Origin: Phallusia mammillata
Lineage: Eukaryota
NCBI GenBank assembly: GCA_965637545.1
Contig: OZ281501.1
Location: 15,562,001 to 15,626,000 of the forward strand
Direction of reading: 5' to 3'
Length of the DNA: 64,000 bases
This document shows, piece by piece, positions 1 through 64,000 of this stretch. Under the pieces are notes generated by a model. The model did not search any database. It saw only the letters and a list, made by a program, of their open reading frames with translations, and was not told where the DNA came from. The position numbers were made by a program, and so were the translations under genes. How positions within the stretch are numbered: the stretch's first letter is position 1; each line of letters opens with the position of its first letter.

Positions 1-15
1 TTTGACATACTAAAC

Positions 16-185
16 CAGTGGTTCTTAACCTTTTTTCCTTGCTGCACCCCTTTCGAATCACCGATCAAATTTCGCACCCCCCTGGATTTTTGTATTTATA
101 TTAGAGTAAACCTAAGCAACCTTAATGATTCAGCATCCCGGCACCCCCTAGGAACAGTTCTCGCACCCCTGGTTGAGAACCCCTG
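16..185. mobile_element. hAT-type MITE
   Basis: TIRs CAGTGGTTCTTAACC / GGTTGAGAACCCCTG; flanking 8-mers TACTAAAC / TACCAAAC (7/8 TSD). Confidence 0.85.
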
Positions 186-1490
186 TACCAAACCATAAAC
201 TACAGTTAATGTTAGTTAAAATGCTTCAGTTATTTGCATATTCCGGTTAATCGCAAGATGCTTCGCAAAACGGAGTTGGTTTTGACTAGAATTGTTTGGT
301 TTAAAAAGAACTTTGGGTTTAAAAAAAGCTTTATTAGAGGAACATTTAATCATATTAACTTAAAAAATGGTATTTGAATATTTTTTTAAAGAAATCTCAC
401 AAAATTTCGGGGTGTATGTTAAGGGTAATACCCACAAAATTAAATCTAAGCTCAGATCTCAAAATACCAAATAGATTTTATTGCATAAGAAATATCGTTA
501 GGCAACTGGTTATATCGTTATTGCTCCTTTATTGGCCATTTTCATAGCACAACCGTGATAGTAAGGATGATTTTTAGTCTATACCAGTTCATTTTTCTTC
601 TGTTTTTGTGGTTTAGTATGTTACCTGAATTTGATTAACAAGCTTGCAAAGTTCGATACTAAATTATATTTTTATCGGTTTACTGCTGGTTGCTTTACAA
701 ATACCATTGCTAGCACAAGTGTTCGTTGCACAAATAACTGGGTGCATGCATTACTATCGAGTTATTAATTTTCACTTAAAACAGTGTTCAAAGTTTTAAG
801 TATTGGTTTGGTATGATTTGAATACCTTTAAAGATTCGATTTTCATTATTTCGAATCCACTGGTATTCGGATCCATCAGATCTCAATGTGCTGCTACTAT
901 TATATTTTCTGTGAAAAAGTGTAAAAAAACTGGGTTTGGTGTGGTTTACAAAGGATAAATAATATGCTAGAACTCTATGCTACTTTGTACATCACTAAAC
1001 TCTTTCATGAGCGTTTCCAGTTCCTTATATTAGCAGCATCACAATACATGTGTAATACAAGCACGAAATTTGCTTGGCGAAATTCTTTTCTTCACTGTGG
1101 TGAACCTAACGTTCAAGAACGATGAAATGCTGATTTTGCCTTTTTCATTCGAAACTGATACTTCCGTTAGCTTCGGTCAACAAAAGACCATTTTTGTTGT
1201 ATTTACCTGCTATACTTACTGGAATGTTGAAATATAATTTGCTTTAAAACTAAAACATTCTTACTTGCAGTTAGTTAGCTAGTTCAGAGTTTGGTTATTT
1301 TTTAGGAACTTAAATTTACATTTAAATTGAAACAGAGGCAAGAGCTTTGGTAGAACTACTAACACAGGAACTCAGGTTTGCAAAATTCCGGTGGGTAGTG
1401 CACGCATAAATTTTAATAGCAGTAAAAAATACTGACTGTTTGGACTATTAGCGTTTGTTTGAAGTTTCAGAACAATAAAATTTTTAACCG

Positions 1491-1800
1491 AAACACCCAG
1501 TTTTTCCTGTAAAATTTAATTTCTAACCCTATACCAGTCTCACTGTTAATTTTAAATAACTGCGCTCTTTACGTCATCTATCGGTATATGGCAAACCTTG
1601 TGTGCTGTGAGTTCATGTGTTAGTTGCTTTACCAATAAAATCAACCTAAACACCCAGTTGTTGATCTTAAATTTAGTTCCTAACTCTTTCCCAGTTTATT
1701 GTTAGGCCTAATTTGAATAACTGCGCTTTATATGCCATCTATCGGTATTAAGCAAACCTTGTGTGCTGTTAGTTAGTGCCTGTGTTAGATGCTCTACCAA
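1491..1800. repeat. Diverged tandem duplication, ~157-bp unit
   Basis: AAACACCCAG at 1491 and 1648; both units share AATAACTGCGCT..CATCTATCGGTAT..GCAAACCTTGTGTGCTG. Confidence 0.8.
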
Positions 1801-3112
1801 GAACTTTTATACATAATAATAATCTCACTGGGGCTACGAAACAAAGTCAAAAAGTAGATACTCTTATTGTCAAAAAAACGGGCGACCCAAGAGAATTTTC
1901 ATGCGACGGAACTTTGGGTCGCGACCTATAGGTTGGAAACTGTAGAAGCCATATGCTACTTCCAATGAATTTACATGTATGTAAATTATTTTTTGCTAAA
2001 AGAAAACTTTTTGGTCACCGTTATGGCTTTATATGACTAGCTCAGCATTTATCATAGGAACCAAAGGGGAAACAAATGCAAATTAGGGGCCGCTGCGTGA
2101 ATTGTTTCGTAAAAAACTATTATTGTACTTAATTAATCATGAGTGATATTCTAAATACTGATTATCTGGGTTTTTACGTCTTCTTTGCGTTTTGCTTTTG
2201 GCAGGGCAGTTTCCGTTGATTGAAAAGCCGTCACAAACAATCAATTGTAGCAGTATATAATCTGAAACCTACGGCGAAATTTTAAAGCACAATTTTGCCC
2301 AATTGTGAAAAGCTGTTAAAAGTTTTAGTCAGTCTGTAAAAATGCTATTAAAATGTAATTGATGTTGCTCGACTAATTATGGTGGTAATGTGCATGCTAC
2401 GTGAGGTGCCAAAAGCTAAATATTACAAGTGGCACTGCAGGGGAATTACGGAGTATTGATGCCCGAATTACCGTTTAAGTTGAGTCTTTATCAAGCAAAT
2501 CTTTTTCAAATTTGCGGGGGTGCACAAATTATCATAATAAATCATTTGTATTAGGATCGACTATATTATGGTTTTTGCGACATTGCCCGCTTTTTGTATG
2601 TATCCGACAAAAATATTGTCGTAAAAGATGGCAAAAGCCTGATTTCATCGTTTTTTGGCTTGAATTCGTATGAGACCTTAAATATTCGTCGTTTTAAGTT
2701 TAACTTGGTCGTAAACTTGTTTTAATTGGTACATTTACTATTTGACTTCAGATTCACCAGTGATTTTTTTCACGTTAATTTTTGTCCTAAGTTTTTGAGG
2801 AAAAAAGTTAAACATGAAGTTTAGTATAACATTGGCTCTTCTGTGTGTATCGACTTTGATAGTCAACGTACACTCTTCTTCTAGAAGGCGAAGCTTGTTG
2901 GGAAGAGTTGGATCAATTGCTGTTAAAACCTTGCCTTTTTGGAGACTTATGGGGTTTGTTACATATTATTTCCAAATAAAATACTGACCTTTAACTTGAT
3001 GCATTAAAAAACCAAGCGTACATAATTTGACAAAATGATTCTGACATTTTTTACTTTAATACCTTTACGTCTATAGGCTATAATAATAAAGTGTTTTAAT
3101 TACTTTCTACAG

Positions 3113-3353
3113 GGATGAAAATCAAGCGGCAGAAAAAAGTAAGTTATTGTTTCTTAACTTTTTTGTTTGGTTGTAGGCGTCGATTTCTTAACATAGACCT
3201 GAAATTTTTAGGGTTACGGTGCAAACCCTTAATCGTATAATACACGTCAATCGAAAAATACACATATTTACAGTTTTAGCTGCAGGGAACCCTGATGCTG
3301 ATGATATGTTGGAAGAGCTGGAGAGAGAAATACTTGACAAAGCCGAACAATAA
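3113..3353 (+). other. Possible last two exons (3113-3138, 3280-3353) of an unidentified gene
   Basis: TTTCTACAG|26-nt exon|GTAAG, then TTTTAG|exon. Phases are compatible and give DENQAAEKTAGNPDADDMLEELEREILDKAEQ*. No upstream exons identified. Confidence 0.3.
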
Positions 3354-3674
3354 AAGTTGGTTTGTGACAGCTCCAAATGCAACAACGAATAGCGTTTGTA
3401 AAACCGAATAAAATCTGATATTAAAGAAAAATTGTATTTTGTTGTGTAAATGTTGTGAAAGCATTGAGACGCAGTTAAACATGATATTTGGACAACCCTT
3501 GAATTGCTCAATAAGTGCCTACAAGCTAATAATTCTGCATGAAAAAGATTACAACGTTTGGACATTTCATATTGTCATAGGCAGGTAAAATATAACAACC
3601 ACGAGGAAATGGTATAAAGGCAATGAAGCGGCGATAAAAACATGTAAGTTAGAAACAGGAGGGTGTACTTTAGG

Positions 3675-3997
3675 CAGGGGTAATCAAACTCTTTTTAATG
3701 GGGGCCAATTTTTATCAGGTGCAGACGCCCGCGGTCCAACGTTTTTTGCAAAGATTCTAACCGGACAATTATAACACAGAATATACAGGACTTAAGGGAT
3801 TTTGTTGCATCAGCATCATGTATACTTTCTTTTTACCGGTAAAATAAAGTTCCACGGAAAAGCTTTTGCATGAAATCGCAAGTCGCCACAACTCAAAATC
3901 CTAATTTAAATTATGGCGGGCCACACGCAACAAAATTTGAAACAACAGCTGCGGGCCACTTGAAATGCCGTCGCGGGCCGAACTTTGAACACCTCTG
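3675..3997. mobile_element. hAT-type MITE (same family as 48388-48687)
   Basis: CAGGGGTAATCAAAC ... GCGGGCCG..TTTGAACACCTCTG; TSD ACTTTAGG / ACTTAAGG. Confidence 0.85.
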
Positions 3998-4343
3998 ACT
4001 TAAGGCATGTAAGAACACCATGCATTGAACAGAAAGGTGGTTTGAATCCCTGATCCTGAGTTGCATTTATTTCGCTTTTTGTGATCTTGGGTTATACTAG
4101 TACATTTTTTCTGAGGTGGCATGAAATGAAATGAAGCAAATAAACAAATGTTGTCTTTAACCCAATCCCCTAACCAATTCCAGCAAACAACAACAACAAA
4201 CGCTTTCAAAGGAATGTAGTAAATCTTTAAAAAATGTGTAAGTATTATAAGCTAGTACGTCAGGCCTATTGAAGGCGTTAATGCCGAATCAGCCAGTCAT
4301 CAAACATTCCCACATATGGCAAGGCGTTGGCTAGAAAAATCTA

Positions 4344-4416
4344 GCCTGCCCTGGGATTCGAACCCACGACAGGAGTCTTTCCGGGATTCGCGCTTTACCA
4401 ACTGAGCTACACAGGC
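4344..4416 (-). mobile_element. tRNA-derived SINE head or tRNA pseudogene
   Basis: Minus strand GCCTGTGTAGCTCAGTTGGTAAAGCG...GTGGGTTCGAATCCCAGGGCAGGC. It is 73 nt with A box, B box and acceptor/T stems, but the anticodon arm does not pair. Confidence 0.7.
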
Positions 4417-7400
4417 TGAGAGGTGAATCCGCTGAAAGTTGAATCACAAGCACCGTTGCGATCCCCTACTACAAAGCTGATATCATACAAGTCAGGAAGT
4501 TTTAGATTTTTGACAGCCTGATTGTTGATGAATTTTTAGTTTATGTTGCTAACTGTGGTTGATATACCAGCACTAATATCCGTTGAATTAAACCAATATC
4601 AAACTCAACTTAAAGTGGAATCTATATTAATTGTTTCCTCTTTCAACATTAATCACCACAAATTTTACTCCCAAAATTTTTTCCCGCGCCACATCGTAAA
4701 AATATAGCACGCTTGAGTGGGCGCAGCCAATCAGCGCTTTTTAGTTTTTTTGGCGTGCCAAAGCCATTCAAGTTAAAAGTCATTTGTCTCGTGGTGTTTG
4801 CGGCGTGCGGAGGTGGAATCTTCCAGAAGCTTGAAGGTATATTCATTTTCTGTTTTCTAACTATGTTACACTGTAGGAAAAACTTTGACAACATTGTGAC
4901 ATATGCGGGCATTTAAAGCAAACGTAAAGATTTGATATTTTTTTTTGTAAATGGCTTTGTAGATGAAGAACTGAGAAAACTTTAGCTAACTGACATTAAA
5001 GGAGAGTTAAAACGTTTAAAATAATGGATCAGATTTGTAAATAAGTGTTTAAAATAATGGATCTGATCTGTGTATTCCAGTCTTGATCATGGTGATGGAT
5101 CTCGATAGTTGTGGTAAATTTACATAATTTATAATCGCAGTTCAATCTTACGCTGGCGTTAAAACCTAACTAAACCACCAGCAATGAAAAGCAATTCACT
5201 GCAAGAGATGCAAACAATTAATTGCACCGAGGCCCGTTGCAACGTATCTTGCTTTAGGCATTGTGGCGTCACACAAGCGGGCACGTTTTTTGAAATCGGC
5301 GTGGTTTTTAAAATCTGCAACGCCTTGTTGTGTAGTTTCAATCTCATCGGCCTAGATTACTTATTACAACTTGCACAGCCCAGTCTGTTACGCGTTACTT
5401 ACTGTGTTATTTTATTTGCAGAATCAGATCTTCTTCTGCTCGACGATCTATTCAACTTTCATACATCATCGTCATACAACTTCAGATATTTTACTTGTAT
5501 GTAAACATAGGAGTCTGTCGTGGGTCAACCGGGATTGCGGAACTGTTAGGTCTAACTAAGGTTAACTGGCGCTAGGGTTGAGTGACCTATTCTTTGTCCG
5601 AGGAGGACCCGTAGAGGAAGTCTTTCTCGGTCAAAAAATGGTCCAAGTCTATAGGAGTGCTACTATGTCAGTAAGTTGGCGCTAGGGCTAGAAGTAGAGT
5701 GGCACTCGTTAACTAAGGGTAGGTTATAGTTAACATAGGTGGGGTACGTTTGGGATTGGCGCGCCACGTAGGAACTCTAGCTTAGATCGATTTCTAGTTA
5801 GGTGTGGCGCGTCGCTAAATGGCCTTAGCTAAAATAAGGTGCGCATAGAAACACGGCCTTGGCATGGCCTCCACCGCATTGCATTGGCCGCGGTGCAGAC
5901 GATACAGAGTAGGGACACCGCTATTTCCGATGAAAGTCCAGGCTCGTGGACCTGAGGAGACCGGCTTTGCATTTAGCCCGAAAAGTTTCGTGATCCATCC
6001 TGGTAGGGCGCAAACTGTTGTCAATTTCCCCCCATCCCTGCGTTTGCGTAAAACATATGGGTCCTTGTGGGGGGACTCTGAGGGCATGGGACAGTGACGC
6101 GATGTTGTTGAGTTATACGCCTTAAAACGTTACTGTCCCCGTTTAAACAAATTTTTGCGCCTATGCTAAATGTAAAGTTAAGGATGTTGTGGATTTTTTC
6201 TCGGGCTTTGACCAGCTTGTTTTATCCATGCTTATACATCCGGCTCAAGGTTTTCTTTCCTAAAAAGGAGGCCGCGAATTGGATATCAAGCATGTGATGT
6301 AATAACTCCTGTTAATCGCAATATAATTTTATGCCAAAAATTCGAAAAAATCATAAGACCCAATTTCCCATTTTGCTGGTCAAACCCATTTTTTCTTTGT
6401 GGATTTAGGCTAACTTACTTACTATTTAATTCAATTCCGTATTCCTGTTTGACCCGGCCACCCAGTCGTTATGGGGCAGTGACTGTTTGGGTGGTTGTAA
6501 AACACGACAGACTTACCTTCTACTTTTCTAGGCTAATTTGCAGCGGTTGTATGCAGGGCAGTTAGTTTAGGCAAGCTTGTGTACTTTTACGTCGCGCGCG
6601 CAGGGCGATGGCGGTTCCAACGTTTTTTCAGAAACTTAAACGAAGCAGACGAACAACCGATCCGTTACCTGATGCACCGACTCTGACACCATTTTTCCGT
6701 CTAAATCTATATATTTGTAAAACTATTTTAACCTTTAGTGAAAGTATGATATATTTCTGTCGTTTTCCCTCTTTCATCAACAAAACTGTGTGCGGAGTCC
6801 ACTTTTTCTATCCTTTTATTTCTTGTTAAGTAGACCAGTTCTTGGGGGGTGTTGTGCCTTTTTATATCAGCCGACAGGTCCTTCATGATGTTATTGTTTA
6901 TTTTTTATCGCCCGTCGCTCGCCCGTCGCTCGCTCTAACCATGCAAACCGCCATCGTCAAGTATTAGAATGTAAAATGTTTAGTCGTGACGGAAGTCAGG
7001 TTTTGCTGTTGTCCAATTCCAAGTCAACTTGCTAAACTGTTTTCTTGTTGTTTCTAGTTGGTTTTTGAAAAAACATCTTGTTTTTGTTTTTCAGATTTTG
7101 GTGAAAACATTGGTATTTAAAAAAAATGGAAGTTGAAAAATATTTAAAAACATGCAAAACATACAAAACAAAAAAACGTGGAAATACATGTCATACAATA
7201 TATGATTTTCAGGTATTTTTGACATTAGTGTTTCTTAACCTTGTTTTTTTTCTTCAGGATATCATTTTTCTTTTTTTTACAGGTTTAATCTTTTGTTTTG
7301 TTTTTCAGATTTTAATTTTCTTTTCCGCAGGATTAACAAAATTTTTCAGATTTCGAATGGCTTTTTAAAATATTATAATGCAATACATAACAATTTGTTT

Positions 7401-7627
7401 TGTTTCAGGGCATTTTAAACTTGTTTTGGTTTTCAGATTAGGCATTTTTCTGTTTAGTATGTGTTGATGTGTTCCTAAAATTTCCAAAAATAGTCTTTTA
7501 TTTCAGGTTTTACGAAACATTTTCCTTTAGTTCCCAGGTTTAAGGGATGTTCAATTTGTCATTATTAATACATTTTTTGTGTGTTTGCTGTTAAAACGTT
7601 TGTTAACTGTTTCAAGGAAATAAGGAA

Positions 7628-7692
7628 AAATCATTCTGATTGTTGAAATCATTCTGATTGTTGATAATTGTTGATAATGATTGTTGAAATTT
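7628..7692. repeat. Short tandem repeat (AAATCATTCTGATTGTTG x2 plus degenerate GATTGTTGA units)
   Basis: Direct reading of the sequence. Confidence 0.8.
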
Positions 7693-8958
7693 TTTGCAGG
7701 TTTTACAAATTGTGTTTTTGTTTTTCAGCTTTTTAAGGTTTAAATAGTTATAGAAATTTTCCACAGGTTTGCAAATTTTCCACGCTGCAATAAAAAGACT
7801 AACAAAGAAAAAAAACATCTCATGTTGAAAACCTGATGTAAGTATGGCAAAACTTTCTATAGTTTTAAAGTTTTATTACAGTTCCGAATAGTTTTATTAC
7901 TATTACCCGGCTGGTAAGATTTCTCAATTTGTTTTTGGGATGCTTTATGGAAGAGTGACGTGACCCTACAAACGACCTAACGACGGCGACAGCGATGATA
8001 TCAACCATAAAGTACAAAAGGTGAAAAAATGTTTACTTTAAACACTAATGGATTGCGTACCTAAAACCAATGACTTCGATTACATGTCGTAATTTGTTGT
8101 ATTCATATTTAGGCTGTTTTTTTGTTGAGTTTTAAGTTTAACTGATTTTTGCTATATTTCAGACGTCTTCCTTACTTTACTGGTATGTGACGCACGCCTG
8201 CTTTCAGCGTAGTTCTCCTGACATCATTTCGACGTAATGACATTTCGTCAGACATGTCACCTGAAGCGTGATCACCATTGCATTTTCCTGCGTCACACTG
8301 ACAAAACGTCGTCAAATGTATTTGTATCTTGCCAGCCAACTTCGTTCGTCACATTGACGTAAACGACGTGACGTCATGCCCGGTTCGATATTCTTGTACG
8401 TCACTGACGTAGATATCTGACGTCACAATGCAATTTTACCGCCAGGGCACTGTGACTGTTTTACACGAAACACACACACGCGCACACACAGAGGCATGGT
8501 ACAGTCGGGCAAATTTAGTTTTAACAATACCACAATGTGTGGAACTCTCGGCAAGATTTTTATAATACCCCCTGCAACATATTTAATTCGTGATTTTGAG
8601 TTATAATACATATAAGTGCATAGTAACAATTGTTTCTACGCAATATTATATTATATGCATTGTAACATGTTTTGAATGGACTGTGATGATGTATTTGTTA
8701 ATATTTTGTGATTAAATACCGCTGATATTTTACTTACAACGTTGTTTTGTATTTTGGCTTTATGATGAACTTGTTTTTATTTGTGTTGGTGAAATTCCTG
8801 CCAAGCGAATTTTTAATGCTTTAAAAATTAATTGGCACGATTTAGGTTAAAATTACCCTTGCGCACGATCCACACAAACATGCTTTGGGCTGTTGAAGCA
8901 GTGTGCTTATTCTGGATGCTATCCCCGCGGGCATCGGAGATTTAACATCTGCCAACAT

Positions 8959-9275
8959 CTCACATGTAGGGATTCTTGCCTTCATGTCGCCACTTGCAAT
9001 TTATGTCAAGGACAAAACGTGGGCAAGACAAAAATCGGTTTGCCACTCGGTGCTCTGGTCACCGTGCAAAGTTTGATACTTCGCAGCGCAATGATGGGAC
9101 GACACTTTTACACCATTGTTGCAACACCCCACCGTTTTTACTAAGCAAGCACCTATTGAGCGTTGTTACTGTGTCGTTTGTCGAACAACCACGCACTGCG
9201 GACCCGGATATAGCTGAAGATAAATGGCTAAATAAAATCGATGCGAAAATTAACATAAAAGTACTGCAGATATTT
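8959..9275 (+). pseudogene. Penelope-like GIY-YIG endonuclease fragment, frameshifted
   Basis: LTCRDSCLHVATCNLCQGQNVGKTK / NRFATRCSGHR..NDGTTLLHH..VSFVEQP..EDKWL..INI aligns with the GIY-YIG peptide at 62450-62800. Confidence 0.75.
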
Positions 9276-10360
9276 TTTAGCGAAATATATTTGAAATAAA
9301 CATTCCCCTTACTAGTGAAAAAAAAACGTTTTTCGGCTTGCTATGCCGTCGCTGCATTTTCGTCCGGGCGAAAACGCATAAATTTTGTTAAAAACAACAA
9401 TAATTTAAATATTTTATTCTGTTAAAATAATTTAAATCTTTTGTGACCATAGAAATCGTTTGGAGTAGACGAGATTCTGAAATGAGCGACTTGATCTCTT
9501 GCAAATGACTAAATTGTATCTTTTAACATCTTCTTCAGTTGATAATATTGCATAATTTATTTTTATGTAGGAATCAATAATAATTCAATTTGAACAATTG
9601 TGCAAATACAGTGAAGTTTCTATAAAGCCACAAGTATTCGGTGAGTTTCTTAATGCTTTTACTTAATACGCTGTTTAGTTTTTTTATCTATCACCCGTTG
9701 TGGTGGTTATGGAAAACGCATGTACGCATATACCCGCGATCCCAATTTCGGATAATAATACCAACATTATAAACGGACGTTCTATTTGAATTTTTTTTAT
9801 AGCTGACTAGTTTTGCAAAGACAGTGAAATTGTAGGTCTCACACCAAATCCTTTATAAAAAGACAATTCAAAACATGCTCTTCTCTCACAAGTTTTAGAA
9901 GTATTTTCTCTCAAATCCGCCCAAGTGAGAAAAGAAGAAGCTTGAGTCTTGCTTTGTATTTTTTTTAAAGTTTGTGTACTGAAAAGCATAGAATATTGTG
10001 TCAAAATTTCAGTCTTGTATTTCTTTTAGTTTTTGAGCAATTGCGATTATTGGTTAGTTTCACTCAGGTGAAATTGTCTGAGGTAAAACAACAAAAAATT
10101 AATGCTCAACTGCAAATTGAAAGAAAATCAAATGAAATTGCAAAATCAACTAGAACAAAGATAGCAAAATGGTGAAGGATTTGATTTCATACAAACAAAA
10201 CAATTGGAAGCAAAATTCAGGCAAGAATATATAATATATATATATGTATATGGCCTCTTGTATTCTCTTTAAGTTATAACTGTCTGAATTGGATGACGAG
10301 TATTAAATGTGGTGTCATGAATAGATTTGATAATAACAAAGAGAACAGAGATGTCACAAT

Positions 10361-10740
10361 CATAGGCGCCCAGTTTTACAAAAATGCAAGGTGGCGAATA
10401 AAAAATATGACGTCACATCAAGTGACGTCACAAATGCGTGCAGCCACAAGAGCTCAAACACTAAGCCCAACAAACTTCCAACAGAATGCAACATTCGCCA
10501 AAATAATTGAAAAGAAATGTTCGCACTAATACTTAATTTGGAACACGTTGCTGTAACGTTTATCATCCAAAAAATGTTTCGCCGAGGAGTTGTTGCTTTA
10601 TATGACCTAAGATAACCATTTATTACAAAACATTCGCATTGTACACAATAATGACTAAACATTCACTGGCAAACAATTGTGTGTTTGACGTCATAAAGGA
10701 GGTACTAACGAAACCAGGTTGTAGTTTTTAGGAATGTTTT
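10361..10740. mobile_element. Partial copy of a CATAGGCGCC-TIR non-autonomous element (related to 21939-22438)
   Basis: Starts CATAGGCGCC; the interior (GTTTTACAAAAATGCAAGGTGG..TGACGTCAC..AATGCGTGCAGCCA..AACAATTGTGTGTTTGACGTCATA) matches 21939-22270. Right end not found. Confidence 0.6.
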
Positions 10741-11913
10741 GTTGCTTGTTTGCTGTAGAGAATAAAATTTGTAAATTTCAAAGAGTTGTGTTAGAATTTA
10801 AGGCCAATGCACATTGTTTGGGTGAATATGGCATGTTGTTATTAATATTTTGACATGACTCTGATTTGCTAGAACATTGTGTTTGGGCTTGTTGCTTTTG
10901 CTAGAACATTGTGTTTGGGGCAAGCTTGTGTGAGAGAAAACTCTGCAAGACATTTTATAGAGCGCCCCTGGCATTATGACGTTCATATCAATAAATATTA
11001 CTTTCAAAATACAAGTATGTTAATAACTGAAAAATATTTTTTTTCTCAAAAGTTTGTGCGCTGAAAAGGTGTAAAAGCGTAGAATAGTGTGCCAAATTTC
11101 AACATCTTATCTTTTTTTAGTTCTATAGCAATAGCGATTGTTGGCCAGTTTCACTCTGGTATTTTCTGTGATACCCCAAAGCACATGAAAGCATATAAGC
11201 CAAAAGATGTCACATTTGCAACATGATTTCAAAAGCAGTTTCCTTTGACCTCAACCTGATTGCCTACTTGAGTTTAGCGAAGAGTTTGGGAAAATGAAAA
11301 GTGTAGGGGCTTGTTAATAAGATTGTGTCTTTCTTGTTCAGAAAAATGACATTGGGCTCAACAATGTCATTCAAAGAAACCATATAAAAAACTGTTTGCA
11401 AGAAATAGCACAGCATTTTGCTGCACCCAACTGAAAATGTCAAAAATGCAATCAGTAGAAGTTTGACATGGTTTCGTGAATCGTAAATGCAAAAAAAGAA
11501 TCAGATGAAGAAGAAATGGCTACAACGACTACCCCTGCATAAAAAGTTTAGCATCAGGTGTTACAAACCACACAACCTCAACAAAGTAGTTCAAGCTCAA
11601 TTGCATCAATTTTTAGATGTTTCTGGTGAACTCAATCATCTATTGCTCTTGGAGGAAGATGTGCTGATGCCCTCCAGGATATCTACACCCGAGTGCGATG
11701 AAGACAAGTGAAACACTTTGCAGATGTGTTTTGTTCCAGATCGACATAGGAGTCTTTACCTTGACTTCAGCTGAGAAAAGTTGCTCCCCCTAAAGATAAT
11801 TTTTTTTTTTAGGTTTTATTACTTGATGCTGACAAACCTGAGATATTTTGTGTGTAATCCGTGTCTATCAAATTTACCTCTGTTTTAAATAAATTTCGGT
11901 TTTGGGTGTATTG

Positions 11914-12416
11914 CAGTGGTTCCCAACCTTTTTGTTGTCATGGACCCCTTTTTATAATTTTTATGGGTCCACGGACCCCCAACACAATTTAGTCTTGTTA
12001 TGTTTTTTGTTTCCTGCATTATGCGTTATCATACTTTCGCTTATCATGGCAGGATTTGATCAACCTTCGCAGTCCCTCAATCTCAATAAAGTTCTGTACT
12101 GTAGCAGTCAGTGCAAAGAAGAGATACATTTTCTGGTGTACAATACTTGAAACACAGCACAACAAGTTCTATTGTTAATGTGTGTTGTGATGTCACAATG
12201 GAGGTAACAATTACGTTGGAGGTAACAATTAAGTTTTCCTGATCCAAGAGTTTGATAAACAGTTTGCACTCAGATGCAGGATTGTAAAAACGGTTTGGGA
12301 ACTTAAAAATATTGTACTGTTGTTAATGCTACTACAATTGTTTGCCTCCACGGACCCCCTGAAACCATCTCACGGACCCCTTGGGGGGTCCGCGAACCCC
12401 AGGTTGGGAACCACTG
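11914..12416. mobile_element. hAT-type MITE
   Basis: TIR CAGTGGTTCCCAACC / GGTTGGGAACCACTG; TSD GTGTATTG / GTGTATTA. Confidence 0.9.
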
Positions 12417-12630
12417 GTGTATTATTTAATATATGTAGCGGTCGATTGTATGAACTAAAGGTGTATTTTAACAATTTTTTACAGCCAGTTAAATCTTTTT
12501 TTCAGGAATCACTCCAAAATTGTTGCACCGAACCGAATGGGCAAGGCATGTTTTTATGGCATGTTACTCCCCACAAACTGCAGGGTCATAAGATGGATAC
12601 ACTAGCCCATGTGGCCCATGTCTTGTCATC

Positions 12631-12682
12631 AGCTGGAGTAAAGAGATCTTATAGGTCAAAACAGTGTGTACTATCTGCAGCT
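12631..12682 (+). ncRNA. Degenerate type I hammerhead ribozyme (core mutated)
   Basis: AGCTGGA GTAAAGA GATCT-TAT-AGGTC AAAA CAGTGTGTACTA TC TGCAGCT; aligns to the consensus but the CUGAUGA core is destroyed. Confidence 0.65.
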
Positions 12683-12866
12683 TATCATCTATTGGCCTAA
12701 AGCTTTCATATTGGTACAAGGACACTGGGCCTACATCACTTTGATTCCCAAACAGTTGCTTGAGCATTGTGAACCAGTGGTTTATGTTGTATGGAACAGA
12801 TTATTGGTGAGGCATTGGTTTTCGGCCAGTTACTCCCAACAAACTGGAGGGCAATGTCTTGTTATC

Positions 12867-12917
12867 AGCTATACTGATGAGCCTTATAGGTAAAATCAAT
12901 ATGAACTGTCTGCAGCT
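12867..12917 (+). ncRNA. Degenerate type I hammerhead ribozyme
   Basis: AGCTATA CTGATGA GCCT-TAT-AGGT AAAA TCAATATGAACTG TC TGCAGCT. Keeps CUGAUGA and GUC; G12 lost; 236 nt from the previous copy. Confidence 0.7.
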
Positions 12918-12969
12918 TCTGTTTTTAAAATTCTAATTGCAAGACTTAGTAAATTATTTGGCTTTATAG

Positions 12970-13463
12970 CAGTGGTTCTCAACCTAGGGTTTGTGGACCC
13001 CCAAGGGATCCGTGAGATGGTTTTAGAGGGTCCATGGAGGCAAACATTCTAAATACCATTACCCAACAGTACAATATTTTGTAAGTTTCAAAACCGTTTT
13101 TACAATCCTGCATACAAGTGCTAACTGTTTATCAAACCTTTGAATTAAGAAAACTTGCTTTTTGTGTGATTGTTACCTCCATTGTGATATCACAACACAC
13201 ATGAACAACAGAACTTATAGTGCCTAAATGTTTCAAGTAGTGTACACCAGAAAATTTATTTCTTTGTTGCATTGACTGGTACAGTACAGAACTTTATTGA
13301 GATTAAGGACTGTGAAGGTTGATTAAAATTCTGCCCCCAAAAGTGAAAGTATAATAACGTATAATGCAGGAAACAAATAACACGACTAAATGACTTTGGG
13401 GGTCCTCGGACCTATAAAATATAAAAAAGGGCTCTGTGACTACAAAAAGGTTGGGAACCATGG
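12970..13463. mobile_element. hAT-type MITE, same family as 11914-12416, opposite orientation
   Basis: CAGTGGTTCTCAACC ... GGTTGGGAACCATGG; TSD CTTTATAG on both sides; interior is the reverse complement of 11914-12416. Confidence 0.85.
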
Positions 13464-15258
13464 CTTTATAGGCTACTTTGTATCCAGATATGATTTTTTC
13501 ATAGTAGTGTTCTCTTAGCTATAACATTATTATTAACATGCTAACCTAAAAAGTATGTTTAAGTGGCTTACATATTTTGTAATTTGTTGAAAAAGCACAT
13601 TGTGCAGAAAGTACAGATACTTGACAGATTCATTTTGATTTATTTTTCAGATCCTCTCCTAATTTTTGGATTTCTTGGTAGACCTTTTGGAACATTTGAG
13701 AAAATAACTGTTTGGCAAATGTAAACAACAAAGCATGAATGAATCAATCCACAACATATTGAAATAAATTATTTAATTCATCATCATCAACTTCTAGAAT
13801 ATCAAGTGTTGTATTGCGGAAACTTTGACAATGAGGATCATGGTAAAACTTTTGCAATACACTAACAAAATCTTGCTTTAACTTTATAGAGCTCTGGCTT
13901 GTTGCCTGGCCAAAAACTTTCAAGTATTTGAGCAACACACTTTGTAAGTAGCAGAAATTATGATGAAGGATAAGAAAGACTGTTGCTCTATTAAAGGAAT
14001 CAACTGGCCATGTGGTTGCATGGTGGAAAACTTGCTAACAATTTTACTTCCATTTGTAAACTTATTTTTTGCCTTAAATAAAACATAACCTCCTAAATAT
14101 GAATATTTAGACTTGAAAGAAAGATTTATGCTCTTTACCTGTTTTGTTTTATGAAACAGTCTCAATGTTCATCTGATCAGATACAAGAATCTTTCTTTTA
14201 TTCTATTGTCTGTGGGAGATTGCTTAACTAACAAAAGTGTTTCAGCTCCTAAATATATGTTTAACTATATGTTGCTTGAGTTTATGGTGGTGGTCATGAT
14301 GTCTGGCAATAGTTGTGACACCTTGAATTCTTTAAAATAACATTTTTGCTTCACAGCACACTTTTGCATATTATACTCTTTAATGAGAAAGGTCTGATCT
14401 TGAAACTTGGTGTAATGACTCCTGTGTTATATGGAAAATCTATCCATTGTCAATTAAAATGAGTTACTTGAGGTAAGAATAAGGTCTATGTTCAAGCGTG
14501 ACTTATCGTCTCTCCTAAGTTCCTGATTGGGGTCAAGGTTGTTAATAATTGGTACATAAAAAAATTATTTGGGAACGTGCAACCAGTTTAGGAAAGTTCC
14601 ATTTCACCAGACTTTAATTTAATCTGCAATGTACTTGATGCACCCTTTAATATTAGGGTAAATGCTAAAATCACAGGCTGAAAAGATTCTTAAACGTGCG
14701 ACTTTGTCTCTCACAAACGACTAAATAGATGTCGATATAATCTTGTAGATGTGCCATCTGTTTTGTTCGGCTTGATAACGCCATTATTTAGCCCCCTAAA
14801 ATGGGTAAAAATAAAAGAACAGTTTGTTCATTGTCCCATTTAAAGGTTTCGTTTGTTGTGTTTCACCATAGTATACTAACATGGTAGTCCAGCTCCTCTT
14901 TTCCTCTCGGTTCTTTTATTATCCTGCGCATTTCGGTTACGCATGACTAACACTGCACGTCGCCTGAAGTTTTGTATGAGGTACGTGGTAAACAGCTAGT
15001 TTTTAAAAGCCGCTGGCGACAAATCCGTGTCTGTTTTGAAGTTTTTTAGTTATTGGGTTTATTGTTTAATGCATGTAGAGCTATTAAAACGATTTTAGCT
15101 TTCAATTGTATGAACTCTTTGAAGTGTATTTTTAAAAACTTATAGACAGGCATCTTCTTGTAGAAATTGCTTTAAAATTGAGGCAATGAACCGAATTGGC
15201 GAGTCAAGGTTTTTCAGCATGTTACTACACTAGCCAACATGGCCTGTGTCTTGTCATC

Positions 15259-15306
15259 AGGTGCACTGATGAGACCTTGTCAAAACAATGAGCAGTATTT
15301 GCAGCT
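15259..15306 (+). ncRNA. Degenerate type I hammerhead ribozyme
   Basis: AGGTGCA CTGATGA GAC-CTT-GTC AAAA CAATGAGCAGTA TT TGCAGCT; G12>A. Confidence 0.7.
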
Positions 15307-16450
15307 TACTTATCATCTATCTATTGGCTTATTAATCATATTGCCATCACTTTGGTTCCCCAGCAGTTGCTTAATTAGGCATTAAAAATCAGTTGTTTTC
15401 TGTGGTTTATACCCATTTGTGGTATTGAACAGATTTTGGTGAGGCAACATCACCTTCCAAATACTCTAAACTCTATGTTACTTATCACAGCATTTAACTG
15501 TTTTATTGTTTATGATGTCTAGCAATTGTTTTTGTACCTTGAATTTTTTTCAAATAAACTTTTTGCTTCACAGCACTCTTTTGCTTAGTTTCTCATCTAA
15601 TCAGTTCTTTTATGAAAAATCTGCCGCTTGTTGACAGTTTGAAATGAGTAACTTTGGAAAAAATATGGTCTTCGTTTAAGCTTGACTTTTCGTCTGTTCG
15701 AATCGAGTTCCTGGTCGGGTTCAAAGTTGTTAAATATCAGTTGATTAAAAATGCAGTCAGTTTGGCAAAGTTCAATTTTCACCAGACTTTAACTTAATCA
15801 GTAACAAGCTTTATGCACCCTTGAATATGTTAGGTAAAACCACGCTAAAATCACTTCAACGCGTTTAAAGAAGGACTAAAAGGCAAAAAAACTCAGTAAA
15901 TTCTCCCCAACAGCACAATTCCAACCAAACGTAATAATATTACAAATGGTAGATGCATAAAACCGACCACGCACGCTCAGTTTTGTCATTTTCCTGCTCT
16001 GAAAGCACCCAACTCAATGCAAGCATCCGACAAGCGTGCAGAGTTAATCAAGCGTGACGGTAACAATAGCTGGACTAGTCCAGCTCCTCTTTTCCTCTCG
16101 TTTCTTTTATTATCCTGCGCATTTCGGTTACGCATGAATAACACTGCACGTCGCCTGAAGTTTTGTATGAGGTACATGGTAAACAGCTAGTTTTGAAAAG
16201 CCGCTGGCGACAAATCTGTGTCTGTTTTAAAGTTTTTTAGTTATTGGGTTTATTGTTTAATGTATGTAGAGCTATTAAAACGTTTTTAGCTTTCAATTGT
16301 ATGAACTCTTTAAAGTATATTTTTAAAAACTTATAGACAGGCATCTTTTTTGTAAGAATTGCTTTAAAATTGCGGCAATGAACCGAATTGGCGAGGCAAG
16401 GTTTTTCAGCATGTTACTACACTAGCCAACATGTCCTATGTCTTATCATC

Positions 16451-16502
16451 ATGTGCGCTGATGAGACCTTACAAGTCAAAACAGTGAGCAGTATTTGCAG
16501 CT
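16451..16502 (+). ncRNA. Degenerate type I hammerhead ribozyme
   Basis: ATGTGCG CTGATGA GACCTTACAAGTC AAAA CAGTGAGCAGTA TT TGCAGCT; G12>A. Confidence 0.7.
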
Positions 16503-16720
16503 TACTTATCATCTATCTATTGGCTTATTAATCATATTGTCATCACTTTGGTTCCCCAGCAGTTGCTTAGGCATTAAAAATCAGTTTTTTTTCTGTGGTT
16601 TATACCCATTTGTGGTATTGAACAGATTTGGTGAGGAATTAATGTTCTGCCTGTTACTTCCAACAAACTGGAGGGCCATCAGATGGCTACACTAACCAAT
16701 ATGGCATATGTCTTTTAATC

Positions 16721-16778
16721 AGCTGTACTGATGAGACCTTATAGGTCGAAACAGTGTGCACTGTTTACTTCTACAGCT
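16721..16778 (+). ncRNA. Type I hammerhead ribozyme with intact catalytic core
   Basis: AGCTGTA (stem I) CTGATGA, GACCT-TAT-AGGTC (stem II), GAAA, ACAGT-GTGC-ACTGT (stem III), GUU triplet, then TACTTCTACAGCT (stem I with a 6-nt insertion). The core lies 270 nt from the previous copy. Confidence 0.85.
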
Positions 16779-18055
16779 TCTGTTTTCAAAATCCTATAAT
16801 TAGTAAATCACTTGGCTTTATACTGCACTCGGATACGATTTTCATAGTAGCCTACTGTTAGCTATAACATTATTATTAAAAAGCTAACATAAAGTAGTTT
16901 CATATTTTGTAATTTGAAAAAAGAAGCACATTTGTGCAGAAAGTACAGGCACTTTTGACAGTCATTTTGATTTATTTTTCAGAGCTCCTCTTTTAGACCT
17001 TTGGAACATTTTAGAAAAGAGCTTTTTGGCAAACGTGAACGACAAGACATGAATAAATAAATCCACGAATATTAAAACCTATTGGGTACTTTCTCTTTAT
17101 CCATATCAACTTTCAGAATATCACATGTCCTATTTTGGAAACTTTCATAATGAGGATCATAGAAAACTTTTGCAATACACAAAAAAAGTCTAGCTTGTTG
17201 GTTGGCTAAAAAACTTTCTCTCATTTCAGGTACACACTTTGAGAAAGTTGAAGTAACTCTAATGAAGGATAAGTGAGACTTCCAGGCCCTTGCTCCATAA
17301 AAGAAACCAGCTGGCCCTGCGATTGCATGGTGGACAACTTGCTAACAATTTTACTTACTTTTGCAAAATTGTTTTTTGCCTTGAACAAAACATCACCTTC
17401 CAAATACTTTAAACTCCATGTTACTTATCACAGTATTTGACTGTTTTTCTGCACCACTTTATTAGTTGTTTATGATGTCTAGAAATTGTTTTTGTACCTT
17501 GATTTTTTTTCAAATAAACTTTTTGCTTCACATCACTCTTTTGCATGGTTTCTCATCTAATCAGTTCTTTTAGGAAAAATCTACCTCTTGTTGACAGTTT
17601 AAAATGAGTAACTTTGGAAAAAATATGGTCTTCGTTTAAGCTTGACTTTCCGTCTGTCCGGATCGAGTTCCTGGTCGGGGTCAAAGTCGTTAAACATCAG
17701 TTTATTAAAAATGCAGTCAGTTTGGAAAAGTTCCATTTTCACCAGACTTTAGTTTGATCCGTAACAAGCTTTATGCACCCTTGAATATGTTAGGTAAAAC
17801 CACGCTAAAATCACTTCAACGCGGTTAAAGAAGGACTAAAAGGCAAAAAAACTCAGTAAATTCCCTCCAACAGCATAATTCCAACCAAACGTAGTAATAT
17901 TACACATGGTAGATGCATACAACCGACCACACACGCACAGTTTTGTCATTTTCCTGCTCTTAAGGCACCCAACTCAATGCAAGCATCCGACAAGCGTGCA
18001 GAGTTAATCAAGCGTGACGGTAACAATAGCTGGACTACCATGTTAGTATACTATG

Positions 18056-18310
18056 GTTTCACCCTGTAGCCCCGATATTTATCCCACTATCCCCCTAAAA
18101 GGGGTGAAATTTTAAAGAATGTCCCATTTGGATGAAATTTAGACAGGTCGTCATTGTCCCATTTTGAGGTTCGGTTTGATGTGTTACACCCTGTAGCCCC
18201 AATATTTATCCCACTATAGTCCCCTCAAATGGGTGAAATTTTAAACGATGTCTGATTTTAATGAAATTTGGACAGGTTGTTCATTGTCCCATTTTTAGGT
18301 TTCGTTTGTT
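18056..18310. repeat. ~127-bp tandem repeat; its left part (14790-14866) is separated by the P-like insertion
   Basis: CACCCTGTAGCCCC..ATTTATCCCACTAT at 18060 and 18187; TTCATTGTCCCATTT..GGTTTCGTTTGTTGTGTT at 14827 and 18281. Confidence 0.8.
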
Positions 18311-18395
18311 GTGTTTTACTCGACGTTTTAGTAAAATGACGTTTTGAGAGTTTGTAAATTATGCTTTTTTAAAATGGCAGTGTTTCACACTATGT

Positions 18396-18614
18396 TAGGG
18401 TTGCCATACGTCAGGATTTCCCCTGACATGTCAGGAGAAGCCTACGCAGAAAGTTAATTGACAAGGATCAAAGTATCGTATCTAACGTTTCTCGGGTGAC
18501 TTTCGAATATTCTAAATTTATTCCAAAAGGTTTTGATCGCAAAAAAGGTTAACGCAACTGAGTTGATGAGTTAAATTTGTCAGGGATTGTTTATTATCAA
18601 ATATGGCAACCCTA
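18396..18614. mobile_element. hAT-type MITE
   Basis: TIR TAGGGTTGCCATA / TATGGCAACCCTA; TSD CACTATGT / CCCTATGT. Confidence 0.85.
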
Positions 18615-19197
18615 CCCTATGTAGGCCTACAAACTTAAAACAATGTCATTGCATAAAGTTTAGTTCCTACTTTTGAAACATGATTGATTAAGGTACAATA
18701 CCTCTCACTGTTTTAGACTTGGTTATTTGTTTACTACTTTACAACATTACCGTTCTGGGGACCCATAAGTTTTTGCCTGCAGAAACAAATAATGAAAGGT
18801 TATAAAAAACGTTGATCATTATTAAACCCACTGTAAAAAAGCATAGGAAATATATTACCATTGCAAAATAGATTGTAGTCTATGCTATAGCAAAATGTGC
18901 TAATTATCTAGTTTTTGCTTGACACCCGTGTAGCGACACCTGGCCCGATGACGACTTGTTAAAGGCGGCCGGAAATTGTTTGGTAAGTCTGATCTTTGCA
19001 TCTCAACAACAGCTGACTGATTAACACCCGTATGTTCCATACTTGTAGTTGTTATGGCTCAAAGTTTTCATTTGCACAAATCATTTGCAAAAGTTTGTTA
19101 ACTCTTGCTTAAAACTGGGCCAATGAATATTTTACCATAATCAACTTTTATCATAGACATGGCTCTAAATTACACAGCTTCTAGACACACATAAATG

Positions 19198-19371
19198 CAG
19201 TGGTGGGATTCAGTCGGTTCGCACCGGTTCTATAGAACCGTCTCACGAAATTTTATGAGATCAGCGAACCGGTTAGCATTACTGGTTACTGTCAATGGAC
19301 TTTTTGTAACAGAACCGGCTGAAAAATATGACTTTTGTGATGGCTGACAAAAAATTTGAATCCCACCACTG
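19198..19371. mobile_element. hAT-type MITE
   Basis: 15-bp TIR CAGTGGTGGGATTCA / TGAATCCCACCACTG; perfect TSD CATAAATG. Confidence 0.9.
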
Positions 19372-20204
19372 CATAAATGCAACTTTAAAGTAAAAGATAT
19401 TGTGATGAAAAAAATATGCACGTTTGCTCGACCCGGCCCCGAAAGATGGTGACAAAATACACCTAATCACAAGAGAAAAAGTTGTGCGTAAATTAAATAG
19501 GCCCAAATCGATGCGTTTACCGCTGGGTGATAACAGGGAGTGGTCATCTCAAAGCAGTGCGGCTTCAATCTCTTGTATTCGCTTGCTATCTAAATAGAAC
19601 ACATTACGAGTAAAATTTTTGCTATGAGAACTACTACTCCTCGCAGAATTTATGGTTTAGCACACCATTTCATGCTGATTTCATGAAAGGGAGAAAAATC
19701 ACATGAAACTCCTGCCCACGACGCAAAATTTAATAACTTACAATTTACAAAGTTTGAGTAACAATTCGAAGACAATTTGTGGCAGAGTTCGATCGGAAAT
19801 TTTTTTTCCTGCATTAATTTGAAATACTAAATGTAGCAAATTGGACTTCGACACATGTAACATGTTTTGAGTTAAACGACTCTTTGTTGGAAGTCTATGT
19901 TTTAATTAATAGGTTTTTAAGTTCGTTTTCCTGTCTGTTTCGACATCACAAATAGTAAAACTCAAAGCACAGCAATTATAAACAATACAAAATTGCTCCG
20001 TTTTTTCCCATAAAGGGGGAAGCAGTTTGAAGAAGTTTTGCCAACGTGGCAAAATTTGCTCCATCTGCTTGTTATAACGCAGTTAGTTACAACAAAAGTT
20101 TTCAAAACCTGTAAGCTAGATTGTAAATGCATTAGTCAACTTATACTGTGACTAACTGGAAAACAATTTTTGTGGTTAATATCAGCACAGTATCCTTTAA
20201 ATAA

Positions 20205-21611
20205 ATGGATTCCAATCAGAATGATATTCATTTGATTCAAGACAACACCGAAGATTCACATCCAAGCAACGGTATAGAAATAGTCAAAGCTTCCCCGGAA
20301 AGGTGGCTAGTCGCTAGCGTTTATACTGTAATCACTTTGTTTCGTAGTTTCAACCAATCAGCGTTAGCTACGATCAATGACGTCATGGCACAATACTTTG
20401 ACGTGATGCCCTGGCAAATTGATTGGATGTTCAATGCTGCTGCTTTATCATTTGCTGTGTCAAGCATGCCTGTGTTATTCGTACTGAGAAGATTTGGTGT
20501 CAAAATGTCTCTAGTTTCAGGGATCATATGTTCTGCTGTAGGTGTTTCCCTCACCTGCATTGCTTTGATTACTCGAAAAGGATATATTTTGTGTCTCATG
20601 GGGCAAATGTCATTTGGTATTTCCATAGTCGTTTTGACACCCCTGAGAAGCTCAATTGGTGCAGTGTGGTTTCCTGCCAACGAAATTGCCTATGCTCTTG
20701 GATTTATGTTCGTAGGTCGGACTCTTGGTGAAGCTACTGGTGGTGTAATCACTTCTCACTTGGTTTCAATTAGTGATAGTCCATCAACGGTCCGAATACG
20801 TTTGTTAGCTGTCTTTAGTTCATTGACTGTGATCATATGGATCATCCTAATTTTGGTTGTGGTATTCTTGAAACAACAGCCAAAGCATCCTCCAAGTGTC
20901 GCTCAGGCCAAAGTGTTGCAGCTAAAGGAAATGGAACAAAGCAGCAGCTTCAGAGAGGATCTTGTGAAATTTAAAAACGTGCAAGTTAAACTTCTTACAG
21001 ATGTAAATTTTCTGACAGTTTTGCCCGTTTGTTTTATAATGGGAACATTTAAGCGGTTTACCACTGTTCTTCTTACTTCAATCTTGCACCGAGGTTTTTT
21101 CCAGAGAAAGAATTTAAACCGAGATGGCGGCTACATGATCATGGGCTTATGGATTTTGTTTGTTGCTGGTGGATTTTTAGCGGGACCTTTGCTCAGCAAA
21201 ACTAGGCGATACAAAGCAGTTGCTGTAGTATCACTTGGATTGACAAATTTGTTCTGGGTTCTTACCTTAATTGGGATCAAAGTTTCATCAATTGCAGTAG
21301 TTTACATTAGTCTTTATATGTTGGGATTTGTTAATGGTTCTGCTGTTGTGAGTATTATAGAACTTTTGGTTGAAGTTACCTATCCCACCAATATTCAGGA
21401 GATTTATGTTATCTTGCTGCTTGGAATGGGAACAGTTTTGGTAATTGAGAACTTTGCAGTCAGATTGTTATTGGACAGGTTCGGCCCTGAAGTATCTCTA
21501 GTTTTTCCCCTTATACTACTATTGATTTCCACAATTTTGCTTGTGATAAAAAAGCTGCCATTTTACCGACAGGAAGCAGAAGATTCAACGCAACAGCCAC
21601 TTCTGCGGTAA
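20205..21611 (+). CDS. Intronless SLC49/FLVCR-like MFS transporter, subfamily A copy 1 (468 aa)
   Basis: About 12 hydrophobic segments; ERW, WQIDW, AVWFPANEI, PKHPPSVAQA and EVTYP motifs typical of the FLVCR/SLC49 family. Confidence 0.9.
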   Translation: MDSNQNDIHLIQDNTEDSHPSNGIEIVKASPERWLVASVYTVITLFRSFNQSALATINDVMAQYFDVMPWQIDWMFNAAALSFAVSSMPVLFVLRRFGVKMSLVSGIICSAVGVSLTCIALITRKGYILCLMGQMSFGISIVVLTPLRSSIGAVWFPANEIAYALGFMFVGRTLGEATGGVITSHLVSISDSPSTVRIRLLAVFSSLTVIIWIILILVVVFLKQQPKHPPSVAQAKVLQLKEMEQSSSFREDLVKFKNVQVKLLTDVNFLTVLPVCFIMGTFKRFTTVLLTSILHRGFFQRKNLNRDGGYMIMGLWILFVAGGFLAGPLLSKTRRYKAVAVVSLGLTNLFWVLTLIGIKVSSIAVVYISLYMLGFVNGSAVVSIIELLVEVTYPTNIQEIYVILLLGMGTVLVIENFAVRLLLDRFGPEVSLVFPLILLLISTILLVIKKLPFYRQEAEDSTQQPLLR

Positions 21612-21871
21612 ACATGTATAGGTGTGTGACTAAACATATTTTCCCTCCGTGTTACGTTAAAAAAATTCATTTAAACTTTCAACCACCACAGTATAAAAAT
21701 GTGTTATTTGAGTTGTAATTAACACTCTATTTGTAGGAAACCAAAATAGTTAAAGTTCGTACAGTTTGTTGACTTTTTCACATGACTAAACGTAAACAAC
21801 CACAGCAACGTGCCTCTTACAAAGATTTTGTGGCAAAACTGAACAAAACATTGAGAAGTGATCAGATAGAG

Positions 21872-22944
21872 CAGCGGTTCCCAACCTTTCTGGTGCCGCG
21901 ACCCCTTAAAACAGTTCCCAAGTTGCGGTGACCCCACGCATAGGCGCCGAGTTTTACAGAAATGCAAGGTGGTGGATTTAAATTATGACGTCACTAATGC
22001 GTGCAGCCAAACGATCTCCAACTCAAAGCCCAATATACTTTTAATAAAAAGCAAAGTTCGTCAATTTTAACAAAAAAATGTTTTTAAAATAATATTGATT
22101 TGGAACAATTCGTTTTAACGTTTTTTTGGTTTAGCAATGTTTAGAAACAGTTTCGTCAAGTCGTTGCTTTTGTATCACCCAAAGTGACCATTTATTACAG
22201 AACAATCGCATTGTACACCATTGTGGCCAATCATTCACTTCCAACAATTGTGTGTTTGACGTCATACAAGTAAGGCACCAACCAAACTAGTTGCTTTTTC
22301 GTCAGCACGCTTGTTCAAAAGCAAAACTGTTCCCAAATTTGTTCAGATTTTACGGTGTTTCGTAAGATACCGATACAAACAAACCCAAATATCCACGGTG
22401 TCCCCCACCACCCAGCCACCGCCTATACGGCGCCTATGACCCCAGAGATAAAATCAGTAGGCTATATTAAAATTGACTTCTAAATACCGCAAAATTTATT
22501 TCTCACTATACTTTCTTTTCATAATACTTGTCTTTCGATGCATCATTAACAGCCTGAAATTTTACAAATTAAATTTTAGTTCTGTTGACTATTAAGTTAT
22601 AATCGGAGGATAGTGATATTATCGCGAGAATACAAAACAAGTTGGCAGGTTCTGACTTGATGATTATGTGAATGCAGTATTATTACGTAATACAAGGCAA
22701 TAATTAGCATTTTGTGAAAACAATTAAGTATTCGAAAATTAAAGATCCACCCCAGATGTAGTTACTAGTTTACATACTTTAACAAACAATGAAGCGAAGG
22801 AATGTGGTGCCCAGTTCTTTTGTTTTTTATTTGTTAAATTAGTCTATGGCCTAAAATGAGTTGGGAGCCATTCCCTTAGGCGACCCCAGGCAAATTGTCA
22901 GGCGACCCCAGTTGGGATCGCGACCCACAGGTTGGGAACTGCTG
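21872..22944. mobile_element. hAT-type MITE with a nested CATAGGCGCCG element (21939-22438)
   Basis: CAGCGGTTCCCAACC / GGTTGGGAACTGCTG with perfect TSD AGATAGAG; inner TIR CATAGGCGCCG / CGGCGCCTATG with a 6/8 TSD; absent from the paralogous flank at ~27330. Confidence 0.9.
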
Positions 22945-23984
22945 AGATAGAGCAAGTATCAATATTAAACTGTTGAATGTGCAATGCCAACCACCACCTG
23001 CGGTCATGTTTTATTGCGACAAACAACGCACAACTTTTTGGAAATACTTAAGCCTAGGCATTACGGTTGGAAGACGAACTCAATTAATTGACTTCTTGCT
23101 GCTATTGATGCGAAAACAGCGACGTTAGTCTTTTTTGCAAGTTTGCGAAGGGAGAAATTTGACAACGTGGCAAAAAATAATGAAGCTGCTAAGATTTAAA
23201 GGAATAGGCAGTTCTGCACTGGAAAATGCTGGCCATCAGTTTATACGTGGACTTTTTTGTACATCTTTGCATAGCGACCATCATACCACATAAATCTTCA
23301 CAATTGAACTAGTGTTCCTAATTTTCGTTTCAGAACTTAGTTTGCATCACTAAATTCTTCAGTAGTTCAAAGTCATTCACAACTAGGTTCTAGGGTAATA
23401 AACTTATTTATCTGTGGTCTAAAATAGTTTATGACCACAGAACCCGTTTGGACAAGCTGTGGTACGTTCTAGGTTTGCTTTTCAGCCATTATTGTGTTCA
23501 ATTCATGTTTTTGTTAATCCATGAAGAACACCCTTTGCCTAAGGCTTAATTTGCCTGGTTAAAGTTTTCATTATTATCTGTGCGTCTACACACTTCGCTC
23601 ATTATAACTATGCGTAGAGCAGATGTTTCCGATTTACTTTTGGTTGAAAGCGTTTCTATCGCGTTTTTCATAACCAAGCAAAACATTTCCGCAGATTGTC
23701 TTCATTAATGCTGGTAAGAACACAACACTGAGTATAATTCGTTTGGTGTTCAAATTTTTTTGTAGTTTGAAAGGTTCTTAAGGTTTCTACACGCCTTTTA
23801 GTGCGGTTAATGTCTGCAATCTGTCATTCTGTTTGATGGCGTCTACTTTTAGACTCGATATCTTTAAAATATTTCGTGCATACCCTATATTTTAGTACAT
23901 TCATCAACCTTTGTATTTGAAATGATTGTAGGAAATAAAAATCAAATCTTTTCGAACAAATCGGCGGTAATGGGAGCCAGTTCG

Positions 23985-24090
23985 TCACTCGTTTTCACTG
24001 GTGCTGTCAGATAACAGGCGTTCTTCTTCTTGACGATAGAATGGCATCTTTATAAAGGGCATGAAACATGTAGGTAGCAGCATGGAAAAC
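23985..24090 (-). pseudogene. 3' tip of a subfamily C MFS gene
   Basis: Matches 28404-28510 (LLPTCFMPFIKMPFYRQEEER..*). Confidence 0.7.
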
Positions 24091-24317
24091 AGGGTTTAGG
24101 TGGTATGAAGCGATAAAAGTTTTCGGATGGTACTCGATAAGTCCAAGGTTGAGAACCACTGCAACTAAAAACTAATTAAACTAATTTTGATTTGGTTGGA
24201 ATTGCAGAAGCTGCTTAGTTTAAAAGAACATTAAAATAATCTAAATGAGATCCAATCAGGTCAGAGTCATTTCTTTAAAGAAAGTGCGAAAGATACGACT
24301 TTGAATAATGCGTAGAT

Positions 24318-25025
24318 CAGTGGTTCCCAACCGGGGTTCCGCGGAACCCTAGGGTTCCGTACAACCCTTTCAGGGGTTCCGTGAACTTTGAGGGTTGCAC
24401 GGGGGTTCGCACCGATTTGGTGTAGCAATTCAAACACTTCATAATATTATTGTATCGAACAGCAATGATTCATAATATGCTCGCCTATACCTTACAGCAG
24501 TAGTTCTCAAACTGTGCGTCGCGACGCCCTGGTGCGTCGTTTAAATTTTCCAGAGGCGTCGCAAAATAGTTCCGTTTCATGACTTTTTGTTGATGCATCA
24601 ATAAACACAACTTTATTAACAAGTTTCCTCATTAACTTTTATTTCCTGGTGCGTCGCAAGTCCAGAAAACTTTTCCAGAGGCGTCGCAACAAAAAAAGTT
24701 TGAGAACCACTGCCTTGTAGTTAAGCTTTGTTACACCATTGATCAATTGTGACGTAATAAAAACAACCTTGTTACACTCTAGCTAAATTGCTAGATAAAT
24801 GTAGAAACGACCGATCCAAATAACATGGCAATGCGTTTCAGTGAATCGTTTAATTGAAGTCAACCTTTATGATGTGCTTGGGATGTGTTAAGCAAATATG
24901 CATCTTTTTTTCTTTGATGTAGCCTTCTTGTATTACATTCATTACAATTATTTCATGGGGGGTTCCGCAAAGTTTGACAAAATACCTTAAGGGTCCCGTG
25001 CTACTAAAAAGGTTGAAGAGCACTG
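24318..25025. mobile_element. hAT-type MITE with a nested MITE (24498-24712)
   Basis: Outer CAGTGGTTCCCAACC / GGTTGAAGAGCACTG with TSD GCGTAGAT / GCGTAGAC; inner CAGTAGTTCTCAAAC / GTTTGAGAACCACTG with TSD CCTTACAG / CCTTGTAG. Confidence 0.8.
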
Positions 25026-25662
25026 GCGTAGACCAATGAAGAAAAAACTGCGGTAAACATTTTAATCTATGTACGTGTTTGTGCGTGAAAATTTTGCTTG
25101 TTAAAACAGGGTTGCACAACCTATTCGCTATGACGGTCTCATCACGGATGCCTATTTCACCGCCATTGCTCGGCTTGTTTTTGTTTTAAAATTACAGGAG
25201 TGGAGAAATAAGTTTATCTCATATATGTATACTTTCTGCTGTATTATTCGCTATACACCATCGTAATAACCCCGACATTAGAAAGTCGGTGAATGTTTGT
25301 CCAAGTATTTGGCAAAGACGTTGTTCTTTATGCCGGATTGAAGATTGGAACTTTCATTTTGGTGCAATCGAAAGAAAAACAAAGCAAACAATTCCTTCTA
25401 TGTAGGCATTTGAAGTTATAACACTTTGTTTTTACAGACGCAAGAACAACGCGTTTCCTGTAAAAGTGTAAAATTTCACACATCTGTAAAAGTTTCAGAA
25501 GTCAGCAGAGGGTGACATGAATTTTCTTAGAAAATCTAAAACCCAGTTAATATGGTGACAGAAATCAGCTAGCTTTACAGCATAGGAATGCAGCTTTAAA
25601 TTTAAACAGTCAATGGGAATTGCAGCAAGTTCCCAAATTTAACAAACATTTCAATTACTGAA

Positions 25663-27078
25663 ATGACTTCCATTCAAAATAGTAGCCATTTGCTTGATGA
25701 ACGACCAGGAGAAAAAACTTTGACAAATCAGTACAATAATGAAGAAATTGTAAAACTATCGCCCGAAAGATGGCTAGTAGCTGGCATATTGACAGTGGTC
25801 ACTTTGTTCCGAAGCATCAACCAATCAGGTTTGGGTACCATCAACAACGTCATGGCACAATACTTTGACGTCATGCCATGGCAAATTGATTGGATGTTCA
25901 ATACTGCTGCTTTGTCTGCTGCTGCATCATGCGTACCTGTTATATTCGTACTGAGAAGACTCAATGTCAAATTGTCTTTGGTTGCAGGGATCCTATGTGT
26001 TGCTCTAGGTTTAACCCTCACCTGTATTTCGCTTATTAGTCGCAACGGATACATTGCCTCACTTCTGGGTCAGATGTCATATGGTGTTTCCATAGCCATT
26101 TTGAATCCACTGAGAACCTCAATCGCTGCAGTGTGGTTTCCTGCCAACGAAATTGCCTACGCTCTGGGATTTATGTTTGTTGGTGGGGCTCTTGGTGAAG
26201 CTACTGGTGGTGTAATCACTTCTCACTTGGTTTCAATTAGTGATAGTTCATCAACGGTCCGAATACGTTTGTTAGCTGTCTTTAGTTCATTGACTGTGAT
26301 CATATGGATCGTCCTAATTTTGGTTGTGGTATTCTTGAAACAACAGCCAAAGCATCCTCCAAGTGTCGCTCAGGCCAAAGTGTTGCAGCTAAAGGAAATG
26401 GAACAAAGCAGCAGCTTCAGAGAGGATCTTGTGAAATTTAAAAACGTGCAAGTTAAACTTCTTACAGATGTAAATTTTCTGACACTTTTGCCTGTTTATT
26501 TTATAATCGGAACATTTATGCGGTTTACCACTGTTCTTCTTACTTCAATCTTGCACCGAGGTTTTTTCCAGAGAAAGAATTTAAACCGAGATGGCGGCTA
26601 CATGATCATGGGCTTATGGATTTTGTTTATTGCTGGTGGATTTTTAGCCGGACCTTTGCTCAGCAAAACTAGGCGATACAAAGCAGTTGTTGTAGTGTCA
26701 TTTGGATTGACAAATTTGTTCTGGGCACTTACCTTAATTGGGATCAAAGTTTCATCAATTGCAGTAGTTTACATTAGTCTTTATATGTTGGGATTTGTTA
26801 TTGGCTCAGCTGATGTCAGTATTACAGAACTTTTGGTTGAAGTTACTTATCCCACCAATATTCAGGAGATTTATGTTATCTTGCTGCTTGGAATGGGAAC
26901 AGTTTTTGTAATTGAGAACTTTGTTGTCAGATTGTTATTGGACATGTTCGGACCAGAAGTGTCTCTTGCTTTTCCCCTTATACTACTATTGATTTCCACA
27001 ATTTTGCTTGTGATAAAACAGCTGCCATTTTACCGACTGGAAGCAGAAGATTCAACGCAACAGCCACTACTGCGGTAA
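25663..27078 (+). CDS. Intronless SLC49/FLVCR-like MFS transporter, subfamily A copy 2 (471 aa)
   Basis: Paralog of 20205-21611 with the same motifs; intact ORF. Confidence 0.9.
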   Translation: MTSIQNSSHLLDERPGEKTLTNQYNNEEIVKLSPERWLVAGILTVVTLFRSINQSGLGTINNVMAQYFDVMPWQIDWMFNTAALSAAASCVPVIFVLRRLNVKLSLVAGILCVALGLTLTCISLISRNGYIASLLGQMSYGVSIAILNPLRTSIAAVWFPANEIAYALGFMFVGGALGEATGGVITSHLVSISDSSSTVRIRLLAVFSSLTVIIWIVLILVVVFLKQQPKHPPSVAQAKVLQLKEMEQSSSFREDLVKFKNVQVKLLTDVNFLTLLPVYFIIGTFMRFTTVLLTSILHRGFFQRKNLNRDGGYMIMGLWILFIAGGFLAGPLLSKTRRYKAVVVVSFGLTNLFWALTLIGIKVSSIAVVYISLYMLGFVIGSADVSITELLVEVTYPTNIQEIYVILLLGMGTVFVIENFVVRLLLDMFGPEVSLAFPLILLLISTILLVIKQLPFYRLEAEDSTQQPLLR

Positions 27079-28403
27079 ACATGTATAGGTGTGTGACTAA
27101 ACATATTTCCCTCCGTGTTACGTTAAAAAGTTTAATTTAAACTTTGAACCACCACAGTATAAAAAATATGTTATTTGGTTCGCAATTATCTTTCTATTTG
27201 TAGAAAACCAAAATAGTTACAGTTCGTACAGTTTGTTGACTTTTTCATGGGACTAAAACGTGAACAACAACAGCAACATGCCTCTTAAAGAGCTTTTGTG
27301 GCCGAACTGCATAAAACAATATGAAATAATCTGATGGAGCAAACATCAATATTAAACTGTTTACGCGCAACATTTTGGCAATACTAAAGCCTAAGTAACA
27401 CAGTCAGAAGAACTGAAGTAACTGACTTCCTGCTACTGTTGGTGCGAAAACAGCGACGATTGACTTTTTTGCAGGGTTGCGAAACCAGAAGTGTGACAAT
27501 GTGGCAAATAATATTAAAACTGCCAACATTCAAAGGAATAGTCAGTTGTGCAATAGACATGCTGGCGATCAGTTTATAGGTGGATTTTTTGTGTATATCA
27601 TTGCATAGCGACCATCACACTATGCAAATCATCAAAGCAATTGAACTGCCTGTTGATTGACGTAGTGCTTCTGATATTCGTTTCGGAATTTAGTTTGCAC
27701 TAAATCCAGCAGTTCCAAATCATTCACAACTGGGTTCTAGGGTAATAAACTTATTCATCCGTGCTCTAAAACTATAGTTTTTAAACTTTGTTGTTAAATT
27801 CAATTATCCTTAACTCCAAGGCTCAGCCATTATTGTGTTTTATTCATGTTTTTGTGAATCCATAAAGGCATAAACCCCCTTTGCGTCGGGCTTTATTTGC
27901 ATGGTTAAAAGTTTTATTATTATCTGTGCATCTACATACTTCGCTCATTATAACTTTGCGTTGAGCAGCTGTTTCTGGTTTACTTTTGTTTGAAAGCCTT
28001 TCTATCGCATTTTTCATAACCAAGCAAAATATTTTCGCAGATTATCTTCATTAATGCTGCTAAGAACACAACACTGAATATAATTCGTTTAGTGTTCAAA
28101 TTTGTTGTAGTTATAAAGGTTCTTAAGGTTTGAAACACGAATTCGTATCTTTAATTTGCCATTCTGTTTATTGGCGTAAACGTTTAGATTCGAAATCTTT
28201 AAAATGAAGTTGTCCCATCTTAATACAAAGACTCGGACCTCTGTTGCTTTTACACGTATTAGCAATCGAAAAGATAGGCGTTATCTCAAAAAAGTTTTTC
28301 CAAAACTCGTGCATACCAAATATTTTAGCACATTGATCAACCGTTGTATTTGTAACGATTTGCGCAATTTATTTCCAGATCGGTGATAATTGTAGCCGGT
28401 TCG

Positions 28404-28875
28404 TCACTTGTCTTCACTGGTGATGTCAGATATCAGGCGTTCTGCTTCTTGACGATAAAATGGCATCTTTATGGACAGCATAAAACATGTAGGTAGCAGT
28501 AGTAAAAAAAGGACAAAGGAAAATGGCACTACAGGGCCAAACTTATCCAGTAAGAGTCTAGCAATGGTGGTTTGAATAATCCTCATACATCCTACTCCAA
28601 TCACAATGAGTACAAATACATCTGTGATGAAAATTGGATAAGTAACTTGAACTACAAACTCGGTAACACCCACTAACGCAATTTCTACAAAAAACACACT
28701 AGAATTTGGCTGGTATAAATGTATGGTGAAATTTCGATTCCAGCTATCCCAAGAACGTAAGAAACACTTACCAGGCCAGTAGACACAACCACTGCTACCT
28801 TGTAACGTCCAGTTATATTGAGCAAAGGACCTGCCAATAAATATCCAACAATGGTCATTATCCAAAGGCCTATGA
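28404..28875 (-). pseudogene. 3' fragment of a subfamily C MFS gene, frameshifted
   Basis: GPLLNITGRYK / VTEFVVQVTYP..TTIARLLLDKFGP..KMPFYRQEAE match subfamily C; the 5' two-thirds is missing. Confidence 0.85.
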
Positions 28876-30048
28876 ATTAATAGACAAGCCTACTTTTTGC
28901 GACCAGGCTAGTGAATTTCCGAAAACAGCAAGGTCAGCAAATTAAAAAGAATGTCTAAGACACGAGTTTCGCTCAAAACCAGGGCTTATCAATCGATACA
29001 GATGACTGGCAAATTCGTCGTCTGACTTGAAGTAGAGGAAAAAAGGTACTCGAGTGCCGCTAAAAGTGCGTGTAACTACCTTACAAAAAAGTGTGTACAT
29101 AAAGAGAACCTTTGACATGTAATGTTTGGAGAATTTTTCTAACTACGTTTCCGTTTGGATTTTAGGCCTAAAGCACTGGCGAGCATTTATCTTCTATTGT
29201 TTTACTCCAGCTCAACACTTTTAGCAGTTTTTGCAACATGAGAGAAATTTGTTTATCATTGTTCTTAAAACACCCAATATGTTTTATTGTTATTATAACT
29301 GCAAATTATTTGATTCTGCAGCAGTGTTAGGTCACGGCAATATACCTTTAAAACTAAGCCTTGAGCCTTTGTGAGATGCGCGAAGTATTTTCTACGAGCA
29401 AGGAGTTGCTGGAACAGATTTTGAAAACGTTTGCGTCGTTTTCGTATGCAAATTTTTCGGTTGTCCTTATTTTCGGCTCCGTGTCGAAGGCAACCTATCC
29501 TAAAGCACTGGCGAGCATTTAGCTTCTATTGTTTTTCTCACGTCCAGCATTTTCAGCAATTGTTGCAATGTTAGAGAGTTTTGTTTATCATTGTTGTCTC
29601 GTTTGCAGCAAAAACACCCAGTATGTTTTGTTGTTATCATAACTGCAAAGTATTTGATTCTGAAGCAGTGTTCTGCCACGGCAATATACGTTGAAGAGTT
29701 TCTTGTTTGTCTCATGCAAAGTACTAAAATAACATCGTTTTGACTTGTTTTTGTCGTAAATTTTTATTTCTGATTTTATATAAACTGCGAAATTTTCAGT
29801 GCAGTTTAGAGTCAACGTGCGTTTTCTGAAGTGCTTGATACACGGATTGGGCAACATAAATAACTATCAGCAGGAAATTGTGTTATATGAATGTACAGTT
29901 TTCACAAATCATGAGATAGTTTTTGTTATGTTTGTTCTCCAGAGTGCTGGTTTAAATGCTAGACTTGTCATAAAACATATTTTTGAATAATTCAAAGCAT
30001 TTCGTCACACATCGGTTAGATTTGAATGCAAGAAAATCAGAAGGTTTA

Positions 30049-31443
30049 ATGAAAAACCAAAAAGAAGCAACCCCTTTGATCAACCCGGGCCCAGAAAATG
30101 GTGATGCGAATAAAGAGGTTGTGAAAGCATCTCCTGAAAGATGGGTGATAGTTATTATCATGAGTGTTGTGTCATGCATGCGAAGCTTTGTATTGGCAGC
30201 ATTTGGTCTCAACAACAATGTCATGGCCAAGTACTTTAACGTGGAGCCTTGGCAAATTGACTGGCTTTCTAATGTTCGGGCTTTAACCATGGTTTTGTTT
30301 TGTATACCTCTGTTGTTTATTTTGAGAAGATTCAGTGTGAAAACGTCTATCGTTGCAGTGGTCGGTTGCTCAGCTACAAGTTTAACCCTGGCCAGTTTAG
30401 CAGTTTCATTTCGTCAAGGTTATTTTATCGCCATATTGGGCCAGGTAATGTCCGCTTTCTCCACAACGATCCGGATTCCACTGAAAAGTGCAATCGCTGC
30501 TGTATGGTTTCCAGCCAACGAAATTGCCTACGCTGTCGGTATCATGTTTATAGGAAGGGCTCTTGGAAAAGCTACTGGTGCTGTGGTCGCCTCTCATTTG
30601 GGTTCAATCAGTGATAGTCCATCAATAATCCGAATGCGTTTGTTGGCAGTTTTTGGCTCTTTTGCTATTGCCACATGGACTGTCCTTGTGTTTGTGGTGT
30701 TGTTTATCAAACCACGACCCAAGCATCCTCCAAGCATTGCTCAAGCCAAAGTGCTGCAGTTACAAGAGTTACAAGAAAGCACTAGCCTCAAAGAAGAGCT
30801 AATACAGTTCAAAAATGTACAACTAAAATTGTTGACTAATGTCCACTTTTTGACGGCGTGGTTTGCACGAATTACTATCGACTCAGTTCCACGATTTACA
30901 ACCACTTTGTTATCATCGATATTACAAGCAAACTTTAGCAAAAAAGGAAACACCAGCGTTGACGGAGGCTTTATGATTATGGGACTTTGTCTCATGTCGA
31001 TTGTGGGCAGTTTTTCAGCAGGGCCTTTGCTGAGCATAACTGGACGTTATAAAGCATCGGTAGCTGTGTCTACTGGCCTGGCAAGCGTTTCATGCGTTCT
31101 TGGGATAGCTGGACTCGCCGTTACTTCAACTTCCTTGGTTTATGCAAGCCAAATATTGCTGGGGCTTTTCGTGGGACTTGCATCAGTGAGTGTTACAGAA
31201 CTTATAGTGCAAGTTACTTATCCAACCCGCATTACAGATGCATTTGTGTTCAACGTGATTGGTGTAGGAATCATGTTGGTCGTTCAAACCACTATTGCTA
31301 GATTGTTACTCGAAAAGTTTGGACCTATCGCACCATTTACTCTGGAACTGTTCTGTCTACTGTTAGCAACATGTTTGTTGCCCTTCATGAAGATGCCATT
31401 TTACCGCCAAGAAGCGGCAGCCAGTACCACTGAAAATCAATAA
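30049..31443 (+). CDS. Intronless SLC49/FLVCR-like MFS transporter, subfamily C (464 aa from the first ATG)
   Basis: The track start at 29983 is TTG; the first in-frame ATG is 30049 (MKNQKE). WQIDWL, AAVWFPANEI and PKHPPSIAQA motifs. Confidence 0.9.
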   Translation: MKNQKEATPLINPGPENGDANKEVVKASPERWVIVIIMSVVSCMRSFVLAAFGLNNNVMAKYFNVEPWQIDWLSNVRALTMVLFCIPLLFILRRFSVKTSIVAVVGCSATSLTLASLAVSFRQGYFIAILGQVMSAFSTTIRIPLKSAIAAVWFPANEIAYAVGIMFIGRALGKATGAVVASHLGSISDSPSIIRMRLLAVFGSFAIATWTVLVFVVLFIKPRPKHPPSIAQAKVLQLQELQESTSLKEELIQFKNVQLKLLTNVHFLTAWFARITIDSVPRFTTTLLSSILQANFSKKGNTSVDGGFMIMGLCLMSIVGSFSAGPLLSITGRYKASVAVSTGLASVSCVLGIAGLAVTSTSLVYASQILLGLFVGLASVSVTELIVQVTYPTRITDAFVFNVIGVGIMLVVQTTIARLLLEKFGPIAPFTLELFCLLLATCLLPFMKMPFYRQEAAASTTENQ

Positions 31444-32309
31444 TAAACCTGGAACAAATACAACAATCCAAAAACGTTTACGTTTAAAATGTGTCATGTG
31501 ATTACAGCACAACTATTATTAGCACAACTGTTAACTCTTATTGGAATTCACAAAAAAATATTCTATTTGTTATTTACATGCTCTTACGTACAACACTTTG
31601 CAATAAATATTCCTTTAAAGCATCGTTTTTTAAACGGTTAAGGATTGAGTTATTTTCTGGCAACTCAAATCCTATTTTCTGGTGTCTATTTGAATTTCAG
31701 TAATTTTCTTTGAAAAGGGCCGAGCGAGAAGATTTTTCGGGTCGTATTACTATGATGAAAAAGTCAGTGACACATTCTTCAGCAGAAAAATCAACTATAC
31801 GTTTCATGTGTTTTTTCTTTTATGTTATGTCGTTGCCAAGCTAAATGTCACAGCAAAACATATGTCAAAGACGTGACTGCAATGCTGTCTTCAATACAAG
31901 CAGCAGATAAATGTATAACTTATTAACCCTTGACGTCAGTTTCTTATTCACGAACATACTTGGATGTCTGAGAGGTATTTAGGTTCAGAAATTTAACTAA
32001 AATGACAAAAAGGAAAAAAGACAGTTGTGGGCTTGTTTTGTCACGTTTTCCGGCTTACATCTGCACACAACCAACTCCCGAGATGTCATTGGGTAAAAGT
32101 GCTCAAACACTGCGAGTTGTTGAGTAGTGTCCAGAGAGTTTTTCGCAGGCAATTATGAAACATGTGAGATTTGACAAGAATGATTTTTTGAAGGAACTTT
32201 GTTTAGAACTTAAATGCGTAAATTATAAATTTTCACAATAGGAAGTAAAGAAAATGGATGTGTTTTACCCTTCAGATACTGAATTATATAAAAAAATGGG
32301 GAGACATGG

Positions 32310-32450
32310 CTTTGCAGTATGTTACTCCCAACAAATTGGAGTGTTGACAGAATTAATGCGGCTCATGTCTTGTCACCAACTGGACTGATCAGATCGGTCG
32401 AATTAATGTGCACTGCCTCTACAGTTAACTTATCATCTGTTTTCTCGACG
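32310..32450 (+). repeat. Relic of the HHR repeat monomer upstream of B1
   Basis: GTTACTCCCAACAAATTGGAG..CATGTCTTGTCACCAACTGGA CTGATCA GATCGGTC GAA TTAATGTGCACTG..ACTTATCATCT, shared with the 12.6-16.8 kb monomers. Confidence 0.7.
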
Positions 32451-32541
32451 CTTTTATATCTTTACATATTTAGTTGTCACACTTAAAGTATACCGTTTTT
32501 TAGTTTTGGTTTTACTTAACTAGTGTTGTTTATCAGCAAAT

Positions 32542-33961
32542 ATGGCACATGAATGCGATCTTACGAAATCAACCGCTTCTCCTAATTCACGTCCGGTTAA
32601 CGAAACCAGATCACAGGAAATCAAACCGGTTCCCAGCATATGGTTTGCAGCTATTCTGATGTTTACAGTCAGCTTTTGTAGAGGTTGGGTGTCATCATGC
32701 TACCGCTCAGTAAACGATGTCCTTGCTAAATATTTCCAAGTCCTGCCGTGACAAATACAATAGACTGACTGGTGATCTCACAAGCAGTTGTGTTTGTCCT
32801 TTGTACCGTTCCACTGTCGTTTGTTATGAGCAGTGCTAACTACAGAACCGCATTCATTCTTATGACCTCGTGCCAAGCTGTGGGGGTGCTTCTTGTGAAC
32901 ATGTCATTTTTGTCACAGCAAACTTTCGCCCTGGCAATTGTACGACAATCTGTGTCAGGAGCCAGCAACATCCTTTCACTGATTTGGTTCCCAGCACAGC
33001 CGCTGTATGGTTACAGCCAACGAAATTGACCCAGTCATTTCTTTTTGTATAGTAGGATGGGGACTAGGTGAAGCTTTTGGATCACTACGACTCCACTTTT
33101 AGTGAAAATGGACCAAACGTCGTCCACAATACGGTTCCGTATGCTTATTCTACTCAATTCAGTGGGTTTAGTGCTGGTTATATGTTTAATAGCCGGTATT
33201 AATAGTATTTTTTTCTTAAAAATCGGCCATCTACACCGCCGAGCATAGCACACGCGAAACTGATAAAATATCACGAGACAACGAGGAAAGTAAATTTCAC
33301 GGAACAACTTGTTCGTTTCAAGGATCTAATGTTCAATCTATATACAGACCGTTACTTTCTAACGCTGTGGTCAGTGTATGGCCTAAGTCTTTCAGTTATG
33401 CGAAGTTACACCATTCTTCTTTCCTCTGTTCTGCACAATCAGTTTCAAAAAGCCTCTGGTTTAAACACTAAAGCAGGATTGGTGCTGATGACATCCTGGG
33501 TTATGTCAATATTTGGAAGTTTGGTTGCCGGGCCCTTTGTCACGAAAACTAAAAGATACAAAGCTATAGTAGTAGCCTGTTTGGCCACGCAAACTGGGTT
33601 GTGCATGTAAGGCCTTATAGGTGCTCACTTGTTGAACTTTGCTGTGATTTATTTTGGGATGGCAATACTTGGATTTGTTACTGGTTCAGCGTCTGTTGCT
33701 CTCTATGAATTACTTGCAGAAATTACCTACTCATCCTCCGTTAAACAAGTTACAATGCTGGCCACATTTGGTTTGGGAACAATGACACTATTGTACCCGG
33801 TGATTGGACGTGCGTTGTTGTCACACGTCAGTGCTTCAGCATCCGTCTGTTTTCCGATGATCACGACGTTTATTGCCGTGGTCCTAGTTGCTTCGCAGAC
33901 TCTGCCATTCCATAGGCTAAACGCCGAACAGTCAGAAATGGAACTACTACAGGAAGAATAG
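32542..33961 (+). pseudogene. Subfamily B MFS pseudogene (B1)
   Basis: Colinear with 38931-40343; TGG>TGA at 32749-32751, several frameshifts, TAA at 33608-33610. Confidence 0.9.
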
Positions 33962-34523
33962 TAACTATTTTCAGAATAATGCGAAATAGAGCAATTAATT
34001 GTATTTTAGCTTCTACGGACATGACGCAATTAAATAAAAAATAATTAACACACCGTGTTTGTGTTCTAAACTTTTGCCTCGCTCCGAAGCATCGAAGCTG
34101 TAGCGAGCGCAAGTTATTGGCTGCCACTTTTGCTTCTGCAGGCATTTAACATTCAACAACCTCGAGACGGTTGTATTTGGCCAAACTGTAACCAAGTTTG
34201 TTTGAGTGTTGAAACACAACATTTTTTGTATATATTTTTAAACGTCTTTGCAAAAGTACTCGAGCAAGTTAATGTTTTTGATAGTCAATGTAAAACCACT
34301 TTGCGCATTGTTTAACCACAATACAAAACTACTAAAAACTAAAACAGAGTTGCTTTTAAATAGTTAGCCGATGTCAAAACCCACAATGGAACGGCCAAAA
34401 AGTGTATTTTGAGGCTAAATGTCAAACGAAACCCACGCAACAGCATCAGGATTAGATATGTGGTCACATAACAACGTTTTCCCAAACCTGATACTACTAC
34501 ATGCTGCCCTGACTTGACTGCCC

Positions 34524-34648
34524 TTAGCAGTTTTCCCTGGCAAAGATCCAACTGTGCCAGAAACTCCATTTACTTTTGTATTTGTTGATACATGAACCGA
34601 ATGCTCTATCGCAGTAACACGCGTCTCTGCCCAGTGATGCACCTCTAG
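34524..34648 (-). pseudogene. Orphan last exon of secreted phospholipase A2
   Basis: TTTACCAG acceptor, then RGASLGRDACYCDRAFGSCINKYKSKWSFWHSWIFARENC*; 125 nt like exon 4 at 40712-40836; upstream exons absent. Confidence 0.85.
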
Positions 34649-34714
34649 CTGGTAAAGCATGAAAGTTAAAATTGGTTTGCAACCATTTTATTCTTGCTTG
34701 TAATTTGTCTAGGG

Positions 34715-35270
34715 CAGTGGTTCTCAACCTTTTTTCTTTCGTGGCCCATTTGTATTGCTCAAATTCTGTGGCCCAGTAAATTTTTAAGAAAGAAAAAACC
34801 ACTATAAAATAGGTTCAGAAAAAAAGCAGAACATATTTTAAACAGATTATAAGTTTAAAATAACTTAAAAAAAATGCATAAAACAGCATTTTCCTTTCTT
34901 TAATCAAGCGCTTTTAATTATGACCAGAGTAATTGGACAATGGATATGCTGCTATCTGGCTTTATTGTAATCACAAAGTAGTTTATTATTACATCTTAAA
35001 CATAAAGTGTTGCAGAAACTGAAAGTAACTTTATACTGTAAATAGATCAATTCAAATTAATTTACGTCCCTTCTCAATTTCTCCCCAAGCCATTATTTTT
35101 TCAAAATTGAGTGTAGTGACACAAATCAAAATATTTAAAAAAAAAAAGCTTTCTATTAGATTGGTCTGTGGCCCAATCAAAATGCTTTCTGTGAGATTGG
35201 TCTGTGGCCCAATCATGGAATATTTCCAATGTCTCCCATTCAACATATACGACTGTGGTTCTCAACTAAT
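34715..35270. mobile_element. Partial hAT-type MITE
   Basis: Left TIR CAGTGGTTCTCAACC; right end and TSD not resolved, so the end coordinate is approximate. Confidence 0.45.
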
Positions 35271-36200
35271 CGCGTACCATCCGACAACTTTGTCTATTGC
35301 TGCGTACGACCTGAACCCTGTTTGAATGAGTAAATTAAAGATAAACCTACTTTTCGCGACCAGGCTAGCATATTTCCGAAACCAGCAAGGTTAGCAAGTT
35401 CAAAAGAATGTCCAAGGCATGAGTTTCGCCCTAAACCAGGGGTGCAGATCACTTGCAAATTCGTGGTCTCACTTGAAGTAGGACAAAAAGATACTCGAGT
35501 ACCACGTACCACTAATAATACGCGCACCATAGGTTAAACTGACTTAGTGTCACTACCAAGTAAACCTTTGACATAAAATATTTGGAGAATTTTCATCACT
35601 ACGTTGACCTAGTGTTGATTTTTGGGCCTAAAACACTGGCGAGCATTTATTTTCTATTGTTTTCCTCAAGCTCAGCACTTTTAACAATTTTGGCCACGTA
35701 AGAGAAGTTTGTTTATTATTGTTCTCCCGTTTGCCGCAAAACACCCAGTATGTTTTTTGTTATTATAACTGCAAAGTATTTAAATCTTCGGCAGTAGTGT
35801 TCTGTCACGGCAATATACGTTGCAGAGTTTCTTGTGTGGCTCATGCAAAGCACTTGAATATTTTAACATCGTTTAGACTTGTTTTTGTCGTAATTTTTGA
35901 TTTCTGATTTTTTATAAACCGCGAAATTTTCAGTGCGGTTCAAAGTCAACATGCATTTTCTGAAATGCTTGATACGCGATACATGATACACAGAGATAAC
36001 TTCCAACAGGAAATTGTGTCATTTGCATGTACAGTTTTCTGAAATCATAAGAAAGTTTGTGTTATGTTTGTTCTCTAGACTGCTGGTTTAGGTATCAGCG
36101 GTTAGCAATGCTAGACTTGCCATAAAACATATTTTTGAATAATTCAAAGCATATCGGTTAGGTTGGGTAACGTTTAAATGCAAGAAATTCAGAAGGTTTA

Positions 36201-37599
36201 ATGAAAAACCAAAAAGAAACAACCCCTTTGATCAACCCGAGCCCAGAAAACGATGATGCAAGAGGAGGCCCAAATGGGAATGAAGAAGTTGTGCTTCTCC
36301 CGAACGATGGGTGATATAGTTATCATCATGAGTGTCGTGCATGCGAAGCTTTGTATCGGCAACATTTGGTCTCACCAATAATGTCATGGCCAAGTACTTT
36401 AATGTGGAGCCTTGGCAAATTGACTGGCTTTCGAATGTTCGGACTTTTACGATGGTTTTGTTTTGCATACCTCTGTTGTTTATATTGAGAAGATTCAGCG
36501 TGAAAACGTCTATCGTTGTATTGGTCGCATGCTCAGCTGCAAGTTTCACCCTGACCAGTTTGGCAGTTTCATTTCGTCAAGGTTATTTTATCGCCATATT
36601 TGGCCAGGTAATGTCTACTTTTTCCACAACGATCCGGATTCCACTGAAAAGTGCAATCGCTGCTGTATGGTTTCCAGCCAACGAAATCGCCTACGCTGTC
36701 GGTATCATGTTTATAGGAAGGGCTCTTGGAAAAGCTACTGGTGCTGTGGTCGCCTCTCATCTGGGTTCAATCAGTGATAGTCCATCAATAATCCGAATGC
36801 GTTTGTTGGCAGTGTTTGGGTCATTCGCTGCTGTCACATGGGCTGTCCTCGTTGTGTTGTTTATCAAACCACGACCCAAGCACCCTCCAAGCATTGCTCA
36901 AGCCAAAGTTTTGCAGTTACAAGAGTTACAAGAAAGCACTAGCCTCAAAGAAGAGCTAATAAAGTTCAAAAACGTGCAACTAAAACTGTTGACCCAGTTC
37001 ACTTTTTAACAGCGTGGTTTGCAAGAATTACTATCGACCCAGTTCCACGATCCACAACGACTTTGTTATCATCTATACTACAAGCAAACTTCAGCAAGAA
37101 CGGAAATACCAACGTAGACGGAGGCTTTATGATCATGGGCCTTTGGCTCATGTCGATTGTGGGTAGTTTTTCAGCAGGACCTTTGCTAAGCAGAACTGGA
37201 CGTTATAAAGCATCGGTAGTTGTGTCTACCGCCCTGGCAAGCGTTTCTTGCGTTCTTGGTATAGCTGGACTCGCAATTACTTCAATTTCCATGGTTTATG
37301 CCAGCCAAATATTGCTGGGGCTTTTCGTGGGACTTGCATCAGTGAGTGTTACAGAACTGATAGTGCAAGTTACTTATCCAACCCGCATTACAGATGCATT
37401 TGTGTTCAACGTGATTGGTTTAGGAATCATGTTGGTCATTCAAACTACAATTGCTAGATTGTTACTCGAGAAGTTGGGACCTATCACAGCATTTGCTCTA
37501 GAACTGTTGTATCTACTGTTACCAACATGTCTGTTGCCCTTCATAAAGATGCCATTTTACCGCCAAGAAGCAGAAGCCAGTACCACTGAAAATCAATAA
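36201..37599 (+). pseudogene. Subfamily C MFS pseudogene (C2)
   Basis: Colinear with 30049-31443; ATG at 36201; frameshifts at ~36260-36335 and ~36995-37010. Confidence 0.9.
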
Positions 37600-37733
37600 T
37601 AAACCTGTTGACAGTGACTTTGATTTATTGAGTAATTTGATTTGCGTTTTATTTTTAAGCTATGTCGTGGCCACGCTAAATGTCACAAATGTCACAGCAA
37701 AACATATGTGAATTATTTCTCCTCTAAGACGTG

Positions 37734-38307
37734 TAGTGATCGATTTATGTTAATGGTGGCTAATGAGTCTTAAGGTTATAACCGCATCACTACAAATAAA
37801 GAGGTATACCACCGTTCTTAACCCCCAAGCTCCTGAGCTTGTCAGGACCTAGACCTGAAAACTTCACACAAGTGTCTAGCACTTCGTTTCGTTTGTTGAT
37901 AACTTCTGAAAGCAACAAGAAGGGAAAGGGAAAGAGAACGAAATGAACCACTGCGGTTGATGTATTCCCCGGATAAAGGCGTTAAATCGTACACATGTGC
38001 TCTTGCGATTGGCTCTTGCACAAATTCTCACACAAAGCAGCGTCCAATCATATCACGGGACAAAACATACGATATAGCGCATCCGGTATTTTATAAAAGC
38101 TCGCAAACAACAGATAAAAAAGTCGCATCTGCATCCTAATAAACTGCGACAGGAAATATTGCTAAGTCCGAACATGATTTTTCAATACAGTTGGATTTGG
38201 TTGCTACACATTTTAACTTCCTCGCAAGCTTTATGCTAGCGAGTCAAAACGAGCTATTTTGGTAAACAACTATTGCGAAGTTTGCTCAAATTATGTCGCA
38301 ATCGCTA
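37734..38307. mobile_element. Non-autonomous insertion, probably hAT-type
   Basis: Absent from the paralogous intergenic region (~52140-52160); short imperfect TIR TAGTGATCG / CAATCGCTA; TSD AAGACGTG / CAGACGTG. Confidence 0.6.
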
Positions 38308-38674
38308 CAGACGTGACTCCATTACAGTCTACAAATAAAAAACACACAAAAAAACAGAAGATATCTGTGCATTGTTTTTTTTTCAGTTTCTTATTCACGT
38401 ACATCCTTATCTGGAAACCTATAGTGGTTCAGCAATTTAGCTAAAATGACAAGAGGACAAAAAGACAGTTGTGAGGTTGTTTTGTCACGTTTTCCGGCTC
38501 ACATCTGCATGCAAGCAACTCCCGAGATGTCATTGGGTAACAGTTCTCGAACACTGCGAGTTGTTGAGGAGTGTCCAGAGAGTTTTTCGCAGGCAACATG
38601 TTAGATTTGACGAGAATGATTTTTTTAAAGTAACTTAGCTGAGAACTTTAGCTACTGAAGACCAAAACTATGTG

Positions 38675-38830
38675 GCATGGTACAGATGGTGAGGCATGTC
38701 TTTGCAGTATGTTACTCCCAACAAACTGGAGTGCTGATCGAGCCAATGCGGCTCATGTCTTGTCACCAACTGCACTGATCAGATAGGGCGAATCAATATG
38801 CACTGCGTCTACACCCAACTTATCATTTGT
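38675..38830 (+). repeat. Relic of the HHR repeat monomer upstream of B2
   Basis: GGTGAGGCAT..GTTACTCCCAACAAACTGGAG..CATGTCTTGTCACC AACTGCA CTGATCA GATAGGGC GAA TCAATATGCACTGC..ACTTATCAT. Confidence 0.7.
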
Positions 38831-38930
38831 TTGCTCGACGCTTTTATATTTTTACATTATAGTTGTCACAATTAAAGTATGTGCTTTTTTAGTTTTGGTT
38901 TTACTTATTTGGTAATGTTTATCAGCAAAT

Positions 38931-40343
38931 ATGGCAAATGAATGCGGTCTTATGGAATCAACCGCTTCTCTTAATTCACGTCCGGTCAAAGAAACCACAG
39001 AACAGGAAATCAATTCGTATCCGAGCAGATGGTTTGCAGCTATTCTGATGTTTACAGTTGGTTTTTGTAGAGGTTGGGTTGCATCATGCTACCCCTCAGT
39101 AAACGATGTCCTTGCTAAATATTTCCAAGTCCTGCCGTGGCAAATAGACTGGCTGGTGATCTCACAAGCAGTTGTGTTTGTCCTTTGTAGCGTTCCGCTG
39201 TCGTTTCTTATGAGCAGTGTAAACTACAGAACCGCATTCATTCTTATGACCTCGTGCCAAGTTGTGGGGGTGCTTCTTGTAGACATGTCATTTTTGTCAC
39301 AGCAAACTTTTGCCCTGGCAATTGTAGGACAGACTGTGTCAGGAGCCAGTAACATCCTTGCAATGTCTTTGGTTCCCAGCACAGCCGCTGTATGGTTTCC
39401 AGCCAACGAAATTGGCCCAGTTGTATCTTTTTGTATAGTAGGATGGGGACTGGGTGAAGCTTTTGGGTCGCAAACAACTCCACTTTTAGTGAAAATGGAC
39501 CAAACGTCGTCCACAGTAAGGTTCCGTATGCTTTTTCTACTCGGTTCAGTTGGGTTAGTCCTGATCATATGTTTAATAGCAGAAGTTTTTTTTCTTAAAA
39601 GTCGGCCCCCTACCCCACCGAGCATAGCCCAAGCGAAACTGATAAAATGTCACGAGACAACGAGGAAAGTAAGTTTCACGGAACAACTTGTTCGTTTCAA
39701 GGATCTAATGTTGAAACTGTATACCGACCGTTATTTTCTAACGCTGTGGTCAGTGTATGGCCTTTGTATGCCAATTATGAGAAGTTACACCATTCTTCTT
39801 TCCTCTATTCTGCACAAACAGTTTCAAAAAGCCTCTGGTTTAAACACTAAAGCAGGATTGGTGCTTATGACATCCTGGGTTATGTCAATATTTGGAAGTT
39901 TGGTTGCCGGGCCCTTAGTCACTAAAACTAAAAGATACAAAGCTATAGTAGTAGCCTGTTTGGCCACGCAAACTGTGTCGTGCATGTTAGGCCTTATGGG
40001 TGCTCAATTGTCGAACTTTGCTGTGATTTATTCTGGAATGGCAATACTTGGATTTGTTACTGGTTCAGCGTCTGTTGCTCTCTATGAATTACTCGTAGAA
40101 GTTACCTACCCATCCTCCGTTAAACAAGTTTCAATGTTGGCGATGATTGGTGTCGGAATAATGAGACTTTTGTACCCGGTGATTGGACGAACGTTGTTGT
40201 CATACGTCAGTGCTTCAGCATCTGTCTGTTTTCCGATGATCACGACATTTATTGCCGTGGTCTTAGTTGCTTCGCAGACTCTGCCATTCCATAGGCTAAA
40301 CGCCGAACAGTCAGAATTGGAACTACTACTGGAAAGGCAGTAA
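38931..40343 (+). CDS. Intronless SLC49/FLVCR-like MFS transporter, subfamily B (B2, 470 aa)
   Basis: Intact ORF with WQIDWL, AAVWFPANEI, RPPTPPSIAQA and EVTYP motifs. Confidence 0.9.
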   Translation: MANECGLMESTASLNSRPVKETTEQEINSYPSRWFAAILMFTVGFCRGWVASCYPSVNDVLAKYFQVLPWQIDWLVISQAVVFVLCSVPLSFLMSSVNYRTAFILMTSCQVVGVLLVDMSFLSQQTFALAIVGQTVSGASNILAMSLVPSTAAVWFPANEIGPVVSFCIVGWGLGEAFGSQTTPLLVKMDQTSSTVRFRMLFLLGSVGLVLIICLIAEVFFLKSRPPTPPSIAQAKLIKCHETTRKVSFTEQLVRFKDLMLKLYTDRYFLTLWSVYGLCMPIMRSYTILLSSILHKQFQKASGLNTKAGLVLMTSWVMSIFGSLVAGPLVTKTKRYKAIVVACLATQTVSCMLGLMGAQLSNFAVIYSGMAILGFVTGSASVALYELLVEVTYPSSVKQVSMLAMIGVGIMRLLYPVIGRTLLSYVSASASVCFPMITTFIAVVLVASQTLPFHRLNAEQSELELLLERQ

Positions 40344-40711
40344 CACTTTTTAGATCAACTTTGACACCCTTGTATTTGGCCACCATTGGCTGTTTTATGT
40401 TACACTTTTATTAATTTCAACATTTTGCTGCTTTATGAGTGTTGGTACACAACAGTTTTTGCATATATGTTATCGTTTCTTGAAAATGTACTGGAATAAG
40501 TGAATGTTTTTATGTTTTTAATAGTCAACCTTTGTTGTTGAAACCACTTTACGCATTGTTTTACCACAATACAAAACTACTAAATACTAACACAGAGTAA
40601 TTCAAAACCCACGTAACAGCATCACGATTTTAATGGAACAGGATATGGTCACAAAACAACGTTTTCCCAAACCGGATACCACAACATGCTGCCCCGATTT
40701 GACTGCCCTAT

Positions 40712-42198
40712 TTAGCAGTTTTCCCTGGCAAAGATCCAGCTGTGCCAGAAGCTCCATTTACTTTTGTATTTGTTGATACATGAACCGAATGCTCGGTCGC
40801 AGTAACAAGCGTCTCTGCCCAGTGATGCACCTCCAGCTGGTAAAGCATGAAAGTTAAAATTGGTTTGCAACCATTTTATTCTTGCTTGCCTACAGTTTGT
40901 GTAGGGGTGAGTATATCAGACAAGTCGTTGTTATAAGTGATAGAAAGATTTTGCACTCGTTACAAGTTCAATTTTTTAGATCCTATATCATAAACATAAC
41001 AAATTTATTAAAACAGTGAGATTTGAAACACTTTGCGTGCTAAACATGTTATAACTTAAACCTAAAATTGTAAAACATCAACAAATTCAGTTTCTCTGTT
41101 TACGTCCTAATTCGTTTGATGTTTTGTTATAAGTGGGATTTAAATTGACTTTAAGTGGGGAATTTGACATGACTTCGAAAAAGTGGTACGGATTGCATAG
41201 ATATTGAGATACTTGGACAAAAAACGCGAGATTGTTTTGCGATTAACCCTAAACTATACCGAAGCAAAGGTCATGCACGGTAGGTAGACATAAATAATAC
41301 TTACAACATGAGATTCTGCGATTCTTACAAGAAGCAGTGTAATATGTGTTGAAAGAGTAAGAGGCTTTCCAAACAGAGGAGCGACCATGTCTACTCGAAG
41401 CCGCATTTAAGCAAACGTCGTGTGCTTTGCAGCATCTGCATTAAAACAACACAAAGTGTTAACGTCTACATTAAATGATATAGTCTATACGTTACAAAAG
41501 CTATATTGTAATCTTTAACTTGAAAACAAGAGACTAATACTAAGACCAGCGCTTTAAGACGATGATGCTCTTCGCGTATAGTTTGTGTTTTATACTGACA
41601 TAGAAATAGCGTAGAGATGTGGCGGTCGTAATAAAGCAGGTCATAGAGCCACTTTCGTATACTCTTAAAATGCTGGTCAACCCTATTACTTTGCTTTGGG
41701 TTTTGTTTCTTTTTTTCCTTTTCATAACATTAGGATCACTTATGCACCGTCTGCCTTACAATGTACTCGCTATAGACATAAGTTTTCTTGTAATGAGCTT
41801 TAACTTGCGCTGTTTAACGATTTTAGGTACAACTTACTTGTCAATTTTGTCAACGGTTCTTCCCGAGCCACCAAACCCGCACCAGCAACCGTACCTGGAA
41901 TATTTGCCCATGATAAGCAAACTATTACCAACATTAAAAGATTTGCCTTGGTAGCAAGATACCGCATAAGCCAAATTGACAAAGGCGGTTTCTTTTTGAT
42001 CCGAAACCTCATTTGCAGAAGGAATTTCCTGATCAATGGAATCTACCTGTTGTAACCAATGAAATTGGTTAGATTAATTATCCACAGGCCGTGAACTCAA
42101 GCAAAAATACAACTTACGTCTAACAGTTCGTCTTCAATAGGGAGACCACGACAATAGGAGGAGACAAACAAAATTATAGCCCACGTTAAATAATTCAT
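40712..42198 (-). CDS. Secreted phospholipase A2, 4 exons: 42198-42118, 42046-41838, 41435-41305, 40836-40712 (181 aa)
   Basis: Hand-spliced with GTAAGT donors and CAG acceptors, phases 0/2/1, no stops: signal peptide MNYLTWAIILFVSSYCRG, acidic pro-segment, Ca loop YGCWCGFGGSG, active site DKCCKAHDVC, and CYCDRAF; 12 Cys after the signal peptide. Confidence 0.92.
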
Positions 42199-43369
42199 CT
42201 TTTAAGTATAATTAGGCTGACCTTAAAGTAATTATAAGACATGTCTACGTAAAAGCAGTTAAATTTTAAATTTATAAATGTAAACTTTTTAGGTATATGA
42301 CAGTGTTTCCCTAACCTGTTTCCCAATGTCTCTCATTCAATATATATGCCTTATCCTACAAAAATTGCAGCTGAGGATGTTTAAAACACCAATAATGTGA
42401 TTTAAACATGCTACCAAAGGGTCAATTAACTCAAGACCAACATAAATTCTTTAACACAGTCAAATGATCCTTTCAGGAATCTTCAGACTGCAATAGACTA
42501 CTACCTACTGATCTAAAACTCAACTTGACACATATACGTTTTAGCGTCGCTTGTACTCAAATTAGTGTTTAGTTTATTACAGAGCTGGTCTAAAACATAT
42601 TGTGCTGAACCTGTCACGTTTTCTTCAGGCGTCTCTATTGATAAGAAGATTTCACAACATTAGCAGAAACGCTTCCTGCACAAAGCATTACAAGGAATGA
42701 CTCATTTTATTGAGTTGTTTTATTACTACCCTTAAATAATCATGGATTTTCGAATAACTAACACAAATTTGTTTTAGTTTTTTTAGAAAAAGATAGCACA
42801 CTGTAGAAACAACAAATTAGTTAAGTGTTATTTCTGAATTTTAAATGTTTGACTTTTTATAACCAGTGAAAAAAGTAAGGTTAACCATGATCATGAGCCG
42901 CAACGAATTTAATTGATTGCTTTATACTCACACATAATCGAACAATTTCACCTACAAAAAATTTGTTAATAAAACAAGTTAGATAGAATAACATGTATTT
43001 CATTTTTACAATGATAATGAACTTTTAAACACACTCCACAATAATTTTGCAATAGCAGGATACTAATACAAGCTCATGGCTAAAATTGTCCACTGTATAG
43101 CGGCTGTTGTGTTACATCTTTTGTTTACCATAAGCTCTATTGATAGGTGAAACCATTAACCAGCACAATTTAACATTCAATCAATTGTCGCAGTATGATG
43201 TAAATGTATTCTACCACGTTGGACATTGCCAATGCTAATTAAATATTACCGTGTCGCCTGTCAATAACCAATTTTGAGGTAAAGATTTGAATTGCACATC
43301 TACGTTGTTGCATCATCTAAGTCCAGGAAAATGTTTCGGCTGCTCATGGCTTTGAAGAAAGCTGATTGG

Positions 43370-43512
43370 TTACGATTCTTCATTATGGTTGCATTGTACC
43401 ATAGCCTCTGATTCTTGGCGATTGAATAGCATCTTTATGAAGGGTAACAAAAATGTCGGTAACGTAAGGAAAAACAACATACGAGCAAATGGCGTTAATG
43501 GTTCAAACTTGG
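43370..43512 (-). pseudogene. 3' tip of a subfamily C MFS gene
   Basis: Reverse complement reads KFEPLTPFARMLFFLTLPTFLLPFIKMLFNRQESEAMVQCNHNEES*, homologous to the end of 44515-45936. Confidence 0.75.
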
Positions 43513-44514
43513 AATGCTGTGAAAACCATGAAAGTATTTGTCACAGCAAAATCCTACTTGTTTTCAAGGTTGCTTCTCGCATGTTAAAGGTTTGAAGGTT
43601 GATGCCTTAACTATTACCGGTAAAGTGAATATTTTTGGGAATTATTTAGACAATGTCTACAACAAGCGAGACAACTCAACTTAGTGGGTTTTCTAATTAT
43701 CCTAAAACATATTTTACGTGATATTGTTTCGTGTTGTTTCTTGTCGAATAACTACAAAAGGTGAAACGAAAATTGTAGCTTGGGGCAATAAAACCTTTTT
43801 CAAACTGTTGTTTCTTGCGTTGCGACATTGGCTTCAGACTAAATTCACTTTAATTGCTAAACAGCCTATCTAAAGCGAATTCTTGTAACTTTTTCGAAAA
43901 AATGGAGCTAGATTTATCAGTTTAGGTAGATTTCTGTTGTTTTTATGTCCATGTTTGGCAGTTTGACTAAAGTGGTGCATGTTGCTCATATTTAAGAATG
44001 TTGGTTTGCATGAAAAGCATATGTTCTCCACAGACAAATTAGCTATTTGTAGATTGTGTGAATCATTTATAAATACAATAAAGCCGTTGTTTCTCCACGG
44101 CTTGTTAAAGAAATTGTAATTAAAAACATTGGTGTAAAAGTGAATAGTACCTGACTGTTGATCAAGACTCAGCGAATAGGATTCGATAGCCAAAGGCATT
44201 CCAGTCAAATATTTAGAATTTTCTAAATCAAATAAAACTTTTTCTTGCCCGCGGGGCTAATCCGGTATACTTCATGATAACAAACAGTTGCCTTAGCAAA
44301 ATAAACCAATTATTTGGTAACGTGTCCGAAGCAATGCTAATAAAATGTGTGCACATAATAAAGATGCAAGTACAAAATATAAACAGACTTTTTTAATAGT
44401 AGCGTTTTTGTTTGTGTTTCAAATTTGCAACCGTTTTGTCATGACGGATTTAAGTTACCTGATCAAATTAGTTTAATTGGACGCTGTTTTACAAAATGTA
44501 GCCAAGGACGTTTA

Positions 44515-45936
44515 ATGGAAACACGAAATGAAAGAAAGCCTTTGATTAATCCAATCTCTGAAGAAAATGAAGATAAACGAAAGAAATGGAATGAAGAAAT
44601 TATAAAACCATACCCTGAAAGATGGTTAATAGCTTTCATCACGTGTGTTGTGTCTAGTATGCGGACTTTTGTGTTGGCAGCATATGGTCTCACCAACAAT
44701 GTCATGGCCAAATTCTTCCATATGGCACCTTGGCAAATTGACTGGCTTTCTAATGTACGGGCTTTAACGATGGTATTAGTTTGCGTACCGCTGTTGTTTG
44801 TGCTGAGAAGATACAGTGTGAAAGCATCTGTTGTTGCAATGGTCTTATGCTCCGCTATAGGCTTATCTCTGACCTGTTTAGCAGTTTCAGTACAACAGGG
44901 ATATTTAATAGCCATTTCTGGTCAGGTATTGTCAGCAATATCCACAACGATTCACATTCCACTGAAAAGCTCAATCGCTGCTGTGTGGTTTCCAGACAAC
45001 GAAATCGCCTACGCCCTTGGTGTCATGTTTATAGGCCGGTCTCTTGGAGAAGCTAGTGGTGCTGTGGTTGCCCCATACTTGGTTTCAATCAGTGATAGTC
45101 CATCAACAATCCGAATGCGTTTGTTGGCGGTCTTTGGCTCATTTACCATCGCTACATGGGCTGTCCTTGTGTTTGTTGTGTTTTTTATTAAACCACGACC
45201 CAAGCACCCTCCAAGCATTGCTCAAGCAAAACGATTGCAGTCAGAAAATCAAAATGAAAACACCAGCATTAGAGAAGAGTTAACGAAGTTTAAAGAAGTG
45301 CAACTCACACTTTTGACCAATGTCCACTTTTTAACAGCGTGGTTTGCAAGAATGGTCATCGCTTCAGTACCTCGATGCGCAACCACTTTGCTATCATCGA
45401 TATTACAAGCAAACTTCAGCAAGAACGCAAATACCAACGTCCACGGAGGCTTCATGATCATGGGCCTTTGGGTAATGACCATTGTGGGCTTTTTCTCTGC
45501 AGGACCTTTGTTGAGCACAACTGGACGTTATAAAGCAGCGGTGGTCGTGTCTACTGGCCTGGCAAGCGTTTCTTACATTCTTGGGATAGCTGGAATCGAA
45601 ATTTCGTCATTAGCCTTGGTTTATACAAGCCAAATATTTGTTGGACTTTTTGTTGGTGTTGCAATAGTGAGCGCTACAGAACTTGTGGTCCAAGTTACTT
45701 ACCCAACCCGCATAACAGATGCATTTGTACTCAATGTGATTGGTGTAGGAATAATGTGGGTTACTCAAGCCACCTTTGCCAGAATATTACTAGGAAAGTT
45801 TGGAGCTATCGCGCCATTTGCTCTGGTGTTGTTTTTCCTAATGCTACCCACGTGTTTGTTGCCCTTCATAAAGATGCCATTCCATCGCCAGAAAGCTGAA
45901 GGTCTAGCACAGGACAACTCTAGTGAAGATCATTGA
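44515..45936 (+). CDS. Intronless SLC49/FLVCR-like MFS transporter, divergent subfamily C (473 aa from the first ATG)
   Basis: The track start at 44425 is TTG; ATG at 44515 (METRNE); family motifs intact. Confidence 0.9.
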   Translation: METRNERKPLINPISEENEDKRKKWNEEIIKPYPERWLIAFITCVVSSMRTFVLAAYGLTNNVMAKFFHMAPWQIDWLSNVRALTMVLVCVPLLFVLRRYSVKASVVAMVLCSAIGLSLTCLAVSVQQGYLIAISGQVLSAISTTIHIPLKSSIAAVWFPDNEIAYALGVMFIGRSLGEASGAVVAPYLVSISDSPSTIRMRLLAVFGSFTIATWAVLVFVVFFIKPRPKHPPSIAQAKRLQSENQNENTSIREELTKFKEVQLTLLTNVHFLTAWFARMVIASVPRCATTLLSSILQANFSKNANTNVHGGFMIMGLWVMTIVGFFSAGPLLSTTGRYKAAVVVSTGLASVSYILGIAGIEISSLALVYTSQIFVGLFVGVAIVSATELVVQVTYPTRITDAFVLNVIGVGIMWVTQATFARILLGKFGAIAPFALVLFFLMLPTCLLPFIKMPFHRQKAEGLAQDNSSEDH

Positions 45937-47300
45937 ATAACCAGTCGATAGTATACCTTTATTATGCGTTGTCTTTAAACCACAACTTTTTACTGATGTA
46001 ACAATACTTTGATTGCCTATACAGGTGCTCGTATTCGGAAAATGACTACTAGAAGAGGTCAGAGAATACAAAAGAGAAGTGACAAGTTATACTACTGAGT
46101 GTTGATGTAGTGAGTATGTTTTTCCCTGAAAATACGAAAAAGGCGCACCGCATCAACCACTATACAGACAAGTATAATCAGCAGCTTGCAAAAACATATC
46201 TTATCAATGTGTTGATCATGCCAATTAACATCCCATGGTATTTGAAGTTTCACAATAGATATTTTGCTTTTATAACCTTTCTTATCGTTGTAAAAAGTTC
46301 CAAATGAAATGAAAATTGTAGTTTGTGTTTGTTAATCTAAGTTCACTGGTTTCATTATCTTGATTTATTCATAGCTGGAAGTGTTCAGTTTTGATTAGTG
46401 CGATCAAAAAGAAATTAATCAACTACGTTGCTCATGCCCAATAGTTTACGGTTGCTTATTTATTCAGACATTTCGGAACCAGAACGAAACCTAAACCGAT
46501 TTGCTTTTGTCTTGTTGAGGCCTATTTTGTGGCGCTTTGAAATATGAGTGCGAGTTAAAAAAATCATGAGAAAAAGGTATTTTTGAATCCACGATTAGTT
46601 GGGGAAAGTAAATGAGGAGCAGGGTGAGTCATCTTTATGACTTGCATTTTACAGGAAGCGTTTACACTGGTTGTTAAATCTACTTAAAAATAGAGTCTAC
46701 TAAAAAAACGTGACATGTTGTGCACAGTATGTTTTAGACCAACTCTGTGCAAAACCAAACACTAATTTGTGTATAAACGCCACCAAGACGCAAGCATATA
46801 CCTCAAGTGAGGTTTTTCATGAGAATACTCACCTATAGGTGGTAATCTTTTTTTCAGTCTCCAGATTCCTGAAATAGTATTTTTAATTTGTTTAAAAGTT
46901 TCTTTTATTCTTGAGCTGAGCTCTCTTTGCTTTAACACGCAATGTTTTTCGGCAGCGTATTAAATCACATAATTGGTGTTTTGAAAATCTTTAGCTAAAT
47001 CTTTTCAAGGATAAGTCGTAACTTATATGTTAAATGGTAGACATTGAAAATTTTCATGTAATCTTGCGAGGCGTAAATAAAAAGGTTGGAATCTACACTA
47101 GACTGAGAGTTTTGTGCTTTTAAATACGTTTACACATCTTGTAATTTTATAAGAGCCGGACTATAGTGAGATATAAGTTATTTTACACTTGTCATCATTT
47201 TATTTACCGTCTCCAACTGTCATGGTCTTCCTATTGAAGACGAACTGTTAGACGTAAGTCATATTTTTGCTTGAATTCCCAACCTGTGCACTATCTAACC

Positions 47301-47834
47301 CAGTGGTTCTTAACCGGTGGGAAATTTCCCACTAGTGGGAAATTTAATGTTTTTAGAGGGAAATTATGTGAGTCAGAAGTCACCAAACTCGGGCCCGTGG
47401 TTTGAAATTAACCGTTGAAAGTTAATTTAATACAATATTTTCCGCAATAACATGTAAGTAAGATTAACTTCACCTAGTTTTACAAGGAGTTACGTCACAG
47501 ACATTACTAAAAGTATCAATGACTTTGTTATTGTTCGGGAATAAATGCATTTGATCTGTTGATTGTGCTGCAATAAATGACTAATTCAAGCACATGAGAT
47601 TTTTCAAAATTCCACACGATTTTACTTTCTCACGAAATCACTATGCAAACTAAATAAGATTGCAGTATACCTTTAAGGTCCCGACCAAATCGCTTCACAA
47701 AATTATTTCGATTAAAGAATATTTTTTTGTTAATGTTGGGCACAAAACATCATTATAAAAATAACAGAGGAGGAAATTCGAACTTGGTGATTTACTTTAG
47801 TGGGAAATCACACCAAAAAGGTTAAGAACCACTG
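47301..47834. mobile_element. hAT-type MITE in PLA2 pseudogene intron 1
   Basis: TIR CAGTGGTTCTTAACC / GGTTAAGAACCACTG; perfect TSD ATCTAACC. Confidence 0.92.
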
Positions 47835-48387
47835 ATCTAACCTATTGCACCTGAAAAAACAGGTAGATTTGATCAGGAGATTTCTTCTGCAAATAAGTTT
47901 TCGGATCAAAAAGAAACCGCCTTTGTCAATCTTGCCTATGCGGTATCTTGCTACCGAGGCAAATCTCTCAATGTTGGTAATAATCTGCTTTTCATTAGCA
48001 AATATTCCAGGTACGGTTGCTGGTGCGTGTTCGGTGGCTCCGGAAGAACCGTTGACAAAATTGACAAGTAAGTTATACCTAAAATCCTTCTTAGTGTGGC
48101 TCAAAACAACACCCAAGTTAAAGCTTTTTATAAGAAAGCTTATGTGAGTACATTGTGAGGCACAAGATGGATAAGTGATCCTAATGTTAAGAAACATAAA
48201 TGAGCAACAAAACCCAAAGCAAAGTATAAAGGCTTACCAGCGTCTTAAGAGCATACAAAAGTGGCTCTTTGAGCTGCTTTCTGTTACGACCGCCACATCT
48301 TTGCGCTGTGTCTATTGCTGTATCAAATATAAACAACACGCGGAGAGCATCATCGTATTAAAGAGGGTGACTGGTATTAGTTTACGC

Positions 48388-48687
48388 CAGGCCATATGCG
48401 GCCCGCGACGACATTTCAAGTAGCCCGTAACCGTTGTTTCAAATTTCTTAGCGGTTGGCCCGCCATATTTGAATCATAGGGTTTTGGGTTGTGCCGACTT
48501 GCGTTTACCGGTAAAAAGAAAGTATACACGGTGCTGACGAAACAAAATCCCACAATTTCCTTGTATGCCGTATATTTTGTGTCATAATAGTCTGGTTAAA
48601 AATCAAAACTTTGCAAATAAACGTTGGCCTGCGGGCGTCGGCACCTGAATAAAATTGGCCCCCATTAAAAAAGTTTGGACATTCCTG
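48388..48687. mobile_element. hAT-type MITE in PLA2 pseudogene intron 2 (reverse copy of the 3675-3997 family)
   Basis: Interior is the reverse complement of 3675-3997; TSD GTTTACGC / GTGTACGC. Confidence 0.8.
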
Positions 48688-50029
48688 GTGTACGCCTTTT
48701 GCTTTCAAGTCAAAGATCACAGCCTAGATTTGGACATGTGTATCATTTGAAAGGACATCAACACAAATACGCTGTTTTGATGCAGATATTGCAAAGCACA
48801 CGACGTTTGCTTAAATGCGGCTTCGAGTCGACATGGTCGCTCCTCAGTTTGGAAAGCCTCATATTCTTACAACACATATTACACTGCTTCCTGTAAGAAT
48901 CGCAGAATCTCGTGTTGTAAGTAAGATTTATATCTACTCATAATGCATGATCTTTGCTTCGTATAGTTCAGGGTTAATTGCGAAACGTTCCCGCGTTTTT
49001 TGTACAAGTATCTCATTATCTACGCATTCCTTACAACTATTTCGAAGTTGTGTGAAACCGTTAATTCAATCCCACTTGATAAACATTGGTTTGAAAACTT
49101 TACAAATCACAGGAAAATGAATTTTACAGCAACCAAAGCATCACAGATCTCGCTGTTATAATAAATGCGTTTTCTTATTGATTTAAAGGCTTTAAAAATT
49201 ACCATATAACGTGTGCATTTTTCTCCTACTTATAACAAAAAAAATCGTAGAAAAAATACCTACCCCCTACATAAAGTGTTGCAACCAACTTAAACCTTTC
49301 TGCTTTACCAGCTGGAGGTCCATCACTGGGCAGAGACGCATGTTACTGCGACCGAGCATTCGGTTCATGTATCAACAAGTACAAAAGTAAATGGAGCTTC
49401 TGGCACAGCTGGATCTTTGCCAGAGAAAACTGCTAAGAGTCAAGTCGGGGCAGCATGTTGTGGTATCCGGTTTGAAAAACGTTGTTCTGTGGCCACATAT
49501 CATGTTCCATTAAAGTCGTGATTCTGCTGCGTGTCCTTTTGTTTTACATTTAGCTTCAAAATACACTTTTTGCTGACCAGTGTGGGTTTTGACTTGTGCT
49601 AACTGTTTGAAAGCAATTCTGTATCATAATTTGACAGTTTTTTTGCGTTGTGATAAAAATATGCGCAAAGTGGTATGAAGTGAAAATAATGCTAACTAAA
49701 ACAAAATACACATTCATTTATCTCAATACGTGTACATATAAGCAAAACAAGTTGATTTTTTGCAACCATTTGTCCATTTCCTGTTTGGGGAACTATGATA
49801 AAGCAGCAAAATTGAGTGTAACATAAAACAGCAAAGGGTGGAAATTTCAATCGACTACCGAAGCAAAAGAGGCAGCCAATCACTTAAGCTTACTAAAGCT
49901 TTGTTACTTCAGAGAGAGGCTGAAGTTCAAAACACAACACACTGTTTGTTATTTACTATCTTTAAATGCGTCATGTCCGTAGAAGCTAAACGATAATTAA
50001 TTGCTTCTTGTCGTGCTAATATGAAAGAG

Positions 50030-51436
50030 TTACTGCCTTTCCAGTTCCATTTCTGACTGTTCGGCATTTAGCCTATGGAATGGCAGAGTCTGCGAAGCAA
50101 CTAAAACCACGGCAATAAATGTCGTTATCATCGGAAAACAGACGGATGCTGAAGCACTGACGTATGACAACAACGCACGTCCAATCACCGGGTACAAAAG
50201 TCTCATTATTCCCAAACCAATCATCGCCAACATTGAAACTTGTTTAACGGAGGAGGGGTAGGTAATTTCTGCAAGTAATTCATAGAGAGCAACAGACGCT
50301 GAACCAGTAACAAATCCAAGAATTGCCATCCCAGTATAAATCACAGCAAAGTTCGACAATTGAGCACCTATAAGGCCTAACATGCACGACCCAGTTTGTG
50401 TGGCCAAACAGGCTACTACTATAGCTTTGTATCTTTTAGTTTTAGTGACTAAGGGTCCAGCGACCAAACTTCCAAATATTGACATAACCCAGGATGTCAT
50501 CAGCACCAATCCCGCTTTAGTGTTTAAACCAGAGGCTTTTTGAAACTGATTGTGCAGAATAGAGGAAAGAAGGACTGTGTAACTTCGCATAACTGAAAGA
50601 CTTAGGCCATACACTAACCACAGGGTTAGAAAATAACGGTCGGTATACAGTTTCAACATTAGATCCTTGAAACGAACAAGTTGTTCCGTGAAATTTACTT
50701 TCCTCGTTGTCTCGTTATACTTTATCAGCTTTGCTTGGGCTTTGCTCGGCGGTGTAGGGGGACGACTTTTAAGAAAAAAAACTTCTGCTATTAAACATAT
50801 AACCAGTACTAAACCCACTGAACTGAGTAGAAGAAGCATACGGAACCTTACTGTGGACGACGTTTGGTCCATTTTCACTAAAAGTGGGGTCGTTAGTGAT
50901 CCAAAAGCTTCACCCAGTCCCCATCCTACTGTACAAAAAGATATAACTGGGCCAATTTCGTCGGCTGGAAACCATACAGCGGCTGTGCTGGGAACCAAAG
51001 ACATTGCGAGGATGTTACTGGCTCCTGAAACAGATTGTCCTGCAATTGCAAGGGCAAAAGTTTGCCTTGACAAAAATGACATGTCTACAAGAAGCACCCC
51101 CACAGTTTGGCACGAGGTCATAAGAATAAATGCAGTTCTGTAGTTTACACTGCTCATAAGAAACGAAAGCGGGACGGTACAAAGGACAAACACAACTGCT
51201 TGTGAGATCACCAGCCAGTCTATTTGCCACGGCAGGACTTGGAAATATTTAGCAAGGACATCGTTTACTGAGGGGTAGCACGATGCAACCCAACCTCTAC
51301 AAAAACTGACTGTAAACATCAGAATAGCTGCAAACCATCTGCTCGGATACGATTTGATTTCCTGTCCTGTTGTTTCTTTAAGCAGACGTGAATTAGGAGA
51401 AGCGGTTGATTCCGTAAGATCGCACTCATTTGCCAT
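50030..51436 (-). CDS. Intronless SLC49/FLVCR-like MFS transporter, subfamily B (B3, 468 aa from MANECDL)
   Basis: The paralog-conserved ATG is at 51436; the track's extension to 51577 is AT-rich, non-ATG and not conserved. Confidence 0.9.
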   Translation of the reverse strand: MANECDLTESTASPNSRLLKETTGQEIKSYPSRWFAAILMFTVSFCRGWVASCYPSVNDVLAKYFQVLPWQIDWLVISQAVVFVLCTVPLSFLMSSVNYRTAFILMTSCQTVGVLLVDMSFLSRQTFALAIAGQSVSGASNILAMSLVPSTAAVWFPADEIGPVISFCTVGWGLGEAFGSLTTPLLVKMDQTSSTVRFRMLLLLSSVGLVLVICLIAEVFFLKSRPPTPPSKAQAKLIKYNETTRKVNFTEQLVRFKDLMLKLYTDRYFLTLWLVYGLSLSVMRSYTVLLSSILHNQFQKASGLNTKAGLVLMTSWVMSIFGSLVAGPLVTKTKRYKAIVVACLATQTGSCMLGLIGAQLSNFAVIYTGMAILGFVTGSASVALYELLAEITYPSSVKQVSMLAMIGLGIMRLLYPVIGRALLSYVSASASVCFPMITTFIAVVLVASQTLPFHRLNAEQSEMELERQ

Positions 51437-51569
51437 ATTTGCTAATAAACAACACCAGTCAAGTGAAACTGAAACTATAATATGACATAATTTAAGTGTG
51501 ACAACTATATTTGTAAAAATAAAATATAAATATAAATATATATGTAAAAAAATTAAAATAAAATAAGCG

Positions 51570-51725
51570 TCGAGCAAACAAATGATAAGTTGGCTCTAGA
51601 CGCAGTGCATATTGATTCGACCTCATCAGTGCAGTTGGTGACAAGACATGAGTTGCATTGGCTCGATAGGCACTCCAGTTTGTTGGGAGTAATATACTAC
51701 AAAGCCATGCCTCACCATTGCTGTA
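51570..51725 (-). repeat. Relic of the HHR repeat monomer upstream of B3
   Basis: Minus strand: TTACTCCCAACAAACTGGAG..CATGTCTTGTCACC AACTGCA CTGATGA GGTC GAA TCAATATGCACTGC GTC..ACTTATCAT; stem II is largely deleted. Confidence 0.7.
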
Positions 51726-52621
51726 CCATGCCACACAGTTTTGGTTATAGTATTCAGTATCTAAAGGGTAGAACACATCCATTTTCTTTACTTTCCATTG
51801 TTCAATTTTCGCATTTAATTTCTCTACTAATCTACTTAAAAAATTATTCCTGTCAAATCTCGCATGTTTAGGAATTGCCTGCGAAAAACTATCTGGAAAC
51901 TGAACGACAGCTTGCAGTGTTTGAGCACTTTTACCCAATGACATCTCGGGAGTTGGTTGCATGCTGATGGAAGCCGGAAAACGTGACAAAACAACCCCAC
52001 AACTGTCCTTTTTGCCATTTTGTCATTTTAGTTATATTTCTGAACCTAAATACCACTATTTAGTTTGTGAATAAGAAACTGACGACAAGGAACAAATGCG
52101 CTTATTTTTTCTGTTTCTTTTGAATTGTAGACGGTAACGTAGTCACGCCTTAAAGGGGAAATAATTCACATATGTTTTGCTGTGACATTTATCCCTTTTT
52201 GCTGTGACATTTAGCGTGGCCACGACATATAGCTTAAAAATAAGTCACAGTGAACATCGATAGTTGTATTTAATACGTAACTTGATTTTTCTACTGAGGA
52301 AAGCGTCAATTTATTTTCCATTCTCTGAATTCGACCCGCAAAAGCTTCTCGTCCGGCCGTTTTAGAGAACTTTACTGAAATCCAAAAGGATATTACCAAA
52401 GAATAACTCAATCCTAAACCGTAAAATAAAGTTTGCTTAAAACGAATATTTATTGCAAATGTTGTACAAATAGGATATCATTTTTGATTAACTCCAAAAA
52501 GAGTTAAGAGTTAGAGTTGTGCTATAATCACATGACACATTTTAAACGTAAACGTTTCTGGATTGTTGTATTTGTTCAAATCAAATTACTCAATAAATCG
52601 AACTCACTGTCAACAGGTTTA

Positions 52622-54028
52622 TTATTGATCCTCAATGGTACTGGCTTCTGCTTCTTGGCGGTGAAATGGCATCTTTATGAAGGGCAACAAACATATTGGT
52701 AACAGTAGATAAAACAATTCCACAGCAAATGCTGCGATGGGTCCAAACTTTTCGAGTAACAATCTAGCAATAGTGGTTTGAATAAGCAACATGATTCCTA
52801 AACCAATCACGTTAAACACGAATGCATCTGTAATGCGGGTTGGATAAGTAACTTGCACTATCAGTTCTGTAACACTCATTAATGCAAGTCCCACGAAAAG
52901 ACCCACCAATATTTGGCTTCCATAAACCAAGGAAATGGAGTTAATGGCGAGACCAGCTATCCCAATAAAGCAAGAAACGCTTGCCAGGTCAGTAGACACA
53001 ACTACCGATGCTTTGTAACGTCCAGTTATGCTTAGCAAAGGTCCTGCTGAAAAACTGCCCACAATCGACATGAGCCAAAGACCCATGATCATGTATCCAC
53101 CGTCAACGTTGGTATTTCCGTTCTTGCTAAAGTTTGCTTGTAATATCGATGATAACAAAGTGGTTATGGACCGTGGAATTGGGTCGACAGTATTTCTTGC
53201 AAACCACGCGGTTAAAAAGTGTACGTTGGTCAACAATTTTAGTTGCACATTTTTGAACTTTGTTAGCACTTTTTTGAAACTAGTGCTATCTTGTAAATCT
53301 TGTAACTGCAAAACTTTGGCTTGAGCAATGCTTGGAGGGTGCTTGGGTCGTGGTTTGATGAACAACACAACAAACACAAGGATAACCCATGTGACAATAG
53401 CAAATGAACCAAACACTGCCAACAAACGCATTCGGATTATTGATGAATTACCAGTGACTGAAACCAAATTAGGGGCGACCACAGCACCAGTAGCTTTTCC
53501 AAGGGCCCTTCCTACAAACATGATACTGACAGCGTAAGCAATTTCGTTTGCTGGAAACCATACAGCAGCGATTGCGCTTTTCAGTGGAATCCGGATCGTT
53601 GTGGAGAAAGCAGATATTAACTGGCCAAATATGGCGATAGAATCACCTTGACGAAATGAAACTGCTAAACTGGCCAGGGTTAGACTTGGAGATGAGCATG
53701 CGACCATTGCAACGATAGACGTTTTCACACTGAATTTTCTCAAAATAAACAACAGAGGTATGCAAAACAAAACCATGGTTAAAGCGCGAACATTAGAAAG
53801 CCAGTCAATTTGCCAAGGCTCCGCGTTGAAGTACTTGGCCATGACATTGTTGGTGAGACAAAATGCTGTCGACACAAAGCTTCGCATGCAAGACACAACA
53901 CTCATGATGATAACTATCACCCATCTTTCAGGAGAAGATTTTACAGCCTCTTTATTTGCATTTTGGCCTTCTCTTGCATCACTACTTTCTGGGTTGATCA
54001 AATGAGTTGTTTCTTTTTGTTGTTTCAT
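52622..54028 (-). CDS. Intronless SLC49/FLVCR-like MFS transporter, subfamily C (468 aa from MKQQKE)
   Basis: Intact ORF; ATG at 54028. Carries non-conservative changes (GYF>GDS, STG>STD in a TM segment) that might indicate early decay. Confidence 0.85.
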   Translation of the reverse strand: MKQQKETTHLINPESSDAREGQNANKEAVKSSPERWVIVIIMSVVSCMRSFVSTAFCLTNNVMAKYFNAEPWQIDWLSNVRALTMVLFCIPLLFILRKFSVKTSIVAMVACSSPSLTLASLAVSFRQGDSIAIFGQLISAFSTTIRIPLKSAIAAVWFPANEIAYAVSIMFVGRALGKATGAVVAPNLVSVTGNSSIIRMRLLAVFGSFAIVTWVILVFVVLFIKPRPKHPPSIAQAKVLQLQDLQDSTSFKKVLTKFKNVQLKLLTNVHFLTAWFARNTVDPIPRSITTLLSSILQANFSKNGNTNVDGGYMIMGLWLMSIVGSFSAGPLLSITGRYKASVVVSTDLASVSCFIGIAGLAINSISLVYGSQILVGLFVGLALMSVTELIVQVTYPTRITDAFVFNVIGLGIMLLIQTTIARLLLEKFGPIAAFAVELFYLLLPICLLPFIKMPFHRQEAEASTIEDQ

Positions 54029-54748
54029 TAAACCGTCTGATTTTCTTGCATTCAAAAGTTACCCAACCTAACCGATGTGTCACAAAATGCTTTGAATTAT
54101 TCAAAAATATGTCTAATGGCAAGTCTAGTATTACAAACCGCTAACAATGAGCCAGCACTCTGGAGAACAAACATAACACAAACTTTCGAAAACTGTACAT
54201 GCAAATAACACTAATCCCTGCTGGAAGTTTTCCATTTTGCCTAATCCATACATCAAGCATTTCAAAAAAATGCATGTTGGCTCCAAACCGCAATTAAAAT
54301 TTCGCGGTTTACACAAAATCAGAAATTAAAAGTTACGACAAAAACATGCAATTTTGAAATACTTATAAGTACTTTGCACGAGCCAAGCAAAAAACTCTTC
54401 AACATATATTGTCGTGTCAGAACACCGCTGCATAAGCAAGTGCTTTGCAGTTATAATAACAACAAAACATGTTGGGTGATTTGCCGCAAACAGGAAAACA
54501 ATGACAAACAAATTTCTCTTGCATTTCAAAATTTGTTAAAAGTGCTGGACGGGAGGAAAACAAGAGAAGATAAATGCTCGCCAGTGCTTTAAATATGTTT
54601 ACCATCGACACGGAGCTGAAAATGAAGACAACCGAAAAATTAAGTTTCCACAGGAAATGAAACAAATGTCTTAAAATAAATGGTTGCTTTTATATGAGTC
54701 ATGACATGTCACATGCTATATTGTTTGCCAGAAACAATCTGTTCCAGC

Positions 54749-55759
54749 CATAGGCGCCGAACACGGATATGCCGGGTATGCGTGGCATACCCGGACGAAA
54801 AACTCGGGTATGCCGCATACCCGAGAATCGCACCAACGTTAGTCATGCGTTGTTGCTTTTTAAAATTATTTCGACTAATACGTAACATACGCAAATGATT
54901 TCAATCTAGGTTATTGTCTCACAAGCATTAAATTGTTCGCATTCATTACAGTTGTGAAACGTATTCGAGAAGCATTGGAATTTAAACAATAAAAAGTGGT
55001 AAATAGCACAACAAAGGTATTGGCGCTGTCCTATGGTAGAAACGCCGCTGCCCCGGGTATTTTGTCAACAACCACGTGATAAAAAAGTTTACCGTTTGTG
55101 AACTAAATTATAAAAATAAAGCCCAACCTTTGTTGTAACTTCCTACACCACAAGAACAACGACTGGCGAGTTTCAACCGAAAAAAAACAACACATTTAAC
55201 ACCCAATGTTACGTCACAAACGTAAGGTTGGTACTTAGCCTACAAAAATAACGTTGTCGAAAGTTTCAGGCAGGTCAGAACATCGTTGAAACAAAGTACA
55301 CTGAACTTTAAAATTAATTATGCGTCACATACAACTCACTGCGTTAAATATGCAACACGTTGTAAACGAAACAAGCGACGTTAAAACGAACATTGTGATT
55401 GTTAGGCCAGAAGTGTGTGCGCTTTGTTGCGTGAAAACTAAGCATTTTTGTTATAGTTATCACAGAGAAGATAAATGTTAAACATTAAAGTAATTTGCGA
55501 CGCACGGCAAAGTATGTTAGGTGACAGTCGAACTAAATCTTTTCTGTCTTTATTGTTTTGCCTACCCGTAATTTCGGCAAATAGGTCGTTAAATTGCAAC
55601 AGTAGCAAAACGGCCTGGCGGTGGAATTACGTTGTGTAAAGCTTATATACTGCAACTTTAATGCATTCTTACCATATGCATCCGCAGAAAATATATTTGG
55701 TATTATATGACGTCATATAATACGGCATACCCGGAAAAAATTCAATGTCGGCGCCTATG
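54749..55759. mobile_element. Non-autonomous DNA transposon with CATAGGCGCCGA TIRs
   Basis: 12-bp TIR; perfect 8-bp TSD GTTCCAGC; subterminal GGCATACCC / GGGTATGC repeats. Confidence 0.9.
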
Positions 55760-56266
55760 GTTCCAGCAAGTCCTTGTTTGTACGAAATAATTCGTGCATC
55801 TCACGACAGCTTAGGTCTAGGTTTACTTTTACTTGCAACAGGGATTTGCCTTTTAATTGTTGAAAATAAGACAAGATTGGGACGTAGGTCAAAAAGAAGG
55901 ACATTTCTTAGAAATAAGGACAATACATTTTTCTAAGAAAATCTTAGAAATAAGGACAGTATGACAACCCTGGCCTTAAGCCTAAAATTCAACACAAAGT
56001 CAACGTAGTGAGAGAAATTCTCCAAACATTTCATCTTGACTTGCTGCGTATACGTCACAAACTTTTCGTGGAAATTACTTGTCAACATATTTGAAGTTAA
56101 AAACTTGTAGCACTTAATCGTCGTTTTATAGTTGTAGGTTACTAAAGCTTTTGGGGCCACAACCACTTACCGGTTAAATAAATTAGTACTTGGTGCACAA
56201 CTTGTGGTGCCAAAGTCCAAAAAATATTATTGAAAATTAAATGAAATTCTCATTACAGGACTCTTA

Positions 56267-56449
56267 CTAAAGTGACTCGACTTGAGTCGGGTTACTAATA
56301 AAGCTTCGCATGCATGACACAACACACATGATGATAACTGTCACCCATTTTTTAGGAGAAACTTGTATATTAGTATTTTGGCCTCCTCTTGCATCACCAT
56401 TTTCCGTGACCTGGTTGATCAAAGTGATAGTTTCTGTATTATTTTGCAT
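56267..56449 (-). pseudogene. 5' fragment of a subfamily C MFS gene with its upstream region (to ~56720)
   Basis: MQNNTET..VSPKKWVTVIIMCVVSCMRSF matches the C-type N-terminus, then homology stops. Confidence 0.8.
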
Positions 56450-56919
56450 TTAACCTTCTGTCAGTTTGCACTCAAACGTTACCTAACTTATCCAATATGT
56501 CACAACATCCTTTGATGAAAGCTAAATGATGTCGTATAAGTCTAGTATTACAAACCGCTAACAGTAAACCAGTACACCAGATGAAAAACCAACCAACTAA
56601 CACAAACTTTCTTATGTTTTCGGAAAACTGCAAATGCCAACAACACAATTTCCTGTTAGTTTTTATGTATGTTTCCATGTCAGTATTTGAAACACAGAAA
56701 ATGCATGTTGACTCTAAGCTTCCGTTCAAAGTTTGCGGTTTGTATTGAAGCAGTTACGTGCTTTCAAATCTTCATTTTGGCACTTTGGTTTAGCTCATCG
56801 TCAAGCAATTTTAAGTTTGCAAGCATGTCTTTTTGTTTCCATGGAAATTATACCTTGTTTTTGCGGCATATGGTATTCCGCGTTGTATCTTTACTGTTGC
56901 ATGTGTTTTCATGATTCAT

Positions 56920-59348
56920 GATTCCATTAATACCCACCAAGGACTTTTTCGTTACAACCGCCTAGTGTTTGGTTTAGCTTTAGCCCCAGCGTTATGGCAA
57001 AAGGCTATGGATCAAGTACTGCAAGGTTTGAAAGGGGTACAATGTTTATTAGATAATATGATAATCACTGGAACAACAGATGTAGAACATAAAGAAAATC
57101 TTAGGAATGTTCTCAAGCGACTGTCGGGGCATGGCTTGGAAGTAAATCGGAACAAGTGTGAGTTTTAAGGACCAAATCGAATTTTGTGGTCATGTGGTGG
57201 ATAAAGAGGGATCGCATAAATCCCACCATAAAATTAGGGCAGTGACGAGTTGTCCAACCCCACAGAATGTGTCCCAGCTACGTTCGTTTCTTGACTTAGT
57301 TAATTATTATCATCGATTTTTGCCCAATCTGTCAACCCTTTTACATCCGTTATGTGAACTTTTAGAGAAAGGTCGTGAATGGAACTGGTCCTTGGAATGC
57401 GCTCAGTCATTTGACAAAGCTCGTAAACTTATGGCTTCTGATAAGGTTCTTACACATTATGATGTAAATTTGCCAATTAAGTTAGCATGTGATGCATCGC
57501 CGTACGGTATTGGAGCAGTTATGTCGCATGTAATGCCGGAAGGCAGTGAACGACCCATTGCTTACATCTCGAGATCTCTGTCAAAGTCCGAGAAAAACTA
57601 TTTGCAAATTGATAAAGAAGCTTTAGCTATTGTGTGAGCTGTACAAAAGTTTCACATTTATTTGTTTGGTCGACATTCTACGCTTGTGACAGACCATAAG
57701 CCTCTTACTTCTATATTTCATCAAAAAAAGCATTCCTGTAATGTCGGCACAACGTTTGCAACGTTATGCTTTAATTTTGTCCGCTCATAATTATTCGATA
57801 GAATACCGCACTGCAACTCAACATGGAAATGCTGATGGTTTGTCTAGATTGCCCCAATGCTCCACTGAGACTTCGTCCGATGTTGCGAGCAGTTTTTATT
57901 TCAAGCAGATTGCCTTTTTTGCTGTAACGGCTGATGAGATTGCCAATCACACACGCTCGGACAAGACTTTGTCACGGGTGTTTGCTTGCGTGACATCGGG
58001 CAATTGGGTGCAGGAAAGTGACATCATGCCGTATTATTATCGAAGAAACGAGTTATCAACATATTAAGGATGTTTGGTTTGGGGACCCAGGGTGGTTATT
58101 CCAGAAAGTTTAAAACCTTCCATTTTGCAGGAATTACACAACCGACACCTGGGTGTTGTGAAGATGAAACAAATCGCTCCAAATTATGTCTGGTGGCCAA
58201 ACCTCGATAAGCACATCGAGGAATTGTCTAAAAACTGTTCGGGGCGTTTACAAAACAGAAACGCACCAGCCATCGTAAAATACCACCCGTGGCAAACATG
58301 TGTTAAACCATGGCAACGCATTCACTTAGATTTTGCAGGTCCTGTTGAAAACCACATGCTCTTGGTGATCGTGGATGCTTATTCTAAGTGGCCAGAAGTA
58401 ATCCCGATGCGTTCGACCACGGCGGCTGCAACCATGGACGAACTTTGCAACGTTTTCTCAAGGAACGGTATTCCTGAAAAAATGGTTTCAGACAACTGTC
58501 CTCAATTTATTTCACAGGAGTTCGAGACGTTCGTAAAGATGAACGGTATTCGTCATTCCAAGACTACTCCTTACTCTCCAGCCACTAACGGCCAAGCGGA
58601 GAGATTTGTACAAACTGTCAAGAGAGGTTTACAATCTATGGCAAACGATCCTGGAACCCTAAAAAGCAAACTTTCAAGATGTTTGTTGTCCTATCGCAAT
58701 GCTCCCCATGCATTGTTAGGGGAGTCCCCCGCCAAGCTGTTCCTCAAGCGCAATTGTAGAACACGGCTAGATCTGGTTCAACCCACGGGAGAAGAAAGGG
58801 TTGAGAATTGTATAGAAAAGCACATCGACAGGCACCACGTGCAGTCACCACGAACATTTGAAGTTGGTCAAAAAGTGGCAGCCTTAGACTATCGTGCTCG
58901 CAGTAAACGTTGGGCGATTGGTGTCATACAAAAAGTTCTCGGGTCTCTGACCTATCTTGTACGTATAAACTGCAAATTTATTTGGAAGCGTCACACTAAT
59001 CAGTTAATTGACATGTCGGAAAATAATGTTCGTGGCAATGTAAATGTAATTCGCCGTGTTTTGATGATTTTGTTTTTGATAACCGTTCCAACATGTCGAA
59101 CGATTCTTATACTCGTTACCCCACGAGAACCCGACAACCGCCAACCAGATATGGGTTTGAGAATTAGAATTTGTTTGTAGTGAGGAGTGTTATATATTTG
59201 TGTTTATTCGTGCGTGTCTTGTATCACCACGTGTGTTCGCTTAAGCGTAACGACCGCTTTATAAGCTCGTGCTTTGCCCTAGAGGTCATTACAAGTATTT
59301 ACGCGAGGAGTGCGCTTTATGCAGTTGAAGGACTTGAGGTTAAACACA
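56920..59348 (+). mobile_element. 5'-truncated Ty3/Gypsy LTR retrotransposon (RT C-terminus, RNase H, integrase, 3' LTR), degenerate
   Basis: GLFRYNRLVFGL..WQKAMD (YLDD>LLDN), LACDASPYGIGAV..ERPIAY..EALAIV, H-X3-H/WWP zinc-binding region, DFAGP..SDN..AERFV. Stops and frameshifts. Purine tract GTAGTGAGGAG, then TGTT...CACA (59188-59348) as the likely LTR. Confidence 0.9.
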
Positions 59349-60264
59349 TTGTTTATTTGCTCTTACGTACAACACTATGCTCGCAACGTTTCTTTTACGG
59401 TTAAGGATTGAGTTATTCTTTCGCAATATCCTTTTGAATGTAAGTGTAATGTCATAGCAGACTACAAGAATCAGCCTGTGTGACAGGGCGGTGACCGACG
59501 GATCTGTCTACACTTATCAGATATATTCAAATAGAATAGAATTCGATTCTATTTGAATAAGACGGAAACTGACGATGCCCAAATAGGCGAAATTAATATT
59601 TCTGTTTTTCAAAAATAAAACATTACACTGACGCTGATCGTCTGCTGCTCTTTTTGAGTACATTTTGTATATATCCTTTTGAATTTCACTAATTTTTTCC
59701 AAAAAACGGCCGGACGAGAAGCTTTTTCGGGTCGGAATCAAAGGATGAAAAATACATTGACGCTTTCTTCAGCAGTAAAATCATGTTACGAATCAAATAC
59801 AACTATAAACGTTTACTGCATTTGATTTTAAAAGCTATTTCGTGGACACGCAAAATGTCACAGCAAAAATGAGATAAACGTCACAGCAGAAAATAAATGC
59901 GTATTAGCTCTTGACGTCAGGATGTCTAAGAGGTATTTAGGTTCTGAAGTTTAACTAAAATGACAAAGGACAAAAAGACAGATGTGTGGTTGTTTTGTCA
60001 CGTTTTCGTGATTACATCTGCACGCAACCAACTCCCAAAAAACTAATACGTAACAGTTCCATTTTGGTTAACACTGAATGTTGTTGTTTAGTTTCCAGAG
60101 AGTATTTTGCAGGCAATTATGAAACATGTGAGATTTGACAAGAATGTGTTTTTTATTTGTTTGCTCGAAGCTTATATGTCTTACTCTACATTTTTTTTGT
60201 AACAGTTAAAGTATGCCGTTTTTTAGTTTTGGGTTTACTTAACTGGCATTGTTTATTAGCAAAG

Positions 60265-61674
60265 ATGGCAAATGAGTGCAATCTTACGGAATCAACCGCT
60301 TCTCTTATTTCACGCCAAGTTGAAGAAATCAGTGGACAGGAAATCAAATCGTATTCGAGCAGATGGTTTGCAGCTGTTCTGATGTTTACACTCAGTTTTT
60401 CTAGAGGCTGGGTGGCATCATGCTACCCCTCAGTAAACGATGTCCTTGCTGCATATTTCCAAGTCCTGCCATGGCAAATAGACTGGTTGTTGATCTCACA
60501 AGCAGTTGTGTTTGTCCTTTGCACAGTTCCGCTTTCGTTTCTTATGAGCAGTGCAAAGTATAGAACCGCATTCATTCTTATGACCTCGTGTCAAGCTATG
60601 GGGGTGCTTCTTGTGGACCTGGCTTTTTTGACAAGACATACTTTTGCCTTGGCAATTGTAGGACAATCTGTGTCAGCTGCCAGTAACATCCTTGCAATGT
60701 CTTTGGTTCCCAGCACAGCCGCTGTATGGTTTCCAGCCGATGAAATTGGCCCAGTCATTTCTTTTTGTACAGTAGGATGGGGACTAGGTGAAGCTTTTGG
60801 ATCACTAACGACTCCACATTTAGTGAAAATGGACCAAACGTCGTCCACAGTAAGGTTCCGTATGCTTCTTCTACTTGGTTCAGTTGGGTTAGTCCTGATT
60901 ATATGTTTAATAGCAGAAGTATTTTTTCTCAAAAGCCGGCCCCCTACACCGCCGAGCAAAGCCCAAGCGATGCTGATAAAGCATCAAGAAACAGCGCAGA
61001 ACGTAAGTTTCACGGAACAACTTGTTCGTTTCAAGGATCTAATGTTGAATCTATATACCAACCGTCAATTTCTAACGCTGTGGTTAGTGTATGGCCTTTC
61101 TGTTCCAGTTATGCGAAGTTACACCGTTCTTTTTTCCTCCATTCTGCACAATCAGTTTCAAAAAGCCTCTGGTTTAAACACTAAAGCGGGATTGGTGCTG
61201 ATGACATCCTGGGTTATGTCAATATTTGGAAGTTTGGTCGCTGGACCCGTAGTCACGAAAACTAAAAGATACAAAGCTATAGTAGTAGCCTGTTTGGCCA
61301 CACAAACTGTGTCGTGTATGTTAGGTCTTATAGGTGCTGAATTGTCGAATTTTGCTGTGATTTATGCTGGGATGGCAATACTTGGATTTGTTACTGGTTC
61401 AGCGGCTGTTGCTCTCTATGAATTACTCGTAGAAATTACCTACCCCTCATCCGTTAAACAAGTTTCAATGTTGACGATGATTGGTTTGGGAATAATGACA
61501 CTTTTGTACCCAGTGATCGGACGAGCGTTGTTGTCATACGTCAATGCTTCAGCATCCATCTGTTTTCCGATAATTACAACATTTATTGCCGTGGTTTTAG
61601 TTGCTTCGCAGAATCTGTCATTTCATAGGCTAAATGCCGAACAGTCAGAAATGGAAGTACTACTTGAAAAGTAG
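60265..61674 (+). CDS. Intronless SLC49/FLVCR-like MFS transporter, subfamily B (B4, 469 aa from MANECNL)
   Basis: Intact ORF; the paralog-conserved ATG is at 60265. Confidence 0.9.
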   Translation: MANECNLTESTASLISRQVEEISGQEIKSYSSRWFAAVLMFTLSFSRGWVASCYPSVNDVLAAYFQVLPWQIDWLLISQAVVFVLCTVPLSFLMSSAKYRTAFILMTSCQAMGVLLVDLAFLTRHTFALAIVGQSVSAASNILAMSLVPSTAAVWFPADEIGPVISFCTVGWGLGEAFGSLTTPHLVKMDQTSSTVRFRMLLLLGSVGLVLIICLIAEVFFLKSRPPTPPSKAQAMLIKHQETAQNVSFTEQLVRFKDLMLNLYTNRQFLTLWLVYGLSVPVMRSYTVLFSSILHNQFQKASGLNTKAGLVLMTSWVMSIFGSLVAGPVVTKTKRYKAIVVACLATQTVSCMLGLIGAELSNFAVIYAGMAILGFVTGSAAVALYELLVEITYPSSVKQVSMLTMIGLGIMTLLYPVIGRALLSYVNASASICFPIITTFIAVVLVASQNLSFHRLNAEQSEMEVLLEK

Positions 61675-62058
61675 TTTTTAGATTAGCGCGACAAGAAGCA
61701 ATTAATATTATTTTTGCTTTGCTTTTTCGGACATGATGCAATTAAAAATAGCAAATAGCACATTGTGTTTTGTGCTTTAAACTTTTGCTTCGCTCCGAAG
61801 CAACGAAGCTTTAGCAAGCTGAAGTGATTGGCTGCCACTTTTGCTTCTGTAGTCGTTTAAAATTGACATCCTTGTCTTTGCCCACCCTTGGCTGTTTTAT
61901 GTTGCACTTAGCTTAGTTTTTGCTGCTTTATCATAGTTCCACAATCTGGAAATGGACAAATAGGTGTGATAATACAACTTTTTCGCTTATATGTGGACGT
62001 TAGAATAATTGACGAAGCAACAGTGCTTCCTAATCAAAATCAGTCAACAAAGTTGTTT

Positions 62059-62099
62059 AACGATATATATTTCACCCCAAAAGGGCATCTTCAGTCGTT
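62059..62099 (-). ncRNA. Minimal Penelope-type type I hammerhead ribozyme
   Basis: Minus strand AACGA CTGAAGA T GCCCT-TTT-GGGGT GAA ATATAT A TCGTT: stem I AACGA/TCGTT, palindromic stem III, AUA triplet. Confidence 0.8.
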
Positions 62100-63434
62100 C
62101 TGTGAAACAACGGGTGTAAAAGTAAAACAAAACAAGCAATGAACTAAATCCATATCAAACACACCAAAAAATTACAACAACCTGCTACAAGCCCTTGCTA
62201 ACTATGCAAGATCTGCGACAGAACTGCATCTAAGCTACACGAAGAGCTAACACTACAACAAGCGATAAGGGAACAGTGCGCACCCATATAGAAAGAAGGA
62301 AAAGGAGAGAGACGAGATAACCGTCTAGTCCAGGGGCAACGAAAGAACTCTAGAGTGGACACAAACAAACAACCCAGTTCAAATGGAATTACCAAATAAA
62401 ATCGATAAAAACCAGTAAAAAAAAAAATTTTTTAAATAATAAAATATAGTTATCGCACTCTGGGCAAAACCATTTTTTGAATATTGATAGTAGCTTGGGT
62501 AATTTTAAGCCACTTTGCTTCGCAAGCGTCCAAATCTTTAGAAGGCGGCTGCTGTAAAAACGTGACATAAAACACACTCGGCAATGACGGGATAGGTGGC
62601 GAAGAGTTCAGGGTGTTTAACTGCGTAATGGCGCAACAGCGCTGCATTATCGTTACCTTCTTTAATATCATGTTCTTTCCATACCGATCTATGGTGGTTC
62701 CATCGGGTGCTAAACCGGTTTTTTGTTTGGCCGATGTATTGTTCTTTACACATACGGCATGTGGCCGCATACACACCATAGTTTTTGCAGTCCAGCACCT
62801 GTTTTAATCTAATATCTTTGCCGCGTGTGGCAAAATTACACCACCATAGATCGGTATGGAAAGAACATGATATTAAAGAAGGTAACGATAATGCAGCGCT
62901 GTTGCGCCATTACGCAGTTAAACACCCTGAACTCTTCGCCACCTATCCCGACATTGCCGAGTGTGTTTTATGTCACGTTTTTACAGCAGCCGCCTTCTAA
63001 AGACTTGGACGCTTGCGAAGCAAAGTGGCTTAAAATTACCCAAGCTACTATCAATATTCAAAAAATGGTTTTGCCCAGCGTGCGATAACTATATTTTATT
63101 ATTTTATTTATTTTTTTACTGTTTTTTATCGATTTTATTTGGTAATTCCATTTGAACTGGGTTGTTTGTTTGTGTCCACTCTAGAGTTCTTTCGTTGCCC
63201 CTAGACTAGACGGTTATCTCGTCTCTCTCCTTTTCCTTCTTTCTATATGGGTGAGCACTGTTCCCTTATCGCTTGTTGTAGTGTTAGCTCTTCGTGTAGC
63301 TTAGATGCAGTTCTGTCGCAGATCTTGCATAGTTAGCAAGGGCTTGTAGCAGGTTGTTGTAATTTTTTGGTGTGTTTGATATGGATTTAGTTCATTGCTT
63401 GTTTTGTTTTACTTTTACACCCGTTGTTTCACAG

Positions 63435-63475
63435 AACGACTGAAGATGCCCTTTTGAGGTGAAACATATATCGTT
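63435..63475 (+). ncRNA. Minimal Penelope-type type I hammerhead ribozyme (second arm)
   Basis: AACGA CTGAAGA TGCCCTTTTGAGGT GAA ACATAT A TCGTT; two substitutions weaken stems II and III. Confidence 0.72.
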
Positions 63476-63957
63476 AAACAACTTTGTTGACTGATTTTGA
63501 TTAGGAAGCACTGTTGCTTCGTCAATTATTCTTACAAAAAATTTACTTATAATCAGTGATCGTCGAAAAAAAATATTTAACAAAAAAAATAAAAAAATAA
63601 AAAAAAATAAAAAAAAATATGCCTACTACTTGCGGGATAGATCCTGTACCAAACACTAAATATGTGGACGTTTGGAGTATTGAGATAAATGAATGTTTAT
63701 TGTTTCTGTGTTAGTCAGCATTGTTTTCTGTTGATACAACTTTGCGCATATTTGTACAACAATGCGAAAAAACTGCTAAATGTCCATACCGAATTGCTTT
63801 CAAACTGTTAGCACAAGCAAAAAGTGTATTTCGAGGCTCAATGTCAACCAAAGGAACACGCAATAACATCACGTTTTTAATGGAGCTGGATATGTGGTCA
63901 CAAAAGAACGTTTTCCCAAACCGGATACCACAACATGCTGCCCTGACTAGATTGCCC

Positions 63958-64000
63958 TTAGCAGTTTTCTCTGGCAAAGATTCAGCTGTGCCAGAAACTT
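63958..64000 (-). pseudogene. End of PLA2 last exon of a fourth cassette (continues beyond the window)
   Basis: Reverse complement SFWHS*IFARENC*: TGG>TGA relative to the other copies. Confidence 0.75.

What the first reader, a model, noticed from the sequence alone, without database searches (positions are those of the whole stretch)
11855..18055. A P-like DNA transposon carrying a ribozyme retroelement as cargo
The HHR repeats occupy the same position in all three adjacent element copies (old diverged copy, unit 1, unit 2): near one TIR, downstream of and antisense to the transposase relic. Capture therefore predates their divergence, and the retrozyme was spread by cut-and-paste transposition (inference). 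An RNA-mobile self-cleaving repeat riding in a class II element is unusual. It could be simple hitch-hiking, or could process antisense transcripts that regulate the element.
Basis: partly seen in the sequence, partly recalled or inferred. Interest (0 to 1): 0.85.

Follow-up and report, generated by a model that had tools for sequence, protein, structure and literature searches.

The report
P-type transposon carrying dead hammerhead repeats
A young family of cut-and-paste jumping genes in this sea-squirt genome has copied a short block of self-cutting-RNA (hammerhead) repeats to dozens of places, but the ribozymes in the block look broken, so it is most likely passive baggage and not a working device.

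Summary
Window 14867-18055 is bounded by perfect 28-bp inverted ends and a 7-bp target duplication (GTTTCAC). It is a head-to-tail pair of two members of one transposon family. An older copy without ends lies at 11855-14700. All three carry hammerhead (HHR) repeat units at the same internal place.

Genome-wide the end sequence occurs 138 times (reversed control 0). All 28 complete copies I read carry the HHR block, so it is not a local insertion followed by duplication. The "P-like" call is supported. TSDs are 7 bp (GTNNNAC), as in the P-superfamily members 1360 and Galileo. A relative (L039) with the identical end has a decayed P-type transposase.

The "transposase relic" is really a decayed second gene of about 290 aa. 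It resembles only the C-terminal domain of P transposase and lies convergent to the transposase.

The cargo comes from an abundant type-I hammerhead retroelement (825 near-intact cores). Its layout fits Penelope-type retrotransposition.

None of the HHR units in about 36 element copies keeps both an intact core and its helices. The best reading is therefore a nested fragment acquired once and then spread passively.

Earlier notes of this scan record other hammerhead-bearing transposons in this genome.

Interest is moderate. The two-gene P lineage is the more novel by-product.

The parts
11855..14700 (+). Old, diverged copy of the same element family. It has no TIRs: the 5' end is truncated near canonical position 155 and the 3' end fades near position 1755.
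   Evidence: blastn against the canonical element L009:301-2296 gives collinear matches at 63-80% identity; direct-repeat families D3, D5, D9, D11-D13, D16, D18.
11915..12418 (+). Unrelated MITE (termini CAGTGGTTC...GAACCACTG) inserted into the old copy.
   Evidence: Inverted-repeat pairs I1-I6. The two MITE copies are 82% identical over 506 alignment columns.
12436..12968 (+). Hammerhead-repeat block of the old copy: two units, period 266 bp, both ribozyme cores mutated (cores at 12620-12684 and 12856-12918).
   Evidence: First unit has GTAAAGAG in place of CTGATGAG, and CAAAAC. Second has TAAAATC in place of CGAAAC.
12970..13463 (-). Second copy of the same MITE, in the opposite orientation to the first.
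13681..14603 (-). Decayed ORF2 (P-transposase C-terminal-domain-like gene) of the old copy, in three matched pieces: 13681-13947, 13977-14141, 14274-14603.
   Evidence: Six-frame search with the intact 286-aa ORF2 of L039: E 1.9e-19, 1.4e-10 and 3.7e-17.
14860..14866 (.). Left copy of the 7-bp target-site duplication GTTTCAC.
14867..14894 (+). 5' terminal inverted repeat (CATAGTATACTAACATGGTAGTCCAGCT).
   Evidence: The 27-nt pattern gives 138 genomic matches at up to 3 mismatches; the reversed control gives 0.
14867..16077 (+). Unit 1: a member of the 1.74-kb subfamily with a further internal deletion (canonical positions 1-578 joined to 1330-1978). It carries one dead HHR unit (core at 15248-15278) and the N-terminal part of the ORF2 relic on the minus strand.
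16068..16085 (.). End-to-end junction of unit 1 and unit 2 (GCTGGAC-TA-GTCCAGC). About 18-20 nt are missing from each inner TIR, with a 2-nt microhomology. It is unique in the genome.
16076..18055 (+). Unit 2: a member of the young 2.0-kb subfamily, 99.7% identical to the canonical copy.
16350..16815 (+). Hammerhead-repeat cargo block of unit 2, about 1.65 tandem units of a roughly 270-bp repeat. Unit A core is at 16458-16504 (G12 changed to A). Unit B core is at 16720-16764 (CUGAUGA and GAAA intact, but a 7-nt insertion TTACTTC lies between helix III and the helix I strand).
17164..17718 (-). Decayed ORF2 relic of unit 2, with 10 stop codons.
   Evidence: E 3.2e-29, 46% identity to residues 14-216 of the intact L039 ORF2.
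18028..18055 (-). 3' terminal inverted repeat.
18056..18062 (.). Right copy of the 7-bp target-site duplication GTTTCAC.

Best explanation
Window 14867-18055 is a composite of two members of a non-autonomous DNA transposon family of the P superfamily. Beside it lies an older dead copy.

A family member has four parts: two 28-bp inverted ends with their subterminal regions; a decayed copy of an accessory gene (ORF2, resembling the C-terminal domain of P transposase) near the 3' end; and, where the autonomous relative carries its P-type transposase gene, 1 to 1.65 tandem units of the genome's abundant type-I hammerhead retroelement, in the same sense as that transposase.

Shown: the block is present in all copies examined, at one position, with shared lesions. 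It was therefore acquired once, in an ancestor of the subfamilies, and then carried to about 70 loci by cut-and-paste transposition that duplicates 7 bp of a GTNNNAC target.

Inferred: a transposase supplied in trans moves the family. The block entered either by a Penelope-type retro-insertion into an ancestral element followed by internal deletion, or as filler DNA during gap repair. It is now passive baggage, because its ribozymes are mutated.
For: - TIR family: 73 forward and 65 reverse hits, control 0. Pairs lie mostly 1.7 or 2.0 kb apart.
- Exact 7-bp TSDs in 23 of 28 complete copies, with T at position 2 and A at position 6 in 23 of 23.
- The young 2.0-kb subfamily is 96.8-99.9% identical to unit 2.
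- The HHR block is present in 28 of 28 complete copies, including the diverged subfamilies at 69-87% identity.
- Longer copies are explained by nested LTR retroelements: Gypsy-type domains in L001 and BEL/Pao-type domains in L003 and L004.
- L039 has the exact 30-nt family end, 68.6% identity to canonical positions 936-1996, an intact 286-aa ORF2, and upstream on the other strand a decayed P-type transposase: PF21787 at 34 bits (cut-off 24.6) and PF21788 at 18 bits.
- The window relic matches ORF2 at E 3e-29.
- ORF2 family and the P transposase C-terminal domain: 9 of 14 members hit PF12596, best E 1e-5. The family profile hits chain 6p5a_B at E 5e-4. The Foldseek top hit of 350,542 chains is 6p5a_B, probability 0.92.
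- The donor family is separate and much larger: 825 hits to the intact 44-nt ribozyme, control 0; 1738 candidate places; solo 5'-truncated copies with intact cores.
- No HHR unit in the element copies I read passes core plus helix checks.
- P-superfamily TSDs of 7 bp (1360, Galileo) and 8 bp (P) are reported in PMC3698922.
Against: - No complete autonomous copy with both ends was recovered. L039 lacks its left end, so I could not show that the master element lacks the HHR block.
- ORF2's similarity to the P C-terminal domain is weak for any single sequence: E 0.037 in Pfam, and hhalign probability 6.6% against one local P-like transposase.
- No THAP domain was found.
- Unit B of the young subfamily keeps both conserved core stretches and could retain weak activity. 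This was not tested.
- Contigs of runs that are probably RNA cover the element, so some copies may be transcribed.
- Only about 36 of the roughly 70 copies were read.
Confidence: 0.8

Rival explanations
1. The hammerhead block is functional cargo. Read-through transcripts from the element's 5' end are cut by unit B, or by units acting in pairs. This would process or limit transcripts antisense to ORF2, or release a roughly 270-nt RNA that could circularise, so each new insertion seeds a new retrozyme source locus.
For: - Unit B of the 2.0-kb subfamily keeps CUGAUGA, helix II, GAAA and helix III, and its minimum-free-energy fold is a three-way junction.
- The block has the same sense as the transposase of the autonomous relative, so it lies behind the element's presumed 5' promoter.
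- Contigs from runs that are probably RNA cover the element, and two of those runs show a + strand GT..AG joint at 17084->17229.
Against: - Unit A carries G12 changed to A in every subfamily.
- Unit B has 7 extra nucleotides between helix III and the helix I strand, so the cleavage-site junction is not that of a hammerhead.
- The 1.74-kb subfamily and unit 1 have lost unit B altogether yet still transposed.
- Several copies carry further core mutations.
- Release of a monomer needs two active sites.
- The RNA status of the runs is a guess, and contigs cannot show ends.
Confidence: 0.07
2. The hammerhead unit is native to this transposon lineage (for instance an old subterminal repeat). On this reading the dispersed genomic copies are fragments or MITE-like, fold-back DNA derivatives of it, not a captured retroelement.
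For: Among the first 100 exact ribozyme hits, about 20 lie in (-,+) inverted pairs 54-384 bp apart, which looks like a fold-back DNA element. Earlier scan notes describe fold-back relics with hammerheads in this genome.
Against: - The dispersed family is more than ten times larger and has intact ribozymes, whereas the element's units are degraded.
- Solo copies show variable 5' truncation with a roughly common 3' end.
- The inner spacing of the inverted pairs varies, and direct tandems of 269-282 bp occur. These are the published hallmarks of Penelope-type insertion (PMC8557442).
- None of the solo copies read carries any other part of the TIR element.
- A GIY-YIG open frame lies 1.4 kb upstream of an exact ribozyme on the same strand.
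Confidence: 0.06
3. A purely local event: one retrozyme insertion into one element copy, followed by tandem duplication in this window.
For: Three adjacent copies in one 6-kb stretch.
Against: The block is present genome-wide in all complete copies on all eight large contigs (C1-C8), each with its own TSD. Units 1 and 2 belong to different subfamilies.
Confidence: 0.01

Closest known systems
P superfamily DNA transposons (Drosophila P element, 1360/Hoppel, Galileo; THAP9)
   Same: - Terminal inverted repeats of about 30 bp.
- A 7-bp TSD, as in 1360 and Galileo (PMC3698922), with a palindromic target motif.
- A relative with identical ends carries TNP-like RNase H and GTP-binding-insertion domain remnants.
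- The ORF2 relic resembles the P transposase C-terminal domain.
- The inner junction lacks about 18 nt per end, close to the 17-nt staggered cut of P transposase (PMC7776569). This is an inference from a single event.
   Different: - The TSD is 7 bp, not the 8 bp of P itself.
- No THAP match was found.
- The C-terminal-domain-like module is a separate gene convergent to the transposase, not the tail of one polypeptide.
- This family is non-autonomous.
BuT5, a MITE mobilised by a divergent P element in the Drosophila repleta group (PMC3698922)
   Same: A non-autonomous element that shares only its ends with a P-type master and has internal sequence unrelated to the transposase gene.
   Different: BuT5 is about 1 kb, non-coding and has 3-bp TIRs. 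The family here is 1.7-2.0 kb, keeps a decayed accessory gene, and its foreign internal segment can be identified as hammerhead retroelement units.
Metazoan non-LTR retrozymes and Penelope-like-element hammerheads (PMC7229834; PMC8557442; bioRxiv 10.64898/2026.07.22.740005)
   Same: The donor repeat has a type-I hammerhead (open helix I, closed helices II and III), a unit of about 270-282 nt, direct tandems, 5'-truncated solo copies and tail-out inverted pairs.
   Different: The cargo here is a fragment with dead ribozymes embedded in a class II element and moved as DNA. Circular RNA and mobilisation by a Penelope-like element were not tested.
Bacterial IStrons (a group I intron fused to an IS605-type insertion sequence); from my own knowledge, not tested here
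   Same: A ribozyme travelling inside a DNA transposon.
   Different: In IStrons the ribozyme is active and removes the element from host transcripts. Here the ribozymes look inactive and no such role is indicated.

Membership tests
P superfamily of DNA transposons | Terminal inverted repeats bounding the element | tested here: met
   Perfect 28-bp TIRs in the window and in 28 complete copies.
P superfamily of DNA transposons | Target-site duplication of 7-8 bp | tested here: met
   Exact 7-bp TSD in 23 of 28 copies and one mismatch in 2 more; motif GTNNNAC. 7 bp is reported for 1360 and Galileo, 8 bp for P (PMC3698922).
P superfamily of DNA transposons | P-type transposase: RNase H fold split by a GTP-binding insertion domain | tested here: inconclusive
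   Absent from the 2-kb family itself. It is present, decayed, in L039, which has the identical 30-nt end: PF21787 at 34 bits (cut-off 24.6) and PF21788 at 18.3 bits, below its cut-off. No complete master copy was recovered.
P superfamily of DNA transposons | [quoted passage not shown] | tested here: not met
   No THAP hit in any relic piece or in the L039 pieces scanned. The N-terminal part of the L039 transposase is missing, so absence from the lineage is not shown. Foreign contig L053 has the P-type HTH domain, PF12017 at 23.9 bits.
P superfamily of DNA transposons | C-terminal domain homologous to the P transposase CTD | tested here: met
   It is present as a separate gene. 9 of 14 ORF2 family members hit PF12596, best E 1e-5. 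The family profile matches 6p5a_B at E 5e-4. The Foldseek top hit is 6p5a_B, probability 0.92, E 0.18. Single-sequence evidence is weak.
P superfamily of DNA transposons | 17-nt staggered donor cleavage and GTP dependence | not testable with these tools
   Only a hint: the unique inner junction lacks about 18-20 nt of each TIR, compared with the 17-nt stagger described in PMC7776569.
Type I hammerhead ribozyme (Rfam RF00163) | Conserved core CUGAUGA ... GAAA plus an NUH cleavage site | tested here: inconclusive
   Window unit B (16720-16764) keeps CUGAUGA and GAAA. The other four window units have core mutations. Intact cores occur in solo genomic copies.
Type I hammerhead ribozyme (Rfam RF00163) | Three helices meeting at the core, helix I open, with the cleavage site directly joining helices III and I | tested here: not met
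   In window unit B, 7 extra nucleotides separate helix III from the helix I strand. The feature is met in solo copy L030, which aligns over the whole Rfam type-I model.
Type I hammerhead ribozyme (Rfam RF00163) | Score at or above the Rfam gathering threshold | tested here: not met
   No window hit at gathering score. The best is Hammerhead_3 at 26.7 against 48.5 bits. Even the intact solo copy scores 22.8 against 34 bits, so the threshold is too strict for this family.
Metazoan non-LTR retrozyme | Tandem repeats of about 170-400 nt, each with a type-I hammerhead | tested here: met
   This applies to the donor family: exact ribozymes spaced 269-282 bp in direct arrays, for example C3:1385512, 1385794 and 1386076. 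The cargo block is 1-1.65 such units.
Metazoan non-LTR retrozyme | Self-cleaved, circularised RNA; mobilisation by Penelope-like elements | not tested
   Indirect only: 5'-truncated solo copies, tail-out inverted pairs, and a GIY-YIG frame 1.4 kb upstream of an exact ribozyme on the same strand.

The most novel reading that the evidence does not exclude
The family descends from an undescribed two-gene branch of the P superfamily. In this branch the transposase C-terminal domain is made as a separate protein of about 290 aa, from a gene convergent to the catalytic transposase. The layout is seen at about 10 places in this genome and in two foreign contigs. In the non-autonomous derivative the hammerhead repeats replaced the catalytic gene in sense orientation behind the element's 5' end. 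Each cut-and-paste insertion may therefore create a new transcription unit for ribozyme repeats, making a DNA transposon a vector that seeds retrozyme source loci.
Probability: 0.15. Interest if true: 0.6.

Novelty: new variant of a known kind. Interest (0 to 1): 0.4.

Why it matters
This is a clean case of one mobile element class being spread by another. A fragment of an RNA-mobile, ribozyme-bearing repeat was fixed once inside a DNA transposon and then copied to dozens of loci without reverse transcription.

For annotation, hammerhead motifs in this genome cannot be read as independent retrozyme insertions or as gene-regulatory ribozymes without first checking for the surrounding TIR element.

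The by-product may matter more. The family leads to a P-type lineage whose C-terminal domain is a separate, convergently encoded protein. If that lineage is active, it offers a natural split system for asking what the P transposase C-terminal domain does.

The inner junction of the dimer also gives a testable hint that these elements share the long staggered cut of P transposase.

Tried and rejected
- Rfam at gathering threshold on the whole window: nothing. Rfam on seven loci at E<=0.1: nothing. The models are too strict for this hammerhead family.
- Fixed-spacing core pattern with 14 N: no hit, because the spacing was wrong.
- Pfam on ten short relic ORFs from the window: no P or THAP hit.
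- tblastn of five local P-like transposases (L021-L027) against the element: nothing significant. None of those loci has the family TIR, so they are other P families and not the master.
- The long TIR-bounded copies L001, L003 and L004 looked like candidate autonomous elements. Their large ORFs are nested LTR retroelements. I only described them and built no consensus.
- L038: its P-like fragment lies 5 kb from a truncated family copy and is not demonstrably linked to it.
- hhalign of the ORF2 profile against one local P-like transposase: only the YIAGY-type motif aligned, probability 6.6%.
- Foldseek found no PDB match at E<=0.001. The top-ranked hit, 6p5a_B, counts only as concordant support.
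- Search for the dimer junction elsewhere: unique, so the 17-nt-stagger idea rests on one event.
- Read laying: only assembled contigs were available and RNA status was a guess. There is no information on strand, ends or cleavage.
I did not try to obtain those letters by another route.
- Literature searches found no paper describing a hammerhead carried by a TIR transposon and none describing a two-gene P element. This is absence in the searched library only.

Full report
**1. What is in the window**

Positions 14867-14894 and 18028-18055 are perfect 28-bp inverted repeats (CATAGTATACTAACATGGTAGTCCAGCT). The 7-bp direct repeat GTTTCAC flanks them.

The 3189 bp between the ends are two family members joined head to tail.
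- Unit 1 (14867-16077) equals canonical positions 1-578 plus 1330-1978.
- Unit 2 (16076-18055) is 99.7% identical to the canonical 1996-bp copy, L009:301-2296.
- At the junction (GCTGGAC-TA-GTCCAGC, 16068-16085) each inner end lacks about 18-20 nt. This junction occurs once in the genome.

The composite was inserted into a roughly 130-bp satellite-like repeat, which is seen on both sides.

Upstream, 11855-14700 is an older copy. It is collinear with the canonical element at 63-80% identity. It lacks both ends and is interrupted by two unrelated MITEs at 11915-12418 and 12970-13463.

All three copies carry hammerhead-like units on the + strand at the homologous position. Cores lie at 12620-12684, 12856-12918, 15248-15278, 16458-16504 and 16720-16764, with a period of 266-270 bp.

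**2. The family genome-wide**

The window is C8:15562001-15626000 of a 240-Mb assembly. Earlier scan notes call the organism a sea squirt; I did not verify this.

The 27-nt end pattern occurs 73 times forward and 65 times in reverse at up to 3 mismatches. The reversed control gives 0. Most hits form pairs about 1.7 or 2.0 kb apart.

I read 20 pairs (L001-L020) and 14 more loci (L038-L051).
- Of 28 complete copies, 23 have exact 7-bp TSDs and 2 more have one mismatch. Position 2 is T and position 6 is A in 23 of 23, giving the motif GTNNNAC.
- The 2.0-kb subfamily is 96.8-99.9% identical to unit 2, so it was active recently. The 1.74-kb subfamily is about 86-94% identical, and a third subfamily 69-87%.
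- Longer copies contain nested LTR retroelements, with Gypsy-type and BEL/Pao-type polyprotein domains. I only described these.

**3.

Every complete copy (28 of 28) carries the hammerhead block, and so do 7 of 8 truncated ones.

Units at the same position share lesions across subfamilies and with the old window copy:
- Unit A has GTCAAAAC in place of GTCGAAAC, plus a damaged helix III.
- Unit B has TACAGC and the 3' flank CTTCTGTTTT.

The number of units (1, 1.65, or a fused A/B unit) differs by subfamily through deletion. The block was therefore acquired once, before the subfamilies split, and then spread as DNA. 'Local insertion plus tandem duplication' is refuted.

**4. Superfamily**

The window's short minus-strand ORFs hit nothing in Pfam. 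Five P-like transposases elsewhere in the genome show no similarity to the element and have no family ends.

The link came from L039 (C6:22708300-22718299).
- Its right end is identical to the family end over 30 nt.
- 1.1 kb inside that end is 68.6% identical to canonical positions 936-1996.
- That stretch holds an intact 286-aa ORF on the minus strand (ORF2, L039:8421-9281).
- Upstream on the plus strand lie decayed pieces of a P-type transposase in the correct order: PF21787 at 34 bits (cut-off 24.6), PF21788 at 18.3 bits, and further pieces whose wording I recognise as P/THAP9-like.

A 7-bp TSD is documented for the P-superfamily members 1360 and Galileo (PMC3698922). 'P-like' is supported.

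**5. What the 'relic' really is**

ORF2 matches window 17164-17718 on the minus strand at E 3.2e-29 (46% identity, 10 stops). It also matches three pieces of the old copy. So the relic is real, but it is a decayed ORF2 and not a catalytic transposase.

- Among 1.84 billion representative proteins, ORF2 has 34 relatives. The near-full-length ones are stand-alone proteins of about 277-331 aa, the rest are shorter, and none has the length of a whole transposase.
- 9 of 14 aligned members hit Pfam Tnp_P_element_C, best E 1e-5.
- The family profile matches the C-terminal chain of the Drosophila P transposase structure (6p5a_B) at E 5e-4. The alignment includes IEYLGGYvlkKA against EYIAGYVIKK.
- An AlphaFold model (pLDDT 76) has 6p5a_B as its top Foldseek hit (probability 0.92, E 0.18). 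Each line is weak on its own, but they agree.

In this genome, ORF2-like frames lie convergent to TNP-like RNase H fragments 1.3-2.2 kb away at about eight places, and 4-7 kb away at two more. Two foreign contigs show the same layout (L053, L054).

In L039 the transposase reading frames end about 180 bp from the ORF2 stop. That leaves no room for a C-terminal domain in the transposase gene.

I infer a two-gene P lineage with a split-off C-terminal domain. I found no description of one in the searched literature.

**6. The cargo and its donor**

The intact 44-nt ribozyme (CUGAUGAG, helix II, GAAAC, helix III, GUC, helix I) has 825 genomic matches at up to 3 mismatches, against 0 for the control. 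A 171-nt unit query had 1738 first-look candidates.

- Solo copies (L028-L035) carry none of the TIR element. They start at variable points and end shortly after the cleavage site.
- One of them aligns over the whole Rfam type-I hammerhead model with every core position (22.8 bits, below the gathering score of 34).
- Among the first 100 exact hits, about 20 form (-,+) pairs with their 3' ends outward, spaced 54-384 bp, against one (+,-) pair. Four direct arrays have 269-282-bp spacing.

Frequent 5' truncation, partial tandems and an adjacent inverted 5'-truncated copy are the published insertion signature of Penelope-like elements, whose pseudo-LTRs typically hold hammerheads (PMC8557442). Animal retrozymes have been proposed to be non-autonomous partners of these elements (PMC7229834; bioRxiv 10.64898/2026.07.22.740005). 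A GIY-YIG frame lies 1.4 kb upstream of an exact ribozyme on the same strand.

The donor is therefore best read as a retrozyme-like, Penelope-type non-autonomous retroelement. This is an inference.

**7. State of the ribozymes in the cargo**

In about 36 element copies, no unit has CUGAUGA, GAAA and the GUC/helix I junction together.
- Unit A always has G12 changed to A.
- Unit B of the young subfamily keeps both core stretches, helix II and helix III. But 7 nucleotides (TTACTTC) separate helix III from the helix I strand, so the predicted three-way junction is not a hammerhead junction.
- The 1.74-kb subfamily and unit 1 lack unit B and still transposed.

**8. Expression**

The only runs on offer were assembled contigs whose RNA status is a guess. 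Their contigs cover most of unit 2 at low depth and not the flanks. Two of these runs show a + strand GT..AG joint at 17084->17229, which is absent from the large, probably DNA, run.

This hints at low-level sense transcription of some family copies. It says nothing about cleavage.

**9. Mechanism**

Shown:
- single acquisition of the block;
- spread by TIR transposition with 7-bp TSDs;
- P-type relatives;
- dead ribozymes.

Inferred:
- mobilisation in trans by a P-type transposase, possibly together with ORF2;
- entry of the block by retro-insertion followed by internal deletion, or as repair filler;
- no present function.

The inner junction of the dimer fits joining of two ends whose duplex starts 17-18 nt inside the TIR, with TA microhomology. 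A P-type 17-nt staggered cut (PMC7776569) would leave such ends. This rests on one event.

**10. Verdict**

The finding is real and its core interpretation is right: a class II element spread a ribozyme repeat. It is best classed as a nested fragment carried passively by a non-autonomous P-superfamily element, a new variant of a known kind.

Earlier notes of this scan already record other hammerhead-bearing transposons and a dispersed type-I hammerhead family in this genome. I used them only as leads.

Noticed in passing
window 16068-16085: The end-to-end junction of two different subfamily members lacks about 18-20 nt of each TIR and shows a 2-nt TA microhomology. It is unique in the genome. 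This is what joining of P-type cleaved ends (17-nt stagger) after loss of the overhangs would leave. The composite has its own intact outer ends and TSD.
   Followed up: partly
L039:6094-9643; also C82:5665-8046, C8:11515101-11517663, C5:14678397-14680552, C3:14983610-14985826, C8:9313111-9315662; foreign contigs L053 and L054: A recurring two-gene layout: a P-type transposase convergent with a stand-alone protein of about 290 aa that resembles the P transposase C-terminal domain. It is found in this genome and in two contigs from other public samples. This may be an undescribed branch of the P superfamily.
   Followed up: partly
window 11915-12418 and 12970-13463: Two copies (82% identical) of an unrelated ~500-bp MITE with CAGTGGTTC... 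termini. They are inserted in opposite orientations on either side of the hammerhead block of the old copy, forming a 1.5-kb inverted-repeat structure around it.
   Followed up: no
window 14770-14866 and 18058-18320: A roughly 130-bp satellite-like repeat flanks the composite element on both sides. The element was inserted into this array.
   Followed up: no
genome-wide, e.g. C3:4162293/4162410, C3:4236766/4236883, C3:4553228/4553345, C3:5090020/5090137: Exact hammerhead cores often occur as tail-out inverted pairs. Four pairs on C3 have identical 117-bp spacing, which suggests either an amplified small fold-back subfamily or segmental duplication.
   Followed up: no
C1:4272406-4272513 (-) and C1:4270993-4271036 (-): A GIY-YIG endonuclease frame (314-aa open frame) lies 1.4 kb upstream of an exact hammerhead on the same strand. 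It is a candidate Penelope-like master of the hammerhead repeat family.
   Followed up: no
C5:25.15-27.17 Mb: A cluster of at least seven TIR variants (CATAGTATACTCACATGG...), all on the + strand. Several are followed about 200-300 bp later by decayed ORF2 matches. This looks like a locally amplified block containing a relative of the family.
   Followed up: no
window 17085-17228 (+): Contigs of two runs that are probably RNA skip 144 nt with GT..AG ends and a polypyrimidine tract. This suggests a spliced + strand transcript antisense to the ORF2 relic. The large, probably DNA, run does not show it.
   Followed up: partly
L001:1312-3870, L003:2100-7976, L004:1867-7665: Family copies serve as landing sites for LTR retroelements: one Gypsy-type insertion and two BEL/Pao-type insertions with long open frames of 852-1958 aa. 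I described them only.
   Followed up: partly
run X17 (organism B): A run labelled as a second organism holds 37% of the sampled words of unit 2, so near-identical copies of the family may exist in another species.
   Followed up: no

What the first reader, a model, noticed from the sequence alone, without database searches (positions are those of the whole stretch)
12631..16778. Retrozyme-like tandem repeats with type I hammerhead ribozymes
Seen directly: five aligned motifs give the consensus AGCTGCA-CTGATGA-GACCT(TAT)AGGTC-GAAA-CAGTGTGCACTG-TC-TGCAGCT, a complete HHR (7-bp stem I, canonical core, GUC site). They sit in monomers spaced 236 and 270 nt. Established: tandem type I HHR repeats of a few hundred nt are the hallmark of metazoan non-LTR retrozymes, which are processed to circular RNAs. 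The copy at 16721-16778 keeps an intact core (GUU site). This looks like an unannotated retrozyme family.
Basis: partly seen in the sequence, partly recalled or inferred. Interest (0 to 1): 0.85.

Follow-up and report, generated by a model that had tools for sequence, protein, structure and literature searches.

The report
Decayed hammerhead retrozyme relics inside DNA transposons
The five hammerhead-ribozyme motifs are real but broken leftovers of one old insertion of a small self-cutting retroelement (a retrozyme, a kind already described in animals). That insertion was later copied passively inside a 2-kb DNA transposon, while intact copies of the retrozyme are abundant elsewhere in this genome.

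Summary

The family is a 282-nt non-coding, type I hammerhead retrozyme. Its insertions carry the Penelope-like signature: 10-17-bp target duplications, an inverted 5'-truncated arm and a one-sided ~30-nt tail.

The window holds no retrozyme array, and Tandem Repeats Finder reports none there. Its motifs lie in three relics, 1.6, 0.8 and 1.3 units long and 66-72% identical to the active monomer. These descend from one ancient insertion into a 1998-bp TIR DNA transposon (7-bp target duplication). The window holds three copies of that transposon, one of them 99.95% identical to copies on other contigs.

Four motifs have lost catalytic G12 or other core bases. The fifth (16721-16778) keeps the core letters but has C17 changed to U and a 6-nt insertion at the helix III/I junction. 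About 21 transposon copies share that exact version.

No Rfam model reaches its threshold, even on intact copies. The scan had already reported this family on other DNA of the same genome. It is a known kind of element and of low interest.

The parts
12483..12982 (+). Oldest retrozyme relic, about 1.6 units at 66% identity to the active 282-nt monomer. It holds motif 1 (12631-12682) and motif 2 (12866-12920). The reliable part of the alignment ends near 12935.
   Evidence: Local alignment to a monomer trimer; core and stem differences; neither motif folds as a hammerhead
15225..15442 (+). Retrozyme relic, 0.8 unit at 67% identity, inside transposon copy B. It holds motif 3 (15258-15306): G12 to A, C17 to U and a 4-nt deletion in helix II.
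16417..16786 (+). Retrozyme relic, 1.3 units at 72% identity, inside transposon copy C. It holds motif 4 (16451-16502; G12 to A, C17 to U, helices I and III broken). It also holds motif 5 (16721-16778; core, helix II and helix III intact, C17 to U, 6-nt insertion before the 3' strand of helix I).
   Evidence: the same defects are present in all 12 transposon copies examined
16076..18055 (+). Transposon copy C: positions 19-1998 of a 1998-bp non-coding TIR DNA transposon, 99.95% identical to a copy on another contig. The outer 18 nt of its left end are missing.
14867..16077 (+). Transposon copy B: element positions 1-579 plus 1332-1980 (internal 752-bp deletion), 92-94% identical. It is joined to copy C through an 18-nt perfect palindrome at 16068-16085.
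12436..14674 (+). Old, diverged relative (63-73% identity) of the same transposon, collinear with element positions 230-1757. It carries the retrozyme relic at the same internal position with the same 3' junction.
14860..14866 (.). Left copy of the 7-bp target duplication GTTTCAC that flanks the B+C composite.
18056..18062 (.). Right copy of the same 7-bp target duplication GTTTCAC.
11917..12415 (.). Insertion of an unrelated ~500-bp repeat into the old transposon relative, upstream of the relic. Its inverted partner lies at about 12960-13460.
   Evidence: Inverted repeats I1-I6; sequence
12960..13460 (.). Second copy, in opposite orientation, of the same ~500-bp repeat, inserted just after the relic.

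Best explanation
The five motifs are neutral, decaying relics of one ancient retro-insertion. About 1.6 units of a 282-nt non-coding type I hammerhead retrozyme landed inside a non-autonomous TIR DNA transposon. Each transposon copy made afterwards carried the relic along as cargo, and the window happens to hold three such copies: one old and two young, the young pair joined end to end. The relics do nothing here. Four ribozymes have lost catalytic bases, and the fifth has an altered cleavage site and a disrupted helix I. Releasing a monomer needs two working cleavage sites, which no copy in the window has. The parent family is live or was recently live elsewhere in the genome. The inferred life cycle of that family is as follows. 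An oligomeric transcript self-cleaves after GUC. The ~282-nt monomer is circularised by a host RNA ligase. A Penelope-like element reverse transcriptase and GIY-YIG endonuclease copies it into short tandems at staggered target cuts, priming from both ends. That would produce the target duplication, the inverted 5'-truncated arm and the one-sided tail. Shown here: sequence, copy numbers, insertion anatomy, predicted ribozyme fold and carriage by the transposon. Inferred: cleavage, circles and the identity of the mobilising enzyme.
For: Family: 232 exact 52-nt ribozymes and 1525 core matches against 0 controls. The monomer is 282 nt, and one locus, L045, holds a 3.0-unit array at 99% matches. 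The intact 53-mer folds as a canonical three-way junction at its minimum free energy, -17.6 kcal/mol. Of 20 examined loci, 15 (16 insertions) have an inverted arm. Clear target duplications of 10-17 bp were read at L002, L007, L008, L009, L013, L022, L025, L030 and L045, and by eye at L016 and L020. One arm ends right after the ribozyme and the other runs about 30 nt further. These are the features listed for Penelope-like insertions in Craig et al. 2021 (PMC8557442, section 6). The genome has at least 65 matches to a Penelope-like ORF (weak RVT_1 and GIY-YIG domains). All 14 Penelope tails fetched and the two tails in L055 carry a minimal hammerhead-like motif with a covarying helix I. Carriage: window 16076-18055 is 97-100% identical to at least 18 full copies on other contigs. 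These have 28-nt or longer TIRs and 7-bp target duplications. The motif-5-specific 35-mer has 21 genome hits, and all 18 with 0-1 mismatch lie within listed transposon copies. All 12 copies checked share the same ribozyme defects. The old relative has the relic at the same element position with the same 3' junction, and there the counterpart of motif 5 is badly decayed, so there has been no long-term conservation.
Against: The young transposon copies are too similar to one another to show whether motif 5 is under selection. Its core, helix II and helix III are intact, so residual cleavage cannot be excluded by computation. No target duplication of the original retro-insertion inside the transposon could be recognised. 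No Penelope-like element with a tail related to this retrozyme was found: blastn of the monomer against 14 tails gave no hit at E<=0.01, and the L055 tail gave only an 11-nt match at E 0.07. The mobilising enzyme is therefore inferred from insertion anatomy alone. The transposon's superfamily and autonomous partner are unknown.
Confidence: 0.85

Rival explanations
1. The window holds a genuine retrozyme locus: a tandem array transcribed and processed by its own hammerheads into circular RNAs of 240-270 nt.
For: Two motifs per relic lie 235-270 nt apart. Motif 5 has an intact core. Retrozymes of this size are known (PMC7229834).
Against: No tandem array is detected. The partner motif in each pair lacks G12 and its helices. 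The relics are only 66-72% identical to the active monomer. The three sets share flanks because they sit in copies of one transposon.
Confidence: 0.04
2. Motif 5 is a still-active or co-opted ribozyme that the DNA transposon carries for its own use, for example to cut read-through transcripts.
For: Core, helix II and helix III are perfect in about 21 copies. The predicted fold is a three-way junction at -18.1 kcal/mol, z-score -2.2. In some copies a C-to-U change in the 5' strand of helix I restores pairing with the changed 3' strand.
Against: The copies are 97-100% identical, so the intactness carries no information about selection. In the old relative the same motif is ruined. The minimum-free-energy fold pairs A13 and A14 with U17 and U1.1, and the 6-nt insertion displaces helix I. 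Shorter transposon forms lack this segment altogether and still multiplied.
Confidence: 0.08
3. The hammerhead repeat is the terminal repeat (pLTR) of an autonomous Penelope-like element rather than a separate non-autonomous element.
For: The insertion anatomy is Penelope-like. Li et al. 2026 (bioRxiv 10.64898/2026.07.22.740005) found Xenopus retrozymes related to Penelope pLTRs.
Against: The direct-repeat spacing is 282 nt, not about 3 kb. There is no ORF in or between units. All 16 Penelope tails examined carry a different, minimal hammerhead and show no similarity to the monomer. None of the listed Penelope ORFs lies within 3 kb of a listed retrozyme hammerhead.
Confidence: 0.03

Closest known systems
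Metazoan non-LTR retrozymes (Cervera & de la Pena 2020, NAR 48:5054, PMC7229834)
   Same: Type I hammerhead in a non-coding unit within the 170-400 nt range. Short tandem copies, no LTR, GC below 50% (49.6%). Target duplications longer than 4 bp. A stable helix III, as in the invertebrate retrozymes that cleave as monomers. Coexistence with Penelope-like elements that bear minimal hammerheads.
   Different: Arrays seen here are short (up to 3 units in the loci examined), and most insertions have an inverted truncated arm. Expression and circles are untested. No paper in the searchable library reports a retrozyme from an ascidian. The window copies themselves are dead cargo in a DNA transposon.
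Penelope-like elements and their minimal hammerheads (Cervera & de la Pena 2014, PMC4209133; Craig et al. 2021, PMC8557442)
   Same: The same insertion anatomy: partial tandem, inverted 5'-truncated copy, and a 30-40-bp tail at one end.
   Different: The retrozyme has no RT/GIY-YIG ORF. Its hammerhead has a 5-bp helix III and no extra base between positions 9 and 10.1. The Penelope tails of this genome have that extra base and a 1-bp helix III with a palindromic loop.
Schistosoma Sm-alpha and newt satellite 2 hammerhead repeats
   Same: A type I hammerhead embedded in a repeat of a few hundred bases that is dispersed or tandem in an animal genome (from established knowledge, not tested here).
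   Different: There is no SINE-like promoter or poly(A) end and no long satellite arrays. Insertions show long target duplications and inverted arms.
Non-autonomous TIR DNA transposons carrying captured sequence
   Same: The carrier has TIRs of at least 28 nt, a 7-bp target duplication, no ORF, and near-identical dispersed copies. Another copy carries a Ty3-like pol fragment.
   Different: The superfamily is not established. The 'P-like' label from another scan note rests on the target-duplication length only, and no transposase was found.

Membership tests
Hammerhead ribozyme, type I (Rfam RF00163, clan CL00010) | Conserved core CUGANGA ... GAAA with an NUH cleavage site | tested here: met
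   Met by the family consensus (232 exact copies) and, letter for letter, by motif 5 with H17 = U. Not met by motifs 1-4, which have G12 to A and other core changes.
Hammerhead ribozyme, type I (Rfam RF00163, clan CL00010) | Three helices around the core, with helix I open | tested here: met
   The intact 53-mer has the three-way junction as its minimum-free-energy fold. Motif 5 forms a distorted version in which A13 and A14 are paired. Motifs 1-4 do not fold this way.
Hammerhead ribozyme, type I (Rfam RF00163, clan CL00010) | Score at or above the Rfam gathering threshold | tested here: not met
   Window: no hit; best sub-threshold hit is Hammerhead_3, 26.7 against 48.5 bits. Intact genomic copies: RF00163 scores 22.8 against 34 bits. 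The long helix III fits the small model poorly.
Hammerhead ribozyme, type I (Rfam RF00163, clan CL00010) | Self-cleavage | not testable with these tools
   Needs in vitro transcription.
Metazoan non-LTR retrozyme | Type I hammerhead within a non-coding repeat of about 170-400 bp | tested here: met
   282-nt monomer. The longest stop-free stretch in a dimer is 93 codons.
Metazoan non-LTR retrozyme | Tandem arrangement of units | tested here: met
   Genome: 3.0 units at 99% matches in L045 and several dimers. Window: not met; only 0.8-1.6 decayed units and no Tandem Repeats Finder array.
Metazoan non-LTR retrozyme | Target duplications longer than 4 bp; no LTR, PBS or PPT; GC below 50% | tested here: met
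   Target duplications of 10-17 bp. GC 49.6%. No LTRs were seen in the loci. PBS and PPT were not searched for.
Metazoan non-LTR retrozyme | Expression as linear and circular RNA of unit length | not testable with these tools
   No transcriptome is available here.
Penelope-like element (autonomous) | ORF with reverse transcriptase and GIY-YIG endonuclease | tested here: not met
   None in the window region or in retrozyme loci. Such ORFs exist elsewhere in the genome.
TIR DNA transposon (the carrier) | Terminal inverted repeats and a target duplication of fixed length in dispersed copies | tested here: met
   TIRs of at least 28 nt, and a 7-bp duplication in at least 10 of the 11 other-contig copies (one left end is mutated) and around the window composite.
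TIR DNA transposon (the carrier) | A related autonomous copy encoding a transposase | tested here: inconclusive
   The only long copy fetched (L056, 5.1 kb) holds a Ty3-like pol fragment, not a transposase. Other long copies were not fetched.

The most novel reading that the evidence does not exclude
This canonical-hammerhead retrozyme uses Penelope-like integration machinery although its sequence is unrelated to the tails of this genome's Penelope-like elements, all 16 of which (as sampled) carry a different, minimal hammerhead. If so, template choice by the Penelope reverse transcriptase would depend on something other than shared 3' sequence, such as the hammerhead fold or a circular template. 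Retrozymes would then not simply be cut-down pLTRs. A lesser variant is that a DNA transposon is spreading a still-cleaving hammerhead (motif 5).
Probability: 0.25. Interest if true: 0.5.

Novelty: new member of a known kind. Interest (0 to 1): 0.25.

Why it matters
It matters little for the window itself. The motifs are fossils, and the family belongs to a described class. The scan has already reported the same family on other pieces of this genome.

Three modest points of value remain:
- It documents an abundant, apparently recently active retrozyme with a full Penelope-type insertion signature in what earlier scan notes call an ascidian, a group for which I found no published retrozyme.
- It shows a ribozyme-bearing retroelement relic being multiplied at second hand by a DNA transposon. 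This inflates hammerhead counts and could mislead motif-based retrozyme censuses.
- It shows that Rfam's hammerhead models miss even perfect copies of this family.

Tried and rejected
- Rfam at gathering thresholds on the whole window gave nothing.
- A whole-genome search with RF00163 gave 0 matches, but only 73 of 32475 candidates were scored and the controls did not ring, so it is uninformative.
- A loose CTGATGAG...GAAAC pattern in the window was no better than chance: 4 hits against 1.4 expected.
- I tried to name the organism from an MFS transporter ORF and got no homologues in the protein collection. The organism is therefore not verified by me; earlier scan notes call it Phallusia mammillata.
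- Literature searches for the exact ribozyme sequence gave 0 papers.
- A GIY-YIG hit 1.1 kb from a hammerhead (L053) looked like a Penelope partner. It is a 314-aa ORF whose twin locus L054 has no hammerhead, so I treated it as coincidence.
- Two hammerhead dimers 4686 nt apart (L043) looked like pLTRs, but no ORF lies between them, so this is a segmental duplication.
- A 5.1-kb copy of the carrier transposon (L056) was checked for a transposase. It holds a Ty3-like RT/RNase H/integrase fragment instead.
- blastn of the monomer against 14 Penelope tails gave no hit at E<=0.01, and the L055 tail gave only an 11-nt match at E 0.07.
- One DNA search failed on pattern syntax, and one script crashed and was rerun.
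- I built no family-specific covariance model, because the genomic copies are near-identical and would give a sequence model only.
Full report
**What is in the sequence**

Hammerhead-like motifs lie at 12631-12682, 12866-12920, 15258-15306, 16451-16502 and 16721-16778. The first two are about 235 nt apart and the last two about 270 nt apart.

- Motif 1 has four core differences, including G12 to A.
- Motif 2 has lost G12 and both strands of helix III.
- Motifs 3 and 4 have G12 to A and C17 to U, with broken helices I and III. Motif 3 also has a 4-nt deletion in helix II.
- Motif 5 keeps every core letter and perfect helices II and III. It has C17 to U and six extra bases between helix III and the 3' strand of helix I.

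Many of the changes are CpG to TpG or CpA.

**Is it more than chance, and do models see it?**

The 29-nt core occurs twice in the window at up to 3 mismatches, against none in 100 shuffles.

Rfam at gathering thresholds finds nothing in the window. In E-value mode only 16705-16756 gives a sub-threshold Hammerhead_3 hit: 26.7 bits against a gathering score of 48.5, E 0.017. This says little, because perfect copies from elsewhere in the genome also fail. RF00163 gives them 22.8 bits against a threshold of 34. A whole-genome RF00163 search was uninformative.

**The parent family**

The 52-nt motif has 232 exact copies in the 240-Mb assembly. The core has 1525 matches at up to 3 mismatches, against 0 for the reversed control.

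Other properties of the family:
- The unit between successive cleavage sites is 282 nt (L027:1725-2006), with 49.6% GC and no ORF.
- One locus has a clean 3.0-unit array at 99% matches (L045).
- The intact 53-mer has the canonical three-way junction as its minimum-free-energy fold: helix I 7 bp, helix II 5 bp, helix III 5 bp with a GUGC loop.
- The whole monomer folds somewhat better than shuffles (z-score -2.35). In that fold the ribozyme is tied up in an alternative hairpin, as is usual for such RNAs.

**How the family inserts**

I examined 20 loci. Fifteen of them (16 insertions) consist of a forward piece joined head to head with an inverted, variably 5'-truncated piece.

Clear target duplications of 10-17 bp flank the insertions. 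They were read at L002, L007, L008, L009, L013, L022, L025, L030 and L045, and by eye at L016 and L020.

One arm typically ends just after the 3' strand of helix I. The other arm runs about 30 nt further.

Craig et al. 2021 (PMC8557442) list partial tandems, an adjacent inverted 5'-truncated copy and a one-sided 30-40-bp tail as the hallmarks of Penelope-like insertions.

The genome has at least 65 matches to a Penelope-like ORF. The query ORF shows weak RVT_1 and GIY-YIG domains. All 14 tails fetched, and both tails in L055, carry a minimal hammerhead-like motif 220-860 nt after the ORF. That motif has an extra base after position 9, a palindromic loop 3 and a covarying helix I, as Cervera & de la Pena 2014 describe (PMC4209133).

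None of these tails resembles the retrozyme monomer. No listed Penelope ORF lies within 3 kb of a listed retrozyme hammerhead.

The family therefore fits the published class of metazoan non-LTR retrozymes (PMC7229834). A 2026 preprint argues that this class depends on Penelope-like elements (10.64898/2026.07.22.740005). In this genome the link rests on insertion anatomy alone, not on shared sequence.

**What the window copies really are**

Tandem Repeats Finder reports no array at 12300-17000. Local alignment to a trimer of the monomer shows three relics:
- 12483 to about 12935: 1.6 units, 66% identity.
- 15225-15442: 0.8 unit, 67% identity.
- 16417-16786: 1.3 units, 72% identity.

The flanks of the three relics are homologous to one another. 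The reason is that window 16076-18055 is one copy of a dispersed 1998-bp element. At least 18 full copies on other contigs are 97-100% identical to it, and many shorter forms exist.

The copies have terminal inverted repeats of at least 28 nt. In at least 10 of the 11 other-contig copies examined they are flanked by 7-bp target duplications, most of the form GTnnnAC. The terminal 30-mer has 96 genome hits, which corresponds to about 48 elements.

Mapped onto this element, the window holds three copies:
- Copy B at 14867-16077, with an internal 752-bp deletion.
- Copy C at 16076-18055, 99.95% identical to a copy on another contig.
- An old relative at 12436-14674, 63-73% identical.

B and C are joined through an 18-nt perfect palindrome that lacks the outer 18 nt of both ends. 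The B+C composite is flanked by the 7-bp duplication GTTTCAC.

The retrozyme relic sits at the same internal position in all three copies, with the same 3' junction in the old and young copies. The five motifs therefore go back to one insertion event, later multiplied by DNA transposition.

All 12 transposon copies examined carry the same ribozyme defects. The 35-mer specific to motif 5 has 21 genome hits, and all 18 with 0-1 mismatch fall within listed transposon copies. Some older copies still have GUC at the cleavage site.

**Can anything in the window still work?**

Motifs 1-4 do not fold as hammerheads and lack G12.

Motif 5 folds into a three-way junction (-18.1 kcal/mol). In that fold helix III is extended by pairing A13 and A14 with U17 and U1.1, and five bases bulge before helix I. 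I judge it impaired, but only an assay can say.

Releasing a monomer needs two working sites, which no copy here has. In the old relative the counterpart of motif 5 is ruined. Shorter forms of the transposon lack the segment altogether. Both facts argue against any role for the transposon.

**Comparison and novelty**

This is a new member of a known kind. I found no paper on retrozymes or hammerheads in ascidians, apart from an Rfam count of nine type I loci in Didemnum.

I could not verify the organism. Earlier notes of this scan call it Phallusia mammillata. They report the same family, with the same conclusion, on other pieces of this genome. Another note read this very stretch as a DNA transposon with ribozyme cargo, which my tests support. 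The 'P-like' label remains untested.

**Verdict**

The family assignment is correct. The 'tandem retrozyme array' reading of this locus is not. Interest is low.

Noticed in passing
window 16068-16085: Transposon copies B and C are fused through an 18-nt perfect palindrome (AGCTGGACTAGTCCAGCT) that lacks the outer 18 nt of both termini. The composite shares one 7-bp target duplication, so the pair may have moved or arisen as one unit.
   Followed up: partly
window 32355-32415 (+), 38671-38805 (+), 51622-51735 (-): Three more decayed relics of the same retrozyme (68-76% identity). Two lie just upstream of MFS transporter ORFs, so they were probably copied along with the genes in tandem duplications.
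   Followed up: partly
window 20205-61674: A cluster of at least eight long intronless ORFs of about 470-515 aa on both strands. The four tested have a Pfam MFS_1 domain, as does a 225-aa fragment at 36332-37009. The protein collection returned no homologues.
   Followed up: partly
window 58074-59180: A 368-aa ORF with integrase zinc-binding and core domains (rve, Integrase_H2C2): a fragment of an LTR retrotransposon.
   Followed up: no
window 11917-12415 and 12960-13460: Two copies of an unrelated ~500-bp repeat in opposite orientation bracket the oldest relic. Together they form a 1.5-kb foldback-like structure (arms 73-90% complementary).
   Followed up: no
L055 (G000:C4:7516000-7525999): A Penelope-like element (705-aa ORF with weak RVT_1 and GIY-YIG matches) with an inverted truncated copy head to head, inserted in a dense array of tRNA genes. 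Its tail carries a minimal hammerhead-like motif with a CUGAAGA core.
   Followed up: partly
L057-L070 (tails of 14 Penelope-like ORFs): Every tail has a minimal type I hammerhead, with an extra base after position 9, a palindromic loop 3 (mostly UAUAUA) and compensatory changes in helix I between families. At G000:C8:5590164-5602118 four ORFs are spaced exactly 3300 nt apart.
   Followed up: partly
L056 (G000:C3:25028800-25034100): A 5.1-kb copy of the carrier transposon holds an 877-codon open frame with RT, RNase H and integrase domains of a Ty3-like retrotransposon. This family has therefore picked up retroelement sequence at least twice.
   Followed up: partly
L009:1530-1614: The head-to-head junction of two retrozyme arms forms a long hairpin that draws sub-threshold microRNA-precursor hits from Rfam (mir-3578 38.6 bits, mir-138 29.6 bits). 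This is a likely source of false miRNA calls.
   Followed up: no

What the first reader, a model, noticed from the sequence alone, without database searches (positions are those of the whole stretch)
29100..64000. Repeated three-gene cassette: MFS-C > MFS-B > convergent secreted PLA2
The same order and intergenic sequence recur four times (30.0-34.7, 36.2-42.2, inverted 47.2-54.0 and 59.3-64+ kb). A phospholipid hydrolase co-amplified with relatives of choline/ethanolamine transporters could form a lipid-digestion, uptake or defence module (inference). Passive co-duplication is the null, supported by three of four PLA2 copies being damaged.
Basis: partly seen in the sequence, partly recalled or inferred. 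Interest (0 to 1): 0.7.

Follow-up and report, generated by a model that had tools for sequence, protein, structure and literature searches.

The report
Transporter gene array dragging a phospholipase along
A repeated block of two membrane-transporter genes and a secreted phospholipase A2 gene is real, but it looks like ordinary copy-and-decay of a tandem gene array in a tunicate genome, with the phospholipase carried along as a neighbour, not a purpose-built lipid module.

Summary
The repeat is real. A block of about 6.5 kb, MFS-C > MFS-B > convergent PLA2, recurs at 82-94% identity. One detail is wrong: the fourth in-window copy has no MFS-C. A fifth, inverted copy lies 16 kb past the window, and it is the only one with all three genes intact.

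The MFS genes are intronless relatives of FLVCR/SLC49 transporters. The genome, a tunicate by its CesA-GH6 loci, has at least 93 matches to them. They lack the residues that bind choline in human FLVCR2.

The PLA2 is a four-exon, conventional secreted type. It has exactly five copies genome-wide, all in this array. Two are intact (dN/dS 0.18). One is frameshifted and has lost its start codon. Two are 3' stumps cut at rearrangement junctions.

Passive co-duplication fits best:
- PLA2 ends 370-600 bp from MFS-B.
- The stumps keep only the end nearest MFS-B.
- A recent 2.5-kb conversion tract homogenises MFS-B and stops short of PLA2.
- A different cassette (C > C > < A) is duplicated in the same array.
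- None of the seven other PLA2 loci has an MFS gene within 10 kb.

Synteny in other species and co-expression could not be tested.

The parts
20205..21611 (+). MFS-A copy (A20), intact intronless FLVCR/SLC49-like gene; first array member in the window
25663..27078 (+). MFS-A copy (A25), intact; tandem duplicate of A20 (90% nt, dS 0.22, dN/dS 0.42)
28398..28969 (-). Relic of the 3' end of an MFS-C gene, opposite orientation, abutting the left edge of unit 1
29451..34715 (+). Cassette unit 1 (C1 intact, B1 pseudogene, PLA2 exon-4 stump)
29983..31443 (+). MFS-C1, open frame intact
32542..33975 (+). MFS-B1 pseudogene: six frameshifting indels and in-frame stops relative to B2
34524..34648 (-). PLA2 exon 4 only. 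Homology to the other copies ends about 65 nt into intron 3 (34715), at the junction between units 1 and 2, so this copy was truncated when it was made
35255..42300 (+). Cassette unit 2 (C2 broken, B2 intact, PLA2 intact)
36260..37599 (+). MFS-C2, broken by frameshifts (for example a 1-nt deletion near 36997) and split into two ORFs
38931..40343 (+). MFS-B2, intact, 470 aa
40712..42198 (-). Intact secreted PLA2, four exons, all introns GT-AG, 181 codons: e1 42198-42118 (signal peptide), e2 42046-41838 (calcium loop YGCWCGFGG), e3 41435-41305 (CCKAHDVC), e4 40836-40712 (CYCD...stop)
44425..45936 (+). Divergent MFS-C copy (Cs44), intact. It lies between the inverted units 2 and 3 and was co-duplicated with unit 3/5 (44608-47300 is 85% identical to L002:3677-6336)
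47173..49436 (+). PLA2 pseudogene of unit 3: ATA where the start codon should be, a 4-nt deletion early in exon 2, G to V in the calcium loop, first Cys of the CC pair changed to Y; exons 3-4 otherwise open
50030..51439 (-). MFS-B3, intact
50150..52700 (.). Recent conversion or recombination tract shared with unit 5 (p-distance 0.00-0.03, against 0.08-0.28 on both sides). It covers the 3' end of C, the C-B spacer and the whole of MFS-B, and ends about 100 bp before the MFS-B stop codon, so PLA2 is outside it
52622..54055 (-). MFS-C3, intact
56300..56741 (-). 5' fragment of an MFS-C gene with its upstream region, most like the copy at L003:4615-5235
56815..59180 (+). Decayed gypsy-like retrotransposon pol (RT, RNase H, integrase) split into several ORFs, sitting where unit 4's MFS-C would be
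59349..64000 (+). Cassette unit 4, incomplete: C-B spacer, B4, inserted element, PLA2 stump that runs past the window end
60157..61674 (+). MFS-B4, intact
61999..63535 (.). Near-perfect palindrome (97.9% arms) with a GIY-YIG-like ORF, a Penelope-like insertion between B4 and the PLA2 stump
63958..64000 (-). PLA2 stump of unit 4. Exon 4 (continues to L001:90) has a 2-nt insertion. Only the last 57 nt of exon 3 remain (L001:370-426). Homology then switches at L001:428 to sequence found downstream of the MFS-A genes

Best explanation
This is an array of roughly 84 kb evolving by birth and death. It holds intronless FLVCR/SLC49-like transporter genes of subtypes A, B and C in a tunicate genome. 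It grew by nested direct and inverted segmental duplications and is reshaped by gene conversion, transposon insertion and pseudogenisation. A single conventional secreted PLA2 gene lay tail-to-tail 370-600 bp from the ancestral MFS-B gene. Every duplication that took a whole MFS-B gene therefore also took at least the 3' end of PLA2. Where the breakpoint fell beyond PLA2, a full copy was made (units 2, 3 and 5). Where it fell inside PLA2, a stump was made that was dead from the start (units 1 and 4). PLA2 is a real, selected gene with two intact copies, but its amplification follows from its position, not from a functional coupling. Shown: the anatomy, the copy states, the selection on coding sequence, the mosaic history and the lack of linkage elsewhere in the genome. 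Inferred: the order of events and the absence of functional coupling.
For: 1. All five genomic copies of this PLA2 lie in the array, each next to an MFS-B gene. The stop-to-stop distance is 368-593 bp.
2. Retention falls off from the MFS-B side. All five units keep exon 4, four keep part or all of exon 3, and three keep exons 1-2. Homology in unit 1 ends in intron 3, exactly at the unit 1/unit 2 junction, as expected when a breakpoint of a tandem duplication lies inside the gene. Unit 4 switches inside exon 3 to unrelated array sequence.
3. Intactness is scattered. Only unit 5 has C, B and PLA2 all intact. C is broken in unit 2, B in unit 1, and PLA2 in units 1, 3 and 4.
4. The history is mosaic. 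Units 3 and 5 differ by 0-3% across the C-B spacer and MFS-B, but by 7-28% in PLA2 and 5-19% in C. B3-B5 dS is 0.065 against 0.22 for their PLA2 copies.
5. C genes duplicate independently. C5 is closest to C92 and C100 (dS 0.12), which have no PLA2. A different cassette, C > C > < A, is duplicated with a period of about 7.76 kb at dS 0.01-0.05.
6. The unit 3/5 duplication includes a fourth gene.
7. None of the seven other PLA2 loci has an MFS match within 10 kb either side, and none of the other MFS clusters lies near a PLA2 hit.
8. The genes converge, so they cannot share a promoter (read from the sequence).
Against: - Two PLA2 copies have stayed intact under purifying selection (dN/dS 0.18, dS 0.29), so duplication of PLA2 was at least tolerated and may have been useful.
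- All five B-type genes in the genome have a PLA2 or a PLA2 relic beside them. This is also what a co-selected pair would show.
Confidence: 0.8

Rival explanations
1. Functional module: the B-type transporter and the secreted PLA2 act together (for example PLA2 releases a lipid product that MFS-B imports or exports), and the pair was amplified by selection for dosage in digestion or defence.
For: The pair is adjacent in all five units. Two PLA2 copies (dN/dS 0.18) and four B copies (dN/dS 0.10-0.35) are intact and constrained. The family-level link between FLVCR transporters and phospholipid head groups is real (PMC11168923).
Against: - Only one of five units has all three genes intact.
- Two PLA2 copies were truncated at the moment of duplication.
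- The latest homogenisation covers B and stops about 100 bp before the B stop codon, so PLA2 is outside it.
- There is no MFS-PLA2 linkage at seven other PLA2 loci or at the other MFS clusters.
- The choline-binding residues W102, Q191, F324, Y325 and Q447 of FLVCR2 are A, N, M, R, I in B2 and S, T, R, S, G in C3 (PMC11168923).
- PLA2 releases fatty acid and lysophospholipid, not choline (established enzymology).
- The genes converge, so they have separate promoters.
Confidence: 0.1
2. Assembly artefact: the copies are allelic haplotypes or collapsed repeats wrongly laid out in tandem.
For: Units 3 and 5 are almost identical over 2.5 kb. The window has no gaps, so nothing marks a join.
Against: Copies differ by 8-25% outside that tract. 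They have different orientations, different indels and pseudogenising lesions, different transposon insertions and different flanks. Haplotypes would not show this.
Confidence: 0.03
3. The cassette is cargo of a mobile element that spreads it.
For: Transposons are frequent in the window: a gypsy-like pol and a Penelope-like palindrome, and the DNA transposons named in earlier scan notes.
Against: The PLA2 block and its 1.1-kb upstream spacer occur only inside this one array and nowhere else in 240 Mb. Unit ends differ from copy to copy, and no terminal repeats bound them.
Confidence: 0.03

Closest known systems
Birth-and-death evolution of tandem gene arrays by segmental duplication, non-allelic recombination and gene conversion, with bystander genes co-duplicated
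   Same: Nested direct and inverted duplicates at dS 0.01-0.7. There is a mix of intact, constrained copies (dN/dS 0.1-0.45) and pseudogenes. A discrete conversion tract is present. An unrelated neighbouring gene is copied whole or in part, depending on where the breakpoints fell.
   Different: Nothing in kind. The particular pairing of SLC49-like transporters with a secreted PLA2 has not, as far as my literature searches show, been described.
FLVCR1/FLVCR2 (SLC49A1/A2), human choline and ethanolamine transporters
   Same: MFS fold. They are the best solved-structure matches over nearly the full length (E 1e-20 to 1e-30).
   Different: Only about 25-30% identical, and intronless. There are at least 93 matches in this genome, against a handful of SLC49 genes in vertebrates (the vertebrate figure is from my own knowledge). 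All five choline-coordinating residues are replaced, and the Tyr325 position is Arg in B2, which is unfavourable for a cationic substrate (inference).
Conventional (group I/II/V/X type) secreted phospholipase A2, Pfam PF00068
   Same: Signal peptide, calcium loop Y-G-C-W-C-G-F-G-G, active-site CCxxHD with His and Asp, the C-x-C-D motif, and a Cys in the N-terminal helix as in group I. The exon break falls just before the CC motif.
   Different: Leu at the position of Tyr52. It has 12 cysteines instead of 14, and by my reading of the positions the Cys61-Cys91 pair is absent. An acidic stretch of about 30 residues lies between the signal peptide and the N-terminal helix.

Membership tests
SLC49 / FLVCR-type MFS transporters | MFS fold over the full length | tested here: met
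   Pfam MFS_1 at E 1e-16 to 1e-23, covering most of the profile, in every intact copy
SLC49 / FLVCR-type MFS transporters | Closest characterised relatives are FLVCR1/2 | tested here: met
   FLVCR2 and FLVCR1 are the top five PDB matches for A, B and C (E 1e-20 to 1e-30). The next family, GLUT3, scores E 1e-4 over a fragment only
SLC49 / FLVCR-type MFS transporters | Choline/ethanolamine site: W102, Q191, F324, Y325, Q447 (FLVCR2 numbering, PMC11168923) | tested here: not met
   The aligned residues are A, N, M, R, I in B2 and S, T, R, S, G in C3. The alignment around 324/325 in C3 lies next to an 8-residue insertion and is less certain. Family membership stands, but a choline-transporter function is not supported
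Conventional secreted PLA2 (PF00068) | Calcium-binding loop Y-G-C-x-C-G-x-G-G | tested here: met
   YGCWCGFGG in exon 2 of units 2 and 5. Exon 2 matches PF00068 positions 16-40 and PDB PLA2s
Conventional secreted PLA2 (PF00068) | Catalytic His48-Asp49 in CCxxHDxC, and Asp99 in CxCD | tested here: met
   CCKAHDVC in exon 3 and CYCD in exon 4 of units 2 and 5
Conventional secreted PLA2 (PF00068) | Tyr52 of the catalytic network | tested here: not met
   Leu follows HDVC in all copies. From my own knowledge, Tyr52 substitutions in pancreatic PLA2 keep activity, so this does not by itself predict an inactive enzyme
Conventional secreted PLA2 (PF00068) | Whole-protein score above the Pfam cut-off (32.1 bits) | tested here: inconclusive
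   Exons were searched apart, by reference: 26.7 bits for exon 2 and 15.4 bits for exon 3, each below the cut-off on its own.
Co-selected functional gene cluster | The same linkage recurs at independent loci or in other species | tested here: not met
   Within this genome, no MFS gene lies within 10 kb either side of seven other PLA2 loci, and no PLA2 hit lies near the other MFS clusters. Other species could not be tested: no close relatives are in the databases. The one 38%-identical homologue on a 12-kb contig has no PLA2 exon in its 700 bp of downstream sequence
Co-selected functional gene cluster | Members are retained and evolve together | tested here: not met
   One of five units is fully intact. 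The conversion tract covers B and not PLA2. C copies are related across cassette types
Co-selected functional gene cluster | Co-expression | not testable with these tools
   No expression data were available

The most novel reading that the evidence does not exclude
The tail-to-tail pair of a B-type SLC49 transporter and a secreted PLA2 is a lineage-specific functional couple in a tunicate. For example, the transporter, whose pocket has lost the choline cage and gained an Arg, could carry an anionic PLA2 product such as a fatty acid or a lysolipid. On this reading, the two fully or nearly intact units (2 and 5) are kept for that reason.
Probability: 0.07. Interest if true: 0.5.

Novelty: new member of a known kind. 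Interest (0 to 1): 0.25.

Why it matters
The main value is as a clean negative: a striking repeated 'cassette' that could be taken for a functional module is explained by gene position and duplication breakpoints.

Two side points may interest tunicate biologists:
- This genome has a very large, young expansion of intronless SLC49/FLVCR-like transporters (at least 93 matches). Their substrate pocket differs from that of the human choline transporters, so their substrates are unknown.
- A lineage-specific secreted PLA2 has two selected copies.

Neither point changes a general principle.

Tried and rejected
- **Close relatives for synteny.** The word search with MFS-B found only three proteins, at 35-38% identity. 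Only one lies on a usable contig (12 kb), which shows no PLA2.
- **PLA2 word search.** The search with PLA2 exon 2 found no candidates. This says little, because the tool only sees proteins of 38-121 aa for that query.
- **Joined PLA2 protein.** It was not searched or folded. Exons were searched apart by reference, and dN/dS was summed exon by exon without joining.
- **Literature.** Searches for FLVCR in ascidians, secreted PLA2 in Ciona and SLC49 expansions found nothing relevant.
- **Poly(A) signals.** A scan for poly(A) hexamers between the B and PLA2 stop codons gave no consistent pattern, so whether the 3' UTRs overlap is undecided.
- **Mobile-element cargo and assembly artefact.** Both were considered and rejected.
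- **Broken copies.** The broken PLA2 and MFS copies were only described. No repaired or consensus version was made.
- **Human sequence.** Nothing in the window looked human.
Full report
**Setting**

The window is G000:C8:15562001-15626000 of a 240-Mb eukaryotic genome. Two loci carry a cellulose-synthase GT2 domain followed about 3 kb downstream, on the same strand, by a GH6 domain. From my own knowledge of the family, that fusion is the hallmark of tunicate cellulose synthase, so I take the genome to be a tunicate. The window has no N runs and nothing in it looked human.

**Is the repeat real?**

Yes. Self-BLASTN aligns:
- 29451-34136 to 54641-49860, inverted, at 82% over 4.9 kb;
- 29499-31451 to 35627-37607 at 87%;
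- 31936-33975 to 38383-40354 at 86%;
- 38309-40349 to 52150-50024 at 85%;
- 38825-40341 to 60155-61675 at 89%.

A five-way alignment shows 85-94% identity in the genes and about 80% in most spacers.

The long ORFs are MFS_1 proteins, and their best solved-structure relatives are FLVCR2 and FLVCR1 (E 1e-20 to 1e-30). There are three subtypes:
- **A:** 20205-21611 and 25663-27078.
- **C:** 29983-31443, 36260-37599, 44425-45936 and 52622-54055.
- **B:** 32542-33975, 38931-40343, 50030-51439 and 60157-61674.

**The PLA2 gene**

In unit 2 the minus strand holds a four-exon gene at 40712-42198. All introns are GT-AG and the exon lengths sum to 546 nt.
- Exon 1 encodes a signal-peptide-like start.
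- Exon 2 encodes YGCWCGFGG. It matches PF00068 at 26.7 bits, and its best PDB matches are PLA2 chains.
- Exon 3 encodes CCKAHDVC.
- Exon 4 encodes CYCD and the stop codon.

The exons were searched apart, by reference.

The protein has Leu where Tyr52 normally sits. It has 12 cysteines instead of 14.

**All PLA2 copies**

A DNA search of the whole genome finds this PLA2 block only in this array, five times. Their states are as follows:

| Unit | Position | State |
|---|---|---|
| 1 | 34524-34648 | Exon 4 only; homology stops at 34715, in intron 3, at the junction with unit 2 |
| 2 | 40712-42198 | Intact |
| 3 | 47173-49436 | ATA in place of the start codon, a 4-nt deletion early in exon 2, a Gly to Val change in the calcium loop, and the first Cys of the CC pair changed to Tyr |
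| 4 | 63958 to L001:426 | Exon 4 with a 2-nt insertion and only the last 57 nt of exon 3; the sequence then switches to a stretch otherwise found downstream of the A genes |
| 5 | L002:6209-7488, outside the window | Intact |

Units 2 and 5 differ by dS 0.29 and dN 0.05, giving dN/dS of 0.18. The gene is therefore real and constrained.

**Other members**

- B1 has six frameshifting indels and in-frame stops, and C2 has frameshifts.
- Unit 4 lacks C. A decayed gypsy-like pol (56815-59180) lies in its place. A Penelope-like palindrome (61999-63535) separates B4 from the PLA2 stump.
- Only unit 5 has all three genes intact.
- Intact MFS copies are under purifying selection. For B, dN/dS is 0.10-0.35 at dS 0.065-0.215. 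For C, dN/dS is 0.25-0.45.

**Why passive co-duplication**

1. PLA2 ends 368-593 bp from the B stop codon, tail to tail. Any segment that includes a complete B gene is therefore likely to include part of PLA2.
2. Retention of PLA2 falls off from the B-proximal end. Exon 4 is present in 5 of 5 units, exon 3 in 4 of 5 (one partial), and exons 1-2 in 3 of 5. Unit 1 is what a tandem duplication produces when one of its breakpoints lies in PLA2 intron 3: one copy gets only the 3' stump and the other keeps the whole gene.
3. The units do not evolve as units. Between units 3 and 5, a 2.5-kb tract (50150-52700) covering the C-B spacer and the whole B gene is 97-100% identical. PLA2 on one side and most of C on the other are 5-28% diverged. 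B3-B5 dS is 0.065, against 0.22 for their PLA2 copies.
4. The block is not fixed. The unit 3/5 duplication extends across a fourth gene: 44608-47300 is 85% identical to L002:3677-6336. C5 is closest to C copies that have no PLA2 beside them.
5. Further along the same array, another cassette, C > C > < A, is duplicated with a period of about 7.76 kb at dS 0.01-0.05. Cassette-wise copying is thus the habit of this locus whatever the gene content.
6. Linkage is unique to this locus. The genome has at least seven other PLA2 loci and at least 93 FLVCR-like matches in many clusters. No MFS match lies within 10 kb either side of any other PLA2 locus.
7. The genes converge, so they do not share a promoter.

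**The choline link**

Human FLVCR2 binds choline with W102, Q191, F324, Y325 and Q447 (PMC11168923). In the alignments, chain numbering equals native numbering, since W102 falls at index 102. B2 has A, N, M, R, I at these positions and C3 has S, T, R, S, G. The genes belong to the SLC49 family, but the choline site is not kept. PLA2 in any case releases fatty acid and lysophospholipid, not choline (established enzymology).

**What remains open**

- Two intact, constrained PLA2 copies show that the duplication was tolerated and possibly useful.
- Every B gene has a PLA2 or a PLA2 relic beside it, which a co-selected pair would also show.
The protein databases hold no close relatives, and the single homologous contig is uninformative.
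- I put the functional-pair reading at about 0.07-0.1.

**Verdict**

The repeat is an ordinary tandem-array duplication with a bystander gene, and it is of low to moderate interest.

Noticed in passing
L003:5065-L005:276 (array beyond the window, C8:15651065-15666276): A different three-gene cassette, MFS-C > MFS-C > < MFS-A, is tandemly duplicated with a period of about 7.76 kb and very low divergence (dS 0.012-0.046).
   Followed up: partly
Whole genome G000 (for example C4:25.51-25.63 Mb, C4:21.43-21.47 Mb, C4:9.71-9.83 Mb, C2:14.89-14.92 Mb, C1:11.49-11.71 Mb): There are at least 93 matches to intronless FLVCR/SLC49-like genes, mostly in clusters. This is a large lineage expansion, and the copies examined here lack the choline-binding residues of human FLVCR2.
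   Followed up: partly
G000:C3:28480812-28484297 and C6:17808396-17813236: Two loci have a cellulose-synthase GT2 domain followed by a GH6 domain on the same strand. This is the tunicate CesA signature and points to two CesA genes.
   Followed up: partly
G000:C1:17.015-17.018 Mb and C1:18.898-18.902 Mb: These are the closest paralogues of the array PLA2 (exon 2 up to 61% identical). Each locus holds a tandem pair, and neither has an MFS gene within 10 kb.
   Followed up: partly
L001:3185-3845, L001:6562-8866, L002:70-3363: Three satellite arrays lie between unit 4 and unit 5. One has a period of about 195 bp at 91-94% identity. One is a complex repeat of about 65/130 bp spanning 3.3 kb that also gives weak inverted self-matches.
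   Followed up: no
window 56815-59180: A decayed gypsy-like pol (RT, RNase H, integrase) is split into at least four ORFs. It was only observed.
   Followed up: partly
window 61999-63535: A palindrome with 97.9% identical arms contains a GIY-YIG-like ORF, consistent with the earlier scan note of a Penelope-like element.
   Followed up: partly
window 42558-43683 and L001:1745-2825: A 1.1-kb spacer upstream of the unit 2 PLA2 has one other full copy (82%) in the genome, also inside the array. It is not a dispersed repeat.
   Followed up: yes
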